DNA of 63,970 bases, filler included, from Sanchytrium tribonematis (lineage: Eukaryota): the NCBI GenBank assembly GCA_018985235.1. It is 5 parts of 5 records of this genome, joined end to end, with 100 filler letters (N's around TTAATTAATTAA, not from the genome) between each part and the next. Parts side by side here need not be neighbours in the genome. Positions count along the whole stretch, not along the records: positions 13,424 to 26,737 come from JADGIG010000192.1; positions 26,838 to 40,124 come from JADGIG010000194.1; positions 40,225 to 53,502 come from JADGIG010000195.1; positions 53,603 to 63,970 come from JADGIG010000299.1; 1 more part is not named here. One strand, 5' to 3'. The notes under the pieces were generated by a model. The model did no database searches. It had not been told where the DNA came from and was given only the letters and a program-made list of their open reading frames with translations. Both the position numbers and the translations under genes were made by a program. Position 1 is the first letter of the stretch. Each line of letters begins with the position of its first letter. Shown one piece after another: positions 1 through 63,970 of the stretch.

Positions 1-1
1 T

Positions 2-424
2 TACTGATTTTGGTACTTTTTGCAAATTGTATTTTGATTTCCAAGCAGATGGCAACACAGCAAATGACCCATATCCTTCTGTATAGAAAAAAGTGAAAAA
101 TGCTGTTTGCATGGAATTGTTGTACACGTCATTTGCAATACAATTTGGTCCATGTTTCACACCTTGTTTCTCAACAAAAGCAGCCTTGATCATTAGATAA
201 TGGCATTTCAATTTAATCATATAATTCAATAAAGTGTTAGTCATGTAGTCCATTTTATCCCCATTTTCATGACATTTAAGAAGATCAACACATTCACTAG
301 ACAACACTTCAAATGAGTTTAACATGGTTTCATTGCCATTATCTGTCATATCAATAATAGAATGCTGAAGAAGAACAACAATAGCACAAGTGTTTTGAGC
401 AGGATCGCATCCGATGATGATCAT
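2..424 (-). CDS. RuvC-like / poxvirus A22 / Ydc2-type Holliday junction resolvase, 3'-truncated by the window edge
   Basis: Manual translation (absent from ORF track): MIIIGCDPAQNTCAIVV...AAFVEKQG...AVLPSAWKSKY. It shows the N-terminal hhxhDP motif, the hhExQ motif and the PxxWK motif. 141 codons without a stop, with an in-frame TAA just before the ATG. Confidence 0.7.
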   Translation of the reverse strand, partial: MIIIGCDPAQNTCAIVVLLQHSIIDMTDNGNETMLNSFEVLSSECVDLLKCHENGDKMDYMTNTLLNYMIKLKCHYLMIKAAFVEKQGVKHGPNCIANDVYNNSMQTAFFTFFYTEGYGSFAVLPSAWKSKYNLQKVPKSV

Positions 425-2509
425 TTATTTATGAGAGCGAAGCTCGAATCTTAAGTAAAACGGGGGACACAATCATTGGTCGGTTGAACAGATCGTTTTA
501 TCTGATTTATCCAAACATAAAGTGTTAATAAATAACGTAATTTATGCCTTTTTTGGGTGAAAAGTAGTGAACCGTTGATAAAAGAAGTTTAAATTTTGGG
601 ACATTTGCAATTTTGACAATTCAACTAATAGATGCTGTACCTTTTCACATACATGGGAGAACACAAAGCACACAATCCGATAGTAAGCCAAAACAAATCC
701 AACACTAAATTTCATAGTTTTTGCAAAGAATTTACCACATTAATCTCTGAGTCTTCTTGGGGTTTGTAGAATCTGTACTATTGAAATGTATCTCATATGA
801 TTGGATGCCAAAATTCAAACAATTGAAGATTTTGGACTTTTAAATGCGATTATCTTCAACGAAACAGCAATGTTCACCTTTACAATCAAAATTCTGTCGA
901 TTTTAAATTGGAAATTCAACTGCCGCAACGGCAAATATCGATTCTATCGTATCTTACCGAGTACTGAGTTTTGAAATGATTTAAGATGGAATTAAAATGA
1001 CATAAGAAATTATCATCTGGTTGCGAGATCCAATGATATTGCGTTTCCATTTTCCAATAACATTTTTTCTCTAAAACATCTTTTTTACATTCGAATCTAT
1101 TATTAATGATCTAGAATTGAAACAAAACATGTATCAGTTTCATTACCATCACTAATCATGGACATTTTGAGGGATTGACCATTTGAAGCTTCATTAATTG
1201 CTGACATTCATAATATTTTCCTGTAAATGTACCAAAGAACTTTGTTTAGGTATGCTTAGAATATAATCTATTAATAACTGAAATTTCTACTATTTTTTGC
1301 CCAAAAAGCCTCATGATCTGTTCAAATATCATTTGTAAACAGGTAAATGTGATATTTGGGTTTGGGGTTTTGGTAAATAAAATACTGAAATTTGGTGATT
1401 TTTTCCAGATATTTTTTCGCAATAAATCGACAATCTGGTGCACTCAGAACTCAGAAATAAATACACATACTTTTAATACTTTTTCGCTCAATATTTATTC
1501 GATTTTACACTGTCATTGCTATTAAAATTTCATATTCACAAACAAATTTTGCTGCCACATTCCCATAAATATCAAAATAGATGCTAATTCACCATATTTT
1601 GCTCAAATAAATATTTATCTTGATAAAAAATCACATTTAGTTGTTTAGATCAAGCTAGTTAGCGATCTCTTTACTTTGTATGAGCGTTTAATGTGGCTTC
1701 TTATTAAAATAAATTTTTAAAACAAATATATTTACAAGAAAAACTTTCTAAACAACTAATCAACAATACCACGTATAAAACATGACTCTAAATTTACATT
1801 AAAATGCTTATAATTTCATTAGGTTATTTATTAAGTAAATCACAAGTGAAAAGAAAAAACTAAGAAAAAGTTCCAACAAAAAACTACGTTATGTTTAATC
1901 AATTATGATGCTTGAATTATGTCAGTTTTAACAAATCCACTGACCAACCACGATCTACAAAAGATATTTAATAAATGCTTCAAAGGAGAGAATCCTCGAA
2001 ACTATAGTCAGCATCATTTGAGCGCAATAGATTCCAGTTATTTGTCTGATTTTATTATTGCAATTTTCATTACACGGTTTATTTGCAAACCATATTTAGG
2101 AATGAATTGCTAAATAAGATTGAAAGTGAGTGCATTTTCATTTAAATATATCAAATATATACAGAGTATAAGATGAGTGATGTTATTATGACTTGAACAT
2201 TCATATACATAATCTGTTAGTAAATTTTAAAAATGTTGCCTTTTTATACAGTACAATCCTCTTATTTTAGCATTCTTGACAGAATCCTTTGTATAAATGG
2301 TATTTGTCTAGCTGCTCTTGAAGAATTTGGGGATTAAGTATGTCATATTCCTGTGCCTTTTGTATGACTAGATCTTTTTAGCATCTAAAACTGCTTTTAG
2401 TTGTCTTTGTGTGGTGGAGATAGAATGCATGATTCCCGTGTTTATTGAATTGCGCCTGTAAATAAATAACTTGTGAATATGATTTTTTGACTCAGCCATC
2501 TACGTAGAT

Positions 2510-4203
2510 CTAATCCCATAAGTCAAAGCAAAAGAACAGTACTAGAATATACCCATTTGGCTCTGTTGTTTCAAAGATTATCGAACAGCAGTGGCATGAT
2601 TCAGATGATGTTTCGTGCAGTAATCTTGCAGTTAATTGTACATTTCTAATGCTTTCTAAATAAAATTGAATTACATTGCCATAAAATTCGTATGAAATTG
2701 AGAGTAAATCATCTTTGATCACTCGTTTTTGGTCATCATTGATGCCATTTATTCTGGCTAAATTTACGGCATTTAATATTTATTTCAAACGTATCGAATA
2801 TACTTTGTTGTATTTACATTCTGGTAAAATTAGCATTTTTTAATGATCCAATCTAATCATGTCTTTAAATCGTTTTATTTATATTGATTCCTCTTTTCAT
2901 AGTACTTATAAAAGGTGTATTCCTCTTCCAATTCCATTGGAACCATTTTGTATTGATGGCATGTGCATGTTGGCGTATCCAATTATGATACTTTTTAATG
3001 TAAATGAGTTGGTGAGCTCCGAATAAATGATAGAGAGAGAATGCATCATTCTAGGGGAAAAGAGAAAACATGTCCATCGATTTTGACATCATGGCAAACA
3101 GTACTGTTTGAATTAATTCGACTTATATTATTGATGCCTGTTTTTATATATACACATTGAAGATCAACTTCGTGTGTAAACCGAAATTTGTTTTGCGAAT
3201 ACCTTAGCAAGCGGATACCTTTCTTCATTCATTTGATACTCTGTCAAATGCATTTTATCAGGATTGTGATTTTCCACTAGCGATCTGAGTTCTGTTTCAA
3301 GGCTCCCATTTCGATTTCCACGGCAATTGTAGGAAATAATATCAAAATTATGAATTTGATCTGCCACAAGGTAGTCTGTCAGGATATCACCATTACCACC
3401 TCTTATCCTGACTTGAATTTCTATATTTGTTGTCCATTAATCAATAATAAATTCATCAGTAATCAATTTTGATCCATTTAGAATTTTGGATTCCATCCAG
3501 TTAATGTTTGATATTCTATCATTTATAAAGTTTCGGACATCTGTCAGTTTACAATGCTTGTGGTAATAAAAAGGGTATGTTTTTCCAGTATCCATCTTGA
3601 TCCAGAGAAGATTTTCTAGTTGCTTTTTAGTTTGAAGATGTAGAATAGGTAGATTCATTTTTGATATGATTAGTGTCTGAAGAGAATCTTTTGCGCTTTA
3701 AAGAAGGGGACCATAGTAAATCATCATTAATTGATTTGGTTTTGAATCTCCTCTTCTCTAAATTAGATTTGAAATACGCGTCCAATTCAACAGAATATTC
3801 AACAGTGAGCTCAACAATCTGCTCTTTTGGGATATTTGCTAGAATGCAATCTACTTCAATAGGTTCTCGTTCTCCACTTGGTAGAATGATGTAAATGCTC
3901 TTTATATTTGGCGAGGTGATTTCGGGTGGAATTTTACACTCAATCATCGTTTTCAAGATGCTTTCATTTAAGGATACGGATATCCTCAAAATTGTCCAAA
4001 TTTTGGTCATTATAATCAATAGGGGAAGGCAAATCTGTTTCAGCGTCTTTCAACAAAATATCGTTACTAAAGATGTCAGAGTTACGTATAACAATATTGT
4101 TTGCTTTGTTTTTATCAGTTCTATCTCTAAGATTGTGTGTATTGCCAGATGTTTTTTCAAGCGCGTTTTTATGCTCTTGAAGGGCATTTGAAGAACTAGT
4201 CAT
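2510..4203 (-). mobile_element. Degenerate non-LTR retrotransposon 1: ORF1-like region, ubiquitin-like domain, APE endonuclease and possible C-terminal zinc-finger remnant
   Basis: IISYNCRG...NPDKMHLTE (APE start), SIIIGYAN (GDFN-like) and RLDH. UBL at 3395-3613 ends RIRGG. CHCC..ET at 2510-2722 resembles the LINE C-terminal Zn motif. Many stops and frameshifts; no RT seen. Confidence 0.65.
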
Positions 4204-4563
4204 GGGAATTTAGACTCCATGCGTTTCATACAGTTTAGTGAATACAGTTAATTCGTATATGGGGATCCAGCCTATCAAGTGGGTCAATTTATAATTTCTC
4301 CATATAAGGGCACAAAAAAAACCAGAGCAATGGCATTATTTTATACATGCATGTCATCATTCAGAATATGTGTAGAATGGGGATTTGGTAAGGTGGTAAT
4401 GGACTGGGCATTTCTTGATTTTTACAAAAATCTAAATATAAACAACCAGTGGCTAAATTGTATACTGCTGGAGTGCTGTTATCAAAAATTAGATCATGCT
4501 GCTACAATAATCAAAGATTTTAAGCATTTGGTATTCCTGTTCCGTCAATTCATTCTTATTTAA
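4202..4563 (+). mobile_element. PIF/Harbinger transposase (DDE_Tnp_4) C-terminal fragment
   Basis: YGDPAY..ISPY..MSSFRICVEWGFG..WAFLDF motifs; disrupted. Confidence 0.85.
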
Positions 4564-4604
4564 ATAAATAATTTATTTATTTACCAATTTTTCATTTTAA
4601 ATGA

Positions 4605-4925
4605 CTACCACATGTCTCTCATCAATGCATTTTCTTGCTCTTTATTGATGGCATTCTTTACATCTACTTCCACTTTCTTTTCTTCAATCAAGATTCGTTT
4701 TTCATCCAATTCAAGTCTTTTTTCTTTAATTGCAACTTTTTTCTCGATTTCTCCCAAAGTGGTCAGGTCAAAAATATCTCTACCGTATTTGGCCGGATGG
4801 AACGGTACCATTCTATTCATCATTTTGATAATCAGATACCATTGTAATAGGGTATACCGCCTTATTAGAACAGTGTCCACTTGGAGTCGACGCGATGGAT
4901 CATGAAAAAATTGACTTTGTCCCAT
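4605..4925 (-). mobile_element. Probable Harbinger second-ORF remnant (coiled-coil tail)
   Basis: EKRLELDEKRILIEEKK charged coiled coil, convergent with the transposase as is typical for Harbinger elements. Confidence 0.45.
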
Positions 4926-5184
4926 TGGGTCAAAATTTGACTATAGATGAGCAAAGCAACCGGAAATTAGGTCTCAGAAAGACTACAAGGAACTATTGCA
5001 AATCAACTCGAATATTTCAAGTAATGCGCTTCCAGAGCTAATGTTTGATAAAACAATTAATAACCCTGACAATGATACAAGTAGACCCAAATCTTTTGAT
5101 GTTACCGTTATAAAATAAAAAGTAAGAACTAGATACATAGATGATGTTAAAAGCAACCCATCTTTACATTCTCTCCTTTTAAAG

Positions 5185-7311
5185 TTGAAACAAATTCATT
5201 TCACTTTTAGTTGTAAAAATGTTATGCATTCTGAGCCTGCTACCATTGAAAGCTCTATTGTTGACCAATCAATTATTCATATTGGCTGCACAGCTGATTT
5301 TCGTTTGCCAGAGTTCCATATAAAGAATGATGTAAAGCTATGTAATTGGATAGCACGTATGTCCTTTTTGGATGTTTCAACAGAGTCATGGAATCAAATA
5401 ATTTCACCAATGGAAGCAAAATGGCAAGCACTATCTATTAATGACACCTTTAAAACGAATAATGGCAAATAAAAATGTGTTACAGGCGTAAAAGAAATTG
5501 ATGATATATTTGGTGTTGTAATTAGACATTGCCGTTCCAATCAGTTTCAAATTAAAGTCCCAATCATCCCCAAATTGATTGACTTGATTGATTCAAAAGA
5601 ATTAGAAAATGTTTTAGATGGTAAACATTTCGGAAAAATTCATTTATTTAATCTCATCTTCACAGATGACATTTGGAATCATAAAAATCAATTGAAAGAT
5701 CTATTTATGAAGTGCAAAGTCAATGTGCCTTTCTTCAGACAGTTAAAGCACCGCGAAACAAAGGAAAAAATTTTTATTGATGACAATTGACAGAGAATTA
5801 AAGAATTCTGCAAATTGGGTGCAATCTACACAAATGCTAATGAATGTCAAAATCAATCAAATCGATTCAAAAGATTGCACCAAGTTTATACACTTTGAAT
5901 CCCCCAATTTTATGACCTTTGATGGACATCTTCTACAGATTCACAGTATTGCTAAACAAAAAGAATGCCACCAATTAGTGGTCTCAAAAATAGTTGCTTT
6001 TCAACTATTTGATTACATTACACATCTGACGATTGGATTTTATTTAAATACTTTTCGAAAGCAATTGCAACATATAAAGAATGAAATTATGCGCAAAATT
6101 ATTGCAAATACTAAAATTCTTTCCGTCGTCTCCACTGGAATTAGAACCAATACTGCAATTGACCGAGACTCCCCTGATATCCCAATGGCACCCTAGAAGT
6201 ACCTAAAGAGTTTGCAATCACATTGATGCTTTACAGCGATTTGAGTGATCAAGCATTCAGCTGAACTGTCTGAACTGTCCCTCTTACTGTCAAAAGCTCT
6301 ATCTCTACTTTAAAAAATGTCTTAAGTGACAAATTACCAATTTCTAAAGAATTACTTCAAATGGACGCATTATAGTGACTGAAAATTGTGTAATGTCTAA
6401 AGTGATTGAAAGTCAATTATTTAAAGTGACTCTGGTCTGCTCTGTAGAATATATCTGGTTAATCTGTTCTCATTTAGAGGTGAAGAGATGGAGGAAGATG
6501 CAGAGAACTACAAAATAAATTGATTCCTTCATCTCTATCACCTCTGGGGTTTAAATTGATTCCTCCATCTCTATCACCTCTGGGGGTTTAAATTGATTCC
6601 TTCATCTCTATCACCTCTGGGGTTTAAATTGATTCCTCCATCTCTATCACCTCTGGGGGTTTAAATTGATTCCTTCATCTCTATCACCTCTTAGAAATAC
6701 ACCAATCATTTCCCCAGCAAGCAAAAGAATTAAATATTATCCCATAAAAAAGAGACAGATTTTTGTCACAACGCCAAATCCCTTGTTCTACAGATTAATT
6801 ATGAAATCACTCTTGAACAACTAATCAACCAACAGAAATTATACTGTCATTACTTTCCATACTCGCTTTATAAATACATGACAAATTAATCTTGTCTTTA
6901 CCCTTAGAAAGTAATTGACTCCATGTTTAATCATATTACAATTTCCAAAAGATTAGAAGGAGGTAGTGCTGTACATGAGTCAGATCAAAACATTTCCACT
7001 GATTGCACATTTGCTGACTCTCTTGGTGTTTTGGAGATCATTCAAGGATACATTCCTCCCTAAATTCCGACCATTATCCAATACTATTTCGATTGCTTTT
7101 AACAAATTCTATATCAATACTACGTCAAATTAATTGGAATACACTTCGCTTCGATCGACATGACCGTGAAAAGGTTGTAAACTATCTAGAAACTAAATTT
7201 GGCGAAATCCTTCTTCATTCAACCGATATGACCAGTGATGAACTATTTAGACACTTTTCGTTTGTCACATTCAGTGTTGGGGCCAAAAATTCTTCCAAAT
7301 TTAAGTTTTAA
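5185..7311 (+). mobile_element. Degenerate non-LTR retrotransposon 2: broken upstream ORF, ubiquitin-like domain and APE C-terminus
   Basis: Broken long frame at 5185-6196 (membership inferred). UBL at 6756-6964 (RQIFVTTP/KSLVLQINYEITLEQL...NHITISKRLEGG). NSDHYPILFRL at 7063-7095 is the APE terminal SDH motif. Confidence 0.55.
6516..6691 (+). repeat. Tandem repeat, about 4.8 units alternating 36 and 37 bp
   Basis: TAAATTGATTCCT(T/C)CATCTCTATCACCTCTGGGG(G)TT starting at 6516, 6552, 6589, 6625 and 6662; no spacers. Confidence 0.95.
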
Positions 7312-7315
7312 CAAT

Positions 7316-7484
7316 TGAAAAGAATAAGCTAAAAGGTAAGGTATTTATTAATATCGAGTTTCCTTAAATAGATGGTGCAAGTAACTGCTTGTCACCATCT
7401 CTCCAATAAACAATTGTATCATTCCAATCAATTGTGTCGACGTAATTAACGACATTATCGTCATCGTTAATATCATCCATAACA
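7316..7484 (-). repeat. Putative 3' LTR of the gypsy relic
   Basis: Purine-rich GAGGGACACGA followed by TGTTA right after the integrase end, with an internal AATAAA. The CA end is tentative and no second LTR was found. Confidence 0.3.
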
Positions 7485-8280
7485 TCGTGTCCCTCAGTGG
7501 AATCTTTATAATATGGCATAATTCTTCGAATATTCACAGATTCCACTTCTCCATTTTCCTTTTCAATTTTAACACATTTCGACTTTTCAATTCAATAATT
7601 TTATAGGGTCAAAACCATCACTTAGAGAATTTGGTCTTTTTAATTGGATTTTTCAATAAAACCAAATTTCCAACATTGTACTTGTGATCAATTCTGTTTG
7701 CATTTTCTTGATTTAAATTGTACAATTTCAATTTCTTATTATCAACATTTTTCTTAGTTATTGGCAAAGAGGGTAAAACCATATCCATTCCAAACACTGC
7801 ATTTCCTGGCGTGGTGCCTATACTTGAATGGTAACTAGATCTCATAATCCAGCTAATGGCTGGTAAATGTAGATGCCAATTAGTCAACCCCTTTGTCCTT
7901 AAATGTTCATTTACAAATCCATGACTTCTTTCACAAATTGAGTTGTATTGGGGATTGCAGCTTGTGGTGTACATGTGACTTATCTCAAAACTTTTCAACA
8001 ATTCTTCAAATTCATTCCCTAAAAAGTTGGAACCTTGATCTGTGATGACAAACTTCGGGCGAGGGTATTTGCAAATCCAATTCTGATCAAACATTTTAGC
8101 AACAGTTTTCCCAGTAGTCTCTTTAAGCGTGATGAGTTCTACTAGTTTAATTTTAATGTCTATAATGCTCAAAATATACTTGAATTCATTTCCATCTGCA
8201 TTTTCAATGTCTTCTTCTGTCAAATCTTCATCACTTATAATTGAACCAATGATATCATAAGCAACTACTTGTAAATTGCC
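7485..8280 (-). mobile_element. Ty3/gypsy-type integrase (rve) relic
   Basis: VAYDIIG (D1), ITDQGSNF (D2), NSICERSH (E), TPGNAVFG and a degenerate GPY module with stops. Confidence 0.85.
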
Positions 8281-8569
8281 GATATTTTTATCAATATCCC
8301 CTAATGGGGTTTTTTGGATTGTTGCAATAACATCAAGTTTTGTATTCTAATCGATAAAAAACTATAGTAAAAAAAAGGTGAAGCAATTACTTGATATTTT
8401 AACGGTATGATAGTAATGGCTATCTACACTAACTGGGATATATCCTCAATGTCAGATAAAGTCCCCCGTGCGGGACTTGAGTGAGTAATTACGAAAGTAT
8501 ACTCAACTCCCCCCCCATATTTTCAGAATGTCAATAACTAATTACTTAATTCATATATTTATTTTATTT

Positions 8570-9030
8570 TCACCAGTTAAAATTAATGGTTTCTTGTGAT
8601 TCAAATCGAGGAACATTTACATCAAAAATTTTCTCATCTTCATCAAATTGTGCAGTTTCAAACTCTTCTGCAGTCATTGAGTATGTTGTTCCATTTAATA
8701 ATGCATTTACAACATTAGACCAAACTGAAATGTGCTCAAATGATGCAATAAACTGTTTTTTCAATAATCTCAGGAGTCACTTTTGCCCATTCACAGGCAA
8801 TCCAGTCTCTTAATTTTACAATTCCTGGTTTTTGGAAGACTTTTGGTTTGTTTCGGTTTGCTTGAAATTCATCAACTTGTTCCTCATAGAAGTTTAAAAT
8901 TGATTTTCGAATTCTTGCTTTAAAACTCTTAATCAAACCAACTTCTGCAAGTTGACAATAACCTATTGTTCCTGCTGGAACTTTAATAACTTCAATTTTC
9001 TTATTCTGGAAGTATGATTCAATTTCTGAT
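8570..9030 (-). mobile_element. pogo/Tigger DDE_1 transposase C-terminal fragment
   Basis: VPAGTIGYCQLAEVGLIKSFKARIR (PxxxTxxxQPLDVG..K.FK-like) and W..VTPEII; frameshifted. Confidence 0.75.
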
Positions 9031-9031
9031 C

Positions 9032-9218
9032 TAAGGTTACAACATCTAGTAACTAGTATTAGTAATTAATTGACTTTTTCAGAATTTAGAAAACTGGTTA
9101 CTAGATATTTACGTCAAAATACTACTTAATATCTAGTAACCAGTTACCATATATGAACAAATGAATTTTTAAAATCCATATAATTTTTTTTTTCTCACTC
9201 ACTAGCTTGTTAACCTTA
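9032..9218. mobile_element. MITE-like element with imperfect terminal inverted repeats and an internal 18-bp perfect inverted repeat
   Basis: TAAGGTTACAACATCTAGT (9032-9050) versus reverse complement TAAGGTTAACAAGCTAGT (9201-9218). Internal inverted repeat at 9092-9109/9128-9145. Abuts the truncation point of the pogo fragment. Confidence 0.45.
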
Positions 9219-9239
9219 TACATCATTTTTAACTTAAAT

Positions 9240-10397
9240 TTGTCATTTGATAATCTGTTGCTGTACTTGTGTTTGATATAAGTTGTAACTGAAACGATTG
9301 TTCATTGGCAATTGTCACACCACTAATAGAATCAAGCTTAATTTTTAATTTCAAAATTCTGGGAAATATTTCAAATATCAGATGAGACTAATATTACTAT
9401 ATCAGTTACTAGATAATATCTAGTATTTGATGTTTATTTATTTGAGAAACAAATCAATCTTGATTTATTTAGTTCAGTTCAAGAAAATATATTAGACAAT
9501 AGAATTACAGCATTTATGAATCATTTCAACCTGCATTAATTGTCTATAGGTGTTTGATGTAGTCATTGACTATTAAAAACCCCTTTAATAAATCTTCTTC
9601 TTCTTCTTTCGAATTGTAAACAGTACCGAAATTTCTCTATATCGATTAATTTTTGATGTAGTCGGAGTTTTGGGAACTTATTGTAATGTATCCAAATTGT
9701 TCCGGACAGTAGCCAGTATTCAACATTATTTGTAAAACATATTTTAGAATCGATCTCAAAGTATTGCCGTCATACTTAACAGCCTCATCAATGATATTGC
9801 CTGATGTTAATTTAGAAGTTGACATTTGATATTTTCAGTCGGTCCTTTAGGAATTTCAGATGCTTGATAGACTGATTGGGAATTTTTTGAGTATTTCCAT
9901 TTGGGAAGACCATGGATGTAGATAAAATGAAAGCCGATTTTATATTTTTGTTTGTGATTAATCTGATCTTGTTTCTCTTCATCAGTGGATTGATTACTTA
10001 TCACTTTTACAACTCACACTTTTACAATTCAGATATTTCTTTATCTGGAACATTCTCTTATGTTTCGTGATTTGCAATTGTTTTTGGGGATCTGTTTCTT
10101 CTTTTGTTGCAGTAGTTGATCTATAGGACTTAAATGAGGTTTGAAAATGGTGGTTTTCATTTCATTGATAGATTTTGGATGATTTTTATGTTGTTTATTA
10201 ATCTGATTGTTAATTTGAGATGATTTAATAGTAGTGGATGTCTTAAATGAATAATTTTGATTGTATTTTGTTGATTTGGTGAAAATATCAAACGATTTTA
10301 TGGTTTTTAAAATGGTTAAATGTTTAGTCATCCCTCCGTTGTTGAAGATTAAAAAACCTTCAATCCAAAAAAGAGTAATCAAGCGTAAAGCTTGCAA
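9240..10397 (-). mobile_element. Probable LINE ORF1 and start of ORF2, degenerate
   Basis: Low-complexity N/K/Q-rich ORF, then a GFHFIYIHG segment, then a decayed APE-start-like segment near 9450-9565. Weak. Confidence 0.3.
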
Positions 10398-10399
10398 TT

Positions 10400-11625
10400 A
10401 ATCTTGACAACGTTAAATCAACTGACGAACTCTCAATGGGTCAATACCAAGAAAACATTCATAAACATTTTGTATTTGTTAAGAAGTAATTTAAATTTTT
10501 TGCTAAAGGAAAATGAACAGAGCCTGATAAATCAACGATTTACAACGAGCTTTGAATGGGGCTGCACTAATGAGATTTATTTCTTTCGAACCTCAGCAAA
10601 CTTTGGTAAACGTCATGCAACTGATCAGTCCCGTTGTGAGATGCTTCATATATTTGGTCCTCATTCTTATTCCGGATTTACTCCAATCTTTTGGAATATG
10701 CCCAGCGAAGTATGAAACAAAAAAGAGATTATTTATTATAGATATGGAATTTGTTGGCAAATATTTAATTACCATTGCTGGAACTATATTACCACAGGCT
10801 TTTTTTGGACATTGATGTGCCTTAATTCAAATTTGATTTTTTTACGAGTAAAGAGTCTCGTAATATCCTGTTTTGTTTGTGCTTTTTCTTCCGTGGTCAA
10901 TACATGTTGATTACAATTATGTCTAGTATATTTAAAGTGATTGGCTTGATGTTCTATCACATCTTTGAGATTAGAAAAAAAGCATTTATTTTATTGGTGT
11001 TATTCTTTATTGTACACAACATTATTTGCAAGATCATTCAGTATTATAAGTTGTTCCTGATAGGTTTTTCTTTCAGCAAATTTGTTGTATTCTGTTGCTA
11101 ATTGTCTAATTTGACTTATTAGTAGCATTTTGCGACTTTTGGTAAATACTTCTTGAATATTTTTTTTGTTTAATCTTTATAAATTAACTAATATTTAGTG
11201 CGAGTAGAATGAGGAGAATGTGGCTTATTATTAATAATACCAAGAGTTGTTCTTTCTGCTGTTAAAATGCAGTTTTTAAATGTAGTATTTATTAGACCGG
11301 GATTTGAATCGTCAAGTAGAAGATCAGATTGTTTTGTAATTAAATCATGTAAAGCAACTCGGATTTTTTTGGAAAATGCATAAACTTTCAATTTCACAAT
11401 TAAGGAGTGGGGATTCAAATTTAATTGTTATTGGAAAGTGGTCACTTGTATAAATATCGTCATGATGTAATTATTTTCCTTAGTAATCGATGAAGGACTG
11501 TCATGACCATGTTTGCACTTGTAAAGAATCTCTATGAGATCCTCAATAAATTCATTTTGTACCAACTGAATGATTTGAAGTAATTTTTCCACCTTTAAGT
11601 CATGCTTTGTGGATGATAATATCAA
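10400..11625 (-). mobile_element. Degenerate non-LTR retrotransposon 3: APE end and RT N-terminus
   Basis: TSDHFPITIKF (SDH at 11438-11446) and KKACG...VIKYLP...NNLF...GHIPKDW (RT domain 0/1). Confidence 0.7.
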
Positions 11626-11762
11626 AACTTGTAGCCATCAAGTGGATGGGATAGAGAAAGTATTTATTAAAGAGCTTATTGCCTAATTTGCTAATTATTA
11701 GCTAACAATTTGCCAATATGGCTAAATAAGTATATTTGCATCCAATAGAGAATACAAAAAAG

Positions 11763-11920
11763 TTGTTTTGATTTAAATGAGAAGTGTAACTATTTTTTAA
11801 TTTATTTGGCATGTAAGAGGTGAAATTTGTTTTGATTTAAATGAGAAGTGTAATTCAAAATTTTCAAGATTCAAAGAACTATTTTTTGATTTATTCGGAA
11901 TGTAAGGGTTGAGATTTGGT
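11763..11920 (+). repeat. Short local duplications
   Basis: TTGTTTTGATTTAAATGAGAAGTGTAA exact at 11763 and 11827; the adjacent ~40-bp segment is imperfectly repeated near 11879. Confidence 0.8.
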
Positions 11921-13323
11921 AGATTATCATAGTAAGCTTTCATTTTTTATCTTTGTAGTAGATTTTTCTGGACTATTTAAATAGTTTACTATTTGCCCCA
12001 ACTTTTAGCATGTTACCACGGCATAAAATTGTAAAATTCCGGAAATTTACATAAGGACTGAAATTTTTTTTTATGAGCAAATTCTATTTATTGCCCAGTA
12101 TGAATTGCTGTTTGACTCAAAAGTGCATCTCAAGGTGTTCTCTAGTACACGTTGAACCAATATTCTGTCACACCTTCGTACACTTTGGAAATCGAGAATA
12201 AAGTGAAAAAATAAATACAATTTGTGGTGTTTATAAAAGATAGGGATCAAACGTGAGTAATGACGCCGTTGCAACTCATCCGAGAAGTGCAATAAATGTT
12301 ACTAATTATTTTGAGAGTTCTGACAGTGAAGTTCGTAGCTATTTAAAAAAGATATATAAAGTGGCAATTTTGGCGCCGAAGGTAAAACTCTTTAAATGTA
12401 AAATTCGGGGTCGTAAAATGCTCCAAATAAAAGCAATGTTCAAGAGCTTTCAAATTCTTCTATTAAAGATCGATCAAATGATTTCAAAACTGACTATACA
12501 AGCTTTGTGGCGTTTATGAAAGAAAATAAGATTGTTTAGCGTTGACCAATTCGATATGTTTTAAAGAACATCAAAAAATTGAGAGACATAATTTTGGTAA
12601 TGAAATACTTGCTGCGATTTATAAATATCGATCCGATGTGCTTTTAGCTAGATCTCAGAAGCTGATGAAAGGATGCATGTTTTGGGGATGTTTTCTTTTC
12701 AAGGCAAAGGCCCATTAGCAACTTTTGACGGTTGAGTGATTGTAGCAGATTATCATTAGTTCCTGAGTTAGATGCCTCTAAAGGTAATTTTAACCTTATT
12801 TTCACGCATGATAATAGGGTTATTAATTGATACTGTACTGTATGCTCAATCCAAAAGAAAAACAAAACTACTATGAGCCAAAAGAATATTTCCAACCTAC
12901 TATGAACAACATTAAAAAAATGAGGAAAATTTATTTTTATTTCTTTAATAAACTAAATTTTCACACCTTCAATAGCTCAGACCCTTTTGTTTTAAAAAAG
13001 GTGTGTTGCATCACACTCTTGACACCGTGTTGAAACATTTCTCCTGCCAGACATGAGCGTCCAAATCATTTATTAGTTACTAGTCCCCACCATTATTTCC
13101 AATATCCACTTTAGATTTCTTGTTAAAATAGATTCTGGTGTGATATGTATTAGTGTGTTTGGCATACAAATACAATTCACAAAATATTCAGTTAAAATTG
13201 GAATAGATCTACTTTTTCCATAAAGCAGTACATACATCCGCCCTTCATGACACAAGGAGATCTCCCAGTCACTGCATCGTCTTCGACCCAAAATGGCAGT
13301 CACGCTCCTGTATCCAACAAAAC

Positions 13324-13423
13324 NNNNNNNNNNNNNNNNNNNNNNNNNNNNNNNNNNNNNNNNNNNNTTAATTAATTAANNNNNNNNNNNNNNNNNNNNN
13401 NNNNNNNNNNNNNNNNNNNNNNN
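13324..13423. other. Artificial contig linker
   Basis: 44 N + TTAATTAATTAA (stops in all six frames) + 44 N. Confidence 0.98.
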
Positions 13424-13425
13424 AC

Positions 13426-14367
13426 CTACTCAAAAACCGGATTTTATTCCACAGGTTTTTAGGATTAATGGAAGTCATATTCACTCAACCTGTTTGCAAG
13501 TCCATCCGGTTTCACTGGAACAGACATGAACTTTATCAAGTATCAAACCCGCTTTGGATAGAAAACAAGGAAGAAAAATCTGGTGTAGATTTATTTAAAT
13601 TTATATTACTAGAAAAAACTCTTAAAGATCAAGATAAGGAGGAAAAACTTAAATACGGTTTTTATCAAAGCATCAACACAATCCAGTGGGAATATTGGCT
13701 TAAATCGTTTCGACCGGGAAAGTGCTTACAATACGTTTTATACCAAGGGAATTTAGTATTAAATGCCCCTCCAAAAGAACTTGAAAACATGCTAAGCTAT
13801 GCCGCTGGAATGCCAATTGAAAAGATTTACCCGACTTCTGCTGAACTAAATAGGCTTTTAAAATCTTGTTTTCCATCTATCAGAAAATTTGGCTATATTA
13901 TTATGAAAAATATGATTCAAGATCTGAATCAGGCGATTTTGGGAGAGGTAATATCATGTGTTATTGATATTTGTCAGTGGCTTCACAAATTACTGGATTA
14001 TTGGCAAAGTGACGATTCAATAACAATCGAAGGAACTTTTCAAGACATAGAAATGGAAGAAGAAGACGGTGAGATCGGTGTTAACGTATCTTTTTTCTTA
14101 AACGAAGCAGAAATTTCTGACCCTTCACCAATTATTGATGATTTTTTTTCACAAATTGATCTTATATTTGTTTTTGCTGACAAAAAAGCGAAACGGCAGA
14201 TTTGGGAGCTTTTGATAAACTGGATTCCTCCTTTCCACACTAAGAAATCCACATCTCATCCATTGTCAATATATAGTGAATCTTTAATCAAATCCATTCA
14301 GCAAGGCATAACTCGGATACTGTCGCTCGGTGATTCCTGGGTTGAAATGAAACGCAAATTTCATTAA
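13426..14367 (+). CDS. Hypothetical protein, probably 5'-truncated
   Basis: 299-aa ORF; the frame stays open upstream of ATG 13468 to the contig edge. Confidence 0.7.
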   Translation, partial: LLKNRILFHRFLGLMEVIFTQPVCKSIRFHWNRHELYQVSNPLWIENKEEKSGVDLFKFILLEKTLKDQDKEEKLKYGFYQSINTIQWEYWLKSFRPGKCLQYVLYQGNLVLNAPPKELENMLSYAAGMPIEKIYPTSAELNRLLKSCFPSIRKFGYIIMKNMIQDLNQAILGEVISCVIDICQWLHKLLDYWQSDDSITIEGTFQDIEMEEEDGEIGVNVSFFLNEAEISDPSPIIDDFFSQIDLIFVFADKKAKRQIWELLINWIPPFHTKKSTSHPLSIYSESLIKSIQQGITRILSLGDSWVEMKRKFH

Positions 14368-14377
14368 TATAAACAAT

Positions 14378-15181
14378 TTACTCTTCAGTTACTCCATAAT
14401 CATACTTTGTAAGAAACGGATGCCTGAGGCATCTTTTTAAGGACCTTCGGTTTTCAGGTTTGAGCTGCAACAATCCTGCAACAAAATTTTTGGCTTCTGC
14501 TGTCAATTTACTTTCATCATAATCCCCCTTTCTTATTGCTCTGTAAGTTTCTTTTGTATTGTCTTGTTCAAATGGCGGTTTCCCAATAAGCAACTCATAT
14601 GCAAGGATTCCCAAAGACCATAAATCTACACTTTTGTGGTACGCCTCACGATTTACCATTTCTGGTGGTAAATAATCTAGAGTTCCGCATACCGTGTCTC
14701 TTCTTTTAGTCGGCGCATGTACAGACCAACCGAAATCTGACATTTTTATCTGATCATTTCTTCCGATAAGCAAATTCTCGGGTTTGATATCCCGGTGAAT
14801 AACATTTTTCTCGTGCAAATACAAAAATCCATTGCATAACTGACTCATATATTTTGCAACAAGTTCCTCTTTCAAGGGTCCATGATTTAATTGGGTGTAT
14901 AGTTCTCCATTTTCAGCATATTCCAATACAAGATAGATCCTCTTATCATCATAAAAATAGCCATAAAGCCTTAAAATATTAGAATGTCTCAGATGGGCTT
15001 GTATCTCGATCTCTCTTCTCAGTTGATGATGCATTTTATGTTGTTCAATCTCTGACTTGTCTAAAATTTTTAAAGCACATATATAATCGCTGGTCCTATG
15101 TTTTGCAAGATAAACTTTTCCAAACCTTCCTCTTCCCAGCAATTTCCCAATTTCGAAATCTGACAATTTCATACTTCCCAT
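14378..15181 (-). CDS. IPL1: Aurora kinase (catalytic domain only)
   Basis: DFEIGKLLGRGRFG, QLRREIEIQAHLRH, HRDIKPEN, DFGWSVH, CGTLDYLPPEM. Confidence 0.95.
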   Translation of the reverse strand: MGSMKLSDFEIGKLLGRGRFGKVYLAKHRTSDYICALKILDKSEIEQHKMHHQLRREIEIQAHLRHSNILRLYGYFYDDKRIYLVLEYAENGELYTQLNHGPLKEELVAKYMSQLCNGFLYLHEKNVIHRDIKPENLLIGRNDQIKMSDFGWSVHAPTKRRDTVCGTLDYLPPEMVNREAYHKSVDLWSLGILAYELLIGKPPFEQDNTKETYRAIRKGDYDESKLTAEAKNFVAGLLQLKPENRRSLKRCLRHPFLTKYDYGVTEE

Positions 15182-15510
15182 AATTTAAGAGAAAAAAGTT
15201 TCAAAAATTACAAATTTATTGTCGTGGACTTTTAATTGGGCTTCTTACTCGTAATGTGTCTTCCTTGTGAGATACTTGTGTATTGATGATCTTGATGGAC
15301 TTTGAAGCGTAATCGTTTTCCACATGGGAGTGACTTGCTCTACATTTGTAAAATATTCCAAGAATTGCGATAATTAGGAAAACAACCAAAGCCGAAGCTA
15401 CATATTTCGAACTATCCACTGATACAAGACCAGCTGCTACAGGATAAGCTTCAATAGTGCGCAAAATTAACATTGACACGTGAGAGAAATTTATTACCCA
15501 CTTTTGATGA

Positions 15511-18500
15511 TTATTTTCTATATCTCTTGTTATATCGATCTTGTGGTGCATTTCTTTTAAGATCAGATTCATTGCCTGATGCCAAACGTTTGATATTGTC
15601 TGTACGCCGCGTGTTGTTATTTGGCCGCGGTCCCAATCTAGTTTGAGACATTGAATTGGTGCTCTGATTCGGGATTTTTTCCGAGGGCTCTGAGATATAT
15701 CTTTTATCTTTGCTTTGTTGTTGATTTTCCTTAGGATCAATATTGTTGCCCCTGTAGACATCGTTCTTCATACGAGAATTTTGTGTACTGGATGGACTAC
15801 TTCCACTTCTATATCGTCTTTGATTTGAAACAAAATGCCTTGTACCGTGAGATTCTTTTGAACCAGTCGATTTAGTGTTATTATTAGATGAGTTTTGTCG
15901 TTCCTTAAATCTTTGGTTATAGGAATCGAGTTTTGCCGATGGAGGATCTTCTTCGAAATACTGCTTCTTTTTGCTCGAGTCTGGCTGAATCTTGTCTACG
16001 ACTTTGGAGCTCTTGTTTTCGATTTGTAATACATCCTTAGGTTTAGGTACGGCGTCTGATTCAATCTCATTTAAATCGGCTTCAATAGCGGCTTGGCCTT
16101 CAAATAAAGTTGAAGAATCATCTTCACCTTGCTTTGTCATAATTTTGCTCGATTGAGTAATTTGTTGAACATCTCTTTTCTGATTTTCACGAAAAGTAGT
16201 AGGTTTGCGCGAATTGAATTTAAAGGAAACGCTGTCGACATTATTGCTCTTGGTTTCCGAATCTTTGGGCTTCGAAGGCGAATTTGCTATAAATGCAGTA
16301 GCGTTAAATAAATCGCTTTCCTGATTTTTATTATTTGGCGTTGCGCTTTCTTTCGGAGTCAAGTTTGATTTTTGTTCGTCATTTGTAATTTCTATCTTTT
16401 CAACATTGCCTACATCTAATTCATCTATTCTTTCAACAGATTTAAGACTCAATGCTTCTTTTTCGTCGCCATTTTCATCTGATTTCCTAGAATAACTTTC
16501 ATTTGCACTTTCTGATTTTTGAGAATCTTTGATCTCTCCTTCCTCAGATTCAGTATCCATGGCTTCGAGAGTCAATCCCTCGGCACTGTTCGTGATTTCT
16601 GTTAAATTGGATCTAAATTCTTGATGGTCTTTCGCTGTAAGTGTGATTCCAAACTCTTTGAATTTTAGAGCAAGCAATCCTAATAATTTTGTACATAAGA
16701 TTTCAACATCCTTATTGTATAGTGAATATGCGGTTTTAATATTGTTTTTTAACTCGTTTAACTCTTCTAAATTCAATTTTGATATCAAATATTCTTGGAG
16801 ACTTAAAAACGACCGAACTTGTAATGCTGATGCATTTTCTAATTCAATTTCAATCGGGGTATGCCGCACTAGTCCTAAACATTTGCATTCAATATCCAGA
16901 TAAAGCTCTAAATCTCCTACATGTGGAAGTGGCTTAAAATAAAATGTATCATGCAAATTGTAAAATCCACAAAAATTGTCAAATTCACTTTTATCTATTT
17001 CCAAATCTTTGTCAAGTCTGACTTTACAGTAATGCTGTATTTTGGTGTCACTATTCATCTTGCAAATATACTCAAAATAGTTGGAACAAAGTTTTTCCGC
17101 GTTATCAATGACATTTAGAGGATCGGGTTCAATTTTTGATAAGCAATATTTTTCTAAGCTATTTTTGGCGTTTAATTTCAACGGAACATTATTCATCAAA
17201 ATCCAACAAAGATAATATTCTAATATGTAAAAGAACTCCTCATACTTCAACTTGTATTGTAAAATATCGTCACTAGTAAAAGTTTCTAAAAAACCTAGAA
17301 TCTTTTTTAACAATAATGAAAAAAACTCTGGCCCAAGAAGATTAATTGGAGCATTAATTATACTTCCCAATGATCTGAATTCATGATTTTTAGTAAAGCA
17401 CTGAGAATAGAATAAAAATCGAGCATTTGGAAGCCTTGTCAAAAGGTAGTCAGTGGTATGCGTCTGAATACTACCAAACAGAACATTGGAAAAATTCATC
17501 AATTTTGTGAAGTACAAGTCCAGAAGATGCATAGCATATTCATCGAAATGATCTGAAATAAATTCAAAAAATAGTCCGTCTAGACAATCTGTCCGATGTA
17601 ATAAACCGACTATGAACTCGTTCATTGCGTAGATATCATTCTGGTGATGACAGTTTAAAACAAAATCTTTCCAGGACTGAAATAAAAGTTTGTAAAAAGT
17701 TTCAGACGCGTTTACATAAATCCCATAATCTCGAAGTCTACCACCAGAGATCAATTGTTTAAAAAAGAGTTGATGAAAATATGGGTGAATATGCATACAA
17801 TTGACAATTATATCCATTTTATCCAATTCGTTTGCAGCCATTGTTTGGCATAATTTTATAAAATGTCCCTGTCTGTGATTAATAATGTACATCAGCATTT
17901 TGGATTCTTGAACAGTAATTGTCGGGTTTTCTTTGTACAAGAACTTGATAGAATCAAGAAAATAGGAATAGTGTGAATAAATTTTCAGGTTATGAGGAAA
18001 TAACTCGAGAATCATCTTGCTGGTAGCTGTTGAAGATATTACTTCATCGCCAAATTTAAAATCTGTATTATCTAAATGGGTGTAACTTTGGTTAGCTAGA
18101 ACAAAGACGCACCCTCTATTGGATTTGTTGCAATATATTCTCGTAAGATATATATTGTAAATTGGTGAATATAATTTTATGTCATCGAGATAAATACCCA
18201 AATCATTTAGAGGTAGGAAGCAACATGCTACTTGTAAAAACGCCAAGTACACGTTCAGCGGTCTTTTTAATCGACTTTCTTCTCTAGATAAAAGACTTTT
18301 GATTTTATCTTCCCTATTCTTAATATCTTCCTGTCCCTGTTTGTCACTTTTTTCCACATACTCGTCGAATTCTCTGTCCTCAATAAGATCTTCCAATTCC
18401 CGATTTGGAGAAGACAGTGCGTACATTTCCATGCTTTCGTTGGGTCTCTTTGAAGGATCTGTCATCCGGTAATTATCAAGTTTCATTTTGTCCAGCTCAT

Positions 18501-19149
18501 GACTACTGAATTCAAAGGGGAGTAATTTTTGCTTGTATTTTTCAAATTTTTTTAAAATGAGGTTCAATTTTAATATGCCCTTAGAGCACCAGTAGAAAAT
18601 TAGAAATAATAATTTAGTAGCATAAAGTTCAGTGCTTTCTTCATAATCTGAATCTGCTTTTGCTTCAAAATCACAGATTATAAAGTATGGAAATCCATAT
18701 TTAGTTTCCAAATGTTCTAATTCCATCAACAATAAATCTATTTTCAAATATATATATTCTGGTAAACATTCGGGCAAATCCAAACTGAAATTATGTATAA
18801 GTTTGTCAATCTCGTCAAATTTGATAAAATATTCTGTTGAATACAATAATTTAGAATGTCTTGGATCCGGTGAACTTGTACTCAGGCCTAATTGAACTAA
18901 TATATTATAGTCTAATATATCAAATAAAATTGCTTCGTATTCTGGCTCATCTTGTAAATAGTCAATGAAGTCAGTCAAATTTTTCATTTCCTCTAGTGGA
19001 ATCGATTTTAATGAGTTGCAAATTAAATGTACCATCATTTCTACATCTATTTTTTCTTTGTATTTTTCTACAGTTATAGAAGAGTCTTCTTCAGAGCACA
19101 ATGATATTAGCAATTCTTCAACGAAATTTTGCTCAGTTGCAAAATCCAT
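15511..19149 (-). CDS. Large hypothetical helical protein with low-complexity C-terminus (weak virilizer-like resemblance)
   Basis: 1212-aa ORF; the C-terminal DPPSAKLDSY loosely resembles the VIRMA RPPSxHVDDF motif. Confidence 0.75.
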   Translation of the reverse strand: MDFATEQNFVEELLISLCSEEDSSITVEKYKEKIDVEMMVHLICNSLKSIPLEEMKNLTDFIDYLQDEPEYEAILFDILDYNILVQLGLSTSSPDPRHSKLLYSTEYFIKFDEIDKLIHNFSLDLPECLPEYIYLKIDLLLMELEHLETKYGFPYFIICDFEAKADSDYEESTELYATKLLFLIFYWCSKGILKLNLILKKFEKYKQKLLPFEFSSHELDKMKLDNYRMTDPSKRPNESMEMYALSSPNRELEDLIEDREFDEYVEKSDKQGQEDIKNREDKIKSLLSREESRLKRPLNVYLAFLQVACCFLPLNDLGIYLDDIKLYSPIYNIYLTRIYCNKSNRGCVFVLANQSYTHLDNTDFKFGDEVISSTATSKMILELFPHNLKIYSHYSYFLDSIKFLYKENPTITVQESKMLMYIINHRQGHFIKLCQTMAANELDKMDIIVNCMHIHPYFHQLFFKQLISGGRLRDYGIYVNASETFYKLLFQSWKDFVLNCHHQNDIYAMNEFIVGLLHRTDCLDGLFFEFISDHFDEYAMHLLDLYFTKLMNFSNVLFGSIQTHTTDYLLTRLPNARFLFYSQCFTKNHEFRSLGSIINAPINLLGPEFFSLLLKKILGFLETFTSDDILQYKLKYEEFFYILEYYLCWILMNNVPLKLNAKNSLEKYCLSKIEPDPLNVIDNAEKLCSNYFEYICKMNSDTKIQHYCKVRLDKDLEIDKSEFDNFCGFYNLHDTFYFKPLPHVGDLELYLDIECKCLGLVRHTPIEIELENASALQVRSFLSLQEYLISKLNLEELNELKNNIKTAYSLYNKDVEILCTKLLGLLALKFKEFGITLTAKDHQEFRSNLTEITNSAEGLTLEAMDTESEEGEIKDSQKSESANESYSRKSDENGDEKEALSLKSVERIDELDVGNVEKIEITNDEQKSNLTPKESATPNNKNQESDLFNATAFIANSPSKPKDSETKSNNVDSVSFKFNSRKPTTFRENQKRDVQQITQSSKIMTKQGEDDSSTLFEGQAAIEADLNEIESDAVPKPKDVLQIENKSSKVVDKIQPDSSKKKQYFEEDPPSAKLDSYNQRFKERQNSSNNNTKSTGSKESHGTRHFVSNQRRYRSGSSPSSTQNSRMKNDVYRGNNIDPKENQQQSKDKRYISEPSEKIPNQSTNSMSQTRLGPRPNNNTRRTDNIKRLASGNESDLKRNAPQDRYNKRYRK

Positions 19150-19173
19150 GATAAAACAGGAGGAACAATAGAT

Positions 19174-20307
19174 TTATTTTGTTAATTTGTAGTGACCTAC
19201 CATCCAATCTTCTCCGTTATTATACTGGAACGTTTCTTCAATTGCGAGGTAAAAGACTCTCCATCTGTTATAATGTTTCCATGCATCACTTTTAGAATTA
19301 AATTTCTTTCCAAAAATTTGCAAAATCTCGCTTCGATGCTCGTCACAATTACGCAGCCAATCTTTGGAAGTTTTTGCATATTGTTTTCCATTTACAAGCC
19401 ATCTTTGGTGAACTTTCAGGCCCATGAAATTTATCAAATCTTGTGAAGGCATCACACCTCCAGTAAAGAAATTTCTAGACATCCAGGACTCGTCATCGAA
19501 ATGATATGGCAGATTTTTATGGCAAAAAGTTTGTATAAATATACTTGGAGTTCCCAATTTGCTTGACTGCTTCAGGTATGTCGAGAGTTGCTTTAAGAGT
19601 GCCGCCCAATTTTTGCAGTGTTCAAACATTTCGATTGAAACAATTCGGTCATACTTATTTATATGGGACTTACCATAAGATTCGTCAAATTTTGCGATAT
19701 CGCAAGTAACGACAGTCAGATTTGAAATACCCATATTTTCAACTCTTCTTTGAATAAATTGTTTTTGTTCAGATGAATTTGAGACTGCTGTGATATTTGA
19801 CTCAGGGTATTTTTGAGCTACGTATAGTGAAAAACTGCCCCAACCACAGCCCAAATCTAATATTGTCATTCCTTCTTGGATGCCAGCTCGTTCACAATAT
19901 ATTTCGAGCATATTTTCTTCAGCTTCTGTTAGACTAATGTTTTCGTCCACAATTGAGGTGCTCTTATTGTTCTTTACATTTGAGTCTCCATAATAGCAAC
20001 AAGAATACTTCAACCAACTGCCAAGACATTTTTCGAAAAATGCCGGTGGGATCATATAATGCTGTTCGTTGGCTTTTTCGGGAACCTCGGTTATTTTTCT
20101 GTCTTTAGCATCTGTTACGTAATCGGTTTTTGCGTCTAGCATCATCAATGGAGATAAATCGAGCTCTTTTGATCTAAAGTAAAGCATTTTTCTAATAATT
20201 TGTCTCAATGCGTAATCCGTATAATAGCCATTATCAACCACATAATCTTGAGCCTGTGCAATTGCCGAAGACATTTGTCTCTTGAATTCAAATGGCAAAA
20301 GATCCAT
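19174..20307 (-). CDS. SAM-dependent methyltransferase, CFA synthase / coclaurine N-methyltransferase-like
   Basis: ANEQHY, LKYSCC, LDLGCGWGS, SIEMFEH, FFTGGVMPS. Confidence 0.92.
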   Translation of the reverse strand: MDLLPFEFKRQMSSAIAQAQDYVVDNGYYTDYALRQIIRKMLYFRSKELDLSPLMMLDAKTDYVTDAKDRKITEVPEKANEQHYMIPPAFFEKCLGSWLKYSCCYYGDSNVKNNKSTSIVDENISLTEAEENMLEIYCERAGIQEGMTILDLGCGWGSFSLYVAQKYPESNITAVSNSSEQKQFIQRRVENMGISNLTVVTCDIAKFDESYGKSHINKYDRIVSIEMFEHCKNWAALLKQLSTYLKQSSKLGTPSIFIQTFCHKNLPYHFDDESWMSRNFFTGGVMPSQDLINFMGLKVHQRWLVNGKQYAKTSKDWLRNCDEHRSEILQIFGKKFNSKSDAWKHYNRWRVFYLAIEETFQYNNGEDWMVGHYKLTK

Positions 20308-20331
20308 GTAAGATAAGGGGTCTAAAATTTA

Positions 20332-22708
20332 TTAATTTTTTAATGATGCAGTGTTAAAATATACATGCACAGATAGAATGCTGGCAATCATCAATATGAG
20401 ACAAACTCCAAGGGCACCAAACGAAAGCCAAAGTCCATTTAGTCCATATCTAAATGAGTCAAAATTACATGGCAATATTGCACAATGACACTGTCATTGC
20501 AGTGGTAGCAGCATTTATGTTTGGACAAGGATCACTTTTCAGTCCATTTTGAAGATTCATTGTCAACTCATTGGTTACATTTCCGATCAAATAACTGAAC
20601 TCTGTGTCGTAATCGTTTTTGGTTTTAAGAATCCATTTGTCATAGGTGTCAAAAATGGATTGCACATAGTGGTCGCTGTCGTACTTTGAAACATTATTTT
20701 TTATGATTGCAAACTGGTTTGCCAAGTCATTGAAAGTAGCATTTAAGCTCTGCCTTTTGGAATTTAATTCTGGATAAATTGATAAAAAGGAATTAAGCGC
20801 TGAAATGCGTTGATTCACGCGGCCTTTAAAATCTGCCAATTCGGCGTTCAGATCTCCAGTAGGGTTACTTAAATCTTCAATATCATTGGTTGTCGTTTGT
20901 AGTGAATTTGATAAAAGCGCCAAAGCTTTTTGAATTTCTGTTGCTGATGTACTATTCAGATCTCCTTTAAGTATTTCAATAGGATCCAAACCCGATATGT
21001 TCATTGCTGATAATTGCATAATAAAATTTTCTGTCGATGATTTGTCAATTGCAGACGATAATTTCAAGTCAAGAAAAGTTTTGTTCAAATAAGTCAAATT
21101 CTGCGCAAAAGCTGTTGCTACCAAATTTGTAATATTAAAAGTATCTTGGCTAAATCCATCAGGAAGCATCTTCTGTATGGTTGTATTTTGTAATATCTCT
21201 GATAATGAGGCATTTCGATCACACAAATCTTTGGCTGCAACTCCAGCCGCACTGTAGCTTGCAATCTCTGGACTAACTAATTTCAGAGATTGGATATTAA
21301 CATAATCGCACGAATCCCCTACCATAAAAGCATATAGATAATAGTAAAATGACGCAACAAAACAAATCATGGTGAGAAATAAGACTAAACAAAGTGAAAT
21401 CATTCCAATCCTAGGAAATTTTAAGGCTATAAACAAGCCAGTCAAAATTAAAAGAAGCCCCATCACACCCAAGTAAATGTAAATGTATATGTTTTGAGGG
21501 CCCAAATTGGTGGTATAGTTTCCACTGGCGCTGTTGAATCCCTCATATTGAGATTTTACAGTTGCTCCGTCAGTGCTATTTCTAAGAGCATCGCTTAAGG
21601 AAGCCTTAATACTATTTATGATATTCCACAATGAAGCGTTTGCCCCATCTAAAGATTCGATTTGTCCTGTCTTCAATTTGGATTTTAAATTATCAATATT
21701 TGATTGCAAATTAGAAGTTGCTGGAAACTGATTTTTAGCTTTTGCAAGCCTTTTGAGGCTCGTATTATCAATATCGTCAGTATATGGGAAATCTTGATGA
21801 TAATATGCATATGTTAGATTATTAGGGTTGTAATTTTTTAATTTATAAACATTGCTAAGCGGAAAATTAAATGTAGGTGCATCAAGACCAGCCAATAATG
21901 ATAAAGATGAATTAAACAACGCGGACCTACTATATAACGTGCCATTTAAACTTATAAAGTTTGCAATTAAACCGTCTGTTAAGGAGCGCGCTACTTTGGT
22001 AAGATCAATTTTCTTGTCAATCAAGGTGCTGTTTTCAGACATTTCAGTATAAAGAGAGCTGATGTCTGCATCGACCGTGGTATTAATCTTATCCATAAGT
22101 CTCAATGGCGATGAAAAGTTTGAAAATGCCGAATCTACATCAAGTTTTCCACTTTGAAGCATAAGGGTTCCACTTGTAACAACTGAACCAGCAGCCAAAT
22201 TTGCATTATTCATCCCGGTTGTAAAGTCATTCAAGCTGCTGATGGTTACAAATAGGCAAAAAACGGTCAAAAGAGTACTTATCGCTAGAAATACTATAGT
22301 CATGATCTTAGTAGGTAGCCTGACATCATCTGGATCAAGTCTATCTGGATCTCTTATGACACAGCAAGAAAGTACCAAAATGCTACCAACAAATCCAATA
22401 AATCCAAAGAAACAACAGATTCCAAGATATATGTCCACTTCAAAATAATCTTTGACGATAGTAGCGAGATTCGGTTGCACGACACCATTATTTTCAGTTG
22501 TATACGCGTCAAATTGAAACCCTCTTCTCGCTCTTGACTTGGATATGATTGTCAACCCGAAATTCTCCCAAAAAAGTCCCATTCCTGGTTCTGCTTGATA
22601 TTTTTTTAGCGATTCTTGTGAAAGAGCTTTGATATTCACCGTGGTCACATCTCTTTTCTCGATTCTTATACCAAATACAAGTAAACTCAAGGCCAATAAA
22701 ATCAGCAT
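20332..22708 (-). CDS. Prominin-like 5-TM glycoprotein (2 exons)
   Basis: Signal peptide, TM pair, long N-glycosylated loop, TM pair, second long loop. Splicing 20450-20468 adds TM5 (CNIAIYGLNGLWLSFGALG...). Confidence 0.75.
20450..20468 (-). other. 19-nt spliceosomal intron
   Basis: GTAATTTTGACTCATTTAG; removal restores the final TM helix. Confidence 0.85.
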
Positions 22709-22759
22709 GTGTGGCTGGTTTTTCTAATGATTTGTTAATGTCATTTTGCTATTAAAACA

Positions 22760-23491
22760 ATGTCTCCTATTCCCAAAAGCATTTTGCTTCTACACGGTTT
22801 ATTTGGACATTCTCGGAACTTGAGAACTTTTTCGAGTATTTTGACAGACAAAACAAAATTACCAGTGAATTGTTTTGACCTGCGAAATCATTACGGTAGT
22901 CATTTTCAGGGACCTATGACGCTCAATAATTTAAAGTCGGATTTAAATACCGTTCTTAACAGACCGTTAATAGCGTGCGGTCATTCTTTAGGCGGAAAGA
23001 TAATTCTACACAACTTAAACAATCAAAATATAAAAATGGCAATTATTCTAGATATTGGCCCAAAAAGGACAAATTTGAGTGCAATGAAAGATTACATCTA
23101 CTTCATGAAGGAGAATGACAATAAATTTACAGATAGAGCAGTAATTAAGAGAAATTTGATGAGTAAGATTATGAATGAAGAAATTGTACAATTTCTAATG
23201 ACAAATTTAAAGAAAGAAAACCAAATGTGGAATTTCAAGCTTAATTTAAACTACCTACTCGAAGGATTGACAGAAATGAGTAATCCCGTACTTCAGGGTA
23301 GTGAAAAGCCGATTCTTTTTATTAAAGGAAGTGAAAGTAATTACATTCGAGAAGAGGAGGAAGCTCAGATTTTTGAGATGTATCCTAATAGTACAATTAA
23401 GACTGTTAAAGGCTCTCACTGGATCCATTTCATAAGTCCCGTTGAAATTGCCGTCCTTGTCAGAGAATTTATCGATAAAAATCTTGGTTGA
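22760..23491 (+). CDS. ABHD11-like alpha/beta hydrolase
   Basis: LLHGLFG, DLRNH, GHSLGG nucleophile elbow, HWIH. Confidence 0.9.
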   Translation: MSPIPKSILLLHGLFGHSRNLRTFSSILTDKTKLPVNCFDLRNHYGSHFQGPMTLNNLKSDLNTVLNRPLIACGHSLGGKIILHNLNNQNIKMAIILDIGPKRTNLSAMKDYIYFMKENDNKFTDRAVIKRNLMSKIMNEEIVQFLMTNLKKENQMWNFKLNLNYLLEGLTEMSNPVLQGSEKPILFIKGSESNYIREEEEAQIFEMYPNSTIKTVKGSHWIHFISPVEIAVLVREFIDKNLG

Positions 23492-23589
23492 TGCTATTTG
23501 TTCCGCTTAATTGCATTTGAGTCAGCTGTTGCTTTTATTCACTCATTTGGATATCGAAATAAATTTTTTTTGAGTTGGTTTAAAACAAG

Positions 23590-25380
23590 ATGCATTTAAT
23601 GGACAAATGGTCAACTGCTTTGCAAATTTCAGAAAGAAAACTTGAAGATAGGATAAATATCAGGAGATATACAGGTAAACAGGAAATGATCGACTATATA
23701 AGAAATACTATTGATGCCTTTGCTTACCATGGATTCGATATTATCTCGGATCAATTAGAGGATTATATATATCAAATCACTCGTAGTTCAAGTCACTGCA
23801 AGTTTGAAGTAATATTCTTCTTATGTTTATTGCAACAAGGTGTGGGAAATATCCAGGAAAAGGTTTTTAATACGGTTGTCGATAAGGAATCCTTTTTGAT
23901 TGATTTCGAGTACTCAGACTATTCTTCTCATTCTGAAGATTCAGCTGTAGAAATGGAAAACATTATGTTAGATTCGTCTGTAGAATACAATATTTATCAG
24001 ATTAACAATGAATTAAAGTATAGAAATTCAAAACAAATTGTCCAAACATTTCAAAGTTATGCGTTTTGGAAAAGCGAAACATGTAACGAGTTCAACTATA
24101 TAAAACATGTGTTATTTTGCTTGATAACCAATACTGACATTGGTGGTATCAATTTTTCAAATTCTAAAATTGTAACTTTATTTTTTCAAGATATAATTGA
24201 TTATTCAAAAAATCTCGAAGAAATGATCGAAAAGCCAAGTCCGTTTCTTTTTATGAGGAATATTTTAAAAAAAATTGACAATGAAATTCAAAAGATGAAA
24301 ATTTTAGCAGTAGAATGTTTCCATAAATGCTCTGAATATTGGAAATGTGATGGGAAATTAATGGACTTGCCGTTTAACTCAGTAATAGAGATCAGATTTA
24401 AATTCAATCACTTTCATTACATTTTTAAAAAGTTGCAATTTTTGACTGCAAATCCCTTTTCAGTTCCATTCAAATTGTACCAGATTCGAAGAGAATCCCA
24501 ACTTTTTCAAGACTTGTATGATGTAGCGACTTTGTCAAACTCGAATTTTGCTATTGATTTTGCTTTCCACTCTAAAGATCTGACTAAATTAGGGAATTTG
24601 AGAAATTTGAGAAATTTTGATATTATAGAAAGCTTGCATCAACAGCAAAACGTTTTAAGGGAAATCGGAGAAATACGCCTTAAGTCATGTCTCCACACAT
24701 CAATGTCCCTCCGAGCTCAATTTGAAGCTATAAATAGTGAAATCGGCGCCTTTATTAGTAAGAAAAAGGAAAGCGAAAGAGTTACTAAATTGTTAGAGGA
24801 AAACTCCATACGGCAATCATCGTACTCAAATGAAATTGAGCACCTCATAATTGTTTTAACTCATCACTATATTTGGACCATATTTAAAAAATCAGTCAGG
24901 AATCAAAAATATTTACTCGAGAGTACAAGTTACGGAACTGTATCTCCCTCCATTAATCTTGATAGAATTGAATATTATTTTATTGATAATACTTACAAGG
25001 TTCCATTGATTTTAATTGGGACCGAAGATGCCAAATTGAGAGTTGACACAAAAGACTGTAAGCTCTCGTCAGAAAATATCTGGTTAAGCAATATTTTAGA
25101 AACTAAAATATGTATTCAGTTGGTTATTCTTCTGAAAAGAGTAATATATTATTCTAACATACCCGTAAAGAAATATTATTGCGCTTTTTTATCTCAACTA
25201 TTATTTGATTTTAAGGAAGTTTTGCAATTACAATTAAGTTTTCTAGATGCCAAGCCTGTTGATAATATCAGGAAAATAGTAGAAGATATTTTCGATAAAT
25301 CAGCCTCTCCAAGCGACGTTCAGCGGATATATACCAAATTCGAACAAATCTGTAACTTGAAATTCTCTTGTACTCTTTAA
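23590..25380 (+). CDS. Hypothetical protein (possibly a divergent gamma-tubulin complex component)
   Basis: 596-aa ORF; family assignment is weak. Confidence 0.65.
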   Translation: MHLMDKWSTALQISERKLEDRINIRRYTGKQEMIDYIRNTIDAFAYHGFDIISDQLEDYIYQITRSSSHCKFEVIFFLCLLQQGVGNIQEKVFNTVVDKESFLIDFEYSDYSSHSEDSAVEMENIMLDSSVEYNIYQINNELKYRNSKQIVQTFQSYAFWKSETCNEFNYIKHVLFCLITNTDIGGINFSNSKIVTLFFQDIIDYSKNLEEMIEKPSPFLFMRNILKKIDNEIQKMKILAVECFHKCSEYWKCDGKLMDLPFNSVIEIRFKFNHFHYIFKKLQFLTANPFSVPFKLYQIRRESQLFQDLYDVATLSNSNFAIDFAFHSKDLTKLGNLRNLRNFDIIESLHQQQNVLREIGEIRLKSCLHTSMSLRAQFEAINSEIGAFISKKKESERVTKLLEENSIRQSSYSNEIEHLIIVLTHHYIWTIFKKSVRNQKYLLESTSYGTVSPSINLDRIEYYFIDNTYKVPLILIGTEDAKLRVDTKDCKLSSENIWLSNILETKICIQLVILLKRVIYYSNIPVKKYYCAFLSQLLFDFKEVLQLQLSFLDAKPVDNIRKIVEDIFDKSASPSDVQRIYTKFEQICNLKFSCTL

Positions 25381-25408
25381 ATGATTTAAAAGTTCCCCTT
25401 AAGTTGAC

Positions 25409-26737
25409 ATGTCGCAACAAACTCTAATGTCTCAACCGCAATCCGATTCCGATGAAGATAAAACTAATCTATTGAGAGCTAAGACCCGTTTAGAGCGAAA
25501 AGCAACCAAAAGCTCGAAGAATGAAGAATTTGTTTGGGAGGATGATGAAACTTATCAACATTCAAAATATTCGAAATTAATTCCTTTGTTTTCATTACTT
25601 GTTATTCCTCTTTTCCTTATTCCTTACTTTGTAGGTGTTTCTGTTGGAGACCTTAGTTCATTAGACAACTCAAAAAATCCACAACTTAATATTAATGACA
25701 AATCTGTTGGAAGTCTAGATTCTAATGGAATTGTGTTGTCGCAAGAGTTGATGAGATGGGGTATATTTTTGACTTGTGCTTATTCAAGTTTTTTAGCTAG
25801 TTGGATAGCCCTTCATTTTGTTCCATTTTTATTCTTTCGATTTTTCATTTCTTTCACCAAAAAAAACAGTGAAAAGTTCAAGGATGCATTTGAGTACTTA
25901 AGGGTTCTTCGTCGCTACGCCATATTGGTCCTAGTCAATGTTGCATCAAATATTGTATATGAAGTGCTTTGGAATCCATACAATAGAAGTCCAGATGACA
26001 GGCAATCTCCTAATTACATTGTCATTATTTCTTATCTCATTCGTATTTCGCTCTTTTTTGCTATATTTCGACTTGTAGAAAAAATATTAATGATGCTCTT
26101 ATTTATACATTTAAAAAATCAAACTTTTAAGGATAGAATTGACCAGTCCAAAAAAGCTTTGGCTACAGTTGAGCATTTGGAGGTTCAACTAGGAAAGGCC
26201 CATGAATGGAAAGAAAGTTCTAACAGACTAGTGAATGAAGGAAGTAAACTATTTTCGTGGATCAAGAATGGGAAATTGGGAGAAATGGATATTTCATCCG
26301 ATATTAACGCTAAGAGGTTGGCTAAAAAACTTTTTGCCAGTCTCTCGAAAGACAAACACGTTATTTTACCGAGTGACTTCTATCCCTTTTTTTCCGATGC
26401 GAATGAAGCTATGGAGGCTTTTTATCTTTTTGATAAAGACAGAAATGGTGACATCAGCAAAAACGAAATGAAAATTGCGGTAACATCTATTTATCAGGAA
26501 AGACGCCATATTTTGAGTTCTTTTAAAGATTTAAATGATGTTGTCAAAAAATTGGATCGAATTCTTTTTACAATAGTTTGCATTATTACAATTGTTTACG
26601 GATTCACTGTGTTTGGAAATAACATTCTTGCAGCTGCAGTCCCTTTGCTAAGTGGATCATTGGCTCTAAGCTTCATGTTTGCGGAAACCGCAAAAGAGTT
26701 TTTTAATTCTTTATTATTTTTATTTGGAACTCATCCT
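25409..26737 (+). CDS. Fungal MscS-like mechanosensitive channel (Msy1/Msy2 type), 3'-truncated
   Basis: Multiple TMs, AKRLAKKLF, EF-hand DKDRNGDIS, FLFGTHP at the start of the MscS domain. Confidence 0.9.
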
Positions 26738-26837
26738 NNNNNNNNNNNNNNNNNNNNNNNNNNNNNNNNNNNNNNNNNNNNTTAATTAATTAANNNNNNN
26801 NNNNNNNNNNNNNNNNNNNNNNNNNNNNNNNNNNNNN
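26738..26837. other. Artificial contig linker
   Basis: N44-TTAATTAATTAA-N44. Confidence 0.98.
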
Positions 26838-27119
26838 AAGGCAAGCAAATACACTTGTCCTAAATGCAAGGCACGATATTGCTCCTTAGATTGCTTCAAA
26901 AAGCACAAATCGATCAGCCATCTCGAAAATGCCGAGTTAAAAAATGAAATTGATGACGAGTTGTTAAAACAATTAGCAAGCAGAGGGACACGCTTTCAGT
27001 CGATTTGTAAAAATATTATGGAATCAGAGGATCCTCTCATAGCTGTCTACAGAGAAGCGAAAAAGAATGAAGATTTTGCAAATTATGTTAAAGAATTAAC
27101 CACAGCATTTGAAAAATAA
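26838..27119 (+). CDS. HIT zinc-finger protein (Hit1/ZNHIT3-like), 5'-truncated
   Basis: Manual translation: KYTCPKCKARYCSLDCFKKH...EDFANYVKELTTAFEK*. Confidence 0.85.
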   Translation, partial: KASKYTCPKCKARYCSLDCFKKHKSISHLENAELKNEIDDELLKQLASRGTRFQSICKNIMESEDPLIAVYREAKKNEDFANYVKELTTAFEK

Positions 27120-27145
27120 ATATAATTAATAAATTGGTGCTTCGG

Positions 27146-27953
27146 CTATAATTCAATAGCCCATATCTCTATATTGGTACAGATAAATTCGGTATTGTTT
27201 CCTTCTATTATGGATTTTTCACCATGACTTAGACTATGTAAATATAAAATACGGCATATTGTCAAAAGTTTCGCTCTTTGATGTCATACAATCTGAAAAT
27301 GTATCATTAAAACAGAGTCCAAAGCCTCCGCCACTTCCAAATGCTAAAAGATTCGACTGACTTAAAATGTAATAATCATTTTTACCTGTGGCTTTATAAA
27401 TAATTGGATTCTCATTATCGTCTATTGAAAACAAAAAACATTCACCAGTTCCGTAGCAATGCTTTTGAATTTTAAGCGGGCTGGTAAAAAAGGCACCAAA
27501 CTTTTCATCCGAGCTATCCTTACATATCAAAACAAATCCATGCCTCATTTTATCTTCTTCATATTTGTCCATGGATCTATATAATGTTTGCAAAGAAGAA
27601 CCATGCTGATCAAGAGAATACAAAAGTTCCCAGCTGCTACTTATTTCAAAGTACGTTGGCAAATAATTTCGAAGTGATTCCGCGATTAATAGATTTAAAA
27701 CCTTGCGGGTCTTTTCAAGCCTATTTTTAAGGGTGATGGTGGGCAGCCTATCCATCATACTTTCATCGAAAGACATGTGCCTGGATGGAGATTTGGACCT
27801 TGGTATGATTAGATTATTGTCAGCCACAGGTGAAGGTGCTGCAGTTAAAGAACCGCTAATCCAGTTCACGAGGTATGATGTATAGCTGCCAAATGTTGAA
27901 TCTTCTGGTTGCTCTTCATTTTCCACCACGATTGGAAGATCATCGGAGGACAT
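27146..27953 (-). CDS. OXR1: TLDc-domain protein, Oxr1-like (2 exons)
   Basis: WELLYSLDQHGSSLQTLY and YGTGECFLF; the spliced end is FDNMPLS...FICTNIEIW. Confidence 0.9.
27234..27252 (-). other. 19-nt spliceosomal intron
   Basis: GTATTTTATATTTACATAG; removal restores the TLDc C-terminus. Confidence 0.9.
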
Positions 27954-27998
27954 ATTGTTTGAAAATATTAAGGAAGAATTTTAGTTCGAAATGATTTA

Positions 27999-31204
<3,206 letters not shown>

Positions 31205-31374
31205 TTTACAGCAATTTGTTTTCAAGAACTCACTTGGTTTCAGATAAATAAGTGTTTTTAATTTCTTGTTCTCATTCCCGTTAGCCTAATTATGGTATAA
31301 ATATGCCTAGATGAGCCAAATTTTCGGTCTAGAAGATATGTGGATAATCAGGGGTAAAACGACATTGTAATTTC

Positions 31375-32301
31375 ATGACAACCAAACAAATTGGCATTTA
31401 CTCTAATTGTCAGAAACTTGGAGAAGGAACGTACGCTGTTGTCTATAGAGCAATGCACCCAGTTACTAAAGAATATGTAGCTCTGAAGTATATGCGAACA
31501 TCCAAGCCGGAGGAGGGAATGGATTTGAGCACATTACGCGAATTAAAATACCTAAAATACCTAAAGCACGAAAATATTATAAATTTAATTGATGCTTTTC
31601 AAATAGAGAGGAACATAGTTATGGTTCTCGAGATAGCTGCTGGTGATTTAGAAGAATTGATTAAAGACAAATCCATTATTCTCAGCATTGCAGATGCTAA
31701 ATCAATAATGATGATGGCTTTAAGAGGAGTAGCGTATTGTCATATGAATCACATTCTACATAGAGACATTAAGCCAGCTAATTTTTTAATAACAAATGAT
31801 GGAATTATCAAACTTGCTGATTTTGGGCTGGCAAGAGATTTTAATCAAGATTATTCGATGGTGCGACCACTCTCTGCAACAGTGATTACCAGTTGGTATC
31901 GTCCTCCAGAACTGTTTTTGGAAGCTAGGTTTTATGGTGACAAAGCTGATGTCTGGTCAATGGCTTGTATTTTGGGAGAGCTATTAAGAAGAGATCCTTT
32001 ATTCAAAGGAAGTAACGATTTGGAAGTGCTGAGTCAAATTTGGCAATGGCTTGGTACACCGTCTGTTGAGACTTGGAATTTTAAAGAACTTCCAAAACCT
32101 TTAAATCTGAAAGAATCTCCTGGTGTGGATCTGAAAGCATTGTTTCCGTCTAGCCCTAATGACTGTCTTGATCTTATGCGTAGAATGTTTGAATTCAATC
32201 CTAATAATCGTTTATCTGCTACTGATTGCTTAAAGCATTCATTTTTTGTCAATCAACCGCGCCCTACTAAATTTTCGGAGCTCCCCAAAATAAATAGGTA
32301 A
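31375..32301 (+). CDS. KIN28: CDK7/Kin28 TFIIH kinase
   Basis: LGEGTYAVVY, EGMDLSTLRELKYL, VITSWYRPPEL, C-terminal PRPT..ELP. Confidence 0.85.
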   Translation: MTTKQIGIYSNCQKLGEGTYAVVYRAMHPVTKEYVALKYMRTSKPEEGMDLSTLRELKYLKYLKHENIINLIDAFQIERNIVMVLEIAAGDLEELIKDKSIILSIADAKSIMMMALRGVAYCHMNHILHRDIKPANFLITNDGIIKLADFGLARDFNQDYSMVRPLSATVITSWYRPPELFLEARFYGDKADVWSMACILGELLRRDPLFKGSNDLEVLSQIWQWLGTPSVETWNFKELPKPLNLKESPGVDLKALFPSSPNDCLDLMRRMFEFNPNNRLSATDCLKHSFFVNQPRPTKFSELPKINR

Positions 32302-32326
32302 TCTTTTTTTTGAGATTACTCCTTTC

Positions 32327-33508
32327 ATGGCTTTGCAGCATACGATAATCGGGCTGGAAAACGAATTTGCCAAGCATAGTCTTATGATTAGGATACCAGA
32401 AATTATTACAAATGTTATAAACGAACTCTACTTACAACAAAGATCAAATGAAATAGCTTTATTAGGTAAGTTGAAGTATGAGCTAATCAGAAACAGAACT
32501 ATGGATCTATTCGATGATGATATAGAGGGTGTAGAAGAATGGAACAAAATCATTATTAACGCAAAGAATGAAAATGCTTTTTCACTTTCGTATTTTGAAG
32601 CGCCTTGGTTATTTTCTGAGTGTTATATATACAGAAAAATTGAATCAATAGTTCATAAAATTAATTTTGATGTTTTTGAAAAAGAAAAACATAAAGCATT
32701 GGATCAAACGCTTCAAAAATTTCAATTCAAGCAAATATTACCTCTAAAAAAGGACCAACTCAAGCAAATGCTTTTGAATTCTTTATGGGGAAACCAAATG
32801 GATTTATCTTTACACGTTTCCTTTAAAAATGTACAAGTTTATGATGAAAACTTAAAGTATCTTATTTTGGATGATTTTGAAATATTTCATGAGTATATTC
32901 AAAACATTAGCTCGGGTGTTATTCATATCATTCTAGACAATTGCGCTTCTGAATTTCTCAATGATTTACTCTTGGCGGATTTCATGATCGAACACTTGTA
33001 TGCGTCCACCGTACACTTTCACTGTAAGCCATTTCCATGGTTTGTTAGCGATGTAACACTCAAGGATGTGGAATATACATTTGAAGAACTTTTTGCTAAC
33101 AAAAATTTCGTTCACTTGGCCACAAAATGGAAAAGGTGGAGGGAAGAAGAGGTTTTTATTTTTAAATCCAATTATTTTTGGAATATGCCATTTATCTATA
33201 ATGAGATGGAATTTCGAAATCCTGAGCTGTTTGAAGAACTAGCAGCCGCGGATCTGTGTATATTTAAGGGTGACCTAAACTATCGTAAGCTGTGTGGCGA
33301 TAGAATAAGCGAAAAAGCGTTAAATGATTTTAAAAATATAAGATGTTTAGCAATTAGAACTTGCAAATCCGATGCCATAGTAGGCGTTTCAGAAAACAAG
33401 AAAACAGAGTTAGATCAGGATGATCCCAAATGGAGAGTTAATGGCAAATATGGAATTATACAGTACTTTCACAACAAGAACGGCACAAAACGCGAAATAC
33501 CTGAATAA
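32327..33508 (+). CDS. ARMT1/DUF89 damage-control phosphatase
   Basis: APWLFSECYIYR, LWGNQMDLS, ILDN, PWFVSD, FKGDLNYRKL, RTCKSD. Confidence 0.93.
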   Translation: MALQHTIIGLENEFAKHSLMIRIPEIITNVINELYLQQRSNEIALLGKLKYELIRNRTMDLFDDDIEGVEEWNKIIINAKNENAFSLSYFEAPWLFSECYIYRKIESIVHKINFDVFEKEKHKALDQTLQKFQFKQILPLKKDQLKQMLLNSLWGNQMDLSLHVSFKNVQVYDENLKYLILDDFEIFHEYIQNISSGVIHIILDNCASEFLNDLLLADFMIEHLYASTVHFHCKPFPWFVSDVTLKDVEYTFEELFANKNFVHLATKWKRWREEEVFIFKSNYFWNMPFIYNEMEFRNPELFEELAAADLCIFKGDLNYRKLCGDRISEKALNDFKNIRCLAIRTCKSDAIVGVSENKKTELDQDDPKWRVNGKYGIIQYFHNKNGTKREIPE

Positions 33509-33510
33509 AT

Positions 33511-34368
33511 TTATTTTTTGTCAATTGATGCTTGGAATCCGTTTCCTTTCTCGAATCCATTCTTATATTGATAAAAATCATCAATTGCTTGCTCGATTTC
33601 TGCGGAGCTGTTCATGACAAAAGGACCTCTTTGAGCAATAGGCTCGTTGATAGGGACCCCGGCTACCAAAACCAGACGACTTTTTGCGGATGAAATTGAT
33701 ATAGTTCCAATATCAGAGTTCTGTTCTGTTGCGTTCAAAACTAGAGTATGATGAGGTTTGTAAACCTTGTCATCAATTGTGCAGTCTCCTTCAAGAATAT
33801 ATAAAAATCCATCGAAATCATTTCTAACAGGCAAATCTACTTTGCCTTCCAAAACGACGTCCAAAAACACCATAGGAGTGTAGGTGAAAACTACGGCAGA
33901 CACGTCACCAGCTTCACCTGCAATTACTTTGATTTTGGCATCTCCAATAACCGTTTGAGGAATGTTACTTGCCACTTGATCTTGGTATCTTGGTTCTACC
34001 AATTTTTTGTCTTTAGGCAAATTAATCCATAATTGCAATCCATGTGCATCGTCAGTAAGTGGCTGTTCTGAATGCAAAATTCCTCTTCCGGCTGTCATAT
34101 ATTGAAAATCACCTGGATGAATCTTGCCCTTATTTCCAAGAAAATCTTCATGTTGAAATGAACCAGATAGCATATATGTAAGGGTTTCAAATCCACGATG
34201 TGGGTGCGTTGGAAATCCAGCAGGTTTTTTGACATGGAATTCATCTAACATAAGAAATGGATCGCATCTTGAAAAACCAGCGCTTCCAACACTCCGAATG
34301 ACCTTAGCGCCGACACCTTCAGCTTGCCACTTGCCTTCAATAACCTTTGCAATCTTTCTCACTGTCAT
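33511..34368 (-). CDS. Pirin family protein
   Basis: DPFLMLD, GFPTHPHRGFET, MTAGRGILHSE, GPFVMN. Confidence 0.96.
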   Translation of the reverse strand: MTVRKIAKVIEGKWQAEGVGAKVIRSVGSAGFSRCDPFLMLDEFHVKKPAGFPTHPHRGFETLTYMLSGSFQHEDFLGNKGKIHPGDFQYMTAGRGILHSEQPLTDDAHGLQLWINLPKDKKLVEPRYQDQVASNIPQTVIGDAKIKVIAGEAGDVSAVVFTYTPMVFLDVVLEGKVDLPVRNDFDGFLYILEGDCTIDDKVYKPHHTLVLNATEQNSDIGTISISSAKSRLVLVAGVPINEPIAQRGPFVMNSSAEIEQAIDDFYQYKNGFEKGNGFQASIDKK

Positions 34369-34563
34369 TTTGTTTTAAGGGAGACTACTGTAATTTATAT
34401 CTGCTTGATCCTTTAAATAGCACTTGTAGATTGATCCAGAACTAGCTTGATGGATCCATCCAAAGAAAAGAAAGTTAGAATGATCCAGATCCAATCATGA
34501 TGTATGAGTATTTGTCATTTTTTAAGTTTTGCATTGAACGGAGATACATTTGTCAAACCTTGA

Positions 34564-35988
34564 ATGAATGTAATTGTACTTCTAGAATGTCCTAGTTGGC
34601 TCGACATACACAAAATACCCGAAGATTTATTTATCTTGATTCTTGGTGAAAAATCTTACACTCTCGAAAATTTCAAGGAAATTAAGTTAAAATCATTTGA
34701 TGTGCTGGAAATCATTTATAATATAGTCAAGATTATGCAAGACAATTCAAATAAAGGTAAATATAGCATTTACTTAAATATACCAGAGAATTACCAACAA
34801 TTATTAAAGAAGGACGTAGACATCGAATTCTATCAGACTTTGTCGGATTTTTTCTCAGATTATTTAAGGCGGTTACATCCAAGCGACAAAGATTTGTTAG
34901 ATCTAATATCTGATTTAATTATATGCAATTCAATTAATTTGATTGAAAACAATCTTAATAATGTGATGAAATCAACTATTGATAAGAATTTGATTTTGAT
35001 GTGTGTAGATTACAAAAGATCGATCAAAAATTTAAATTCGATCACCTTCTACTTACAAGAGCCACAATTATCCACTCAGTGTATTTTATCTCCAGTTAAG
35101 TGCACATATTTGTCAATTTTAAAAAAATTGTCCAAGCATTTCGTTTCGAAAAAATTGGAATTTGATGTTTTTGAACAATATGAGATTCAAGGCGTTATAA
35201 AAGTAATCAAATTCAAAACTGTTATCAAATTTGACTGCTTGACAGTTCAAACCGCCGACTTTCTTTTGCTAAAACATTCATTGGAATCAGGCTCAAAAAC
35301 AATGTTAGATTTGATTGCCCAATTAATGATTCAAAGATCCCCTCTATTTGATTTTCAAAATGAGTCTGAGAGATGCTACTGGATCAACATTATATCCCCT
35401 TTTGATGATTTTTTTCTAGTACAAGAAAAGGATTTGAAATCAGTATATATTTGTGATCGCACCAAATTATTTTTTGAAGGCAAAAGATTTATTCTCGATG
35501 ACGCTTGCAAATCAGGAATCACAGCGCCAATTGTTCCTAATTTTATTCCGGAAGTTAAACTTTACAATCGAAATTATCGGGGCTTGAGAGATGGCAATTC
35601 TTTTGATTTCACTAATGGTGACAACTATAAATTCTTTGAGTTTTTTCCAAATAACCCGGAAAAGTATCTTAATAATGCGATTTTGTTTTCCCAAAATCTG
35701 AAGACCGACAAGTTGAATGTATCAATAATTCGAAATAATACTGAAATTTTTGTCAAATTTCAATTTTTTTCCAAATATGATGCTTTGCGGTATATAGTAG
35801 CATTAGAAAAACCGGAAATTATTTATGACCACAATATAATTGAATCCTTTGAACCCTGGAGACGAGAAACTGGATCCCAAAATTACCCTAATACTTTTTA
35901 TCGAATGGGAGAAACGCAGCAAAGAGTGTCTTACAAATTAGAAACTATATTCAACTTACATCGGCCAATGGATGCAGAAAATGCTTAG
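34564..35988 (+). CDS. Hypothetical protein
   Basis: 474-aa ORF filling the intergenic space; no motif recognised. Confidence 0.7.
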   Translation: MNVIVLLECPSWLDIHKIPEDLFILILGEKSYTLENFKEIKLKSFDVLEIIYNIVKIMQDNSNKGKYSIYLNIPENYQQLLKKDVDIEFYQTLSDFFSDYLRRLHPSDKDLLDLISDLIICNSINLIENNLNNVMKSTIDKNLILMCVDYKRSIKNLNSITFYLQEPQLSTQCILSPVKCTYLSILKKLSKHFVSKKLEFDVFEQYEIQGVIKVIKFKTVIKFDCLTVQTADFLLLKHSLESGSKTMLDLIAQLMIQRSPLFDFQNESERCYWINIISPFDDFFLVQEKDLKSVYICDRTKLFFEGKRFILDDACKSGITAPIVPNFIPEVKLYNRNYRGLRDGNSFDFTNGDNYKFFEFFPNNPEKYLNNAILFSQNLKTDKLNVSIIRNNTEIFVKFQFFSKYDALRYIVALEKPEIIYDHNIIESFEPWRRETGSQNYPNTFYRMGETQQRVSYKLETIFNLHRPMDAENA

Positions 35989-35993
35989 TAAAT

Positions 35994-37004
35994 TTATTGT
36001 GAATGACTGCCGAAGACACCATTGGTCCAATATAGGTCAGAATATTTTCTGTCATTATCAGGTAATTGACTAATATCCACAGTTTTCGTATGCATAGTCA
36101 AGCTTGGTTCTGGCCAATATCGTCTAGGTATTACTAAGGACTTCGCAGCTGGATAATCTCGGATAACCATATCCAACCCAAAAAGTACGTCTCTTGGCGT
36201 TAACTGATAAACCCGGCCACTTCCTTTTTCTTTTTTCTTCTCTTCCCCTTCAGTCATCCAGCTCATTTGACGAGCTCCAGCAGCCGCCAATGCAGTTTTA
36301 TCAGTTAGTTTCTTTTTGTATTCTTCTGGTAAATTAGCATAGTCTTTCTTGGTCATGGTTCCGTCAAGATTTGGTCTCTTTTCTTTTTTCTTTGAACTTA
36401 TGTCGGGCATTACATTTTTGGCTGTCTCTTTATCAATTCTTGCCAATACCGCTAATTGCTTTTTATAATTAACACCAGGAACAACTTGATAATCCCAAGT
36501 GTCGGGATTATGATAGTTTTTGTTCGGAAGTTTAGGTCGTTGCTTACTATTATCTTGCACATATTCCTCTAGCTTTCTTTGATAAATATATTGTATAGTC
36601 AAGGATTGATTGGAACGATGTTGCGCAGCCTTAACACTTGGATCTAATACACACGCCAAAAACTCATGCGTCGCAGCTTGGATGTATTGCGCTATCTGAG
36701 AAGCCTGTATAAGAGTCAATTGATGTTTCTTGGCGATTTGCTCTACAACTTTTCTGATTAGATTGATATTTCCAAACCATCCAGCTTCTTTTGGATACAC
36801 TTGAGCAAATTCTCGGTCTAAAGAATCATCCACTACTAGTTCATCATCCAATTTTTGCCGTTTTGCGCGAAGATGATATCTTTTTTCGTATAAATTGCTC
36901 TCCTCCTTACTAATATCAACAAATGCAGCGGCGTCCTGTAGTTGCCTAGTATCTACATTTCCTTCAACTTGCTCTAAATCAGAACTATTAGCAGAATCAG
37001 ACAT
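35994..37004 (-). CDS. TAF4: TFIID subunit TAF4-like
   Basis: Histone-fold segment ending AAQHR, TDKTALAAAG..SWM, LTPRDVLF. Confidence 0.75.
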   Translation of the reverse strand: MSDSANSSDLEQVEGNVDTRQLQDAAAFVDISKEESNLYEKRYHLRAKRQKLDDELVVDDSLDREFAQVYPKEAGWFGNINLIRKVVEQIAKKHQLTLIQASQIAQYIQAATHEFLACVLDPSVKAAQHRSNQSLTIQYIYQRKLEEYVQDNSKQRPKLPNKNYHNPDTWDYQVVPGVNYKKQLAVLARIDKETAKNVMPDISSKKKEKRPNLDGTMTKKDYANLPEEYKKKLTDKTALAAAGARQMSWMTEGEEKKKEKGSGRVYQLTPRDVLFGLDMVIRDYPAAKSLVIPRRYWPEPSLTMHTKTVDISQLPDNDRKYSDLYWTNGVFGSHSQ

Positions 37005-37018
37005 TAACCCGTTGTTTG

Positions 37019-37839
37019 ATGTTGATTTTTAACTTATTGTGCTTTTCTAAAACTAGCGAGACTATCCTGCATGCGTTTTTAAAAGAGGGTCTTTTGCTTA
37101 AAAATATCAGTTCTGAATTTGATAAATTGTCTCCCAGTAAGGATTTGCTAAATAAGTCACCTCAATCCGTAGCAAATAATTATCTAAAAATTTTTAATGC
37201 AAGAATGAAGTCATTTCCGGACCACGTCAAAAAGGATTTAGAAAAGCTGGAAAATGGAGAGGCAGTCGAAAGTGATAATAGATACATTTCTAAGGAATTT
37301 GCAAGTTTGTTAGTCAATGTTTTTAAATGTGTTAATGGACAAAAATGTAAATTATAATTGATATAGCGAGCAAGGAAACCAGTTGCCACGCGAAAACATT
37401 TAAAGGATTTGTTCGTGTATCTCAGCTGCTTTGGTTCGTGAGTAAACCACAGCAAAAGTTAAAAGAGTTACTTCATTTAGCTCTTGTTTTCTCAATGAGA
37501 AGATACATATCTGGTTTGATAAAAATAATCAACACAATGAGTGGCGCTAACCAACCGACATCCCAGGAATTAAAAGAAGTAAAGCACGTTCCGTGGGATG
37601 AAGTTTTCCTTTTTAAAAAGAATTTACCATGCTCAGATTGTCAAGATGAAATTATCTATTACTCTGGAAATGCAATGTTTGAGAGCATTGACAATATTTT
37701 GCAAGTGTTATGGAATTACAAGATCAGTCATCCTACCCAATTCAGCTTGATACCAACTTTGGGTGGAGACCAAATAGAGAAATTAGTAGGACGTATGATT
37801 TCTGAGAAACCGACTCGATCCGGCGAGGACGAATTGTAA
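37019..37839 (+). CDS. Hypothetical protein (2 exons)
   Basis: ORFs 37016-37357 and 37438-37839 fuse in frame after removing 37347-37366. Confidence 0.65.
37347..37366 (+). other. 20-nt spliceosomal intron
   Basis: GTAAATTATAATTGATATAG; restores a continuous frame and matches the intron consensus. Confidence 0.75.
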
Positions 37840-37847
37840 GTAAACTT

Positions 37848-40124
37848 TTATTCTAAAGAAGAGGTATAGCATTGTGCGGAGATTGTCAAATTCATGTTTC
37901 CTAGCAATTGGAAAACTGCCGGAATACTTTGTGGTCGCTTTGTGTCGAATTGCTCCATGTGAATTTGATGGTTTCCCAGGGAATATTCCAATTTTTCAAC
38001 AGGCTTCTGATATCTATTCAATGTTAGAAACTTTTTCTTTTCTGTTGCATAGACACCAAGAATTGCTATTATATTGACCTTGACTGCATTTTTTATGTCG
38101 ACTCTTATTTCTCTTTGATAAGGAACAGTGATTTTTTCAATTTTACCAATCTTAAAGGGTATTTTGTCTCCTTTGTAAGTCTTTAAGGTTTTGACATTTT
38201 TTTCGCTCATTGATTCGACTTCTACAATGCATTGAACGAATACTTGTCCTTAATTAGCTAGATTTACCTTTGATATTAGGAAGCATTCTGGGCTGTATAC
38301 CTTCAACTTTTTCAACGAAAATGAAAAATATTCTGTTGGTATTTTTCTTCGGAGGCATTTCGATATTATCGTTTTCATTGATTAAATTTCCTGGCTGCAT
38401 AAAAACCTTTGATGGAAGCGGGCGGTATTTTTCCTGGCTGCTAAAACTTTCTCGTCTCTCGAATGAATAGACAGATGGTGGTCTTGAATAAGATTTGGAG
38501 AGGGTATCTGAGCGTCCCATCTCTGATTCATTTAGCGAGTGCTCTGAGTTTGTTGATATAATCTTTTCTGAGGCAAAGGTCGTTTGGGAAATATTTACAG
38601 CGTGCTTTTCGAAAAAGGTATTATTTAAATTTTGAAATGATTTCATTGAGTCGAAGGTTTTGTTTATATCAATTTCCAAATTTAAGTCTAATTTTGGTAC
38701 ATTTAAAGTCAAATTGAATTCTGGAAGATTTGATCGTTCCATTGTTATACTTTTTAATTTAGACAACACACTATCACTTTCATTAGATTTAATCTGGTCC
38801 TCCAAAATGTGATGTGCCTGCTTTTTATCTCCGAAGATCGACTTGACGTTTTTTCGGCTTTTCTTCTTGAGATTGATATTAGAGTAGTCAAAGAATTCCA
38901 CCTCTTCACTGAGTGCTACCCTTTCCAGACTTAATTTTTTACCGACTTTTTCAAGTTTATTAGCATTCGTGCTTTTCAATTTAGGATTGTCCAATGAAAT
39001 TTCAGCTACTTCCGGAGATTCGGAATCTTTTTTTATTCCAATTTCTAAATCTTTCGACAAATCAGTTTTCGATATTTTTGACAGCAAATTAATTAAATCC
39101 TGTTGCTCAACGTGGCAATTTTCGATTTTATTAGATGTTGTCTCGAAATTATGACCATTGAATAATTCAGGTTTAACTTTAATTGGAGTGTCAGTATCAA
39201 TTTTGGAGGACAATTTGGCATTTTCTACAGTAGGTTGAGATGGATGAGCCTCTTTGACAACAAATTGTACTTTATTGGTTAAAGTATCCCGGACTTGTTT
39301 TTTTTGGACATTTTCTAAGAATATCGAATTATCGATCAACGATTGAGGTTTTGGAACAAAATTCGATTTCCGATTTTCAAATTTAAGTCTCAAAGAGCTA
39401 AATAGATTGATATCACTTTCTTTGACTACTTTCGAGGAAGATTCATTGATACTAGGTGTGAGCAATGATTCTTCACTTTGTGGGATTGCCGTCTTAGTAT
39501 CGACTCTATCTTCTTCCCTTTTCTCTACAGATTCCGTGGCGGCTATAATCTTATGTGAAATGTCATTTTCTACTTCCTGTTGTAAATCTAGAAATCGTCT
39601 AGAAAACCCTCTTGTCTTCAATGCCTTCGGATTCTGTTGTAAAAATGGATTATTTCTAACGCTTCCTTGCTCATGCATTTTATCCTTGCTGGATTTTCGA
39701 ACATAAGGTACATAAATTTTTTCCTCTTCTTGCTTGACGCTATTTAAAGATGCCTTGGAGTCCATCTTGATTGTTTTCGAGAAATCCTTTGTAGGAGATA
39801 CACTTGTATCTCTTGAAGACAAAGATTTCCCTCTTTTGTGCCTTGGTGATTTTTCCATATATTTTTTTAAAACTGAAATAATTTCAACATTTGTGGCCAT
39901 GTCAATAGGTCTTAATCCAATTTGATTCTCCATGGTAGCTGAAGCTCCTTTTTTAATGAGGCTTTCCAGAATATCTTTTTCGCCCAAGTATGCAGCCATG
40001 TGAATTGGAGTGTTCCCAATTCCATTTCGTCCTTGTAGAATTTCAAATGGCATATTTTCTATTAATAAATCAATAATCTCTTTTTTCTTGTCAACCACAT
40101 CCTGAGAATCATCCGAATCAAGCA
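37848..40124 (-). CDS. Ankyrin-repeat protein with disordered middle and C2-like C-terminus, 5'-truncated (2 exons seen)
   Basis: GNTPIHMAA..G and GLRPIDMA ankyrin repeats; intron 38249-38267 joins it to ORF 37848-38210. Confidence 0.8.
38249..38267 (-). other. 19-nt spliceosomal intron
   Basis: GTAAATCTAGCTAATTAAG; splicing gives NIKGQVFVQCIVEVESMSEK in frame. Confidence 0.8.
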
Positions 40125-40224
40125 NNNNNNNNNNNNNNNNNNNNNNNNNNNNNNNNNNNNNNNNNNNNTTAATTAATTAANNNNNNNNNNNNNNNNNNNN
40201 NNNNNNNNNNNNNNNNNNNNNNNN
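40125..40224. other. Artificial contig linker
   Basis: N44-TTAATTAATTAA-N44. Confidence 0.98.
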
Positions 40225-41303
40225 CCGGTAAACTAGAGACAATGAATTGCTTTGTGGTTCAATAGATATCAATTCACAGTCCATTGTACAATAAGTTGTG
40301 CAAGCAGATGAATTGGTAAGATAATATTCCAAATCTATACCACATACTTCTAATTGGTCGTCTCTTAAAAGCTTGTAATTTCCAAATTTGAATTGCCTAC
40401 AATTTTCATTTAGCGATATTCGACTGTCCATTCCAGTCAAAATATTTAAGAATTCTTTAAATTGAAACAAAGATAGCAATGTCTGAAACTCTCTACAGAC
40501 TGGCGGTAAATTTGCACCACGATAATAATTTTTTATATTAAGTGGCCCTTGATGCTCCCATTGTATTGAATCTGATTCTTTTTTCAGAGTTTCAAATTTT
40601 TCAGAGAGCAAAAAATTTGATAAGAGCATGTGGCCCTGATTTGAAAACTCAGAAAGAATTTTTTCTTGAACATCGGGTTGTAAATACATTGGATTGATCC
40701 ATTTTTGTAATAAACTTTCGGTCTGAACATCGTCCTTTTTGCTATAAAACCAACCACTTATTGAATATCGATTTTTATCCGATAATACCAATGCAACTTG
40801 ATGGAAAGAAATTGGAGACACTTCGAAAAATGCAAGTGTATTCCATTCTGGCAGTATCTGCTTATTTACAAAATTTGGCAACCTATTTCCATCGACATCA
40901 AATAAATCAAGAGTCCCGCCATCGGATTCAATCCAGTCTCTGTTAAAGTACAATATAAACGCAATTTTACGTACAGACTCTCCCTCTTCAATCTTGTCGT
41001 CGTGACATAATAAATAGTCATTTTTTGAATAGCAATGTGAGGAGATATCAACTTGATCCAAGAGACTATAACCCAGCTCTCTAAATTGTTCGCGGAATTC
41101 TGAAGTGTACAACTTTTCAACAACGGCTTAAGGTTGTCTTTCTTCATTAGCATTTCTTTTGTTGCTTGTTTAAAATGATATAAATCATTGCTGTTATCAT
41201 TGAAGTTCAAAGACTTCATTTCACGATAGGCGGCCTCCATTAGTGAGTCATCAATTGGATTTTTAACAATTCCATGTTTGAACGGCGTTGTGTAAATCTC
41301 CAT
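40225..41303 (-). CDS. TPA1: OGFOD1/Tpa1 prolyl hydroxylase, 3'-truncated, with a 1-nt frameshift near 41128
   Basis: PFKHG, DLYHFKQ, LYTSEFR, YLLCHDD, GGTLDLF, SFHQV, RYSISGWF. Confidence 0.9.
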
Positions 41304-41466
41304 TTGTCAGATCCTTAATTTTCAAACTTCATTCATAAGACATCACGATTTAATTAGTAAATAGCAGATTCAATTTTTCATATTCATAGAATTGTGATTT
41401 ATACAAAGTAAATTTTTGGATTTTGGAAATTATTTCTCCTTTAGGATAACACAATAAATCTCCCTA

Positions 41467-44400
41467 ATGAAAAGTATAGAGCTTCGATCTATTTTGGAAG
41501 AGTGCTATAAGCAACCTGCACTCGCTATTAATTTAAATAACATGATTCAATCTTTAAAGCTAGAAGATATCGACAATGTTTCTGAATGGGCAGAACTACT
41601 TTCTCAAATATTTCGTATTCAACCTACTTTATACTACAGCTGCTTAGATATTGTCAACTACTTGTATGCCAAAAGTCCGAATGATGTTAACATTCTTATG
41701 ATCAAAGACCAATTCGATTCAGTGAATATCACTCAATATTATGAAACGCTTTACAAAAATGATAAATTTGCTACTATTTTAAATTTGTCTAACAAGATTG
41801 ACAAAATGCCTCGATGTACTTTGGAAAGTCTGTCGTCTATTATTGATGTCAATAATTCTATCATCAAGACTCCTACTATTCTCAATAATATTAATACTAT
41901 TTTAGGTGAATTATTCTCGTTGCCATCAAAACCTATCTTAATTGTGGGATCAAACTGTGCCACTTCTACGATACTCAAATTCATCTACTCAATATTTAGG
42001 AAATCTTATGTCCCCCTTTATATTGCACACGATGCAGATTTAAAGGATTTGATCGGTTATTACATGTGCACTAAAAATGGAATTGAATTTATCAACGGAC
42101 CTTTATCGAAAGCAATAAAATCCGGTGAGTGGTTGGCTGTTAATATTCAGAATGTTCATAAAGATATTCATCAATTTATAGCAAAGTCTCAAATATTTAA
42201 CAAAATACAAACTGATGAATCTGAAATAATTTGTCACTCAAATTTCAAGGTTATAGCAAAATGCGACAAGGAGCCTAGAGACCATGTTTTCCACTCAGTC
42301 TACCTTCAAGAAATCCCACACGATGAATGGATTCATATATTTTCAAAAAAATACAACGTGGAAGGTTTGAGGAATATTTATGATTGTTACATTGAGCTTA
42401 AAATATCAATTAATTTATTAGATTCTTGGTTATATAGAATCAACGCCTTGAAGTGTACCAAGTGGAGTCTTGAATCCGATAGATTGAAAATGGCAAAAAT
42501 AGGAACGCGACTTTTGACTGAATCAAATCCTGTTGAGGTTTTGACTAAGCATTTTCTTCTCAAATCATCTCAGCTTATGTCTCAGTATATTGACCCGCCA
42601 GTGATTACTAGACAATTATTTCAAATTGAAAATTATTCGCTAGCAAGACTCGTTAATTCTTTAGATGAATACAAGTTAGCCTGGATACCATCTAGTAGTC
42701 AATTAGCTTTAGATATTATGGCAGCTTTGTATCATAATCAAGCTTTGCTGCTCATTGGTGGAACTGGCTGTGGAAAAACTGCAACAATTTCAGAAATCTC
42801 AAGAATAGTTGGTTTTCAAATGACAGTGCTCAATTTTTCACCCTCGACTGAAAGGCAGGATCTTATAGGTAGCTGGAAGCCCTCAAAGCATGTTGGAAAC
42901 ATTCACAAATTACATCATATTTTAAATTTTTTGCAAGGTGATACTAAAAAACTAGAGCAAAATTTATACGAATTAGCTTGTGTGAAATCTTCTGAAAAAT
43001 ATTTAAAATTTGTTCAGCAAATCATTAGTTTACTTACACAACAACTTCATTCGAATAAGAGATTTAAGTCCGAGCATAATCCCGATGAAATAATTAAAAA
43101 ACTTCAGGATACTCTTGATCAAAAGCAGCCGAGTATGTCATTTCAAATTGGACCTTTATTAGAAGCGTATAAAAATGGACATTGTGTGTTCCTAGACGAA
43201 ATTAATCTCGCAAATAGCGATGTGCTTGAAAGCATAAGTGAAATTTTAGCTAGTCCAGCTATTCAGCTACCTGAATGTCCTCTAATTTCGAGGCACAATA
43301 ATTTCCGGTGTCTGGCAGCAATGAATCCTCACGGAGATCACGGCAAGAAAAAGCTACCTCGTCAATTGGAAGATCAATTTATCTCCATTTTTGTGAAAGA
43401 ACCAACAGATTTACCTAGTATACATAAACTGACTGGTGATTTGCTTAAAGACTTTAACCACCCAAAAGTGGATCAAATTATTCAATCAGTTTCACAGCTA
43501 TATTTTGACATTTTACAAAAGTCTGATAAAGATTGGCTTCACGGAAATGAAGGGAGACCCGTGTTTAGCATAAGAAGTTTAAAAAGAGCCTTGGGACTAA
43601 CTCTTTCTTTGATAAATTGTCATTGGGGAATCAACGATGCACTTCTTTATGGATTTGATATGGCATTTAGCATTTCTTTGAATAAGCCTAGTCAGCTAGA
43701 TTGTAATCAAATGATTGAGGCATCACAGATGCAACTATTTAAAAAGGGAATTTTAAACAAGCCCATTGAGAAATTATTTGCCATGTTCCCTACCAATTCT
43801 GAAAAATTTTCGAATTTCATCATGACTCCCAGTCTCGAAAAATACGGTAAAATCATTCTAAAAGCAATTATAGCTGACATTCCGGTTCTTTTAGAAGGTG
43901 AAACTAGTTCGGGGAAAACAACGCTAATCAAATACATTGCGCACAAGACAAATAATACCTTAATACGTATAAATAATCATGAACACACTGACTTGATAGA
44001 ATATGTTGGTAATTATACTATAAAAGGGGAAGAATTTGTATTTCAACCTGGTCCGTTAATTCAAGCAATGGAGCAAGGCCATTGGGTGCTTCTCGATGAA
44101 TTAAATTTAGCCCCAAGTGAAATTTTGGAAAGTTTAAATAGACTTTTAGATGACAATAAGCAATTGCGAATACCACAAACTAATGAAATGATAACCCCGC
44201 ATCCTAATTTCCGATTGTTTGCAACTCAAAATCCTATCAAATATGGAGGAAGAAAACCATTAAGCGCTGCTTTTAGAAATCGATTCATTGAGATTTTTGT
44301 TGACAAATTCAACTCTGACGACATATCGTTATTGTTGAAAAATAGCATTCCCAAATCTTGGATTCAAAAATTAATTGGTGTTTTCACAGAACTTGATTTA

Positions 44401-47400
44401 ACACTTAGGGATGTTTTTAAATGGACCTCGAGAAATTCAGAGACAATTGATGATTTTATCATGCACGGATTAATGCTAGTTATGGAGCCTAAGAGAAATG
44501 AGAAAGAAAGAAAGAAAATATTTAAAGAGTTTCAAAAACAGTTTAAAATGAAATGGTCCATGGAGGAATACAATGAAAAAATGACAAATCATCCTATTGT
44601 TTCACAGTTTCCAGAATATTCTTGGCATCCACAGTTTGTAAAATCGTTTGCACTTATTGAACAATGCATTCTAAACAATGAGCCAATTTTGATGATTTCA
44701 GAACCGGGAATGGGAAAAGGAGTTTTGATGGACATTGCATCTAAATTTTTTAAAGTAGAGCTAAACACAATCAGCTGTCAGCAAGAAACTGATGTAAATG
44801 ATATAATTGGGACTTATACGCTTAGAAATAGAGAATTGGTATGGCAAGATGGAATACTACCAAGTTGTATGAAAAATGGAAATTTTCTTTGTCTTGACGA
44901 AATCAATTTGGCCGATGACGCAGTTTTAGAAAGACTCAATAGTGTTTTGGAGAAAAATGGATACTTGCTTTTGACTGATCATCTACAAGATCTGGCCCCT
45001 ATCATTCCGCACCAGAAATTTCATTGTTTTGCAACCATGAATCCCTCAACTGATATTTGTAAGCGAGAATTATCCCCAGCTTTGAGAAATAGATTCACTG
45101 AAATCTACTTAGAAATTCGCTGGGATGAAGACCAAGTTTTGGATTTTATATCCAATTTTTGTAAAGTATCGAATTTAAAATTACAAATTGGTGTTCAGAG
45201 AAACATCTGTGAAAAATATATAGCCACTCAAGGTTTGACTTTAAGAAACATTGAACAATGTTGCAGATTGATGAATTTCTATCCAAATCATCCAATGATT
45301 TACAACACATGCTTTGGTCTCAGTTTGGAAGTTGATGTCGAATTTGATAAAAATAAGAAAATTTTGAATATTCAGGAAGAAGAATTTGATCTTTGTAGTT
45401 TTACCAATTGGTCATTGACTCCTTCATCCTTGTTCAATTTGCAGCAGGTTATCATTGCATCAAAAATCGATTTACCAATTCTGATAGAAGGTAAGCCTGG
45501 TATTGGAAAAAGTACTCTTGTCGAATATTTGTGTAAATTAAAAAATACGCCTTGTTCTAGAATTAATATTTCGCATGATACGGATTTAAGTGATTTGATG
45601 GGTCAATATGTGACTGAATTTAGTGAATCTTTAAAAATGGTCTGGAAAGATGGTCCACTGATGACTGCTATGAAATTGGGATACACCATTATTTTAGATG
45701 AGTTAAATCTTGCAAATCAAAGTGTATTAGAAGGTCTAAATAGTATATTGGATTATAGAAAGATGTATTATTGCAGCGAGTTGCAAGAAACTATAAAGTG
45801 TCATCAGAATTTTAGAATTTATGCTACTCAGAATCCAACCAATGTGAAAGATGGTCGAAAACTGTTGCCCAGATCTTTCATGAATCGATTTATACATTTA
45901 AAATTTAAATCATATTCTAAATCTGATTTACTTGAAGTTGCTGCACCTTTACTTGAAAAATATCAGGAGATTGTCTCAATTCTTGTTGAATGTAATGAGA
46001 AATCACATTTATTACAGATAGTTTCCTCTAGCCACGAATGGAATATTAGAGATTTGTACAAACTAAAATCACTGAGTGTGACACATTCCCTGTATGAAGC
46101 TATTTGCATCTTGATTTTGAATAGAATTAAAAATAAGCGTCTAGGTTTAGATATAATTGAGACTCAATTAAGTCCTTTAAATCTCAAAACCACTGTACTA
46201 TCTCATAAATCACATTTGCAGCCTATAATATCGGATTGTTTTCCTTTGTATTACTTTCAAGCAACTTACAAAAACATGCAATTAGTAGCAAATCAATTTC
46301 AAGGAGCCAATATTGTACACGTTAGTTCTTTCACAGATAGCATAGATATAATTGGTGGATATCAACTTGTCGATCAAATATTAAAATGGTCTCCTTCGAA
46401 ATTTATCAATTGTATTCAAAGTCCAGGTGAGACGGTGATAGTTGGGATTGACGCATGTGAAAATGCTGTTTTCGACAGCTTAAATCAATTGCTAGAGAAC
46501 GGTCAAATTATGGTGAAAAATGAGTTGATACGAATGCACAAAAACCACAAATTATCTCTAATTACCCATAGCCACAATTACTCAAAAGCTCTAGGAAATA
46601 GATGCTGCATCGTTGAACTTTTTGAAAGATGTCCTTATGATGTTTATTGCAACCAGCCTTTCTTATATTTATTGCATGAATTTCCAACTTATCGAAATTT
46701 TGCAATTCATTTCCAAACTTTGTTTGCAGTGAAATCATTGTCTGTGGAATATTCAATTTACAGTGATTTTGATAAAATTGAAAATAATTTGTCTGATATA
46801 CAAATTTTGAAGAATGTGTTTGAGATGTTTTATCCATTTGAAAAGACGAAATCTTTCAATTTACCTTTATTTTATGAAAATTTGCAATCTTTAAGGAATG
46901 GCACTTTAAATCCGACAAAATTGAACAGAATGTTGTTAACAAGTCAGTCTTTGCATTTTAATAGATATCTTAAGCAGTCATTTAGTAATCTATACGGAGA
47001 TTTGATACAAGGTAGTTTAAATGAACATTTGAATGCCAGGAATACGATATCTTTGCTAAAAGCATCGTCCAGAGTTGATTCCTGCACTTTTAATATTAAA
47101 GAAATACTGTTAATGTATGCAAAAACCGATCCATTTTTTGTAATTGAAAAAATGGTAGAATTCAAGCGTATATTGGGTCAATTTATGACTGAATTTCCAA
47201 ATATTGAGAAAGTTGCGGACAATGTTGGCGTAGAGCTCAAACCATTTGATGTCATGCAATTGCACAAATTGTATGACGAAATTGCATTTGATGCATTTCA
47301 AAACTGTCCAGAGTTAGATTTTAAGTATTTTCAAAAGATGCTACACTTGCTGGACGATTTGAGTGACGAATCCAAGTCTATCTTAACAGATTACATTTTG

Positions 47401-50400
47401 AATGTTATGCCTAGTCGACCAGACATTAGCGGGGTATTATTGCTAGTTTTAATGCGTAATGAATCATTATTTAAAGAAGAGTCTAATTCAGTTAGGTCGA
47501 TTACGAGTTTATTTCTCAACCCACTTTCATTTGAAGATATGAAACTTATTTTACACACTGAAGAGACTCAAATTGATGAAATGGAAGATTTATTTGATAT
47601 TCAACCTACTTTGGCCATGACTTGCATTTGTCTTAATTTGATTCCTTATTGCGGCAAGCAAGTTCAAGAAATGTTTCCACTTCATATTTATCGGTCTTAT
47701 TTTCTAAAACATCATGTCAAGGATATCAAGACAAATATTTACTCTTATCCTGAATTATTCACAATTGAGTTGATGCAATTAGTTGTCAATCAAAAACCCA
47801 ATTTGTATGCACATGATGCACCACCTATTCATATTTTAGTTGAAATTTTCACGAAATTAGAAACACTTTACAAGAAATTAGATGGCTTGAAAGATACTGT
47901 TACAGATTTATCTACAATGGAGAGTTTATTGGATAAATTGAGTGTCTTTTTGAAATCCCCTATGCATTATTTGACCATGCAGTACATTAATAATCAACTA
48001 ATGCATATGTTGGAAGAAATGGAACAATTAATCTACATTACGAGTAAGCGAGATCACCAAATTAAAATTATTTATCAAGAATTGTGTCAAGTCACCATGG
48101 GCTTGCGACAATTGCAATTACAATATCTTACAAATTTACCAATTATGGTTCATATGAGAGTCATTCAGAGTCGATTGAATGATTTTGTTAATATATTTGT
48201 GCAAGATGTTTTGGATGATATTGTTAAAATCAAGGCGTATCTCAGAATCGAAATGCCTGTCATTTTGTACCCTTTTGCAATAGCCATATTTCAAAAGACA
48301 ATGCCATTTTTTAGTCATTTTTACCAAGATATTTATAAATGGACACACAATACGCATTCGTATGAGCATTGTATTAAAGATTTAAAAGAATTGCAGACAA
48401 TTCACAAATACAAGCATAAAAACACTTTATATGTGAAAGATCAGCACGATAAATTACATTCAGCAAGCACAAAGATATGTCATGTCTATTATGATCAGAT
48501 TAAAAATCCTTTAGAATATGTCAATATTATTATTCCAGATATCAAAGTAGACACAATCTCGATAAAGCCAAAAACTCAAGAAGAAAGTATCACTATCAAA
48601 TTTATTGATGTTTTTGATGAATTTATGAAAGATGTATTTGCTAATTTCCCTAATAATAATCATTTGGCGTCATTTATGAGAACTGTTAAATTTTTTAAGC
48701 CCTTTAAACATGATTTTGATATTTATGAATTTATTAGAAGCAATCCTCAACCATCAACATTATTAACGCAATTAGTATTGCATTATTTCCAATTCATGTT
48801 GTATTTAAAACAGAATTTGTTGGTTGGTGATTATAAAAGAATCAGTAGAAGCATTATTCAAATCTTTTATCTAATTTTTTATTTATATTCTGAAATTTAC
48901 AAAGATCAAGATTCCAATGAATTGGTTAAAGAGGTTATTAAAGATGAATTAAGCGATTTGAATATATATTCGTTGATTAAATTGACTAACTGTGAAAACA
49001 TACAGACTTTAACAAGAACATTTATGCATCGCACGCTCTCCATTTGGACAAAGGAACTCGTTCAAATGATTGCACTATTTAAATCTGCATTACAAGATAA
49101 AGACAATAATCAAGAACAGAGCAATGAGAATCAAGAATATACGACGAGCACAAATTGTCAAGATGTTACAAATGAGGTGGAGAATGTCGAAGATATCACA
49201 GATTTACAGGGCCAAATGGAAAATGGCACGACACAGCAAGATGATGTAGTTGAAGCATTAGACCAAGTTAGCGACATGGATGAAATTGATAAAGATGACG
49301 AGGATTCTGAACCAGATGTTGATGACCAACTTGATGATATTGAGAAAGATGTAGAAAATAAGAATGATGGTTTTTGGGATGAATTCGAAGAGAAAGAACA
49401 AGATTTATCAGAATATCAAGATAATGAAGATGCAAATATGAAACCTGAAGAAATGGAAGAAAATCCACAAGTTGATCAAAATATGGAACCAGAATTGCAA
49501 GAAAATGAAGATGCTACAGAAGCAAATGAAGATGAAATATCAGAGGTAACCGTGGATGCGCAAGATACCAGTGATGCAGAAGATGTGGATATGCCAGAAC
49601 AAGATCTTGATGATATTGATCCTGATGCTCAAAATATGGAAAGTGTGAGTGAGGCTGTATCCGATATGGAAGATGTCGAAAATATTGATGAAGAGAATGA
49701 AACTGCTGAAAAAGAAGCAGCCGATGTGGATCTGTATGAATCAAAAGACGCTAAATACGATGCTCAAGATTCAAATATGACTGATGCCATGGATGCCAAT
49801 AACGAAATGAATGATGAAATGGAAGACACTTTAAATATTAATAATAACAATATTGGAAATACAGATGCATCCAAGCCTGATGAAGAAGATGCTGATCAGA
49901 CCCAAGAAAATACTAAAGATGAAAATTGTATGGAAATTGATAACAAATCGCAACTACAGCCATCGAGTATTAGACAAGAGCAAGAGCCGAATACTCAAAT
50001 TATTGAAATGCCTGATGTTAAGCCTGTCATGTTGAATCTTAAAGATATCTTTAATGATTGTATCCTACCAGCCAAAGAATTAAGTAAGGAAATTCACCAT
50101 CTAATGCAATTTAAAGCAAGAAGCAGATTTATGGGTGATTACATGAGTGGAAAGAGATTAAATATCAAGAGAATCATGAATTATCTTCAGGGAAATAGCA
50201 AGATCTGGCTCCGAAAGAATAAGCCAATTCGAGATCCATTTCATGTCATGATTAGTATTGATAATAGCACTAGTATGCAAACAGATGTCAGATATGAATG
50301 CGCCATGTACGCATTAATGCTGATGAGTATGTCTGTGTGTTCTGGATATGCTGGAAATACCACATGGAATGTATTTGATTCTGAAGTACATGAAATAATG

Positions 50401-50790
50401 GCTACACGATCAGAATGTGGTCCAGAAATTTGTGATTTATTGGAAAATGTGCAATTTGATGGAAAAGAAACCAATATGAAGCACCTTTTGGAATATTCTT
50501 TAGAATCGTCAAATATGTTACATGTGATTATTAGCGATGGTATTTTTCAAGATCATGAGAAATTAAGGCATTTATTAATGGAAAGCAAAGAACAAAATAT
50601 TAAAACTGTCGTATTTATGATGCATCCGAATCCTGATTTTATTCAGGATTTGACAAATGTTCAATACGTAAATGGAAAGATAGAAATGACAAAGTACATG
50701 AAAACTTTCCCATTTGACTACTACATGATCGAGGATAAAAATTCATGTCATCAGGCCATTGTGGAATGCTTAAAATCTTATTTACAATAA
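41467..50790 (+). CDS. MDN1: Midasin / Rea1, reduced (3107 aa)
   Basis: Tandem AAA modules (GGTGCGKT, GETSSGKT, GKPGIGKS, LDELNLA, ATQNP), D/E-rich tail, MIDAS motif IDNSTSM. Confidence 0.96.
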   Translation: MKSIELRSILEECYKQPALAINLNNMIQSLKLEDIDNVSEWAELLSQIFRIQPTLYYSCLDIVNYLYAKSPNDVNILMIKDQFDSVNITQYYETLYKNDKFATILNLSNKIDKMPRCTLESLSSIIDVNNSIIKTPTILNNINTILGELFSLPSKPILIVGSNCATSTILKFIYSIFRKSYVPLYIAHDADLKDLIGYYMCTKNGIEFINGPLSKAIKSGEWLAVNIQNVHKDIHQFIAKSQIFNKIQTDESEIICHSNFKVIAKCDKEPRDHVFHSVYLQEIPHDEWIHIFSKKYNVEGLRNIYDCYIELKISINLLDSWLYRINALKCTKWSLESDRLKMAKIGTRLLTESNPVEVLTKHFLLKSSQLMSQYIDPPVITRQLFQIENYSLARLVNSLDEYKLAWIPSSSQLALDIMAALYHNQALLLIGGTGCGKTATISEISRIVGFQMTVLNFSPSTERQDLIGSWKPSKHVGNIHKLHHILNFLQGDTKKLEQNLYELACVKSSEKYLKFVQQIISLLTQQLHSNKRFKSEHNPDEIIKKLQDTLDQKQPSMSFQIGPLLEAYKNGHCVFLDEINLANSDVLESISEILASPAIQLPECPLISRHNNFRCLAAMNPHGDHGKKKLPRQLEDQFISIFVKEPTDLPSIHKLTGDLLKDFNHPKVDQIIQSVSQLYFDILQKSDKDWLHGNEGRPVFSIRSLKRALGLTLSLINCHWGINDALLYGFDMAFSISLNKPSQLDCNQMIEASQMQLFKKGILNKPIEKLFAMFPTNSEKFSNFIMTPSLEKYGKIILKAIIADIPVLLEGETSSGKTTLIKYIAHKTNNTLIRINNHEHTDLIEYVGNYTIKGEEFVFQPGPLIQAMEQGHWVLLDELNLAPSEILESLNRLLDDNKQLRIPQTNEMITPHPNFRLFATQNPIKYGGRKPLSAAFRNRFIEIFVDKFNSDDISLLLKNSIPKSWIQKLIGVFTELDLTLRDVFKWTSRNSETIDDFIMHGLMLVMEPKRNEKERKKIFKEFQKQFKMKWSMEEYNEKMTNHPIVSQFPEYSWHPQFVKSFALIEQCILNNEPILMISEPGMGKGVLMDIASKFFKVELNTISCQQETDVNDIIGTYTLRNRELVWQDGILPSCMKNGNFLCLDEINLADDAVLERLNSVLEKNGYLLLTDHLQDLAPIIPHQKFHCFATMNPSTDICKRELSPALRNRFTEIYLEIRWDEDQVLDFISNFCKVSNLKLQIGVQRNICEKYIATQGLTLRNIEQCCRLMNFYPNHPMIYNTCFGLSLEVDVEFDKNKKILNIQEEEFDLCSFTNWSLTPSSLFNLQQVIIASKIDLPILIEGKPGIGKSTLVEYLCKLKNTPCSRINISHDTDLSDLMGQYVTEFSESLKMVWKDGPLMTAMKLGYTIILDELNLANQSVLEGLNSILDYRKMYYCSELQETIKCHQNFRIYATQNPTNVKDGRKLLPRSFMNRFIHLKFKSYSKSDLLEVAAPLLEKYQEIVSILVECNEKSHLLQIVSSSHEWNIRDLYKLKSLSVTHSLYEAICILILNRIKNKRLGLDIIETQLSPLNLKTTVLSHKSHLQPIISDCFPLYYFQATYKNMQLVANQFQGANIVHVSSFTDSIDIIGGYQLVDQILKWSPSKFINCIQSPGETVIVGIDACENAVFDSLNQLLENGQIMVKNELIRMHKNHKLSLITHSHNYSKALGNRCCIVELFERCPYDVYCNQPFLYLLHEFPTYRNFAIHFQTLFAVKSLSVEYSIYSDFDKIENNLSDIQILKNVFEMFYPFEKTKSFNLPLFYENLQSLRNGTLNPTKLNRMLLTSQSLHFNRYLKQSFSNLYGDLIQGSLNEHLNARNTISLLKASSRVDSCTFNIKEILLMYAKTDPFFVIEKMVEFKRILGQFMTEFPNIEKVADNVGVELKPFDVMQLHKLYDEIAFDAFQNCPELDFKYFQKMLHLLDDLSDESKSILTDYILNVMPSRPDISGVLLLVLMRNESLFKEESNSVRSITSLFLNPLSFEDMKLILHTEETQIDEMEDLFDIQPTLAMTCICLNLIPYCGKQVQEMFPLHIYRSYFLKHHVKDIKTNIYSYPELFTIELMQLVVNQKPNLYAHDAPPIHILVEIFTKLETLYKKLDGLKDTVTDLSTMESLLDKLSVFLKSPMHYLTMQYINNQLMHMLEEMEQLIYITSKRDHQIKIIYQELCQVTMGLRQLQLQYLTNLPIMVHMRVIQSRLNDFVNIFVQDVLDDIVKIKAYLRIEMPVILYPFAIAIFQKTMPFFSHFYQDIYKWTHNTHSYEHCIKDLKELQTIHKYKHKNTLYVKDQHDKLHSASTKICHVYYDQIKNPLEYVNIIIPDIKVDTISIKPKTQEESITIKFIDVFDEFMKDVFANFPNNNHLASFMRTVKFFKPFKHDFDIYEFIRSNPQPSTLLTQLVLHYFQFMLYLKQNLLVGDYKRISRSIIQIFYLIFYLYSEIYKDQDSNELVKEVIKDELSDLNIYSLIKLTNCENIQTLTRTFMHRTLSIWTKELVQMIALFKSALQDKDNNQEQSNENQEYTTSTNCQDVTNEVENVEDITDLQGQMENGTTQQDDVVEALDQVSDMDEIDKDDEDSEPDVDDQLDDIEKDVENKNDGFWDEFEEKEQDLSEYQDNEDANMKPEEMEENPQVDQNMEPELQENEDATEANEDEISEVTVDAQDTSDAEDVDMPEQDLDDIDPDAQNMESVSEAVSDMEDVENIDEENETAEKEAADVDLYESKDAKYDAQDSNMTDAMDANNEMNDEMEDTLNINNNNIGNTDASKPDEEDADQTQENTKDENCMEIDNKSQLQPSSIRQEQEPNTQIIEMPDVKPVMLNLKDIFNDCILPAKELSKEIHHLMQFKARSRFMGDYMSGKRLNIKRIMNYLQGNSKIWLRKNKPIRDPFHVMISIDNSTSMQTDVRYECAMYALMLMSMSVCSGYAGNTTWNVFDSEVHEIMATRSECGPEICDLLENVQFDGKETNMKHLLEYSLESSNMLHVIISDGIFQDHEKLRHLLMESKEQNIKTVVFMMHPNPDFIQDLTNVQYVNGKIEMTKYMKTFPFDYYMIEDKNSCHQAIVECLKSYLQ

Positions 50791-50797
50791 ACAAAAT

Positions 50798-51073
50798 TTA
50801 TTTAATTCGCCAAATTCTTTTGATTAGATTTAAAAAGTATGGCTGTCGGTTAAATATGGTTGCATAGGTGTATAGCGTCATCGAATAAAATGGCATCATC
50901 GAAACAAGGTATGTTACCTGGTATGAAATGGGACCATTTCTAAGAGATGGCTCTAGAACATTTGGATGGATATACTGGGAAGTTGTAGATGCAATAGAAC
51001 GCGTGATATACATACTCGTCGATCCCGTTATAGCAAAAATACCACATCTTATGATCCATTCTTTCGTAGACAT
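50798..51073 (-). CDS. Small 2-TM protein, DUF6787-like
   Basis: IFAITGSTSMY...PFYSMTL...FNRQPYF pattern. Confidence 0.6.
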   Translation of the reverse strand: MSTKEWIIRCGIFAITGSTSMYITRSIASTTSQYIHPNVLEPSLRNGPISYQVTYLVSMMPFYSMTLYTYATIFNRQPYFLNLIKRIWRIK

Positions 51074-51387
51074 GTACAATTTTTCGTTTTACCCTGGAAA
51101 AACAAAACTATTTTATTCATCCGCAGTTCAATAGATTTGATTGACCGTGTCCTTCCTTCCGCCCAATCTGTAAAAACCTTAAACTAAATAGCAAAACAGC
51201 ATCTTTACCCGCAATCATTTGTTGAGCAGAAATTTGGTTACATGGTTTTAAATTTAAGTAAAGTGGAATTTACCATATCATTAACTTTATTTGATTAATA
51301 ATCATTAAAAATGATTTCGTATAGATGGTTCCTCACTTCATTTGAAAGTGCTGCGTTTAAATTGAAAATAAAGCACAACAATCTAAA

Positions 51388-51537
51388 CTATTTATTTATA
51401 TGCTTTAAGTGTTTCTCTTCCTGATCCCTCATAAATCTTTTACGTGTAATATATGCATCGACTATGGCTACCATTAAATAACAAGTTACTCCGAAAGAAG
51501 CAATAGCAAATCCCTTATGAAAGTTAATTCGTTTCAT
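51388..51537 (-). CDS. 49-aa single-TM protein, Cox14-like
   Basis: Manual translation MKRINFHKGFAIASFGVTCYLMVAIVDAYITRKRFMRDQEEKHLKHINK; CCC directly before the ATG. Confidence 0.5.
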   Translation of the reverse strand: MKRINFHKGFAIASFGVTCYLMVAIVDAYITRKRFMRDQEEKHLKHINK

Positions 51538-51552
51538 GGGATTTCTATCTAT

Positions 51553-51975
51553 TTATTTTGTCAAGACCATTTTGTAATGAACTCCGATGCCTTGCTCTTC
51601 AAATGGCTCACCATCTATTACGTATCCTAAACTTTTGTACATTTCCATAACATACTCACGGGCGTGCACCACATAAACCGGATAAGGTAATAAAGATGGT
51701 AATTCACTAACTAACTTGTACGCTAGCCTTTGTCTTCTAAACTCCGGCACGACGCAAACTCTACCTATTCTGCACATACCAGTTTCTATTTCATAAACTC
51801 TACAACAGCCGACTGCCATACCATTAATTTCCACAACAAAGTGAAAAGCTGATTTATCTATATTATCGAATTCTATTTCTAAAACTTTTCCTTGTTCTTC
51901 AACAAATACTCTCTTGCGTATATCTAAGGCTATTGTCACTTCATTAGGCTGTAAGAGTCTTACAGTTGTCTGCAT
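51553..51975 (-). CDS. GNAT acetyltransferase, ElaA-like
   Basis: IRKRVFVEEQG, IGRVCVVPEFRRQ, GEPFEEQGIGVH. Confidence 0.9.
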   Translation of the reverse strand: MQTTVRLLQPNEVTIALDIRKRVFVEEQGKVLEIEFDNIDKSAFHFVVEINGMAVGCCRVYEIETGMCRIGRVCVVPEFRRQRLAYKLVSELPSLLPYPVYVVHAREYVMEMYKSLGYVIDGEPFEEQGIGVHYKMVLTK

Positions 51976-52144
51976 ATTCAAGGAGAAACATTTTCATACC
52001 AAAACCAGCATTTTCTATCAACATCAATTCATTGTAATAATTTCAAATATTAAATTGGACGTCAGAATGGAAATGTATAAAATTTTTGCTAGCAACGTGT
52101 AAATATTTATTTACCATGAACGTGTTAAAATAAGCCATTTTATA

Positions 52145-53029
52145 ATGTCAAATTACCCTGGTTCCAGCTACCAAGAGCAACATAACAATACATACCAGCA
52201 GAACCTAAATAATAATATAATTCCAGGTGAAAATCAAAATAGCAATTCTTTTCAAAATTCGAATCAAGCTCCTTATGCCAATAATCAAACTGCTTATACT
52301 GGCAATTATTCAAATACTGTTATCAATGGTTTTACAGCTCCTGGGATCAACTACCAGTCTCCCTCTGCTAATTTTCCAAATGTCGTGCCGCAAGAGAATC
52401 CTCCTCCATATGCAATCAATACCACTGTTCCGAGCTACAAACAAGCCGGAGCAGATTGTAATCCAGTTTTATGCGGATGTACCTTGGGTTGGGGTATTTG
52501 TTTATGTGCCTTTTGTGGGTGTCCCTTATTGATTGCAATAATTGTGATTGCTTCTTTAGCCTCCTCCAGCGGTGCATGTTTGGCCCAAAATGTGTCTCCT
52601 CAGTGGTTTTTCGATACCTCTTTTTCGGGAGTGATTGACAATGGCTTATCTATTAAAACGTTTGAGTTTACCAAGAAGTATCAATATCCGACTGGGAATT
52701 ACTGCAAATATACTGAATATTTTACTAGTGATGTTCTTTGGGAAAATATACGAGATTCAAATATAACAATATTAGCTAACGATAGTGTAATTGTTTCTCA
52801 CATCTCCTATTCCACTGCATCTAATTGTTCTGCTACTGTGGGTAGTATTAAATCTGGAAGATATTGCACAAACATCCCTCTTCAATACGATTGCTTTGAG
52901 CTTACAGGTCGAAATTTATTTTCTCCATTAGTTAAGCCTTGTCCTTGGGGTCCAAAATACAACCAGAGCTGGCTTTTACCGCAATTGGAAATCAGACATG
53001 AAACTGATCTTAGTATTGCCAATACTTAG
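52145..53029 (+). CDS. Single-pass membrane protein with N/Q-rich N-terminus, PPPY motif and Cys-rich TM region
   Basis: 294-aa ORF with the stated composition and motifs. Confidence 0.75.
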   Translation: MSNYPGSSYQEQHNNTYQQNLNNNIIPGENQNSNSFQNSNQAPYANNQTAYTGNYSNTVINGFTAPGINYQSPSANFPNVVPQENPPPYAINTTVPSYKQAGADCNPVLCGCTLGWGICLCAFCGCPLLIAIIVIASLASSSGACLAQNVSPQWFFDTSFSGVIDNGLSIKTFEFTKKYQYPTGNYCKYTEYFTSDVLWENIRDSNITILANDSVIVSHISYSTASNCSATVGSIKSGRYCTNIPLQYDCFELTGRNLFSPLVKPCPWGPKYNQSWLLPQLEIRHETDLSIANT

Positions 53030-53075
53030 TGTGTCCTCAATAAAATTCATCGCATCTTGAAAATAAGAAAATTTA

Positions 53076-53414
53076 ATGCCGCGTTCAAAGTGGTTTTATG
53101 AATCTTAATTTTCTGGATTAACAGTAAACGTCGACTCTGTCAAGACTTTTGCCTTTTCTACGAAAATTATTAACGATGCAATGTGATCACCTCAGTTTTC
53201 TAATCCAAAGCTTCTAATTGCATAATCACTTCTGGAAGATATTGCTAAGTATGCCTCTGAAATTAGATAGCTTCCAACTTACTCGTTAGAATCAATTATC
53301 CTAGATTGATAAGTTTGACCTTGGGGGCCACAATATAACCAAACTTCACTCTTAGCGCAATTCGAGATCAGGCGTGAGACTGATCTTATTTTGTTGAGTG
53401 GAGGAAAATCGTAA
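53076..53414 (+). pseudogene. Decayed tandem duplicate of the C-terminal domain of 52145-53029
   Basis: Colinear matches: KWFYE/QWFFD, SVKTF/SIKTF, SGRYC, PWGPQYNQ..QFEIRRETDL versus PWGPKYNQ..QLEIRHETDL; stops and deletions. Confidence 0.85.
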
Positions 53415-53502
53415 ATAAAATTATTTGCAAGTTTCATATTTTATTAATTTAAAACAAATGGATGAACTTTTAGGCCAGCTGCTCCAAAAAGAACGCAGAA
53501 AA

Positions 53503-53602
53503 NNNNNNNNNNNNNNNNNNNNNNNNNNNNNNNNNNNNNNNNNNNNTTAATTAATTAANNNNNNNNNNNNNNNNNNNNNNNNNNNNNNNNNNNNNNNNNN
53601 NN
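53503..53602. other. Artificial contig linker
   Basis: N44-TTAATTAATTAA-N44. Confidence 0.98.
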
Positions 53603-53650
53603 AGCAACACTTCCACATTTTTCATTTGCTTCTGATACAAGCGGAAAATA

Positions 53651-55189
53651 ATGTTGAATGACCTCGCCACTCAAATATCGAAATTAGTTAGGATTCATAC
53701 GCCTTTTCTAAATGACTCCACCTTGGATGGGTTATTAAAGGAATTAGGAAAAGTTTTAATTGCAGCAGACGTACAAGTCGCTTTGGTGGCCAAATTGAGA
53801 GACAATGTCAAAAAGCAATGCTATGGTGAAAAAATTGACAGAAAAATAGTTTTGCAGTCTCTATGCAAGAATTTAGTTGAGCTTCTCGATTCAACGGAAG
53901 GTAAGAAAAAACCTTGGGAGCCAACAAAGAAGCGACCGAATGTTGTGGTATTCGTTGGACTCCAAGGTGCTGGTAAAACAACTTCTATCATGAAATATGC
54001 CCACTATTACAAACAAAGAGGTTTTAAAGTGGGACTGGTAGCGTGTGATACATTCCGTGCTGGTGCCTATGATCAACTACAACAAAATGCGAAAAAAATT
54101 AAAGTGCCATTCTATGGTAGCTATAACGAATCAAATGCTGCCATCATTGCAGATGACGGAGTCAAAAAATTTAAGCAGCATGGATTCGATCTCATTCTAG
54201 TTGATACTGCTGGTCGTCATAAGCAAGAGAGTGTGCTATTTGAAGAAATGAGAGACATTGTTGACGCATCTAAGCCCACGCACACAATTTTCGTAATGGA
54301 TGGAACCATCGGACAGCAAGCCTTTGCACAAGCAAAAGCATTTAAGGATTCTGTTGATGTGGGAAGTGTTATTATGACAAAATTAGACGGAGCAAAAGGT
54401 GGTGGGGCATTATCTGCAGTGGCAGCTACAAAATCACCCATAATATTTGTTGGAACCGGTGAGCATTATCATCAATTTGAAAAGTTTGATGCTAAGCGAT
54501 TTGTGTCAAAAGTCATGGGTCAGGGTGACATTGCTGGACTAATAGAGCATGCGCAGTCCATGCAAAATCAATCTTCTATGGAAAGAATTCAGCAAGGCAA
54601 ATATTGTTTGAGAGATTTGTTTGAGCAAATAAAAATGATGCAAAGCATGGGCTCGATGTCAAATATGATGTCTATGATACCAGGAATGTCAAGTGATATG
54701 ATGTCTCCAGATATGGATAAACAAGGTGATGTTTATATGAAAAGAATGACTGCAATTTTATATTCCATGACTCAAAAAGAACTAGATTCTGACGGAAAAT
54801 TATTTGAAAACGACCGTTACATAAGAAGGGTTGCGATTGGTGCTGGGGTGCATCCAATTGAAGTCAGACGACTGCTTGCAATGCAGGATCAATTTTCTGG
54901 CTTAGTCAAAAAAATTGGTGGTAAAAATGGTTTGGCAGCAATGGCCAATAATCCTCAGATGCAACAGATGCAGCAACGAATGCAAAACAATCCTGAGCTT
55001 ATGCAGGGAGGTATAGGGAACATGATGCAAAATATGATGGGTGGCACTAATTTTAATGAAATGATGCAAATGGCCCAGAATGGCCAAATGCCTGATTTAT
55101 CGCAAATGATGGGCAATATAATGGGTGGTATGCCAGGTGGAGCTACTCGTGGAAAAAAGAAAGTAGTTGTTAGAGGCCGAAAAAGATAA
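53651..55189 (+). CDS. SRP54: Signal recognition particle 54 kDa subunit
   Basis: GLQGAGKTT, DTFRAGA, DTAGRH, TKLDG, Met-rich M domain. Confidence 0.98.
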   Translation: MLNDLATQISKLVRIHTPFLNDSTLDGLLKELGKVLIAADVQVALVAKLRDNVKKQCYGEKIDRKIVLQSLCKNLVELLDSTEGKKKPWEPTKKRPNVVVFVGLQGAGKTTSIMKYAHYYKQRGFKVGLVACDTFRAGAYDQLQQNAKKIKVPFYGSYNESNAAIIADDGVKKFKQHGFDLILVDTAGRHKQESVLFEEMRDIVDASKPTHTIFVMDGTIGQQAFAQAKAFKDSVDVGSVIMTKLDGAKGGGALSAVAATKSPIIFVGTGEHYHQFEKFDAKRFVSKVMGQGDIAGLIEHAQSMQNQSSMERIQQGKYCLRDLFEQIKMMQSMGSMSNMMSMIPGMSSDMMSPDMDKQGDVYMKRMTAILYSMTQKELDSDGKLFENDRYIRRVAIGAGVHPIEVRRLLAMQDQFSGLVKKIGGKNGLAAMANNPQMQQMQQRMQNNPELMQGGIGNMMQNMMGGTNFNEMMQMAQNGQMPDLSQMMGNIMGGMPGGATRGKKKVVVRGRKR

Positions 55190-55203
55190 TTCTATCGGCC
55201 ATA

Positions 55204-56763
55204 ATGATTGAAAATTCAGTAAAATCTTTTAAAAGTGCTTGCTCTACAAATACTGCAAATGAAATTCTAGACTGGTTGCAGAAAGAAAAGTCATCCACCA
55301 AGAAATCAGCTTTTGGGATTGAGATAAAGGAATTTACCAAAAATCAAGAAATACAAATGTTAAATGACATCATTAATAGGCAAAAAATTAAGATAAAAGA
55401 TCTTCAGACTAAAATTGAAATTAAATCAAAACATATTACCTACCAGCAATTTAAAACATGTAAAGATTCCCTTAAAAATTCTCAGTTAGAAAACGAGAAA
55501 CTTGTGGAGGAAATTGAGCAACTTGGGAAACTGATAAAAAAGAAAGAGAACACCTTTAGAGATAAATTGGAAGAGCAAAAGGAATATTTTGTGCGGGATT
55601 TAAAATCGAAGCAAAAAGTATGGCTTCAAAATGAACAAGTCCAGCGTGACCGCATTTTGCAAGAGCGCACAGAAAAAATAAAAAAGCAGACAATCAAACT
55701 TATGGAACCAGATATAGAAAAATTACTACAACAGCATCGAATTGAGATATTTAAATTAAAAGATGTGAACCGGCAAGAATTGAGTGATTCTTTGAAACAA
55801 ATACAATCCCAACACCTCAAAGAAATAAAGCAGCTACAATTGGAAATATCAAGTATAAAGGATAGAACCTCCGCAGACGAAAAAGCCAGATTTGATTCTA
55901 GATTTTTAAAAGTTTATGAGGAACATGAATTTGAGATGCAAAAATTAAAGCTTAAGCTCGAGAACCACTTTCAGGAACAGCTTAAGAAATCAGAACTCGA
56001 CTTAAACCGGGCAAATCAATCCAAAATTAATGTTCTTCAAGAAGAAATTGTTCTGCTTAAAAAACAAAAAGAATCTGATATGATGGAAGTGAAAAACAAT
56101 TGCCGCAGAGATTTGGAGACAGCTCTCAAAAAATGTCAGTCAGACTTTGAATTTTCTAGCAAAACCACAATAGAAGATATCACGAACAATCACAATGTGC
56201 AAATAAAAGATCTTCAAGATAAATATTTGAACGAAATCGAAAATACCAAAAAGAACGAGATTGAAAAGTTGAATATAAAATTCGAATCACGATTAGAAGA
56301 GGAAGTCGATAAAAGGACTAAGCATCTCAAGCTTATGTTGCAGGATAAAATCGAGAACATCCACCAAATGAAAAACAAATTAGATTCTGCGGAAATGGAT
56401 TTGGCGTTTTTTCAGAAAGAAAATTCAGCTTTTCAAGAATTAAAAGCTAGTTTTATAAATGAAGCCTATTCTCTTAGGCAAGAAAATCAGTCTTTGAAAG
56501 ATAACCTCCACAACAATTCAGAAAAGAAACGTAACAGAGAATTGTCGAGTAAAGTCCAAAATTTAGAAGAAAACTTAAAAGAGAAGTGCGATTATATAAA
56601 GCACACTCAAGATCAAATAACGATTTTACAGAGAAAACACGAATCTGACATAGATGAGTTGGCAAAAGAAAATCAGTCGGTACTTGATTTGTTAAAATCT
56701 GAATTTCAAATGGTAATTGCGAACAAGAATGACCAAATTAACATGCTCAATAAATCAATTTAA
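55204..56763 (+). CDS. CEP131: CEP131/AZI1-like centriolar coiled-coil protein
   Basis: TEKIKKQTIKLMEPDIEKLLQQH matches the CEP131 KKIKExTxKGLEPEIQ.L..H signature; C-terminal IANKNDQI. Confidence 0.65.
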   Translation: MIENSVKSFKSACSTNTANEILDWLQKEKSSTKKSAFGIEIKEFTKNQEIQMLNDIINRQKIKIKDLQTKIEIKSKHITYQQFKTCKDSLKNSQLENEKLVEEIEQLGKLIKKKENTFRDKLEEQKEYFVRDLKSKQKVWLQNEQVQRDRILQERTEKIKKQTIKLMEPDIEKLLQQHRIEIFKLKDVNRQELSDSLKQIQSQHLKEIKQLQLEISSIKDRTSADEKARFDSRFLKVYEEHEFEMQKLKLKLENHFQEQLKKSELDLNRANQSKINVLQEEIVLLKKQKESDMMEVKNNCRRDLETALKKCQSDFEFSSKTTIEDITNNHNVQIKDLQDKYLNEIENTKKNEIEKLNIKFESRLEEEVDKRTKHLKLMLQDKIENIHQMKNKLDSAEMDLAFFQKENSAFQELKASFINEAYSLRQENQSLKDNLHNNSEKKRNRELSSKVQNLEENLKEKCDYIKHTQDQITILQRKHESDIDELAKENQSVLDLLKSEFQMVIANKNDQINMLNKSI

Positions 56764-58798
56764 TTCTTTGCAATTGGGGAAATTCTTGGTTGAAGTTTCA
56801 ATCTCTACGATTTCTAATGTAGGATCAATGGTTACCTAATTTAGTACAAGTTACCAATAATTTTGCGGCTAGAAGGCATCTATATGCGACTATTTCATCT
56901 ACATCGGTCAAACAATGGGTCAATAATTGAAATATATTTCGACAAAAAACAGCTTTTCCACATTGATGCTTGACCATAAGAACAGCTATATTCAGTAACA
57001 GAGCAGCAAAAACCTGTATGGATTTGCTCTTGGAAGGTAATAATATTGCGACTTTTAGAATAACGGAATTAAGATTATTTTTTATAAAGTCTTCGTTTGC
57101 ATTAAAAATATTGCAGTAAGCTCTTAGTATCATCAACAGATTCCTATCGTCAGATAGACCGCATTGAGATAAAAATTCATCTTGCAATAATAATTCACAT
57201 AAATTTGTAGAATTTTCAAGACAGTTAAGTCTGAAAATATCAAGAATGGGAAATTTGTGACCATCAGGCCAAGCTAAGAGTATTTTGGTCATGAGATGCA
57301 AATTTTCCTGTGAAGGAATAGAAATTTTCTCTGGATCTGCTTTATCCTTATTAGATACATTATATTCTTCAATTTTTGCTTTAATTTTATCCATATTGCC
57401 GGACTTGAATAAATAGTAATTTTGAATAAATGAAGCATATTCAAACTTGGAGTGAGTTTGATTAGTTGTTTGGATATTCGGGGTATCTTTGTATTGTGGT
57501 GTGTACTTATGACCCCCGGTAAAAGGGTCTGATCCTTGAGGTTGCTGCAAATTCGCTGCAGAGCCAGTATTTTTGACAATGAAATTGGCAACATCGTCCA
57601 AATGAACTTGATCAAGCTGATTTTTGTTTAAAAATGATAATGCAGCGGAGAATGGGTTTTCCAAAGTATTGTAGGGCAATTTCATCATTTTTCCATCCAA
57701 GTCAACGTCAAACACGTAATCATATTCTTTTCCTTCAAAAATTTGTTTTCTACTGTTTCCTACAGCATTGACGACCTCTCCAATTTTAACCCATTTACCA
57801 CCTGACCAGGAATATGCCATTATTTTCGATTCTTCTTTTATCATTTGCACATGACCTTCTTTTGGACCAGGCTTATCCAAAATGTCCTTCGATGGGATTT
57901 TGGACATATCTATATCTCCAATAGTCTCCTTATTTAAACTAAATTGTTGAAGATTGGATTCATATCTGGCGATCATTTCATTATTAGCTTTCTGCTCTTC
58001 TTTTGTGGTAAATTCATAAATTCTTCCGCTACTACTTGCAATAGCAATGTTCGAGCCATGTGATGCTACATTCCAAAGACTTACTTCAGGAATAGGGATA
58101 TTTTGTATAATATTTCCATCCAACCAGATTTTGCAGCACTGATCTTCGCCAACACTAACAACATACTCTGTATCTAGTGTAATAGTAGTGAGGCTATATA
58201 TAAAGGAAGTGTGACCAAACCATTCTGACTGCAATGATCCTGTAGTGTCCCATATTTTGATACTGGCATCGTTACTACAAGAAACGATTTGGCCTTTATA
58301 CAAAGCTAGACCTCTAACTGGTTGTTTATGTGCGTGTATGGTGTTTTTGATATTTAATTGCTTGTCGAGATGGTAAATATTTCCATCAGCACAGCCAACA
58401 AATATGTTAGAATCTATGACAAGTAAAGCCCAAACAGCATGTGGTAAATTTACATGTTTGGAAGACTTTAGATCATTCAATAAAGTGATTCGAACTGTAT
58501 TATCCCATCCACCAGTGATAATATAGCCATCCAGGCTGGTAATAGAAGTGATATTTCCGTTGTGTACTGGATATTCAGTTTTCAATTTGTTTTGATACTT
58601 ATAAAGTATCCCATTTTGGCATCCAACGAGTACAATATCGTCTCTTACGTAAATGCTATTTAAAAAATTGTCCGCATTCAAAATTTCACCTACAAAGAAA
58701 GTGTGGTCTCGAGAGGTTGAAAGTATCAAATCGCCAAGATAGGTTACAGCTTTACAGTCTTTCTCGTGTCTATCTATTATATCTTTTAACAAAAACAT
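56755..58798 (-). CDS. DOA1: Doa1/PLAA (WD40-PFU-PUL), 2 exons
   Basis: WD40 repeats, FEGKEYDYVFDVD..KLPYN (PFU), DPFTGG, WP..KFPILD (PUL). Confidence 0.95.
56836..56854 (-). other. 19-nt spliceosomal intron
   Basis: GTAACTTGTACTAAATTAG matches the consensus (CTAA branch); splicing gives a 26-aa terminal exon. Confidence 0.75.
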
Positions 58799-58885
58799 GG
58801 ACTCCTACTGTGAGAAAAATTTGCGTTTTCAAGATTTTGTTAATTTCATTGTGCTCTCCCAAGTTTGGAATTTTTTGTAAAATTA

Positions 58886-59185
58886 ATGCCATTCAGCAAG
58901 ATTTTAAAGGACCAATTTTATAGGGAACAAGTACATAAAACAGAACATTTTAGAAATGCTCTCAAGTTTGTGACTAGAACCGAGGCCGTCCCTAACAAGC
59001 AACGAATTTTGTCACAGTACGCTCTCACGGAATCGGATATATCTACTCGTCCACACGCTGTAAGAAATAGATGCATTTATACTGGTAGAGCGCGTTATGT
59101 TTTTAAAGATTTAAAAATGTGTAGACATCAACTAAAAACAAGAGTACAAAATGGCAAGTTGGATTTGCAACTTAGTAAATGGTAA
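58886..59185 (+). CDS. MRP2: Mitochondrial ribosomal protein uS14m
   Basis: VRNRCIYTGRAR...KMCRHQ...SKW. Confidence 0.9.
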   Translation: MPFSKILKDQFYREQVHKTEHFRNALKFVTRTEAVPNKQRILSQYALTESDISTRPHAVRNRCIYTGRARYVFKDLKMCRHQLKTRVQNGKLDLQLSKW

Positions 59186-59190
59186 TTTAT

Positions 59191-59409
59191 TTAAAAGTGA
59201 ACTCCTAGACTAACAAGACCCGAAATTAGTGCAATTGCCCAGCCAAATGAAGCAATCAACGCGGTGAAGACTTCCGGAAGAAAACTTCTTTGCGATTTTC
59301 CAATTTGAAACAAAAAGATCGATGTAGTCGTAGCAGATACAATGCTTGTTGCAATCGCAATATGAAATGGTGAAGCAATATCATTTAAAATTCCTTGAAA
59401 TTGCTGCAT
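59191..59409 (-). CDS. Ost5/TMEM258-like oligosaccharyltransferase subunit
   Basis: 72 aa, two TMs, EVFTALIAS..G..LGVHF ending. Confidence 0.65.
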   Translation of the reverse strand: MQQFQGILNDIASPFHIAIATSIVSATTTSIFLFQIGKSQRSFLPEVFTALIASFGWAIALISGLVSLGVHF

Positions 59410-59647
59410 CGTTCTGTTACAAAAATTTATTAAATTATTTTATTTTGAATTAAGAAGCTGGGGTTCCTGATAAGATGGTAGACAGCAGTCACAAGTATCA
59501 TCGTATTCATCGTATTGAAAGTAAATTCTTCTCATTGAAAAAGTGATCTTCGTGAAACTACTTGTTTGAAACTATAATGTTTGTGTAAAATTTTATTACA
59601 CATGTCAAATCGAAAACAATATTCCCAGTATAGATAATTAATTTATT

Positions 59648-62290
59648 TTAATGAAATTTAACACTGAATTTCAATTTGGATTGAAGCTCCCTACATTCTT
59701 TTTCAGGGAGAGAAGCCCAATCTGGTTGAGTCAACAATACCTCTGTTTCCGCTCCAAAATGTTCAGGAACTACAGAATAAATATTGTATAATTGCTCAAT
59801 GGTTAAGAGTCTCAACCGAGGAATTGAAGTCAAGAGATCAATCATTGATAAAATAAATTTCGGTAAGTCTTCGATAAATATTAATTTTGAGACACTTAGA
59901 ATAGCTTCCGTCTGGATTTTAACATTTTTATGTCGTATCAGTCTATTAAAGAGGTTTAATAGATAATCAATAAGTATAAAATCTTCGCAAAGATTACTTT
60001 CAATCAAAAGACATCCAGCGCAAAATATCTGATTAAGTTTGCATTCTTTCCTTTTGAAATTAGTGAAAACTAAAACAAATTCAGATCTTTCTTCATAAGA
60101 GAAAGCCTTAATTTGTGCCAAAATTTTATCAATTCTCTGTTTGTTATGGGAACTCAACGCAATTATAACTCCTGATACCCAGGACACCTTATAGATGCTT
60201 TTTATAAAATTGTTCAATCCAAGAATTTCATATTGGGATAAATAATTTAAGGCCCGTTGTGCCTCATGTCGAAGCTTATCAATATTTGAAAATGAAGCAA
60301 ATAAGACATGGCTAGTACAATTTTTGAGTAGTAAAAGCTCCTCCGCATTCAAGTTATACAAGTCCATTTTTGACAACATTGTACATGCTGTGAATCGAAC
60401 GAATGAGCCAGTATCTCCTTTTTTCTCATTCGTGTAATCTATCAAAGCGTCATGAATTTTGGTCAGCATTAGAATTGTATAGTTAGGTATGACTTGAATT
60501 GCTGGACTTTGGTATAAATTTAAAATTTTCGAACGTATTTGCCCAATTCCAAAAGTTATTGAATTGTACTTCGCCTCACATACCTCAATCAGGCTTTGTA
60601 TTCCTTTTAAATCGAGTTCATTAATAACCAATTCAAAATAATCTATCGATATCAGTATATGGACATCCATATTCGTTTTGTGCAAATTTTCACAAATTAG
60701 AGAAAAGCAATTTAATTTCGACAACGCCGATATGCACACATTTTTAGTTTCGTGAGAATAAGCGTAAGATTGATCATCGTATATGCTAAATACATTGCTC
60801 GGTACCTTGTTGAACATTATACATAACAAGTTTGTCTTGAGGTCATTCAAACTTGGATTGAAAGATAGCAAAGCATGCGCCAATACACAAGTGCATTTGA
60901 TTTTTAAAGGAAAATCGAGATCAGTCTTCTTGACTAATTTGATCAATTCAAGGTAAGAATTGTAGGAAAGTTCAAAAAGCTTAGTTAAATTCAAGGAGCG
61001 TGGGTTCTGCAACTGAGGCAAAATTTGCTGCGAGACAAAGACTCTTTTCGAAACTTCGATATCATCGGCCAAGTTCCCTACTGATAATGAGTTTGATAAT
61101 GATTTTGGAACAACAGAGTCTGAAAATACAGCCCTAACCAAATAAGATGCACTTTGAACTTGAAAGAAATGGCCTTTAAACAGGACCCCAATCAAAACAG
61201 ATATTGATTCCATCGAAAGATCGACAGAATCGGTAAATTCATTCAAAGGGTTGCTATTATTAGGCCGTAGCCTAAATGGTGTGCTTCCAGATAAATCCCG
61301 GCTAAATTTAATTATTTCGGAGACTGCATGACATCGCTTCTCCAGAAGCTCAGTGTCAATAGTATTGCAAATGAGATTTAAAAGATAAAATAAAAGTCCT
61401 TTAGCATGAAACGAACTCAGAGTAGAAATTCTAACGCCGATGTCATAAGCTCTCAGAGAATTGCCAATTGTAAAAAAATCTAGATGAGGCAAAAGCAGCA
61501 GTCCAAATTCTATCTTATGCCTTCCAACTAATTCCATAAAAACGGCAGAAGATGCTCGTCGCACATGATGGGCAGGGTCAAAGCAGCAAGAAGCAATTAA
61601 ATGAAGTGCCAAATATTTTGTTTCTTCCATCTGGTTCTCCCTCAATTTTCTCCAAAATACAAAGCATGTGTAATCACGAATTCCTTGACCCACACTAGCT
61701 GTGCCAACTCGCTTATCCAAATGCAAATACTCATAAAGAATGTCATTGGGTATAGCCTGAACTCTCAATTTCACAAATTCACTAAGAAGTAAAAGGATGC
61801 CTTGTGTATATCTATAATCTCTCATCAAGGCTTGAATTTCACTCAAGTTCACCTGTGATCTTTGAAAATAAATAGCCAAGACTTTGGCACAAGTGTATTT
61901 CCATGGCTTTGATAAATTTTCCATCATAAAGTCTAAATAACCTTGATTAGGTCTCATCGCTAACATGTATCCAATAATTTTCATTTTGTATTTACCATTT
62001 ATACTGGTAACATACTTTTCAACTTGTTCATTACAATACCCATGCTTTGCAAGTATAGTCAGAGCTCTGGAATACTTTTTATCAATGCAGAACTTGATGA
62101 AGTCCTCTTTGAAATTTTCGACTTTCAATATGTCTTGTTTTTTTAAATAATATGCGAAGCATTTACCAAGCATCTTTTCATTTTTGATTTTGTATACATG
62201 TTCAACTGCTGGCAGGGGTGTCAATGGTTGTTGAATTTGTACCAGTAAATTTTCCATTTCCTCCCGGTTTCTTGTCGAAATGAAACTCAT
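59648..62290 (-). CDS. TBCD: Tubulin-folding cofactor D, reduced; start uncertain (62290 or 62257)
   Basis: IRDYTCFVFW, CFDPAHHVRRASSAVFMELVGRH, DYTNEKKGDTGSFVR. Confidence 0.9.
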   Translation of the reverse strand: MSFISTRNREEMENLLVQIQQPLTPLPAVEHVYKIKNEKMLGKCFAYYLKKQDILKVENFKEDFIKFCIDKKYSRALTILAKHGYCNEQVEKYVTSINGKYKMKIIGYMLAMRPNQGYLDFMMENLSKPWKYTCAKVLAIYFQRSQVNLSEIQALMRDYRYTQGILLLLSEFVKLRVQAIPNDILYEYLHLDKRVGTASVGQGIRDYTCFVFWRKLRENQMEETKYLALHLIASCCFDPAHHVRRASSAVFMELVGRHKIEFGLLLLPHLDFFTIGNSLRAYDIGVRISTLSSFHAKGLLFYLLNLICNTIDTELLEKRCHAVSEIIKFSRDLSGSTPFRLRPNNSNPLNEFTDSVDLSMESISVLIGVLFKGHFFQVQSASYLVRAVFSDSVVPKSLSNSLSVGNLADDIEVSKRVFVSQQILPQLQNPRSLNLTKLFELSYNSYLELIKLVKKTDLDFPLKIKCTCVLAHALLSFNPSLNDLKTNLLCIMFNKVPSNVFSIYDDQSYAYSHETKNVCISALSKLNCFSLICENLHKTNMDVHILISIDYFELVINELDLKGIQSLIEVCEAKYNSITFGIGQIRSKILNLYQSPAIQVIPNYTILMLTKIHDALIDYTNEKKGDTGSFVRFTACTMLSKMDLYNLNAEELLLLKNCTSHVLFASFSNIDKLRHEAQRALNYLSQYEILGLNNFIKSIYKVSWVSGVIIALSSHNKQRIDKILAQIKAFSYEERSEFVLVFTNFKRKECKLNQIFCAGCLLIESNLCEDFILIDYLLNLFNRLIRHKNVKIQTEAILSVSKLIFIEDLPKFILSMIDLLTSIPRLRLLTIEQLYNIYSVVPEHFGAETEVLLTQPDWASLPEKECRELQSKLKFSVKFH

Positions 62291-63008
62291 GGCTTTTGAA
62301 AAAAGCGGCAAAATATTTAATTCTAAACTATATTATCTGTTAGATAACGATCAAATTTGCGTAGGAGTACTCATACATGTATATAAAGACAAGATTTTCA
62401 TTGACAAAGTGGACAGTACAAAATTTGCAAAAAAATATTTTACCTCTTTTCTTCTTGTGACTATACTGAAAAGCGAAATGCAAGATAGAAGATTGTATCT
62501 TTCATCTAAGCCTAGTGAATATTTATTTCATGATCCTGCTAGAGTGATTTTGAATCCACAAGGTTTGATTAATTGGTGGATAAACTTTTTCAGCAAGTTA
62601 AATGCAACAGGTAGTTTCTATGTGCCAAACGAAATCAAAACATCATACAAACTACCTTCTGGTATCGATTTTCATGCATTTCCACGATATGACTTTAAGT
62701 CTGACGGAATTGATGATCCAAGCAAAAATTGGGATGAAATGACAGAATACGTTGGTTGCTTTTCTTTAAGAATTAATATAAAAGACCAAATTGCATTAAA
62801 TTATATCAGTCTGTCTTCTTCGAAATTTTCCGGCTTGATAGACAAAGTGCGCCAAAATCCATCTATTAAAAGTAGCACTTTCGAATTTAAAAAATTTGAA
62901 CTGCAGGGATTTGACAACTTTGTAAATGACAGGGTTTCTGTCAAAAGAAAATTCGACACTGCTTATGATTTGAGTAACCTTGTGAAGCGAAAGAAGAAAA
63001 CAATTTAA
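62280..63008 (+). CDS. RTT109: Rtt109-like H3K56 acetyltransferase, reduced
   Basis: FIDKVDST, EYLF, LINWW, IDDPSK, C-terminal LVKRKKK. Confidence 0.75.
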   Translation: MKLMAFEKSGKIFNSKLYYLLDNDQICVGVLIHVYKDKIFIDKVDSTKFAKKYFTSFLLVTILKSEMQDRRLYLSSKPSEYLFHDPARVILNPQGLINWWINFFSKLNATGSFYVPNEIKTSYKLPSGIDFHAFPRYDFKSDGIDDPSKNWDEMTEYVGCFSLRINIKDQIALNYISLSSSKFSGLIDKVRQNPSIKSSTFEFKKFELQGFDNFVNDRVSVKRKFDTAYDLSNLVKRKKKTI

Positions 63009-63018
63009 TGTTTGAGCT

Positions 63019-63897
63019 TTATTTGATGTATTCGATCAATTTGCTTCCAATTGCGTCAGCGTCAATACCCAAATCTTCCACCTGCAACCCCATTGCTTCG
63101 ACCGCCTTGAATGAGATTTCAAGTAGTCCTGAGATATGGAGGTATAGTTCGCTGTCTCCACTTGACACCTTGCACATCAAAACACTTTTCCCTACACATA
63201 AAAAATTTGGCGCATACTCTACAAGTATCTTGCTATTACTTTTGGCTTGATTTATTTGTAAATATTCACAAATTTTAGAAAAATGAGTATCTCCAAATTC
63301 TATTTCTAGCAAATAAGAAGTAGGTATTTCCGAAAGCCTTTTGAATTTTAAACTGGACGAAATTAGAGCAAGTAGACCAATTCCAAATGTTAGATCGTCC
63401 AAGGGCTTAATATCTGTCGACTTTCTATCTGTGGTTAAAGATAATGCATTTTGGTTGGGTAAAATAAGTTTGCAGCTACTTTGGTCTTTAACGACTTCAA
63501 ACGTGTCAGTCAACCCTGCAGACTCAATTATGAGTACCATAATGTTTTGGTGAGCTATTATTTTTTCAAAATCCAAAATTTTAAGATCTAACAAATTAAA
63601 GATCAAAACATCTGCTGATTTGAAAATAGACAAATTTGAATGCCATTCTTTCTTCAAGTTTTTCATTATCAAAACTTTTTTTATAAATTTGCCGCATAAA
63701 ATATCGAGTAAACGCTTTACATTGTGGTTTTGGACCAGCAAGAATTCGAAATTTGCAAAATTTTCAATTGGAAAAGAATAAATTGAATTTGAAACCCCAA
63801 GCAAGTACCTTCTAATACACTGTGCTTGGAATTCTGATATTTCAGTAGGTTGAAAAAGTAAAAAATCTACAAACAAATTATCAAACTCTTCTTTCAT
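63019..63897 (-). CDS. Hypothetical protein
   Basis: 292-aa ORF; no motif recognised. Confidence 0.7.
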   Translation of the reverse strand: MKEEFDNLFVDFLLFQPTEISEFQAQCIRRYLLGVSNSIYSFPIENFANFEFLLVQNHNVKRLLDILCGKFIKKVLIMKNLKKEWHSNLSIFKSADVLIFNLLDLKILDFEKIIAHQNIMVLIIESAGLTDTFEVVKDQSSCKLILPNQNALSLTTDRKSTDIKPLDDLTFGIGLLALISSSLKFKRLSEIPTSYLLEIEFGDTHFSKICEYLQINQAKSNSKILVEYAPNFLCVGKSVLMCKVSSGDSELYLHISGLLEISFKAVEAMGLQVEDLGIDADAIGSKLIEYIK

Positions 63898-63970
63898 TAA
63901 AAAATTTCACAAATTGAAATAATTCCAATTTATCGACAATGCTTCGGTCAACCCAATTCTGATAATGAAA

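Follow-up and report, generated by a model that had tools for sequence, protein, structure and literature searches.

LINEs normally begin ORF2 at the endonuclease and make their proteins from separate frames, and to our knowledge they are not thought of as processed polyproteins. The family described here shares with the APE-type LINEs (LINE-1 ORF2p; Jockey, I, CR1/L2, and RTE) the APE, the linker, the RT with YADD, and the C-terminal CCHC, all in one ORF. Unlike theirs, its APE is not N-terminal but comes after two predicted ubiquitin folds and a Gly-Gly (GG). Dualen/RandI elements carry Josephin, and NeSL carries Ulp1. Helentron carries an OTU (accessible part of PMC6431247). These elements likewise borrow from the ubiquitin system, plausibly for processing, but what they carry is a protease, whereas this LINE family carries a substrate tag, with no protease found in its full-length ORFs.

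Host-type domains within element or viral polyproteins have several precedents. CR1/L2 elements with a PHD likewise fuse such a domain in frame upstream of the APE, in some cases within one ORF, but the PHD is a histone reader and, unlike the domain at issue here, has no GG site; the word "ubiquitin" is absent from that paper (PMC4120745). Burro giant LTR retrotransposons of planarians likewise have a Ubi2/SUMO-like domain (PF11976) in their polyprotein. They differ in belonging to the LTR class, in carrying their own protease, and in holding the domain among MATH and BCL-2-like domains, and neither GG nor cleavage is mentioned in the accessible part of the source (PMC6431247). In cytopathogenic pestiviruses, ubiquitin likewise lies within the polyprotein and frees the enzyme behind it, cellular ubiquitin hydrolases cutting the captured ubiquitin from NS3; as the accessible part of the source describes it, near-intact ubiquitin was captured recently there, strain by strain in single strains only (PMC8310069), whereas the LINE domain is old, family-wide, and strongly diverged, with cleavage predicted. 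Fubi-S30 and the ubiquitin-ribosomal fusions likewise have a diverged UBL with GG on a basic nucleic-acid-binding protein, but as a host gene with the UBL at the very N-terminus; Fubi-S30 is cut by USP36/USP16, and Fubi, 36% identical to ubiquitin, resists most human deubiquitinases (PMC10611586, accessible part). PDB 6a44, an R1 endonuclease-ubiquitin fusion, is not a precedent, as its ubiquitin follows the endonuclease and the construct looks engineered. A LINE with a UBL-GG-APE layout was not found in the literature searched, in agreement with the sequence-only reading from which this work started; Repbase Reports and subscription reviews lie outside that search, and a prior mention is possible. 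The main text of PMC5718144 and PMC6416283 does not contain the word "ubiquitin."

The window copies and their setting

The window, by which we mean the whole stretch of DNA analyzed, comprises 63,970 nucleotides, filler included, from Sanchytrium tribonematis (GCA_018985235.1). Copy 1 within it is a dead, 3'-truncated copy of an APE-type non-LTR retrotransposon (Table 1). The sequence-only reading had quoted from the minus strand a single frame with one internal stop, in which a ubiquitin-like domain ends in RIRGG and an APE starts about 20 residues later. We recover this frame, which runs from 3616 to 3167 and is interrupted by TAA at 3437-3439, with RIRGG at 3409-3395 (the GG at 3400-3395) and the APE start motif IISYNCRG beginning at 3340, 18 residues past the GG. 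The fusion to a LINE APE noted there is confirmed; beyond what that reading saw, the copy has no RT and is broken off at ~2877, ahead of the APE SDH motif. The closest protein, P0001 (EukProt set, Sanchytrium tribonematis; PF14529 at E 2e-7), is 90% identical over 62% of the query. Over the APE the two are 66% identical in 207 aligned positions, and by tblastn the match runs down to ~2870 and no further.

The limits of copy 1 are where contigs of run X1 diverge from the window, at 2877 and 4230 (the 5' limit is approximate). The indels of the copy 1 APE are seen against these contigs: one, of depth 113, carries additional bases at the window's frame changes at 3223 and 3056. The TAA is private to copy 1, a lysine codon standing there in both P0001 and the depth-113 contig. 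High-depth contigs of the same run depart from the window at 3628 and 3664, flanking the break between domains 1 and 2; unlike in broken copy 1, the two domains share one ORF in P0002, P0004, P0007, P0013, P0018, and P0026. The depth of 113 compares with 9-27 for window-identical pieces, and depth is not taken as copy number. At the 5' end, the leader is out of frame with domain 1, and it resembles the P0007 start only weakly (56 of 2000 shuffles score as high), as does the ORF start in a second comparison (26 of 2000). A basic patch similar to KRKRF, by sequence a possible nuclear localization signal, lies ahead of domain 2 in four of the six relatives tested.

Table 1. LINE features in the window (positions count along the whole window; the domain 1 score is from a profile built without the window row)
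Feature	Position	Strand	Evidence
Copy 1: leader, ubiquitin-fold domain 1 (predicted), basic patch, domain 2 with GG, most of APE	2877..4230	-	tblastn of relatives
Probable ORF start (ATG 4203) and low-complexity leader	3964..4203	-	translation
Domain 1, C-terminal two thirds; predicted beta-grasp, helix at end, without GG	3756..3962	-	23.8 bits, iE 1.3e-8
Basic patch KRKRF, candidate nuclear localization signal	3684..3698	-	sequence
Break between domains 1 and 2: stop and frame change	3629..3663	-	translated frames differ
Domain 2, ubiquitin-like, ends RIRGG	3395..3613	-	profile and fold model
Gly-Gly, predicted cleavage site (cut after 3395)	3395..3400	-	invariance in relatives
Linker, 18 residues, predicted disordered	3341..3394	-	spacing from GG to APE start
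APE endonuclease, frameshifted near 3223, 3056, 2921; ends before SDH	2877..3340	-	match to P0001
Copy 2, long form of the same LINE family, decayed	5119..7308	+	ORF pieces, domain 2, and APE end
Copy 3, remnant of P0013/P0029-type sub-lineage: APE end, linker, RT start	10668..11470	-	tblastn E 5e-27 to P0029

Three collinear ORF pieces of copy 2 match P0007 (0, 2, and 1 of 500 shuffles as high). Its domain 2 (6767-6964, plus strand; 12.0 bits, iE 5.9e-5) ends in RLEGG, and an APE end with SDH lies at 7063-7308 (+), most of the APE core being deleted; domain 1 leaves weak traces (E 0.02 and 0.11). An exact 73-bp tandem repeat of ~2.4 copies (6516-6691) sits between domains 1 and 2 of this copy. 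The window copies are without 3' ends. With three remnants on one 13-kb contig and its proteins spread over at least 12 Sanchytrium contigs, the family is both dispersed and multi-copy.

The contig at 1-13323 is crowded with transposon remnants and gene-free; a contaminant origin for it is unlikely. The GC content of the window, ~33%, agrees with the 34.6% of the Sanchytrium tribonematis genome (PMC8371127), and with P0001 as closest protein the host is likely a sanchytrid, a tiny fungus parasitic on algae; the accessible main text of that genome paper has no occurrence of "transpos," "repeat," or "ubiquitin." A Harbinger-like remnant (4252-4940), in which a DDE_Tnp_4 fragment (+, E 0.0014) faces a small coiled-coil ORF (-), adjoins copy 1 at its 5' end, near 4230. 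Pfam matches also mark an integrase core (rve, E 1.5e-7) at 7618-8346 (-) and a pogo-type DDE_1 remnant (E 1.3e-6) at 8736-9065 (-). Past the break of copy 1, the sequence at 1511-2878 has matches among further, diverged X1 contigs, of which one carries 456 additional letters at 2771; it is probably part of another repeat. An ORF at 2-424 (-), which runs off the contig end, resembles by eye the motif of a RuvC/poxvirus A22-type Holliday junction resolvase (PHROG 1770 at E 0.029; no Pfam match); unusual for a fungal contig, it may be left over from a virus-like element. The window is a concatenation of contigs of ~13.3 kb, nearly equal and successively decreasing in length, with N spacers at 13324-13423, 26738-26837, 40125-40224, and 53503-53602, so genes after 13423 need not neighbor the LINE copies. 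Judged by eye from the ORF list, 13424-63970 holds dense, seemingly intron-poor housekeeping genes, including Cdc48/p97, midasin, SRP54, Aurora-like and CDK7-like kinases, and pirin.

Relatives and placement of the family

A phmmer search with P0001 against 1.84 billion representatives gave 25 matches, of which 21 belong to the family (by inspection, short fragments included) and four (P0019, P0021, P0023, and P0024) are ordinary LINE endonucleases. An RT search started from P0013 gathered 67 proteins: the query, four further members (P0029-P0032; 55-59% identity), and 62 distant LINEs (22-30%). Eleven non-redundant members reach the site upstream of the APE, seven from Sanchytrium tribonematis (P0001, P0002, P0003, P0004, P0010, P0018, and P0029) and four from other contigs (P0006, P0007, P0013, and P0014/P0026); the remaining family proteins begin downstream and are uninformative. 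Other searches added nothing: a word-index search of longer proteins, queried with P0001 1-300, yielded 0 of 974 candidates, the metagenome scans 328 and 27 pattern matches with none confirmed, and the viral contigs 556 with none confirmed.

Intact copies of the kind that the sequence-only reading had called for do exist. Single ORFs join the GG, APE, RT with YADD, and CCHC in P0004 (1260 aa), P0013 (1302 aa), and P0029 (1952 aa), with RVT_1 at E 1e-33, 6e-29, and 5e-28, respectively, and the C-terminal knuckle C-x2-C-x8-H-x4-C in all three. The APE catalytic motifs (N, E, GDxN, SDH) occur with PF14529/PF03372 matches in P0001, P0013, and P0029, and the motifs are present in P0004 too. A Helentron-type APE was rejected, because the relatives carry an RT instead of RepHel. 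P0007 has ~470 extra residues ahead of domain 1, a region that copy 2 matches in order, so that long and short forms of the family exist. Cys/His residues are common to P0007 90-460 and the window at 5119-6193 (+). This long N-terminal region, an uncharacterized domain, has no match in Pfam, PHROG, or PDB and may be an ORF1 equivalent; the region in P0007 does not match that of P0029. Only a short leader is present in four of the six relatives having both domains, and hence the N-terminal piece, if released, is not plainly an ORF1 protein.

In a quick IQ-TREE analysis the eight family RTs come out together on a long stem (SH-aLRT 100, stem 1.5) as two sub-lineages, branching from an open fork and outside the L1-like, RNase H-bearing, and other groups. 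The tree has 63 rows, eight having been dropped beforehand (partial P0003 and seven near-copies of P0038). Its 55 non-family rows are labeled from domain content and include no named fungal clade, P0081 and P0085 are labeled L1-like without a zf-RVT match, and long stems mislead. L1 ORF2p is the best PDB match over the APE and RT (E 3e-25), and only 5 of 52 other LINE proteins with a located APE have at least 60 residues before it. The family is possibly a new clade of APE-type LINEs.

Two predicted ubiquitin folds and the Gly-Gly tail

By its profile, domain 2 is ubiquitin-derived. Searched with a profile of ten domain 2 segments, PDB returned ubiquitin chains as 59 of the top 60 rows, with Fubi not among the 60. 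The best mono-ubiquitin rows align profile 2-73 to ubiquitin 2-76, end to end, at E 0.002-0.03; we use these single-ubiquitin values, the far lower ones of polyubiquitin rows being sums over repeats. When each segment was left out in turn, nine of ten beat all 2000 shuffles (for the partial P0006 segment, 1 of 2000 shuffles reached its score), and the window domain, one of the nine, reaches 35.3 bits, a score equaled by 0 of 2000 shuffles and well beyond chance likeness. Identity to ubiquitin is about 15-20%, and single sequences detect little: a search of Pfam with the window copy matched 0 families, a phmmer search of PDB with it matched ExoIII for the APE start (E 0.24) and not ubiquitin, and Pfam ubiquitin was matched by 0 of 10 single members. 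None of the 62 other LINE proteins from the RT search scores on the UBL profile (best E 0.09).

Fold models also point to the beta-grasp that the sequence-only reading had proposed to check. Folded from the single sequence with X at the stop, the window domain is predicted as beta-beta-alpha-beta-beta-beta at a mean pLDDT of only 57, with ubiquitin as its top Foldseek match (E 5.5e-4, TM 0.55) and a middling VIA Z of 6.8. In the model of P0018, folded with 12 rows, domain 2 reaches a pLDDT of ~85 and residues 218-289 align with a ubiquitin-like chain at VIA Z 9.9 (rmsd 1.9, 70 aligned residues).

The same model shows that the single UBL of the sequence-only reading needs company. A ubiquitin-like domain ending in GG stands, but there are two predicted ubiquitin-fold domains, the other lying upstream without GG. 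Domain 1 of P0018 is predicted as beta-beta-alpha-beta-beta-beta at 48-133, then a helix (48-146 in all, pLDDT ~75-88), and a disordered linker of ~70 residues in the model separates it from domain 2. The predicted beta-grasp of domain 1 comes from the whole two-domain model and its di-ubiquitin alignments: the best Foldseek matches are di-ubiquitins spanning both domains (E 3.7e-6), and VIA aligns di- and tetra-ubiquitin across 47-290 (133-140 residues). In leave-one-out scoring, 0 of 1000 shuffles is as high for each of the seven rows in which domain 1 occurs (six relatives and the window); the domain was not detected in P0029. An hhalign comparison of the domain 1 and domain 2 profiles gave a probability of 0.07, on a poor alignment. 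Domain 1 has no GG and runs into the helix.

The GG itself is as invariant as the catalytic residues of the APE. Exactly one GG lies in the 150 residues before the APE start in 11 of 11 members reaching the site, 14-102 residues from the APE. In an automatic full-length alignment it occupies the same two columns in all ten non-redundant rows, P0029, found later and keeping GG as well, not being among them. Over P0004 150-520 (columns filled by at least eight rows), invariance outside the APE is confined to G275 and G276; inside it, N301, D467, and SDH do not vary. Mean pairwise identity is only 22% in domain 2 (6.5-54%, 45 pairs), against 38% for the APE and 48% for the RT. The expectation that family members have the UBL is borne out for most; P0029 keeps the GG, but its UBL is missed by the profile (the 80 residues before the GG score 2.1 bits, with 258 of 2000 shuffles as high). 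One could suppose that a ubiquitin gene was captured once and rides as a neutral passenger, its GG kept by shared descent. All rows fall in one clade and so represent one origin, not 11, and the window copies are dead, as a passenger would allow. Against this, GG is unchanged in a domain at 22% mean identity and with RTs at 36-64%; the frame is open through domain 2 in all intact proteins; and 5 of 10 domain 2 codons changed between the window copy and the high-depth contigs are silent, where silent sites are ~1/5 of the total (small numbers). We regard a neutral passenger as highly improbable, and as largely refuted already.

The rest of the tail is conserved in part. The LRLRGG-like ending proposed at the outset is right as to the GG, and as to RIRGG in the window copy, but the family tail is mostly [RK]-x-L-G-G, similar to the Leu-Gly-Gly tail of Fubi. 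A basic residue stands four places before the last Gly, the position of ubiquitin Arg72, in 10 of 11 members (P0029 has Gly there and keeps GG), and the Arg74 position is Leu in seven, Arg in two, Cys in one, and Pro in one. Proline after GG blocks ubiquitin-type cleavage, and it directly follows the GG in 0 of 11. In eight of 11 the following residue is Ala, Ser, or Thr, N-termini that are stabilizing under the N-end rule; as would-be new first residues they are a weak hint of processing. The linker after the GG is predicted to be disordered (pLDDT <50 at P0018 291-313), and this together with its variable length argues that packing on the APE is not what keeps the GG.

Domain 2 might instead remain uncut and serve for docking or as a decoy, aimed at the proteasome, Cdc48 cofactors, or a deubiquitinase, with the GG as a flexible hinge or as bait for the active-site cleft of a protease. 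The low identity to ubiquitin fits such a role, as does the Arg74 position, occupied by Pro or Cys in 2 of 11, and there are parallels in the PHD before the APE of some CR1/L2 elements, for which the accessible part of the source suggests no cleavage (PMC4120745), and in the internal Ubi2/SUMO-like domain of Burro (PMC6431247, accessible part). A hinge, however, needs no two exactly placed invariant glycines and basic residue at -4 when the linker length varies sevenfold, and docking would conserve the surface, not the tail. Uncleaved UBL domains usually lose their GG, and domain 1 serves as an internal control, with the same predicted fold and the GG absent where it is not needed. We consider the uncut module unlikely.

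A predicted release of the endonuclease-RT

On these sequence comparisons, the family appears to be a real APE-type LINE with a new architecture, its processing site predicted and well supported. We think it probable that a host ubiquitin-type protease cuts after the GG and frees the APE-RT. One polyprotein would be made, comprising the N-terminal region, two predicted ubiquitin folds, GG, APE, RT, and zinc knuckle; a host enzyme, which we infer to be a deubiquitinase or related UBL protease, would recognize domain 2 and cut after the GG; and the released APE-RT would act as an ordinary ORF2 protein. The purpose would be to obtain two proteins from one ORF, perhaps with an aid to expression and a new N-terminus, as in the ubiquitin- and Fubi-ribosomal protein fusions and the pestivirus polyproteins. 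This reading is suggested by what selection seems to have kept, namely the tail (basic -4, GG, no proline after) and neither the surface nor domain 1, and by the retention of GG in 11 of 11 members and in copy 2 while domain 2 diverged so far. Pfam finds only APE and RT, and no protease, in P0004, P0013, and P0029, which together with the pestivirus and Fubi precedents also counts for cleavage by a host enzyme. Counting against it are the low identity to ubiquitin, given that Fubi at 36% is already resistant, and the mostly Leu Arg74 position, the P0029 exception, the failure of any of ten members to match Pfam ubiquitin, the single origin shared by all 11 rows, and the short leaders, which leave little resembling an ORF1 protein to be released from four of the six two-domain relatives.

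If the cut does occur, the N-terminal two-UBL piece would be left with a free GG, and it might then be activated by a host E1 and attached to host or element proteins as a transposon-encoded modifier. Two predicted beta-grasp domains with the GG on the second recall the layout of ISG15 or FAT10, two proteins that VIA ranks near the top for domain 2 (Z 9.6 and 8.9) on a par with other UBLs, and the basic residue present in 10 of 11 corresponds to Arg72, the residue read by E1. The domains are nevertheless ~70 residues apart and not head to tail, the surface outside the GG is poorly conserved, unlike that of real modifiers, and no E1, E2, or E3 domain was found in the full-length ORFs (P0004, P0013, and P0029). 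Protease recognition alone would account for the GG and the basic residue, and a modifier seems to us quite unlikely.

Should cleavage by a host ubiquitin-type protease be correct, this would be the first non-LTR element, within the literature searched, to use the host ubiquitin system to release its enzyme, and a host pathway would gain a switch on retrotransposition. Were the modifier reading true as well, a new LINE clade would encode its own nuclear two-domain UBL and write marks on the host proteome. The family is in addition a set of natural, very diverged ubiquitin variants, informative on the minimal needs of the protease.

Follow-up and report, generated by a model that had tools for sequence, protein, structure and literature searches.

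The decayed sequence at about 5100–7310 (+ strand) of a contig of Sanchytrium tribonematis, a tiny fungus that parasitizes algae, is, with a probability of roughly 0.93, a single element of a real family of LINEs whose members combine, in one ORF, a ubiquitin-like domain (UBL) closed by a diglycine, an APE domain and an RT. The copy itself is dead and its value is that of a pointer to the family. It lies on the first contig (positions 1–13323, JADGIG010000191.1) of a window of 63,970 nucleotides, which is the whole stretch of DNA analysed, filler included, and which joins five contigs of assembly GCA_018985235.1 end to end.

The relic begins with a decayed, ORF1-like N-terminal region (5098–6175, +) that runs over two frames and belongs to no known family. 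This region is colinear with residues 82–384 of the family protein P0007 (z 11.3, 0/300 shuffles) and with its residues 313–465 (z 3.5, 2/300 shuffles); it gives zero matches in Pfam and in PDB, as do residues 1–465 of P0007, and its position suggests the role of an ORF1. It is followed by a first beta-grasp domain devoid of a GG tail and broken by frameshift (UBL1, 6196–6516, +), which was recognized by profile and by comparison with P0004 (z 5.8 with 0/300 shuffles and z 5.1 with 0/1000). The profile matches in UBL1 are weak and colinear (6196–6375, E 0.11; 6351–6449, E 7), the scores of P0018, P0002, P0013 and P0007 against it are weak or absent, and its fold is taken from a relative, residues 48–145 of P0018. 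This second, GG-less domain and the long N-terminal region upstream had been missed by the original prediction. The linker between the two UBLs contains a tandem repeat (6516–6691, +; 4.8 units of 36/37 nt according to TRF) whose units are spaced by 36, 37, 36 and 37 nt, the 37-nt units breaking the frame, and a basic patch, SPASKRIK (6711–6734, +), lies downstream and resembles an NLS, a function that it may have.

The second domain, UBL2 (6753–6964, +), ends in RLEGG and contains, as had been described, one frameshift and two stops, all the motifs quoted for it being present in a six-frame reading. RQIFVTTP begins at 6753 (its Q is at 6756), the frame changes near 6770–6776, the new frame begins at 6776 with KSLVLQINYEITLEQLINQQ... 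(KSLVLQ) and is interrupted by TAA at 6887 and TAG at 6905, and RLEGG ends at 6964. A post-GG linker of a conserved STDC..AD type and the first APE strand come next, in frame with UBL2 (6965–7042, +; aligned with P0004, P0003, P0018 and P0001). Beyond a deletion junction (7042–7064, +), the relic resumes in the third frame with NSDHYPILFRL, which starts at 7063, 98 nt past RLEGG, and belongs to a stretch (7063–7311, +) that carries the C-terminal SDH motif of the APE and the beginning of the APE–RT linker and that matches nine family proteins by tblastn (best P0005, E 4e-12). Of the APE, only the first strand and the SDH survive in the relic, and the RT is absent. Its boundary, near 7310–7332, abuts a neighbour outside the LINE, the remnant of an LTR-type integrase (7332–8346, -; Pfam rve, E 2.1e-7), and two contigs have loose ends at 7332, where the two meet.

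By itself, the UBL2 segment (6753–6964) matches nothing in Pfam; phmmer of each relic UBL against PDB gives only chance matches, and zero ubiquitin, APE or RT matches were found by Pfam in 40 translated pieces of the contig 1–13323. The [RK]xxGG motif is weak alone, since the whole window, read in six frames, contains it 15 times (the 13.3-kb contig 4 times). Judged by the profile of its relatives, UBL2 is nevertheless beyond chance. This profile, built from eight family UBLs, the window sequences and the near-copy P0001 being left out, was scanned over the six frames of the 64 kb; its top two loci are the UBL of a second relic, element 1 (E 4.4e-8), and 6761–6964 (E 2.9e-5), and the best unrelated locus reaches only E 0.94. 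By tblastn, UBL2 also matches P0018 (E 2.8e-6) and P0003 (E 1.1e-5).

The two sides of the junction, 6776–7042 and 7045–7308, match the same proteins in the same order, none of 300 shuffles scoring as high for either side. The left and then the right side match residues 245–298 and 487–565 of P0004, 8–93 and 287–367 of P0003, and 198–262 and 464–543 of P0002; with the more distant P0006, P0007 and P0013, the right side (7045–7308) alone scored. As the intact proteins and their order are common to the two sides, these are parts of one internally deleted element. Measured by the residue skip in P0004 (298 to 487) or in P0003 (93 to 287), about 556 nt (~0.55 kb, 185–190 codons) of the APE core are missing, which bears out the original proposal of an SDH end located about 100 nt after the UBL with most of the APE deleted.

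Multiple interspersed copies of the element exist, as sister contigs with 6–11 differences cover parts of 6400–7286 at depths of 49–121. One of them (record 6; 791 nt, depth 102.5) fits 6831–7042 with 11 differences and carries 580 further bases. The bin depths correspond to 13.0 and 23.0 bases at this depth of 102.5, and this arithmetic fits a return of the 791-nt contig for 23 nt within 7065–7099, near the SDH codons; sister copies presumably keep an intact APE core. One sister contig has 7 extra bases at the UBL2 frameshift, which restore the frame there, another is devoid of the first UBL2 stop, and every sister contig carries its own breaks. Among the placed sister contigs, none spans 7043–7064 or 7100–7169, and this one deletion, at 7043–7064, could conceivably be an assembly or amplification artefact. 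An origin of the UBL and SDH pieces in two elements lying side by side, which the original prediction had named as its refutation, or a chimeric join made by the assembly is very improbable. The two pieces do differ in frame, and 7043–7064 is crossed by no sister contig, but five consecutive regions from 5098 to 7308 keep the domain order of the family, the left piece already enters the first APE strand, the sister contig extends 580 nt beyond 7042 with a depth that fits its 23-nt return, and the family architecture would stand even with a chimera.

The family was retrieved by a phmmer search of P0001 against 1.84 billion representatives, which gave 25 matches. Ten of these extend upstream of the APE and all ten carry a domain of 70–75 residues, or its end, closing in GG; 11 others are fragments beginning inside or after the APE, and the last four are generic APEs beginning at the APE. 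Labels were looked up for 21 of the 25, the four generic APEs being left out, and correspond to 12 S. tribonematis sequences, eight ENA records and one NCBI record. In the architecture of the family, encoded by one ORF, a second beta-grasp domain comes first, in many members with a basic patch after it, and is succeeded by the GG-tailed UBL, the APE and the RT; the UBL-GG-APE arrangement is a family trait. P0004 (1260 aa) and P0013 (1302 aa) are full-length ORFs that run through the RT, which has a YADD motif and is accompanied by a C-terminal Cys/His knuckle, and P0007 has in a single ORF an N-terminal region of 460 residues, both small domains and the APE. RVT_1 was found in P0004 (E 1e-33), P0005, P0013, P0006 and P0003, Exo_endo_phos_2 in P0001 (E 2e-7), and the catalytic motifs of the APE (N, E, Y, GDxN, D and SDH) are conserved in the family alignment. 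The basic patch is present in five of the eight members having sequence there (both window relics, P0002, P0007 and P0013) and absent from P0004, P0018 and P0026; the SP..KR patch reported before both UBLs of the window is indeed found in each, SPSLKRKR preceding the UBL of element 1.

In a tree whose references were 10 unlabelled metagenome LINE RTs (27 of 37 loci and P0029, with no open frame combining an anchor motif and enough length, were left out), the five RTs of the family group together (100/100) on a long branch. Because they make up a single clade, the best-fitting history is an ancient capture that happened once, with diversification afterwards. A metagenome scan gave 37 loci at 23–35% identity, most of them short or without sequence upstream of the APE, with a best UBL profile match of E 0.96, and the UBL-APE architecture was not found in metagenome or viral contigs. 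A first word-index protein search gave one match, P0001 (E 5.8e-71 to element 1); another scored 7995 candidates, of which it retrieved P0007 and P0013 alone while known members escaped it, so that absence elsewhere is weak evidence, and a search restricted to proteins of 2280–5000 aa gave one unrelated fish protein only. The nine ENA and NCBI records may come from the same lineage as the S. tribonematis members, because P0007 matches the upstream region of the relic and a P0013-like relic lies on the same contig. As sanchytrids evolve fast, according to the accessible part of PMC8371127, divergence may overstate the age of the family. The family had been proposed to be old and diversified: UBL-GG-APE is a family trait and the family has diversified, but its membership is seen in one lineage and its age is unproven, 'old' resting on divergence in a fast-evolving lineage. 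Similarly, the two UBLs of the window had been called very dissimilar apart from the patch, which holds for their cores (16% identity over 58 columns) but not for the flanks, since the tail and linker of the relic share 32% identity over 44 aa, and its post-SDH stretch 48% over 46 aa (E 9e-10), with P0001.

At least three family relics were detected by tblastn on the contig 1–13323, which is a pile of decayed transposons. Element 1 (2859–3908, -; P0001, E 4e-74) comprises the end of UBL1, the basic patch, a UBL2 ending in RIRGG and the APE, and matches the UBL1 profile (E 1.4e-4) in addition to the UBL profile; P0001, which carries the EukProt label Sanchytrium tribonematis, is a near-copy of it. 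Element 1 also seems to be internally deleted, as a sister contig has 456 additional bases at 2771–2773, and elements in this small genome may usually decay by such deletions. A third LINE relic (11460–10596, -), whose nearest relative is P0013 (E 1.7e-23), extends from the SDH end to the start of the RT, and no UBL or APE start was found upstream of it (best z 2.6, 3/200, not colinear). A piece of 20 codons at 8433–8374 (-), with 85% identity to the APE of P0003 (E 2.4e-5), comes from a fourth member of the family and lies next to the remnant of the integrase. Between the two back-to-back LINE relics lies the remnant of a Harbinger-type transposase facing a short coiled-coil-like ORF (4245–4480, + / 4605–4940, -; DDE_Tnp_4, E 0.003). 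A pogo-type DDE_1 remnant (8750–9080, -; E 5e-7) shows a summed contig depth of 680–790 and is probably that of a high-copy element. The other four contigs of the window are gene-dense and fungal-looking, and include a single ORF of 3107 aa (41467–50790, +) that reads like midasin/Rea1 and would be shorter than the yeast protein. The spacers at 13324–13423, 26738–26837, 40125–40224 and 53503–53602 are all N44-TTAATTAATTAA-N44, and 'repeats' there are artefacts.

UBL2 is, from profiles and models, a diverged relative of ubiquitin. Positions 1–72 of the family profile (eight members) align with residues 2–76 of ubiquitin, the GG falling on G75–G76. Single ubiquitins are matched at E 0.03–0.06, by this profile as by the family alignment A1, values for poly-ubiquitins being inflated by summing, and the matches other than RTs and nucleases are nearly all ubiquitin. 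Atlas features, a lead only, placed ubiquitin and Rad60-SLD clusters at 0.82–0.85. Ubiquitin proper was rejected, as the identity is about 18–20% and no member matches the Pfam ubiquitin family (PF00240). Both domains are predicted to adopt beta-grasp folds, the models being those of relatives (P0018 and element 1) and not of the relic at 6753–6964. The single-sequence model of the UBL of element 1 (pLDDT 63) has a beta-grasp topology, and Foldseek ranks ubiquitin first for it (E 1.6e-3, Z up to 6.3). The model of P0018, based on 11 sequences, has two beta-grasp domains (48–145 and 217–292) separated by about 70 disordered residues; its second domain (pLDDT ~80 over 221–290) superposes on ubiquitin, ISG15 and Fubi with Z 8.4–9.7 and rmsd 2.0–2.8 over about 70 residues, and its first domain was compared with one row, the RAF RBD (Z 7.8).

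In an unanchored alignment of 11 proteins drawn from 10 clusters, all 11 have the GG; this alignment is the only independent test of the invariance, as the residue tallies used segments anchored on GG. Of 303 well-filled columns, 18 are invariant and, within the UBL, these are the two glycines alone, most of the others being APE core residues, while the mean pairwise identity of the UBLs is 20% (7–52%, 55 pairs). All 11 UBLs end in [RK]xxGG, with R or K at the position of ubiquitin residue 72, a residue that has a role in E1 selectivity, and in all of them the diglycine closes the last strand, in the register of ubiquitin, whose own tail plays no part in folding. Where ubiquitin has R74, six of the 11 have L and two have R. 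The residue after GG is S, A, T, F or N; it is never Pro (0/11), which blocks cleavage, and these 11 cases give weak support. The distance from GG to the APE varies sixfold, from 14 to 87 aa, suggesting a separable junction rather than a fixed interface. The upstream beta-grasp domain, devoid of GG in the same protein, serves as an internal control.

Because GG and R/K72 are kept, the upstream domain lacks the tail and the GG-APE distance is variable, the simplest reading is that the GG junction is a protease site. A host protease of the deubiquitinase type would cut after GG, freeing the APE-RT from the N-terminal portion; two products would thereby be made from the single ORF, an outcome that other LINEs reach through 2A, and the basic patch, which lies before the cut, could, as a guess, serve nuclear import. 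This reading is held with moderate confidence. Pfam finds no protease in the family proteins. There are precedents: the available text of the corresponding reports places 2A in the N-terminal region of ORF2 of single-ORF APE LINEs (PMC3708506), describes ubiquitin as a processing signal in pestiviruses (PMC8310069) and reports that cleavage of Fubi-eS30 depends on GG (PMC8354635). Against cleavage, the UBL has about 18–20% identity to ubiquitin, whereas most DUBs refuse even Fubi, with its 36% (PMC10611586, in the part accessible); R74 is mostly replaced, the single-domain profile E values are only 0.03–0.06 with no member matching Pfam ubiquitin, and the basic patch is missing in three of the eight members.

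The very low identity to ubiquitin and the loss of R74 would also fit a UBL that is never cut, an integral domain used for protein binding, RNA binding or as a folding aid, with GG as a flexible hinge or binding tail. Uncut UBLs, those of Dsk2, Parkin, Rad23B and the RNA-binding SF3A1, are within about 1 Z of ubiquitin in the comparison of models, and the protein also retains another UBL that has no GG. A hinge would, however, tolerate other small residues, whereas the two glycines vary no more than catalytic residues do and R/K72 is found in 11/11. Furthermore, the tail of SF3A1 is an RNA-binding one of the RGG type, whereas here the tail is followed by S, A, T, F or N and not by basic residues, and the linker varies sixfold in length. 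An uncut domain is regarded as rather unlikely.

Still less likely is that the freed double-UBL piece, with its C-terminal GG, acts as a modifier like ISG15 or FAT10, conjugated via the host E1, or as a decoy of DUBs or E1. R/K72 is kept, two beta-grasp domains are present with GG on the second alone, and the pair of domains modelled for P0018 can be aligned over the length of linear di-ubiquitin and of ISG15 (E 2e-6 to 1e-3), but about 70 disordered residues separate the domains, the UBL surfaces diverge freely (20% identity), unlike those of a conjugated modifier, and the ORFs include no E1, E2 or E3 partner. That a LINE would encode an NLS-bearing double UBL with an exposed diglycine, conjugated by the host or decoying DUBs and so acting on the ubiquitin system, is a long shot.

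The ways in which LINEs with a single long ORF detach the APE-RT from their N-terminal functions are understood only in part, ribosome skipping by 2A being one. If cleavage after GG is true, a fixed and diverged UBL-GG junction would have arrived convergently at another, using host deubiquitinases, and might offer the host a point at which to control transposition. Domains of this kind go entirely unseen by Pfam, and similar UBLs may hide in other transposon proteins.

In the literature searched (Repbase, subscription journals and supplements lay outside the search), no LINE with a UBL ahead of the APE is described, and the word 'ubiquitin' has 0 occurrences in the accessible text of PMC3708506, PMC5348765, PMC4120745 and PMC8371127; this UBL-APE-RT variant is apparently undescribed. 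The family shares with other APE-type LINEs the catalytic motifs of the APE, the RT with YADD, the C-terminal Cys/His knuckle (P0004, P0013) and decayed relics in multiple copies, but differs from them by two beta-grasp domains and a GG tail ahead of the APE in one ORF and by RTs that occupy their own long branch relative to the 10 metagenome LINE RTs. Among APE LINEs, L1Tc, Ingi, some CR1, Crack and Rex1 bear a 2A according to the portion of PMC3708506 available; 2A acts by ribosome skipping, whereas the folded UBL with GG would need a protease. In the closest report located, the giant LTR retrotransposons Burro of planarians also encode a polyprotein with a Ubi2/SUMO-like domain (PMC6431247), but they belong to the LTR class, and the domain is one of several cargo domains, is not before an APE and has no cleavage tail mentioned in the accessible part of that paper. 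Ubiquitin- and Fubi-ribosomal protein fusions likewise join a diglycine UBL to a downstream protein, and Fubi, whose match to the model (Z 8.4) is no better than that of other UBLs, is a divergent UBL that USP36 and USP16 cleave (PMC8354635 and PMC10611586, as far as their available text goes); these fusions are N-terminal, conserved and encoded by host genes, with Fubi at 36% identity to ubiquitin, whereas the domain described here is internal, at about 20%, and fast-evolving. The ubiquitin inserted before NS3 in cytopathic pestiviruses is, like this domain, internal in a selfish polyprotein, and host hydrolases give the enzyme a defined N-terminus (PMC8310069, accessible sections); the pestivirus insertions are recent captures of host ubiquitin mRNA by an RNA virus, whereas the UBL described here is a diverged and fixed trait of a LINE family.

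What the first reader, a model, noticed from the sequence alone, without database searches (positions are those of the whole stretch)
20450..56854. Uniform 19-20-nt spliceosomal introns with an invariant branch A at -6
Seen in sequence: six introns on three of the four gene-dense contigs. They are GTAATTTTGACTCATTTAG (20450-68), GTATTTTATATTTACATAG (27234-52), GTACTTTGTTTTTATTTAG (28216-34), GTAAATTATAATTGATATAG (37347-66), GTAAATCTAGCTAATTAAG (38249-67) and GTAACTTGTACTAAATTAG (56836-54). Five are 19 nt and one is 20 nt. All start GTA and all have YTNA with the A exactly 6 nt from the 3' end. Splicing restores conserved motifs in Cdc48, TLDc and the prominin-like protein. Established: introns this small are known from chlorarachniophyte nucleomorphs, heterotrich ciliates (Stentor, also with A at -6) and some microsporidia. 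Inference: this fungus-like lineage has independently evolved a fixed-geometry minimal splicing system, with about 13 nt from the 5' splice site to the branch point and no polypyrimidine tract, which probably needs a modified spliceosome.
Basis: partly seen in the sequence, partly recalled or inferred. Interest (0 to 1): 0.85.

Follow-up and report, generated by a model that had tools for sequence, protein, structure and literature searches.

The report
Ultra-short introns in sanchytrid fungi
Six genes of a sanchytrid, an alga-parasitising fungus, are interrupted by 19-20-base inserts with intron ends, at least one sitting exactly where other fungi have a 48-63-base intron, so they are likely the shortest spliceosomal introns yet seen in true fungi, and public protein sets made without splicing are cut short at them; no RNA was available to show the splicing itself.

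Summary
All six 19-20-nt GTA...YTNA..AG elements are at the stated places. Cdc48 places the organism with Amoeboradix gromovi (Sanchytriomycota; 100/100). Two are firmly introns. The Cdc48 19-mer is the best of 51 splice choices and lies at the same position and phase as 37 distinct 48-63-nt fungal introns. The 20-mer is the best of 140 choices against an intronless ortholog. Unspliced ORFs of independent relatives stop at the same junctions in Cdc48, PLAA and TLDc. The prominin-like and ankyrin cases rest on frame and gene packing only. No RNA run was listed, so splicing, the branch point and genome-wide uniformity are inferred from six cases. An A at -6 is not new (Stentor, Yarrowia), and A. 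gromovi keeps Prp8, SF3B1, U2AF, BBP and Dbr1, so a modified spliceosome is unsupported. Five of six introns lie in the last fifth of their genes. Seven literature searches found no report of sanchytrid introns. The scan held no notes on this genome; it had noted 26-29-nt Rozella introns on other DNA. Verdict: real, a new independent case of a known kind.

The parts
20450..20468 (-). 19-nt intron, phase 2, in a prominin-like membrane protein gene (CDS 22708 to 20332); 95% along the CDS
   Evidence: Removal adds 38 residues with a hydrophobic segment and shrinks the gap to the next gene from 157 to 24 nt. Prominin-like is a lead only (atlas 0.91). No homolog spans the junction; codon score of exon 2 is weak (-1.6). 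Moderate support.
27234..27252 (-). 19-nt intron, phase 2, in a TLDc-domain gene (CDS 27953 to 27146); 89% along
   Evidence: Pfam TLD match stops at model position 151 of 170 in the unspliced ORF. Relative P0246 ends at the same place with the same number of read-through codons. Gap to neighbour 114 to 26 nt. Contig-confirmed. Exon 2 alone had no Pfam hit.
28216..28234 (-). 19-nt intron, phase 2, in Cdc48/p97 (CDS 30453 to 27999); 91% along
   Evidence: Best of 51 GT/GC-AG choices, 221 bits against 100 unspliced. Same position and phase as 37 distinct 48-63-nt fungal introns. Six relatives' ORFs end here. Contig-confirmed. Strongest case.
37347..37366 (+). 20-nt intron, phase 1, in an unnamed 266-aa protein gene with a hydrophobic N-terminus and C-terminal EDEL (CDS 37019 to 37839); 41% along
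   Evidence: Intronless ortholog P0249 aligns without a gap across the junction; best of 140 splice choices, score 698 against 667 for the next. Contig-confirmed.
38249..38267 (-). 19-nt intron, phase 1, in an ankyrin-repeat gene (CDS from beyond 40124 to 37848); more than 82% along
   Evidence: Removal joins a 132-codon open, coding-like frame (score +10.9; the other five frames are negative) and shrinks the gap from 414 to 8 nt. Contig-confirmed. No homolog spans the junction. Moderate support.
56836..56854 (-). 19-nt intron, phase 0, in PLAA/Doa1 (CDS 58798 to 56755); 96% along
   Evidence: The A. gromovi ortholog P0131 and ENA ortholog P0130 end 3 and 2 residues after this junction while other homologs run on about 40 residues. 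Profile test inconclusive: 41.5 bits spliced, 39.3 unspliced, 42.3 for another choice. 5' site supported, 3' site least certain.
27999..30453 (-). Cdc48/p97 gene, used for lineage placement
   Evidence: Pfam; 92% identical to EukProt A. gromovi P0002; tree
37019..37839 (+). Two-exon gene for an unnamed, apparently sanchytrid-restricted protein
   Evidence: One full-length relative among 1.84 billion representatives

Best explanation
These six elements are likely ordinary U2-type (GT-AG) spliceosomal introns that shrank to 19-20 nt in the sanchytrid lineage, and a largely conventional spliceosome would remove them using GTA as the 5' site, the YTNA adenosine at -6 as the predicted branch point and the next AG as the 3' site. 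Shown: the sequences, the restored frames, position homology of the Cdc48 intron with 48-63-nt fungal introns, a gap-free match to an intronless ortholog for the 20-mer, and shared interruptions in independent relatives. Inferred: U1 or U6 pairs with GTA, U2 pairs with YTNAY to make a 14-15-nt lariat, and the three bases between branch A and AG leave no room for a polypyrimidine tract, so the 3' site would be set by distance from the branch, as in Yarrowia and Stentor. Inferred history: the lineage lost most ancestral introns (5 in about 41 kb of complete CDS, about 0.12 per kb) and the survivors were trimmed by deletion to a floor near 19 nt. They persist mainly near gene 3' ends, likely because cDNA-mediated loss needs homology on both sides and these genes have almost no 3' flank.
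For: Coordinates and consensus. Cdc48: best of 51 splice choices, 221 against 100 bits; 33 of 33 full-length homologs with the motif have exactly the spliced spacing; 53 matches in 52 JGI loci, 37 distinct introns of 48-63 nt at the same position and phase, from a pattern that allowed 12-72 nt. The 20-mer: intronless ortholog, best of 140. Relatives' unspliced ORFs end at the same junctions: Cdc48 in A. gromovi and five ENA/JGI proteins, PLAA in A. gromovi and one ENA cluster, TLDc in one ENA protein. The TLDc relative's read-through tail has five codons then a stop, as in the window, with Leu-Ile last; this fits a 19-nt intron with YTNA at -9 to -6 (inference from protein only). No indels in contigs over 4 of 6. 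Splicing closes four oversized intergenic gaps to 8-45 nt. Spliceosome genes and Dbr1 are annotated in A. gromovi.
Against: No transcript or lariat evidence. Only six cases from one 64-kb window; no whole genome was held. No intron DNA from any relative was obtained. The PLAA profile test does not single out the 19-nt choice. The prominin-like and ankyrin junctions have no spanning homolog. Read-through tails of two relatives do not fit 19 nt with YTNA at -9 to -6: JGI P0122 Cdc48 would fit 18 nt or a longer intron, A. gromovi PLAA 17 nt or a longer one, so length may vary across the clade (inference). An invariant A somewhere among 13 interior positions has a chance of about 0.013: suggestive only. 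In-frame 18- or 21-nt introns without stops would be missed in genes without close homologs.
Confidence: 0.85

Rival explanations
1. They are real introns but are spliced inefficiently, as in microsporidia; most transcripts retain them, and they survive near 3' ends because the unspliced product is nearly full length.
For: Short E. cuniculi introns are spliced at under 20% (PMC6349667, passages) and V. culicis introns at a median 25.3% (PMC4435813, passages). Five of six introns lie in the last fifth of the CDS. Retention gives a stop inside or just after each intron.
Against: The unspliced Cdc48 would lack the last 71 residues, which match the family strongly, and the unnamed gene would lose 60% of its length. 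Nucleomorph 18-21-nt introns are described under near-typical splicing levels (PMC6009652, passages). This is a variant of the best explanation, not an alternative to intron status.
Confidence: 0.3
2. The introns are real, but 19-20 nt is only the mode of a wider distribution (about 17-30 nt) and the -6 A is not invariant genome-wide.
For: n = 6. Relatives' read-through tails hint at other lengths. A 26-nt GTAAGT...CTAAT...CAG element lies at 53257-53282.
Against: The 26-mer is within chance (0.40 expected) and restores no recognisable gene. No convincing 15-30-nt intron was found at gene 5' ends. Homologs of Cdc48, PLAA, TLDc and the unnamed gene show no further breaks.
Confidence: 0.35
3. 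Programmed ribosomal frameshifting reads through the elements without splicing.
For: 19 and 20 nt equal a +1 or -1 shift; a separate 1-nt frame break without such an intron exists near 41130.
Against: A frameshift would leave about six extra residues; homologs align without them. All six have GT-AG ends, no shared slippery site, and the Cdc48 site is an intron in other fungi.
Confidence: 0.02
4. Assembly indel errors or decayed genes that mimic introns.
For: The data are from one assembly; run X1 may be its source.
Against: Contigs agree letter for letter over four elements; independent relatives break at the same codons; Cdc48 is conserved on both sides of the break.
Confidence: 0.02
5. Non-spliceosomal removal by IRE1 and tRNA ligase, as for the short HAC1/XBP1 introns (recalled).
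For: Similar size range (recalled, not tested).
Against: The junctions are GT-AG with no shared CNG-CNG cut motif (flanks); the host genes are unrelated; the Cdc48 site is spliceosomal in other fungi.
Confidence: 0.01

Closest known systems
Heterotrich ciliate tiny introns (Stentor coeruleus; PMC9505925, passages)
   Same: GTA start, AG end, T/A-rich interior, putative branch A at -6 (10th of 15, 11th of 16), near-uniform length, low density
   Different: 15-16 nt with a 10-nt lariat against 19-20 nt and a predicted 14-15-nt lariat; no strong branch consensus in Stentor, YTNA in 6 of 6 here; unrelated lineage
Chlorarachniophyte nucleomorph introns (Bigelowiella natans; PMC6009652, passages)
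   Same: 18-21 nt, GT-AG
   Different: About 3 per gene and no discernible branch A there; here about 0.2 per gene with a fixed A and YTNA
Mikrocytid introns (Mikrocytos mackini; PMC10245619, abstract and passages)
   Same: Parasite, uniform tiny length, conserved sequence, a few hundred per genome
   Different: 16-17 nt; rhizarian; spliceosome strongly reduced (17-19 proteins), while A. gromovi keeps at least Prp8, Brr2, SF3B1, U2AF, BBP, Cwc25, Isy1, Dbr1
Microsporidian short introns (Encephalitozoon cuniculi; PMC6349667, PMC2483917, passages)
   Same: Holomycotan parasite, compact genome, few short introns, TAAY-type branch motif
   Different: About 25-35 nt, extremely 5'-biased, poorly spliced; here 19-20 nt and 3'-biased; separate origin on the published tree
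Yarrowia lipolytica constrained branch-point-to-AG introns (PMC2483917, passages)
   Same: A true fungus with no polypyrimidine tract and a BP-AG distance of 2 nt, which puts the branch A at -6
   Different: Long introns (median 204 nt) with a strong ACTAAC consensus
Myxozoan and dicyemid ultra-short introns (PMC13644364, passages)
   Same: Parasites with a median near 22 nt, retained U2 and U2AF, missing polypyrimidine tract
   Different: Animals; the A-rich site moves with intron length instead of staying at -6

Membership tests
U2-type spliceosomal intron | GT 5' end and AG 3' end | tested here: met
   6 of 6
U2-type spliceosomal intron | Branch-site-like motif upstream of the AG | tested here: met
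   YTNA in 6 of 6, YTNAY in 5 of 6, A at -6; its use as branch point is inferred
U2-type spliceosomal intron | Exact removal restores the conserved protein | tested here: met
   Met for Cdc48 and the 20-mer; indirect for TLDc; inconclusive for PLAA; frame and packing only for the prominin-like and ankyrin genes
U2-type spliceosomal intron | Position shared with introns of other species | tested here: met
   Cdc48: 37 distinct 48-63-nt introns at the same position and phase; only this intron was tested on DNA
U2-type spliceosomal intron | Removed from mRNA through a lariat | not testable with these tools
   No RNA holder listed
U2-type spliceosomal intron | Major spliceosome present in the organism | tested here: inconclusive
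   Core proteins annotated in the relative A. gromovi; this organism's genome not held; no Rfam match in the window
Ultra-short uniform intron systems (Stentor, nucleomorph, mikrocytid type) | Intron length 21 nt or less | tested here: met
   Five of 19 nt, one of 20 nt
Ultra-short uniform intron systems (Stentor, nucleomorph, mikrocytid type) | Narrow length range across the whole genome | not testable with these tools
   One window only
U12-type intron | Extended RTATCCTT 5' site (recalled) | tested here: not met
   0 of 6
IRE1-spliced HAC1/XBP1-type intron | CNG-CNG cut motif at both junctions (recalled) | tested here: not met
   Junction flanks; hairpins were not folded
Sanchytriomycota (host lineage) | Groups with Amoeboradix gromovi on a long branch | tested here: met
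   Cdc48 tree of 33 rows, 5-row clade at 100/100; PLAA best named hit is also A. gromovi; one gene tree only, species not determined

The most novel reading that the evidence does not exclude
Sanchytriomycota as a whole carry the shortest spliceosomal introns of any fungus, microsporidia included: an independent collapse of ancestral 50-60-nt introns to a 19-20-nt unit with the branch A fixed at -6, spliced by a largely intact fungal spliceosome, with survivors concentrated at gene 3' ends, the reverse of the 5' bias of other intron-poor genomes. The published sanchytrid proteomes are systematically truncated because of it.
Probability: 0.55. Interest if true: 0.75.

Novelty: new member of a known kind. 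Interest (0 to 1): 0.63.

Why it matters
It adds a true fungus to the short list of lineages that splice introns near the lower size limit, so the fungal spliceosome, whose yeast form is the best studied structurally, can be compared protein by protein with one that must form a 14-nt lariat. The Cdc48 intron gives a direct before-and-after (48-63 nt to 19 nt at one site). The same -6 geometry in Stentor, Yarrowia and here points to a minimum branch-to-AG distance. Practically, the sanchytrid proteomes were made with TransDecoder on genomic contigs (PMC8371127), and their Cdc48, PLAA and TLDc entries are cut at these introns, so gene-content and domain-loss claims for this phylum need re-annotation with a minimum intron length of 15 or less.

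Tried and rejected
No RNA holder listed for window 26900-36800; this says nothing on expression. No whole genome held. The Cdc48 junction pattern found no short intron in JGI metagenomes (0 of 53 matches under 48 nt) and nothing in viral or prokaryote contigs; a protein scan of viral contigs gave three intronless Cdc48 genes at 73% identity, not sanchytrid. Rfam found nothing in the window at E up to 1 and only chance-level hits in two intergenic gaps. Pfam gave no hit for exon 2 of the TLDc, prominin-like, PLAA or ankyrin genes. The fold of ankyrin exon 2 was unusable (pLDDT 43), so no fold search was run; the atlas C2-domain hit was 0.83, a lead only. The Cdc48 half used a wrong frame and was redone. 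In one search three start coordinates were wrong (Cdc48, mS14, a small membrane gene); the Cdc48 intron position is 0.91 either way. Consensus-like elements rejected as introns: 2656-74 and 3758-77 (removal breaks or restores nothing); 37609-27 and 49075-93 (antisense to genes); 37137-56 (inside a stretch that aligns to the ortholog unspliced); 15981-99 and 59722-40 (inside open frames); 51939-63 (the unspliced GNAT frame is open and matches Pfam). Lee et al. 2010 (PMC3809491) was not held. Two supplements of PMC8371127 were too large and one was unreadable, and the eggNOG table was cut; any remark on introns there was not seen. Absence of SLU7 and 'U1 small nuclear' text in that cut table is not evidence of loss.
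Full report
Observation. The window is five pieces of about 10-13 kb joined by N linkers, with 29-41% GC. Pieces 2-5 are densely packed eukaryotic genes in the standard code, nearly all single open frames, including a 3,108-codon midasin. All six elements are present as written, five on the minus strand and 37347-66 on the plus strand. Aligned at the 3' end they show Y at -9, T at -8 and A at -6 in 6 of 6, Y at -5 in 5 of 6; only three bases separate the A from the AG. The 19-nt pattern occurs 8 times against 2.22 expected (0 of 100 shuffles); the pattern came from these introns and 3 of the 8 matches are not introns by context. The 20-nt pattern is at chance level. Contigs of the one listed run, a DNA run that may be the source, match four of the six with no gaps.

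Organism. The best Cdc48 hit is EukProt Amoeboradix gromovi at 92%. In a 33-row maximum-likelihood tree (33 of the 128 Cdc48 proteins then held, chosen for taxon spread) the window's protein, A. gromovi and three environmental proteins form a long-branched clade at 100/100. PLAA gives the same best named relative. This is a sanchytrid; the species was not determined. PMC8371127 (passages) describes sanchytrids as algal parasites with 10.5-11.2-Mb genomes, sister to Blastocladiomycota, and says proteins were predicted with TransDecoder on assembled contigs. The word 'intron' occurs there once, in a reference title.

Cdc48, 28216-34. Against a profile from 113 full-length non-sanchytrid homologs, the stated intron is the best of 51 GT/GC-AG choices (221 bits; next 198.5; unspliced 100.1). 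All 33 homologs that carry the searchable motif have the spliced spacing (87 of the 127 proteins examined lacked that exact motif and were not scored, 7 end at the junction). A pattern spanning the junction and allowing 12-72 nt found 53 matches in 52 JGI loci: 37 distinct GT-AG introns of 48-63 nt at the same position and phase, 26 of them with a YTRAY adenosine 11-20 nt from the end. Of nine named references, a basidiomycete was the closest for 36 of the 52 loci (crude). So the 19-mer is an old fungal intron reduced to about a third of its length. All seven sanchytrid-clade Cdc48 proteins in the databases, including the window's own entry P0123, end at this junction or within five residues of it.

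The 20-mer, 37347-66. A search of 1.84 billion representatives with exon 2 gave 3 hits: the window's own partial entry, a weak 5,983-aa hit and P0249. P0249 is one open frame that matches both exons; the stated intron is the best of 140 choices and gives a gap-free junction. P0249 and a Cdc48 that stops at the intron site are each on record on a 33,780-nt contig, probably the same one, so that relative has the Cdc48 intron but lacks this one: a gain here or a loss there.

TLDc, PLAA, prominin-like, ankyrin. The unspliced TLDc frame ends at Pfam model position 151 of 170. Its only relative found (2 hits among 170 candidates, one being the window's own) ends after the same five read-through codons, the last two Leu and Ile, which fits a 19-nt intron with YTNA at -9 to -6 (inference). 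For PLAA, A. gromovi and an ENA cluster end 3 and 2 residues after the 5' site while other homologs continue about 40 residues; a profile from 92 homologs did not separate the 46 splice choices (41.5 against 39.3 unspliced and 42.3 for a rival). For the prominin-like and ankyrin genes no homolog spans the junction; support is an open second frame and closure of intergenic gaps from 157 to 24 and 414 to 8 nt. The frames were chosen for being open, so that score is partly circular.

Results against uniformity. The read-through tails of P0122 (Cdc48) and P0131 (PLAA) do not fit a 19-nt intron with YTNA at -9 to -6; they would fit 18 and 17 nt or longer introns (inference). No relative's intron DNA was obtained. 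In-frame introns without stops could be missed.

Position. Five of six introns lie in the last fifth of the coding sequence (0.95, 0.89, 0.91, over 0.82, 0.96; one at 0.41; post hoc binomial P = 0.0016). A relaxed search for 15-30-nt introns at the 5' ends of the 29 genes given a start coordinate (three of them wrong) found two candidate elements, neither convincing. Microsporidian and cryptophyte nucleomorph introns are 5'-biased. Five introns in about 41 kb of complete CDS is about 0.12 per kb, against 1.30 for Allomyces (PMC8476143, passages).

Mechanism. Shown: ends, motif, frame restoration, position homology. Inferred: U2-type splicing with the -6 A as branch, a 14-15-nt lariat, and 3' site choice by distance with no polypyrimidine tract. 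The published A. gromovi annotation lists Prp8, Brr2, SF3B1, a U2AF subunit, BBP, Cwc25, Isy1, cactin and Dbr1 (supplement searches; table cut), so a lariat pathway exists in the clade and nothing yet shows a modified spliceosome. The 3' bias is most simply explained by cDNA-mediated loss sparing introns with little downstream homology; tolerance of poor splicing is the rival. Both are untested.

Comparison. It works like Stentor's 15-16-nt introns (A at -6; PMC9505925, passages), matches the 18-21-nt size of chlorarachniophyte nucleomorph introns, which lack a visible branch A (PMC6009652, passages), and is longer than mikrocytid 16-17-nt introns (PMC10245619, abstract and passages). The -6 geometry equals the 2-nt BP-AG distance of Yarrowia lipolytica (PMC2483917, passages; taking the last A of TACTAAC as branch is established knowledge). 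E. cuniculi's short introns are about a third of 76 nt, median 32 in another table. A 2026 paper lists ciliates, Microsporidia and dicyemids as the known sub-30-nt cases and adds myxozoans (PMC13644364, passages). Other papers seen in passages only: PMC4435813, PMC5381614, PMC13685798, PMC10459994.

Novelty. Searches for sanchytrid + intron, Amoeboradix + intron, Sanchytri + splic, and four on tiny, ultra-short, ultrasmall or shortest introns gave no report of sanchytrid introns or of introns this short in non-microsporidian fungi; most of these hits were seen as listings only, the library lacks most subscription journals, and three supplements of the genome paper could not be read. The scan's own notes hold nothing on this genome or on sanchytrids; one unchecked note gives 26-29-nt introns for Rozella. 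Verdict: a real, apparently unreported, independent origin of ultra-short spliceosomal introns; a new member of a known kind; interest 0.63.

Noticed in passing
window 40225-41303 (-), break near 41130: A 2OG-Fe(II) oxygenase gene (Ofd1/Tpa1-like by Pfam) changes frame by one base after about 57 codons, with both sides coding-like and no 19-20-nt GT-AG at the break. Assembly error, heterozygous indel or a real frameshift; not checked against reads.
   Followed up: partly
window 53257-53282 (-): A 26-nt element with textbook GTAAGT, CTAAT and CAG signals in a 430-nt gap with no called gene; within chance, no Rfam match of note.
   Followed up: partly
window 37004 (-) and 37019 (+): The predicted start codons of the divergent TAF4-like gene and the unnamed gene are only 14 nt apart; the ortholog P0249 starts at the same Met, so promoters and 5' UTRs would lie inside the neighbouring genes.
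   Followed up: partly
window 37019-37839 (+): Unnamed 266-aa protein with a hydrophobic N-terminus, paired cysteines and C-terminal EDEL (DDEL in the relative): likely an ER-lumen protein so far seen only in this clade.
   Followed up: partly
window 1-13323: Gene-poor piece with an integrase-core fragment at 7618-8346 (Pfam rve) and many broken frames, including a ubiquitin-like-looking stretch around 3164-3697 with an in-frame stop (by eye). Probably decayed mobile DNA.
   Followed up: no
window 34294-40047: Contigs of run X1 differ from the window at many sites, densest in the ankyrin gene, and show small indels at 34496, 34518 and 39008: likely two haplotypes or strains.
   Followed up: no
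P0049: A Rhizopus arrhizus Cdc48 model also ends at the residue equivalent to the intron site, hinting that the intron exists in Mucoromycota and was mis-annotated there.
   Followed up: no
L053, L054, L055: Three giant-virus MAG contigs carry intronless Cdc48 genes 73% identical to the A. gromovi protein.
   Followed up: no
window 51074-51394 and 59410-59647: Two further intergenic gaps of about 240-320 nt, large for this genome, may hold uncalled small genes or RNAs; Rfam gave only chance hits for the first.
   Followed up: partly
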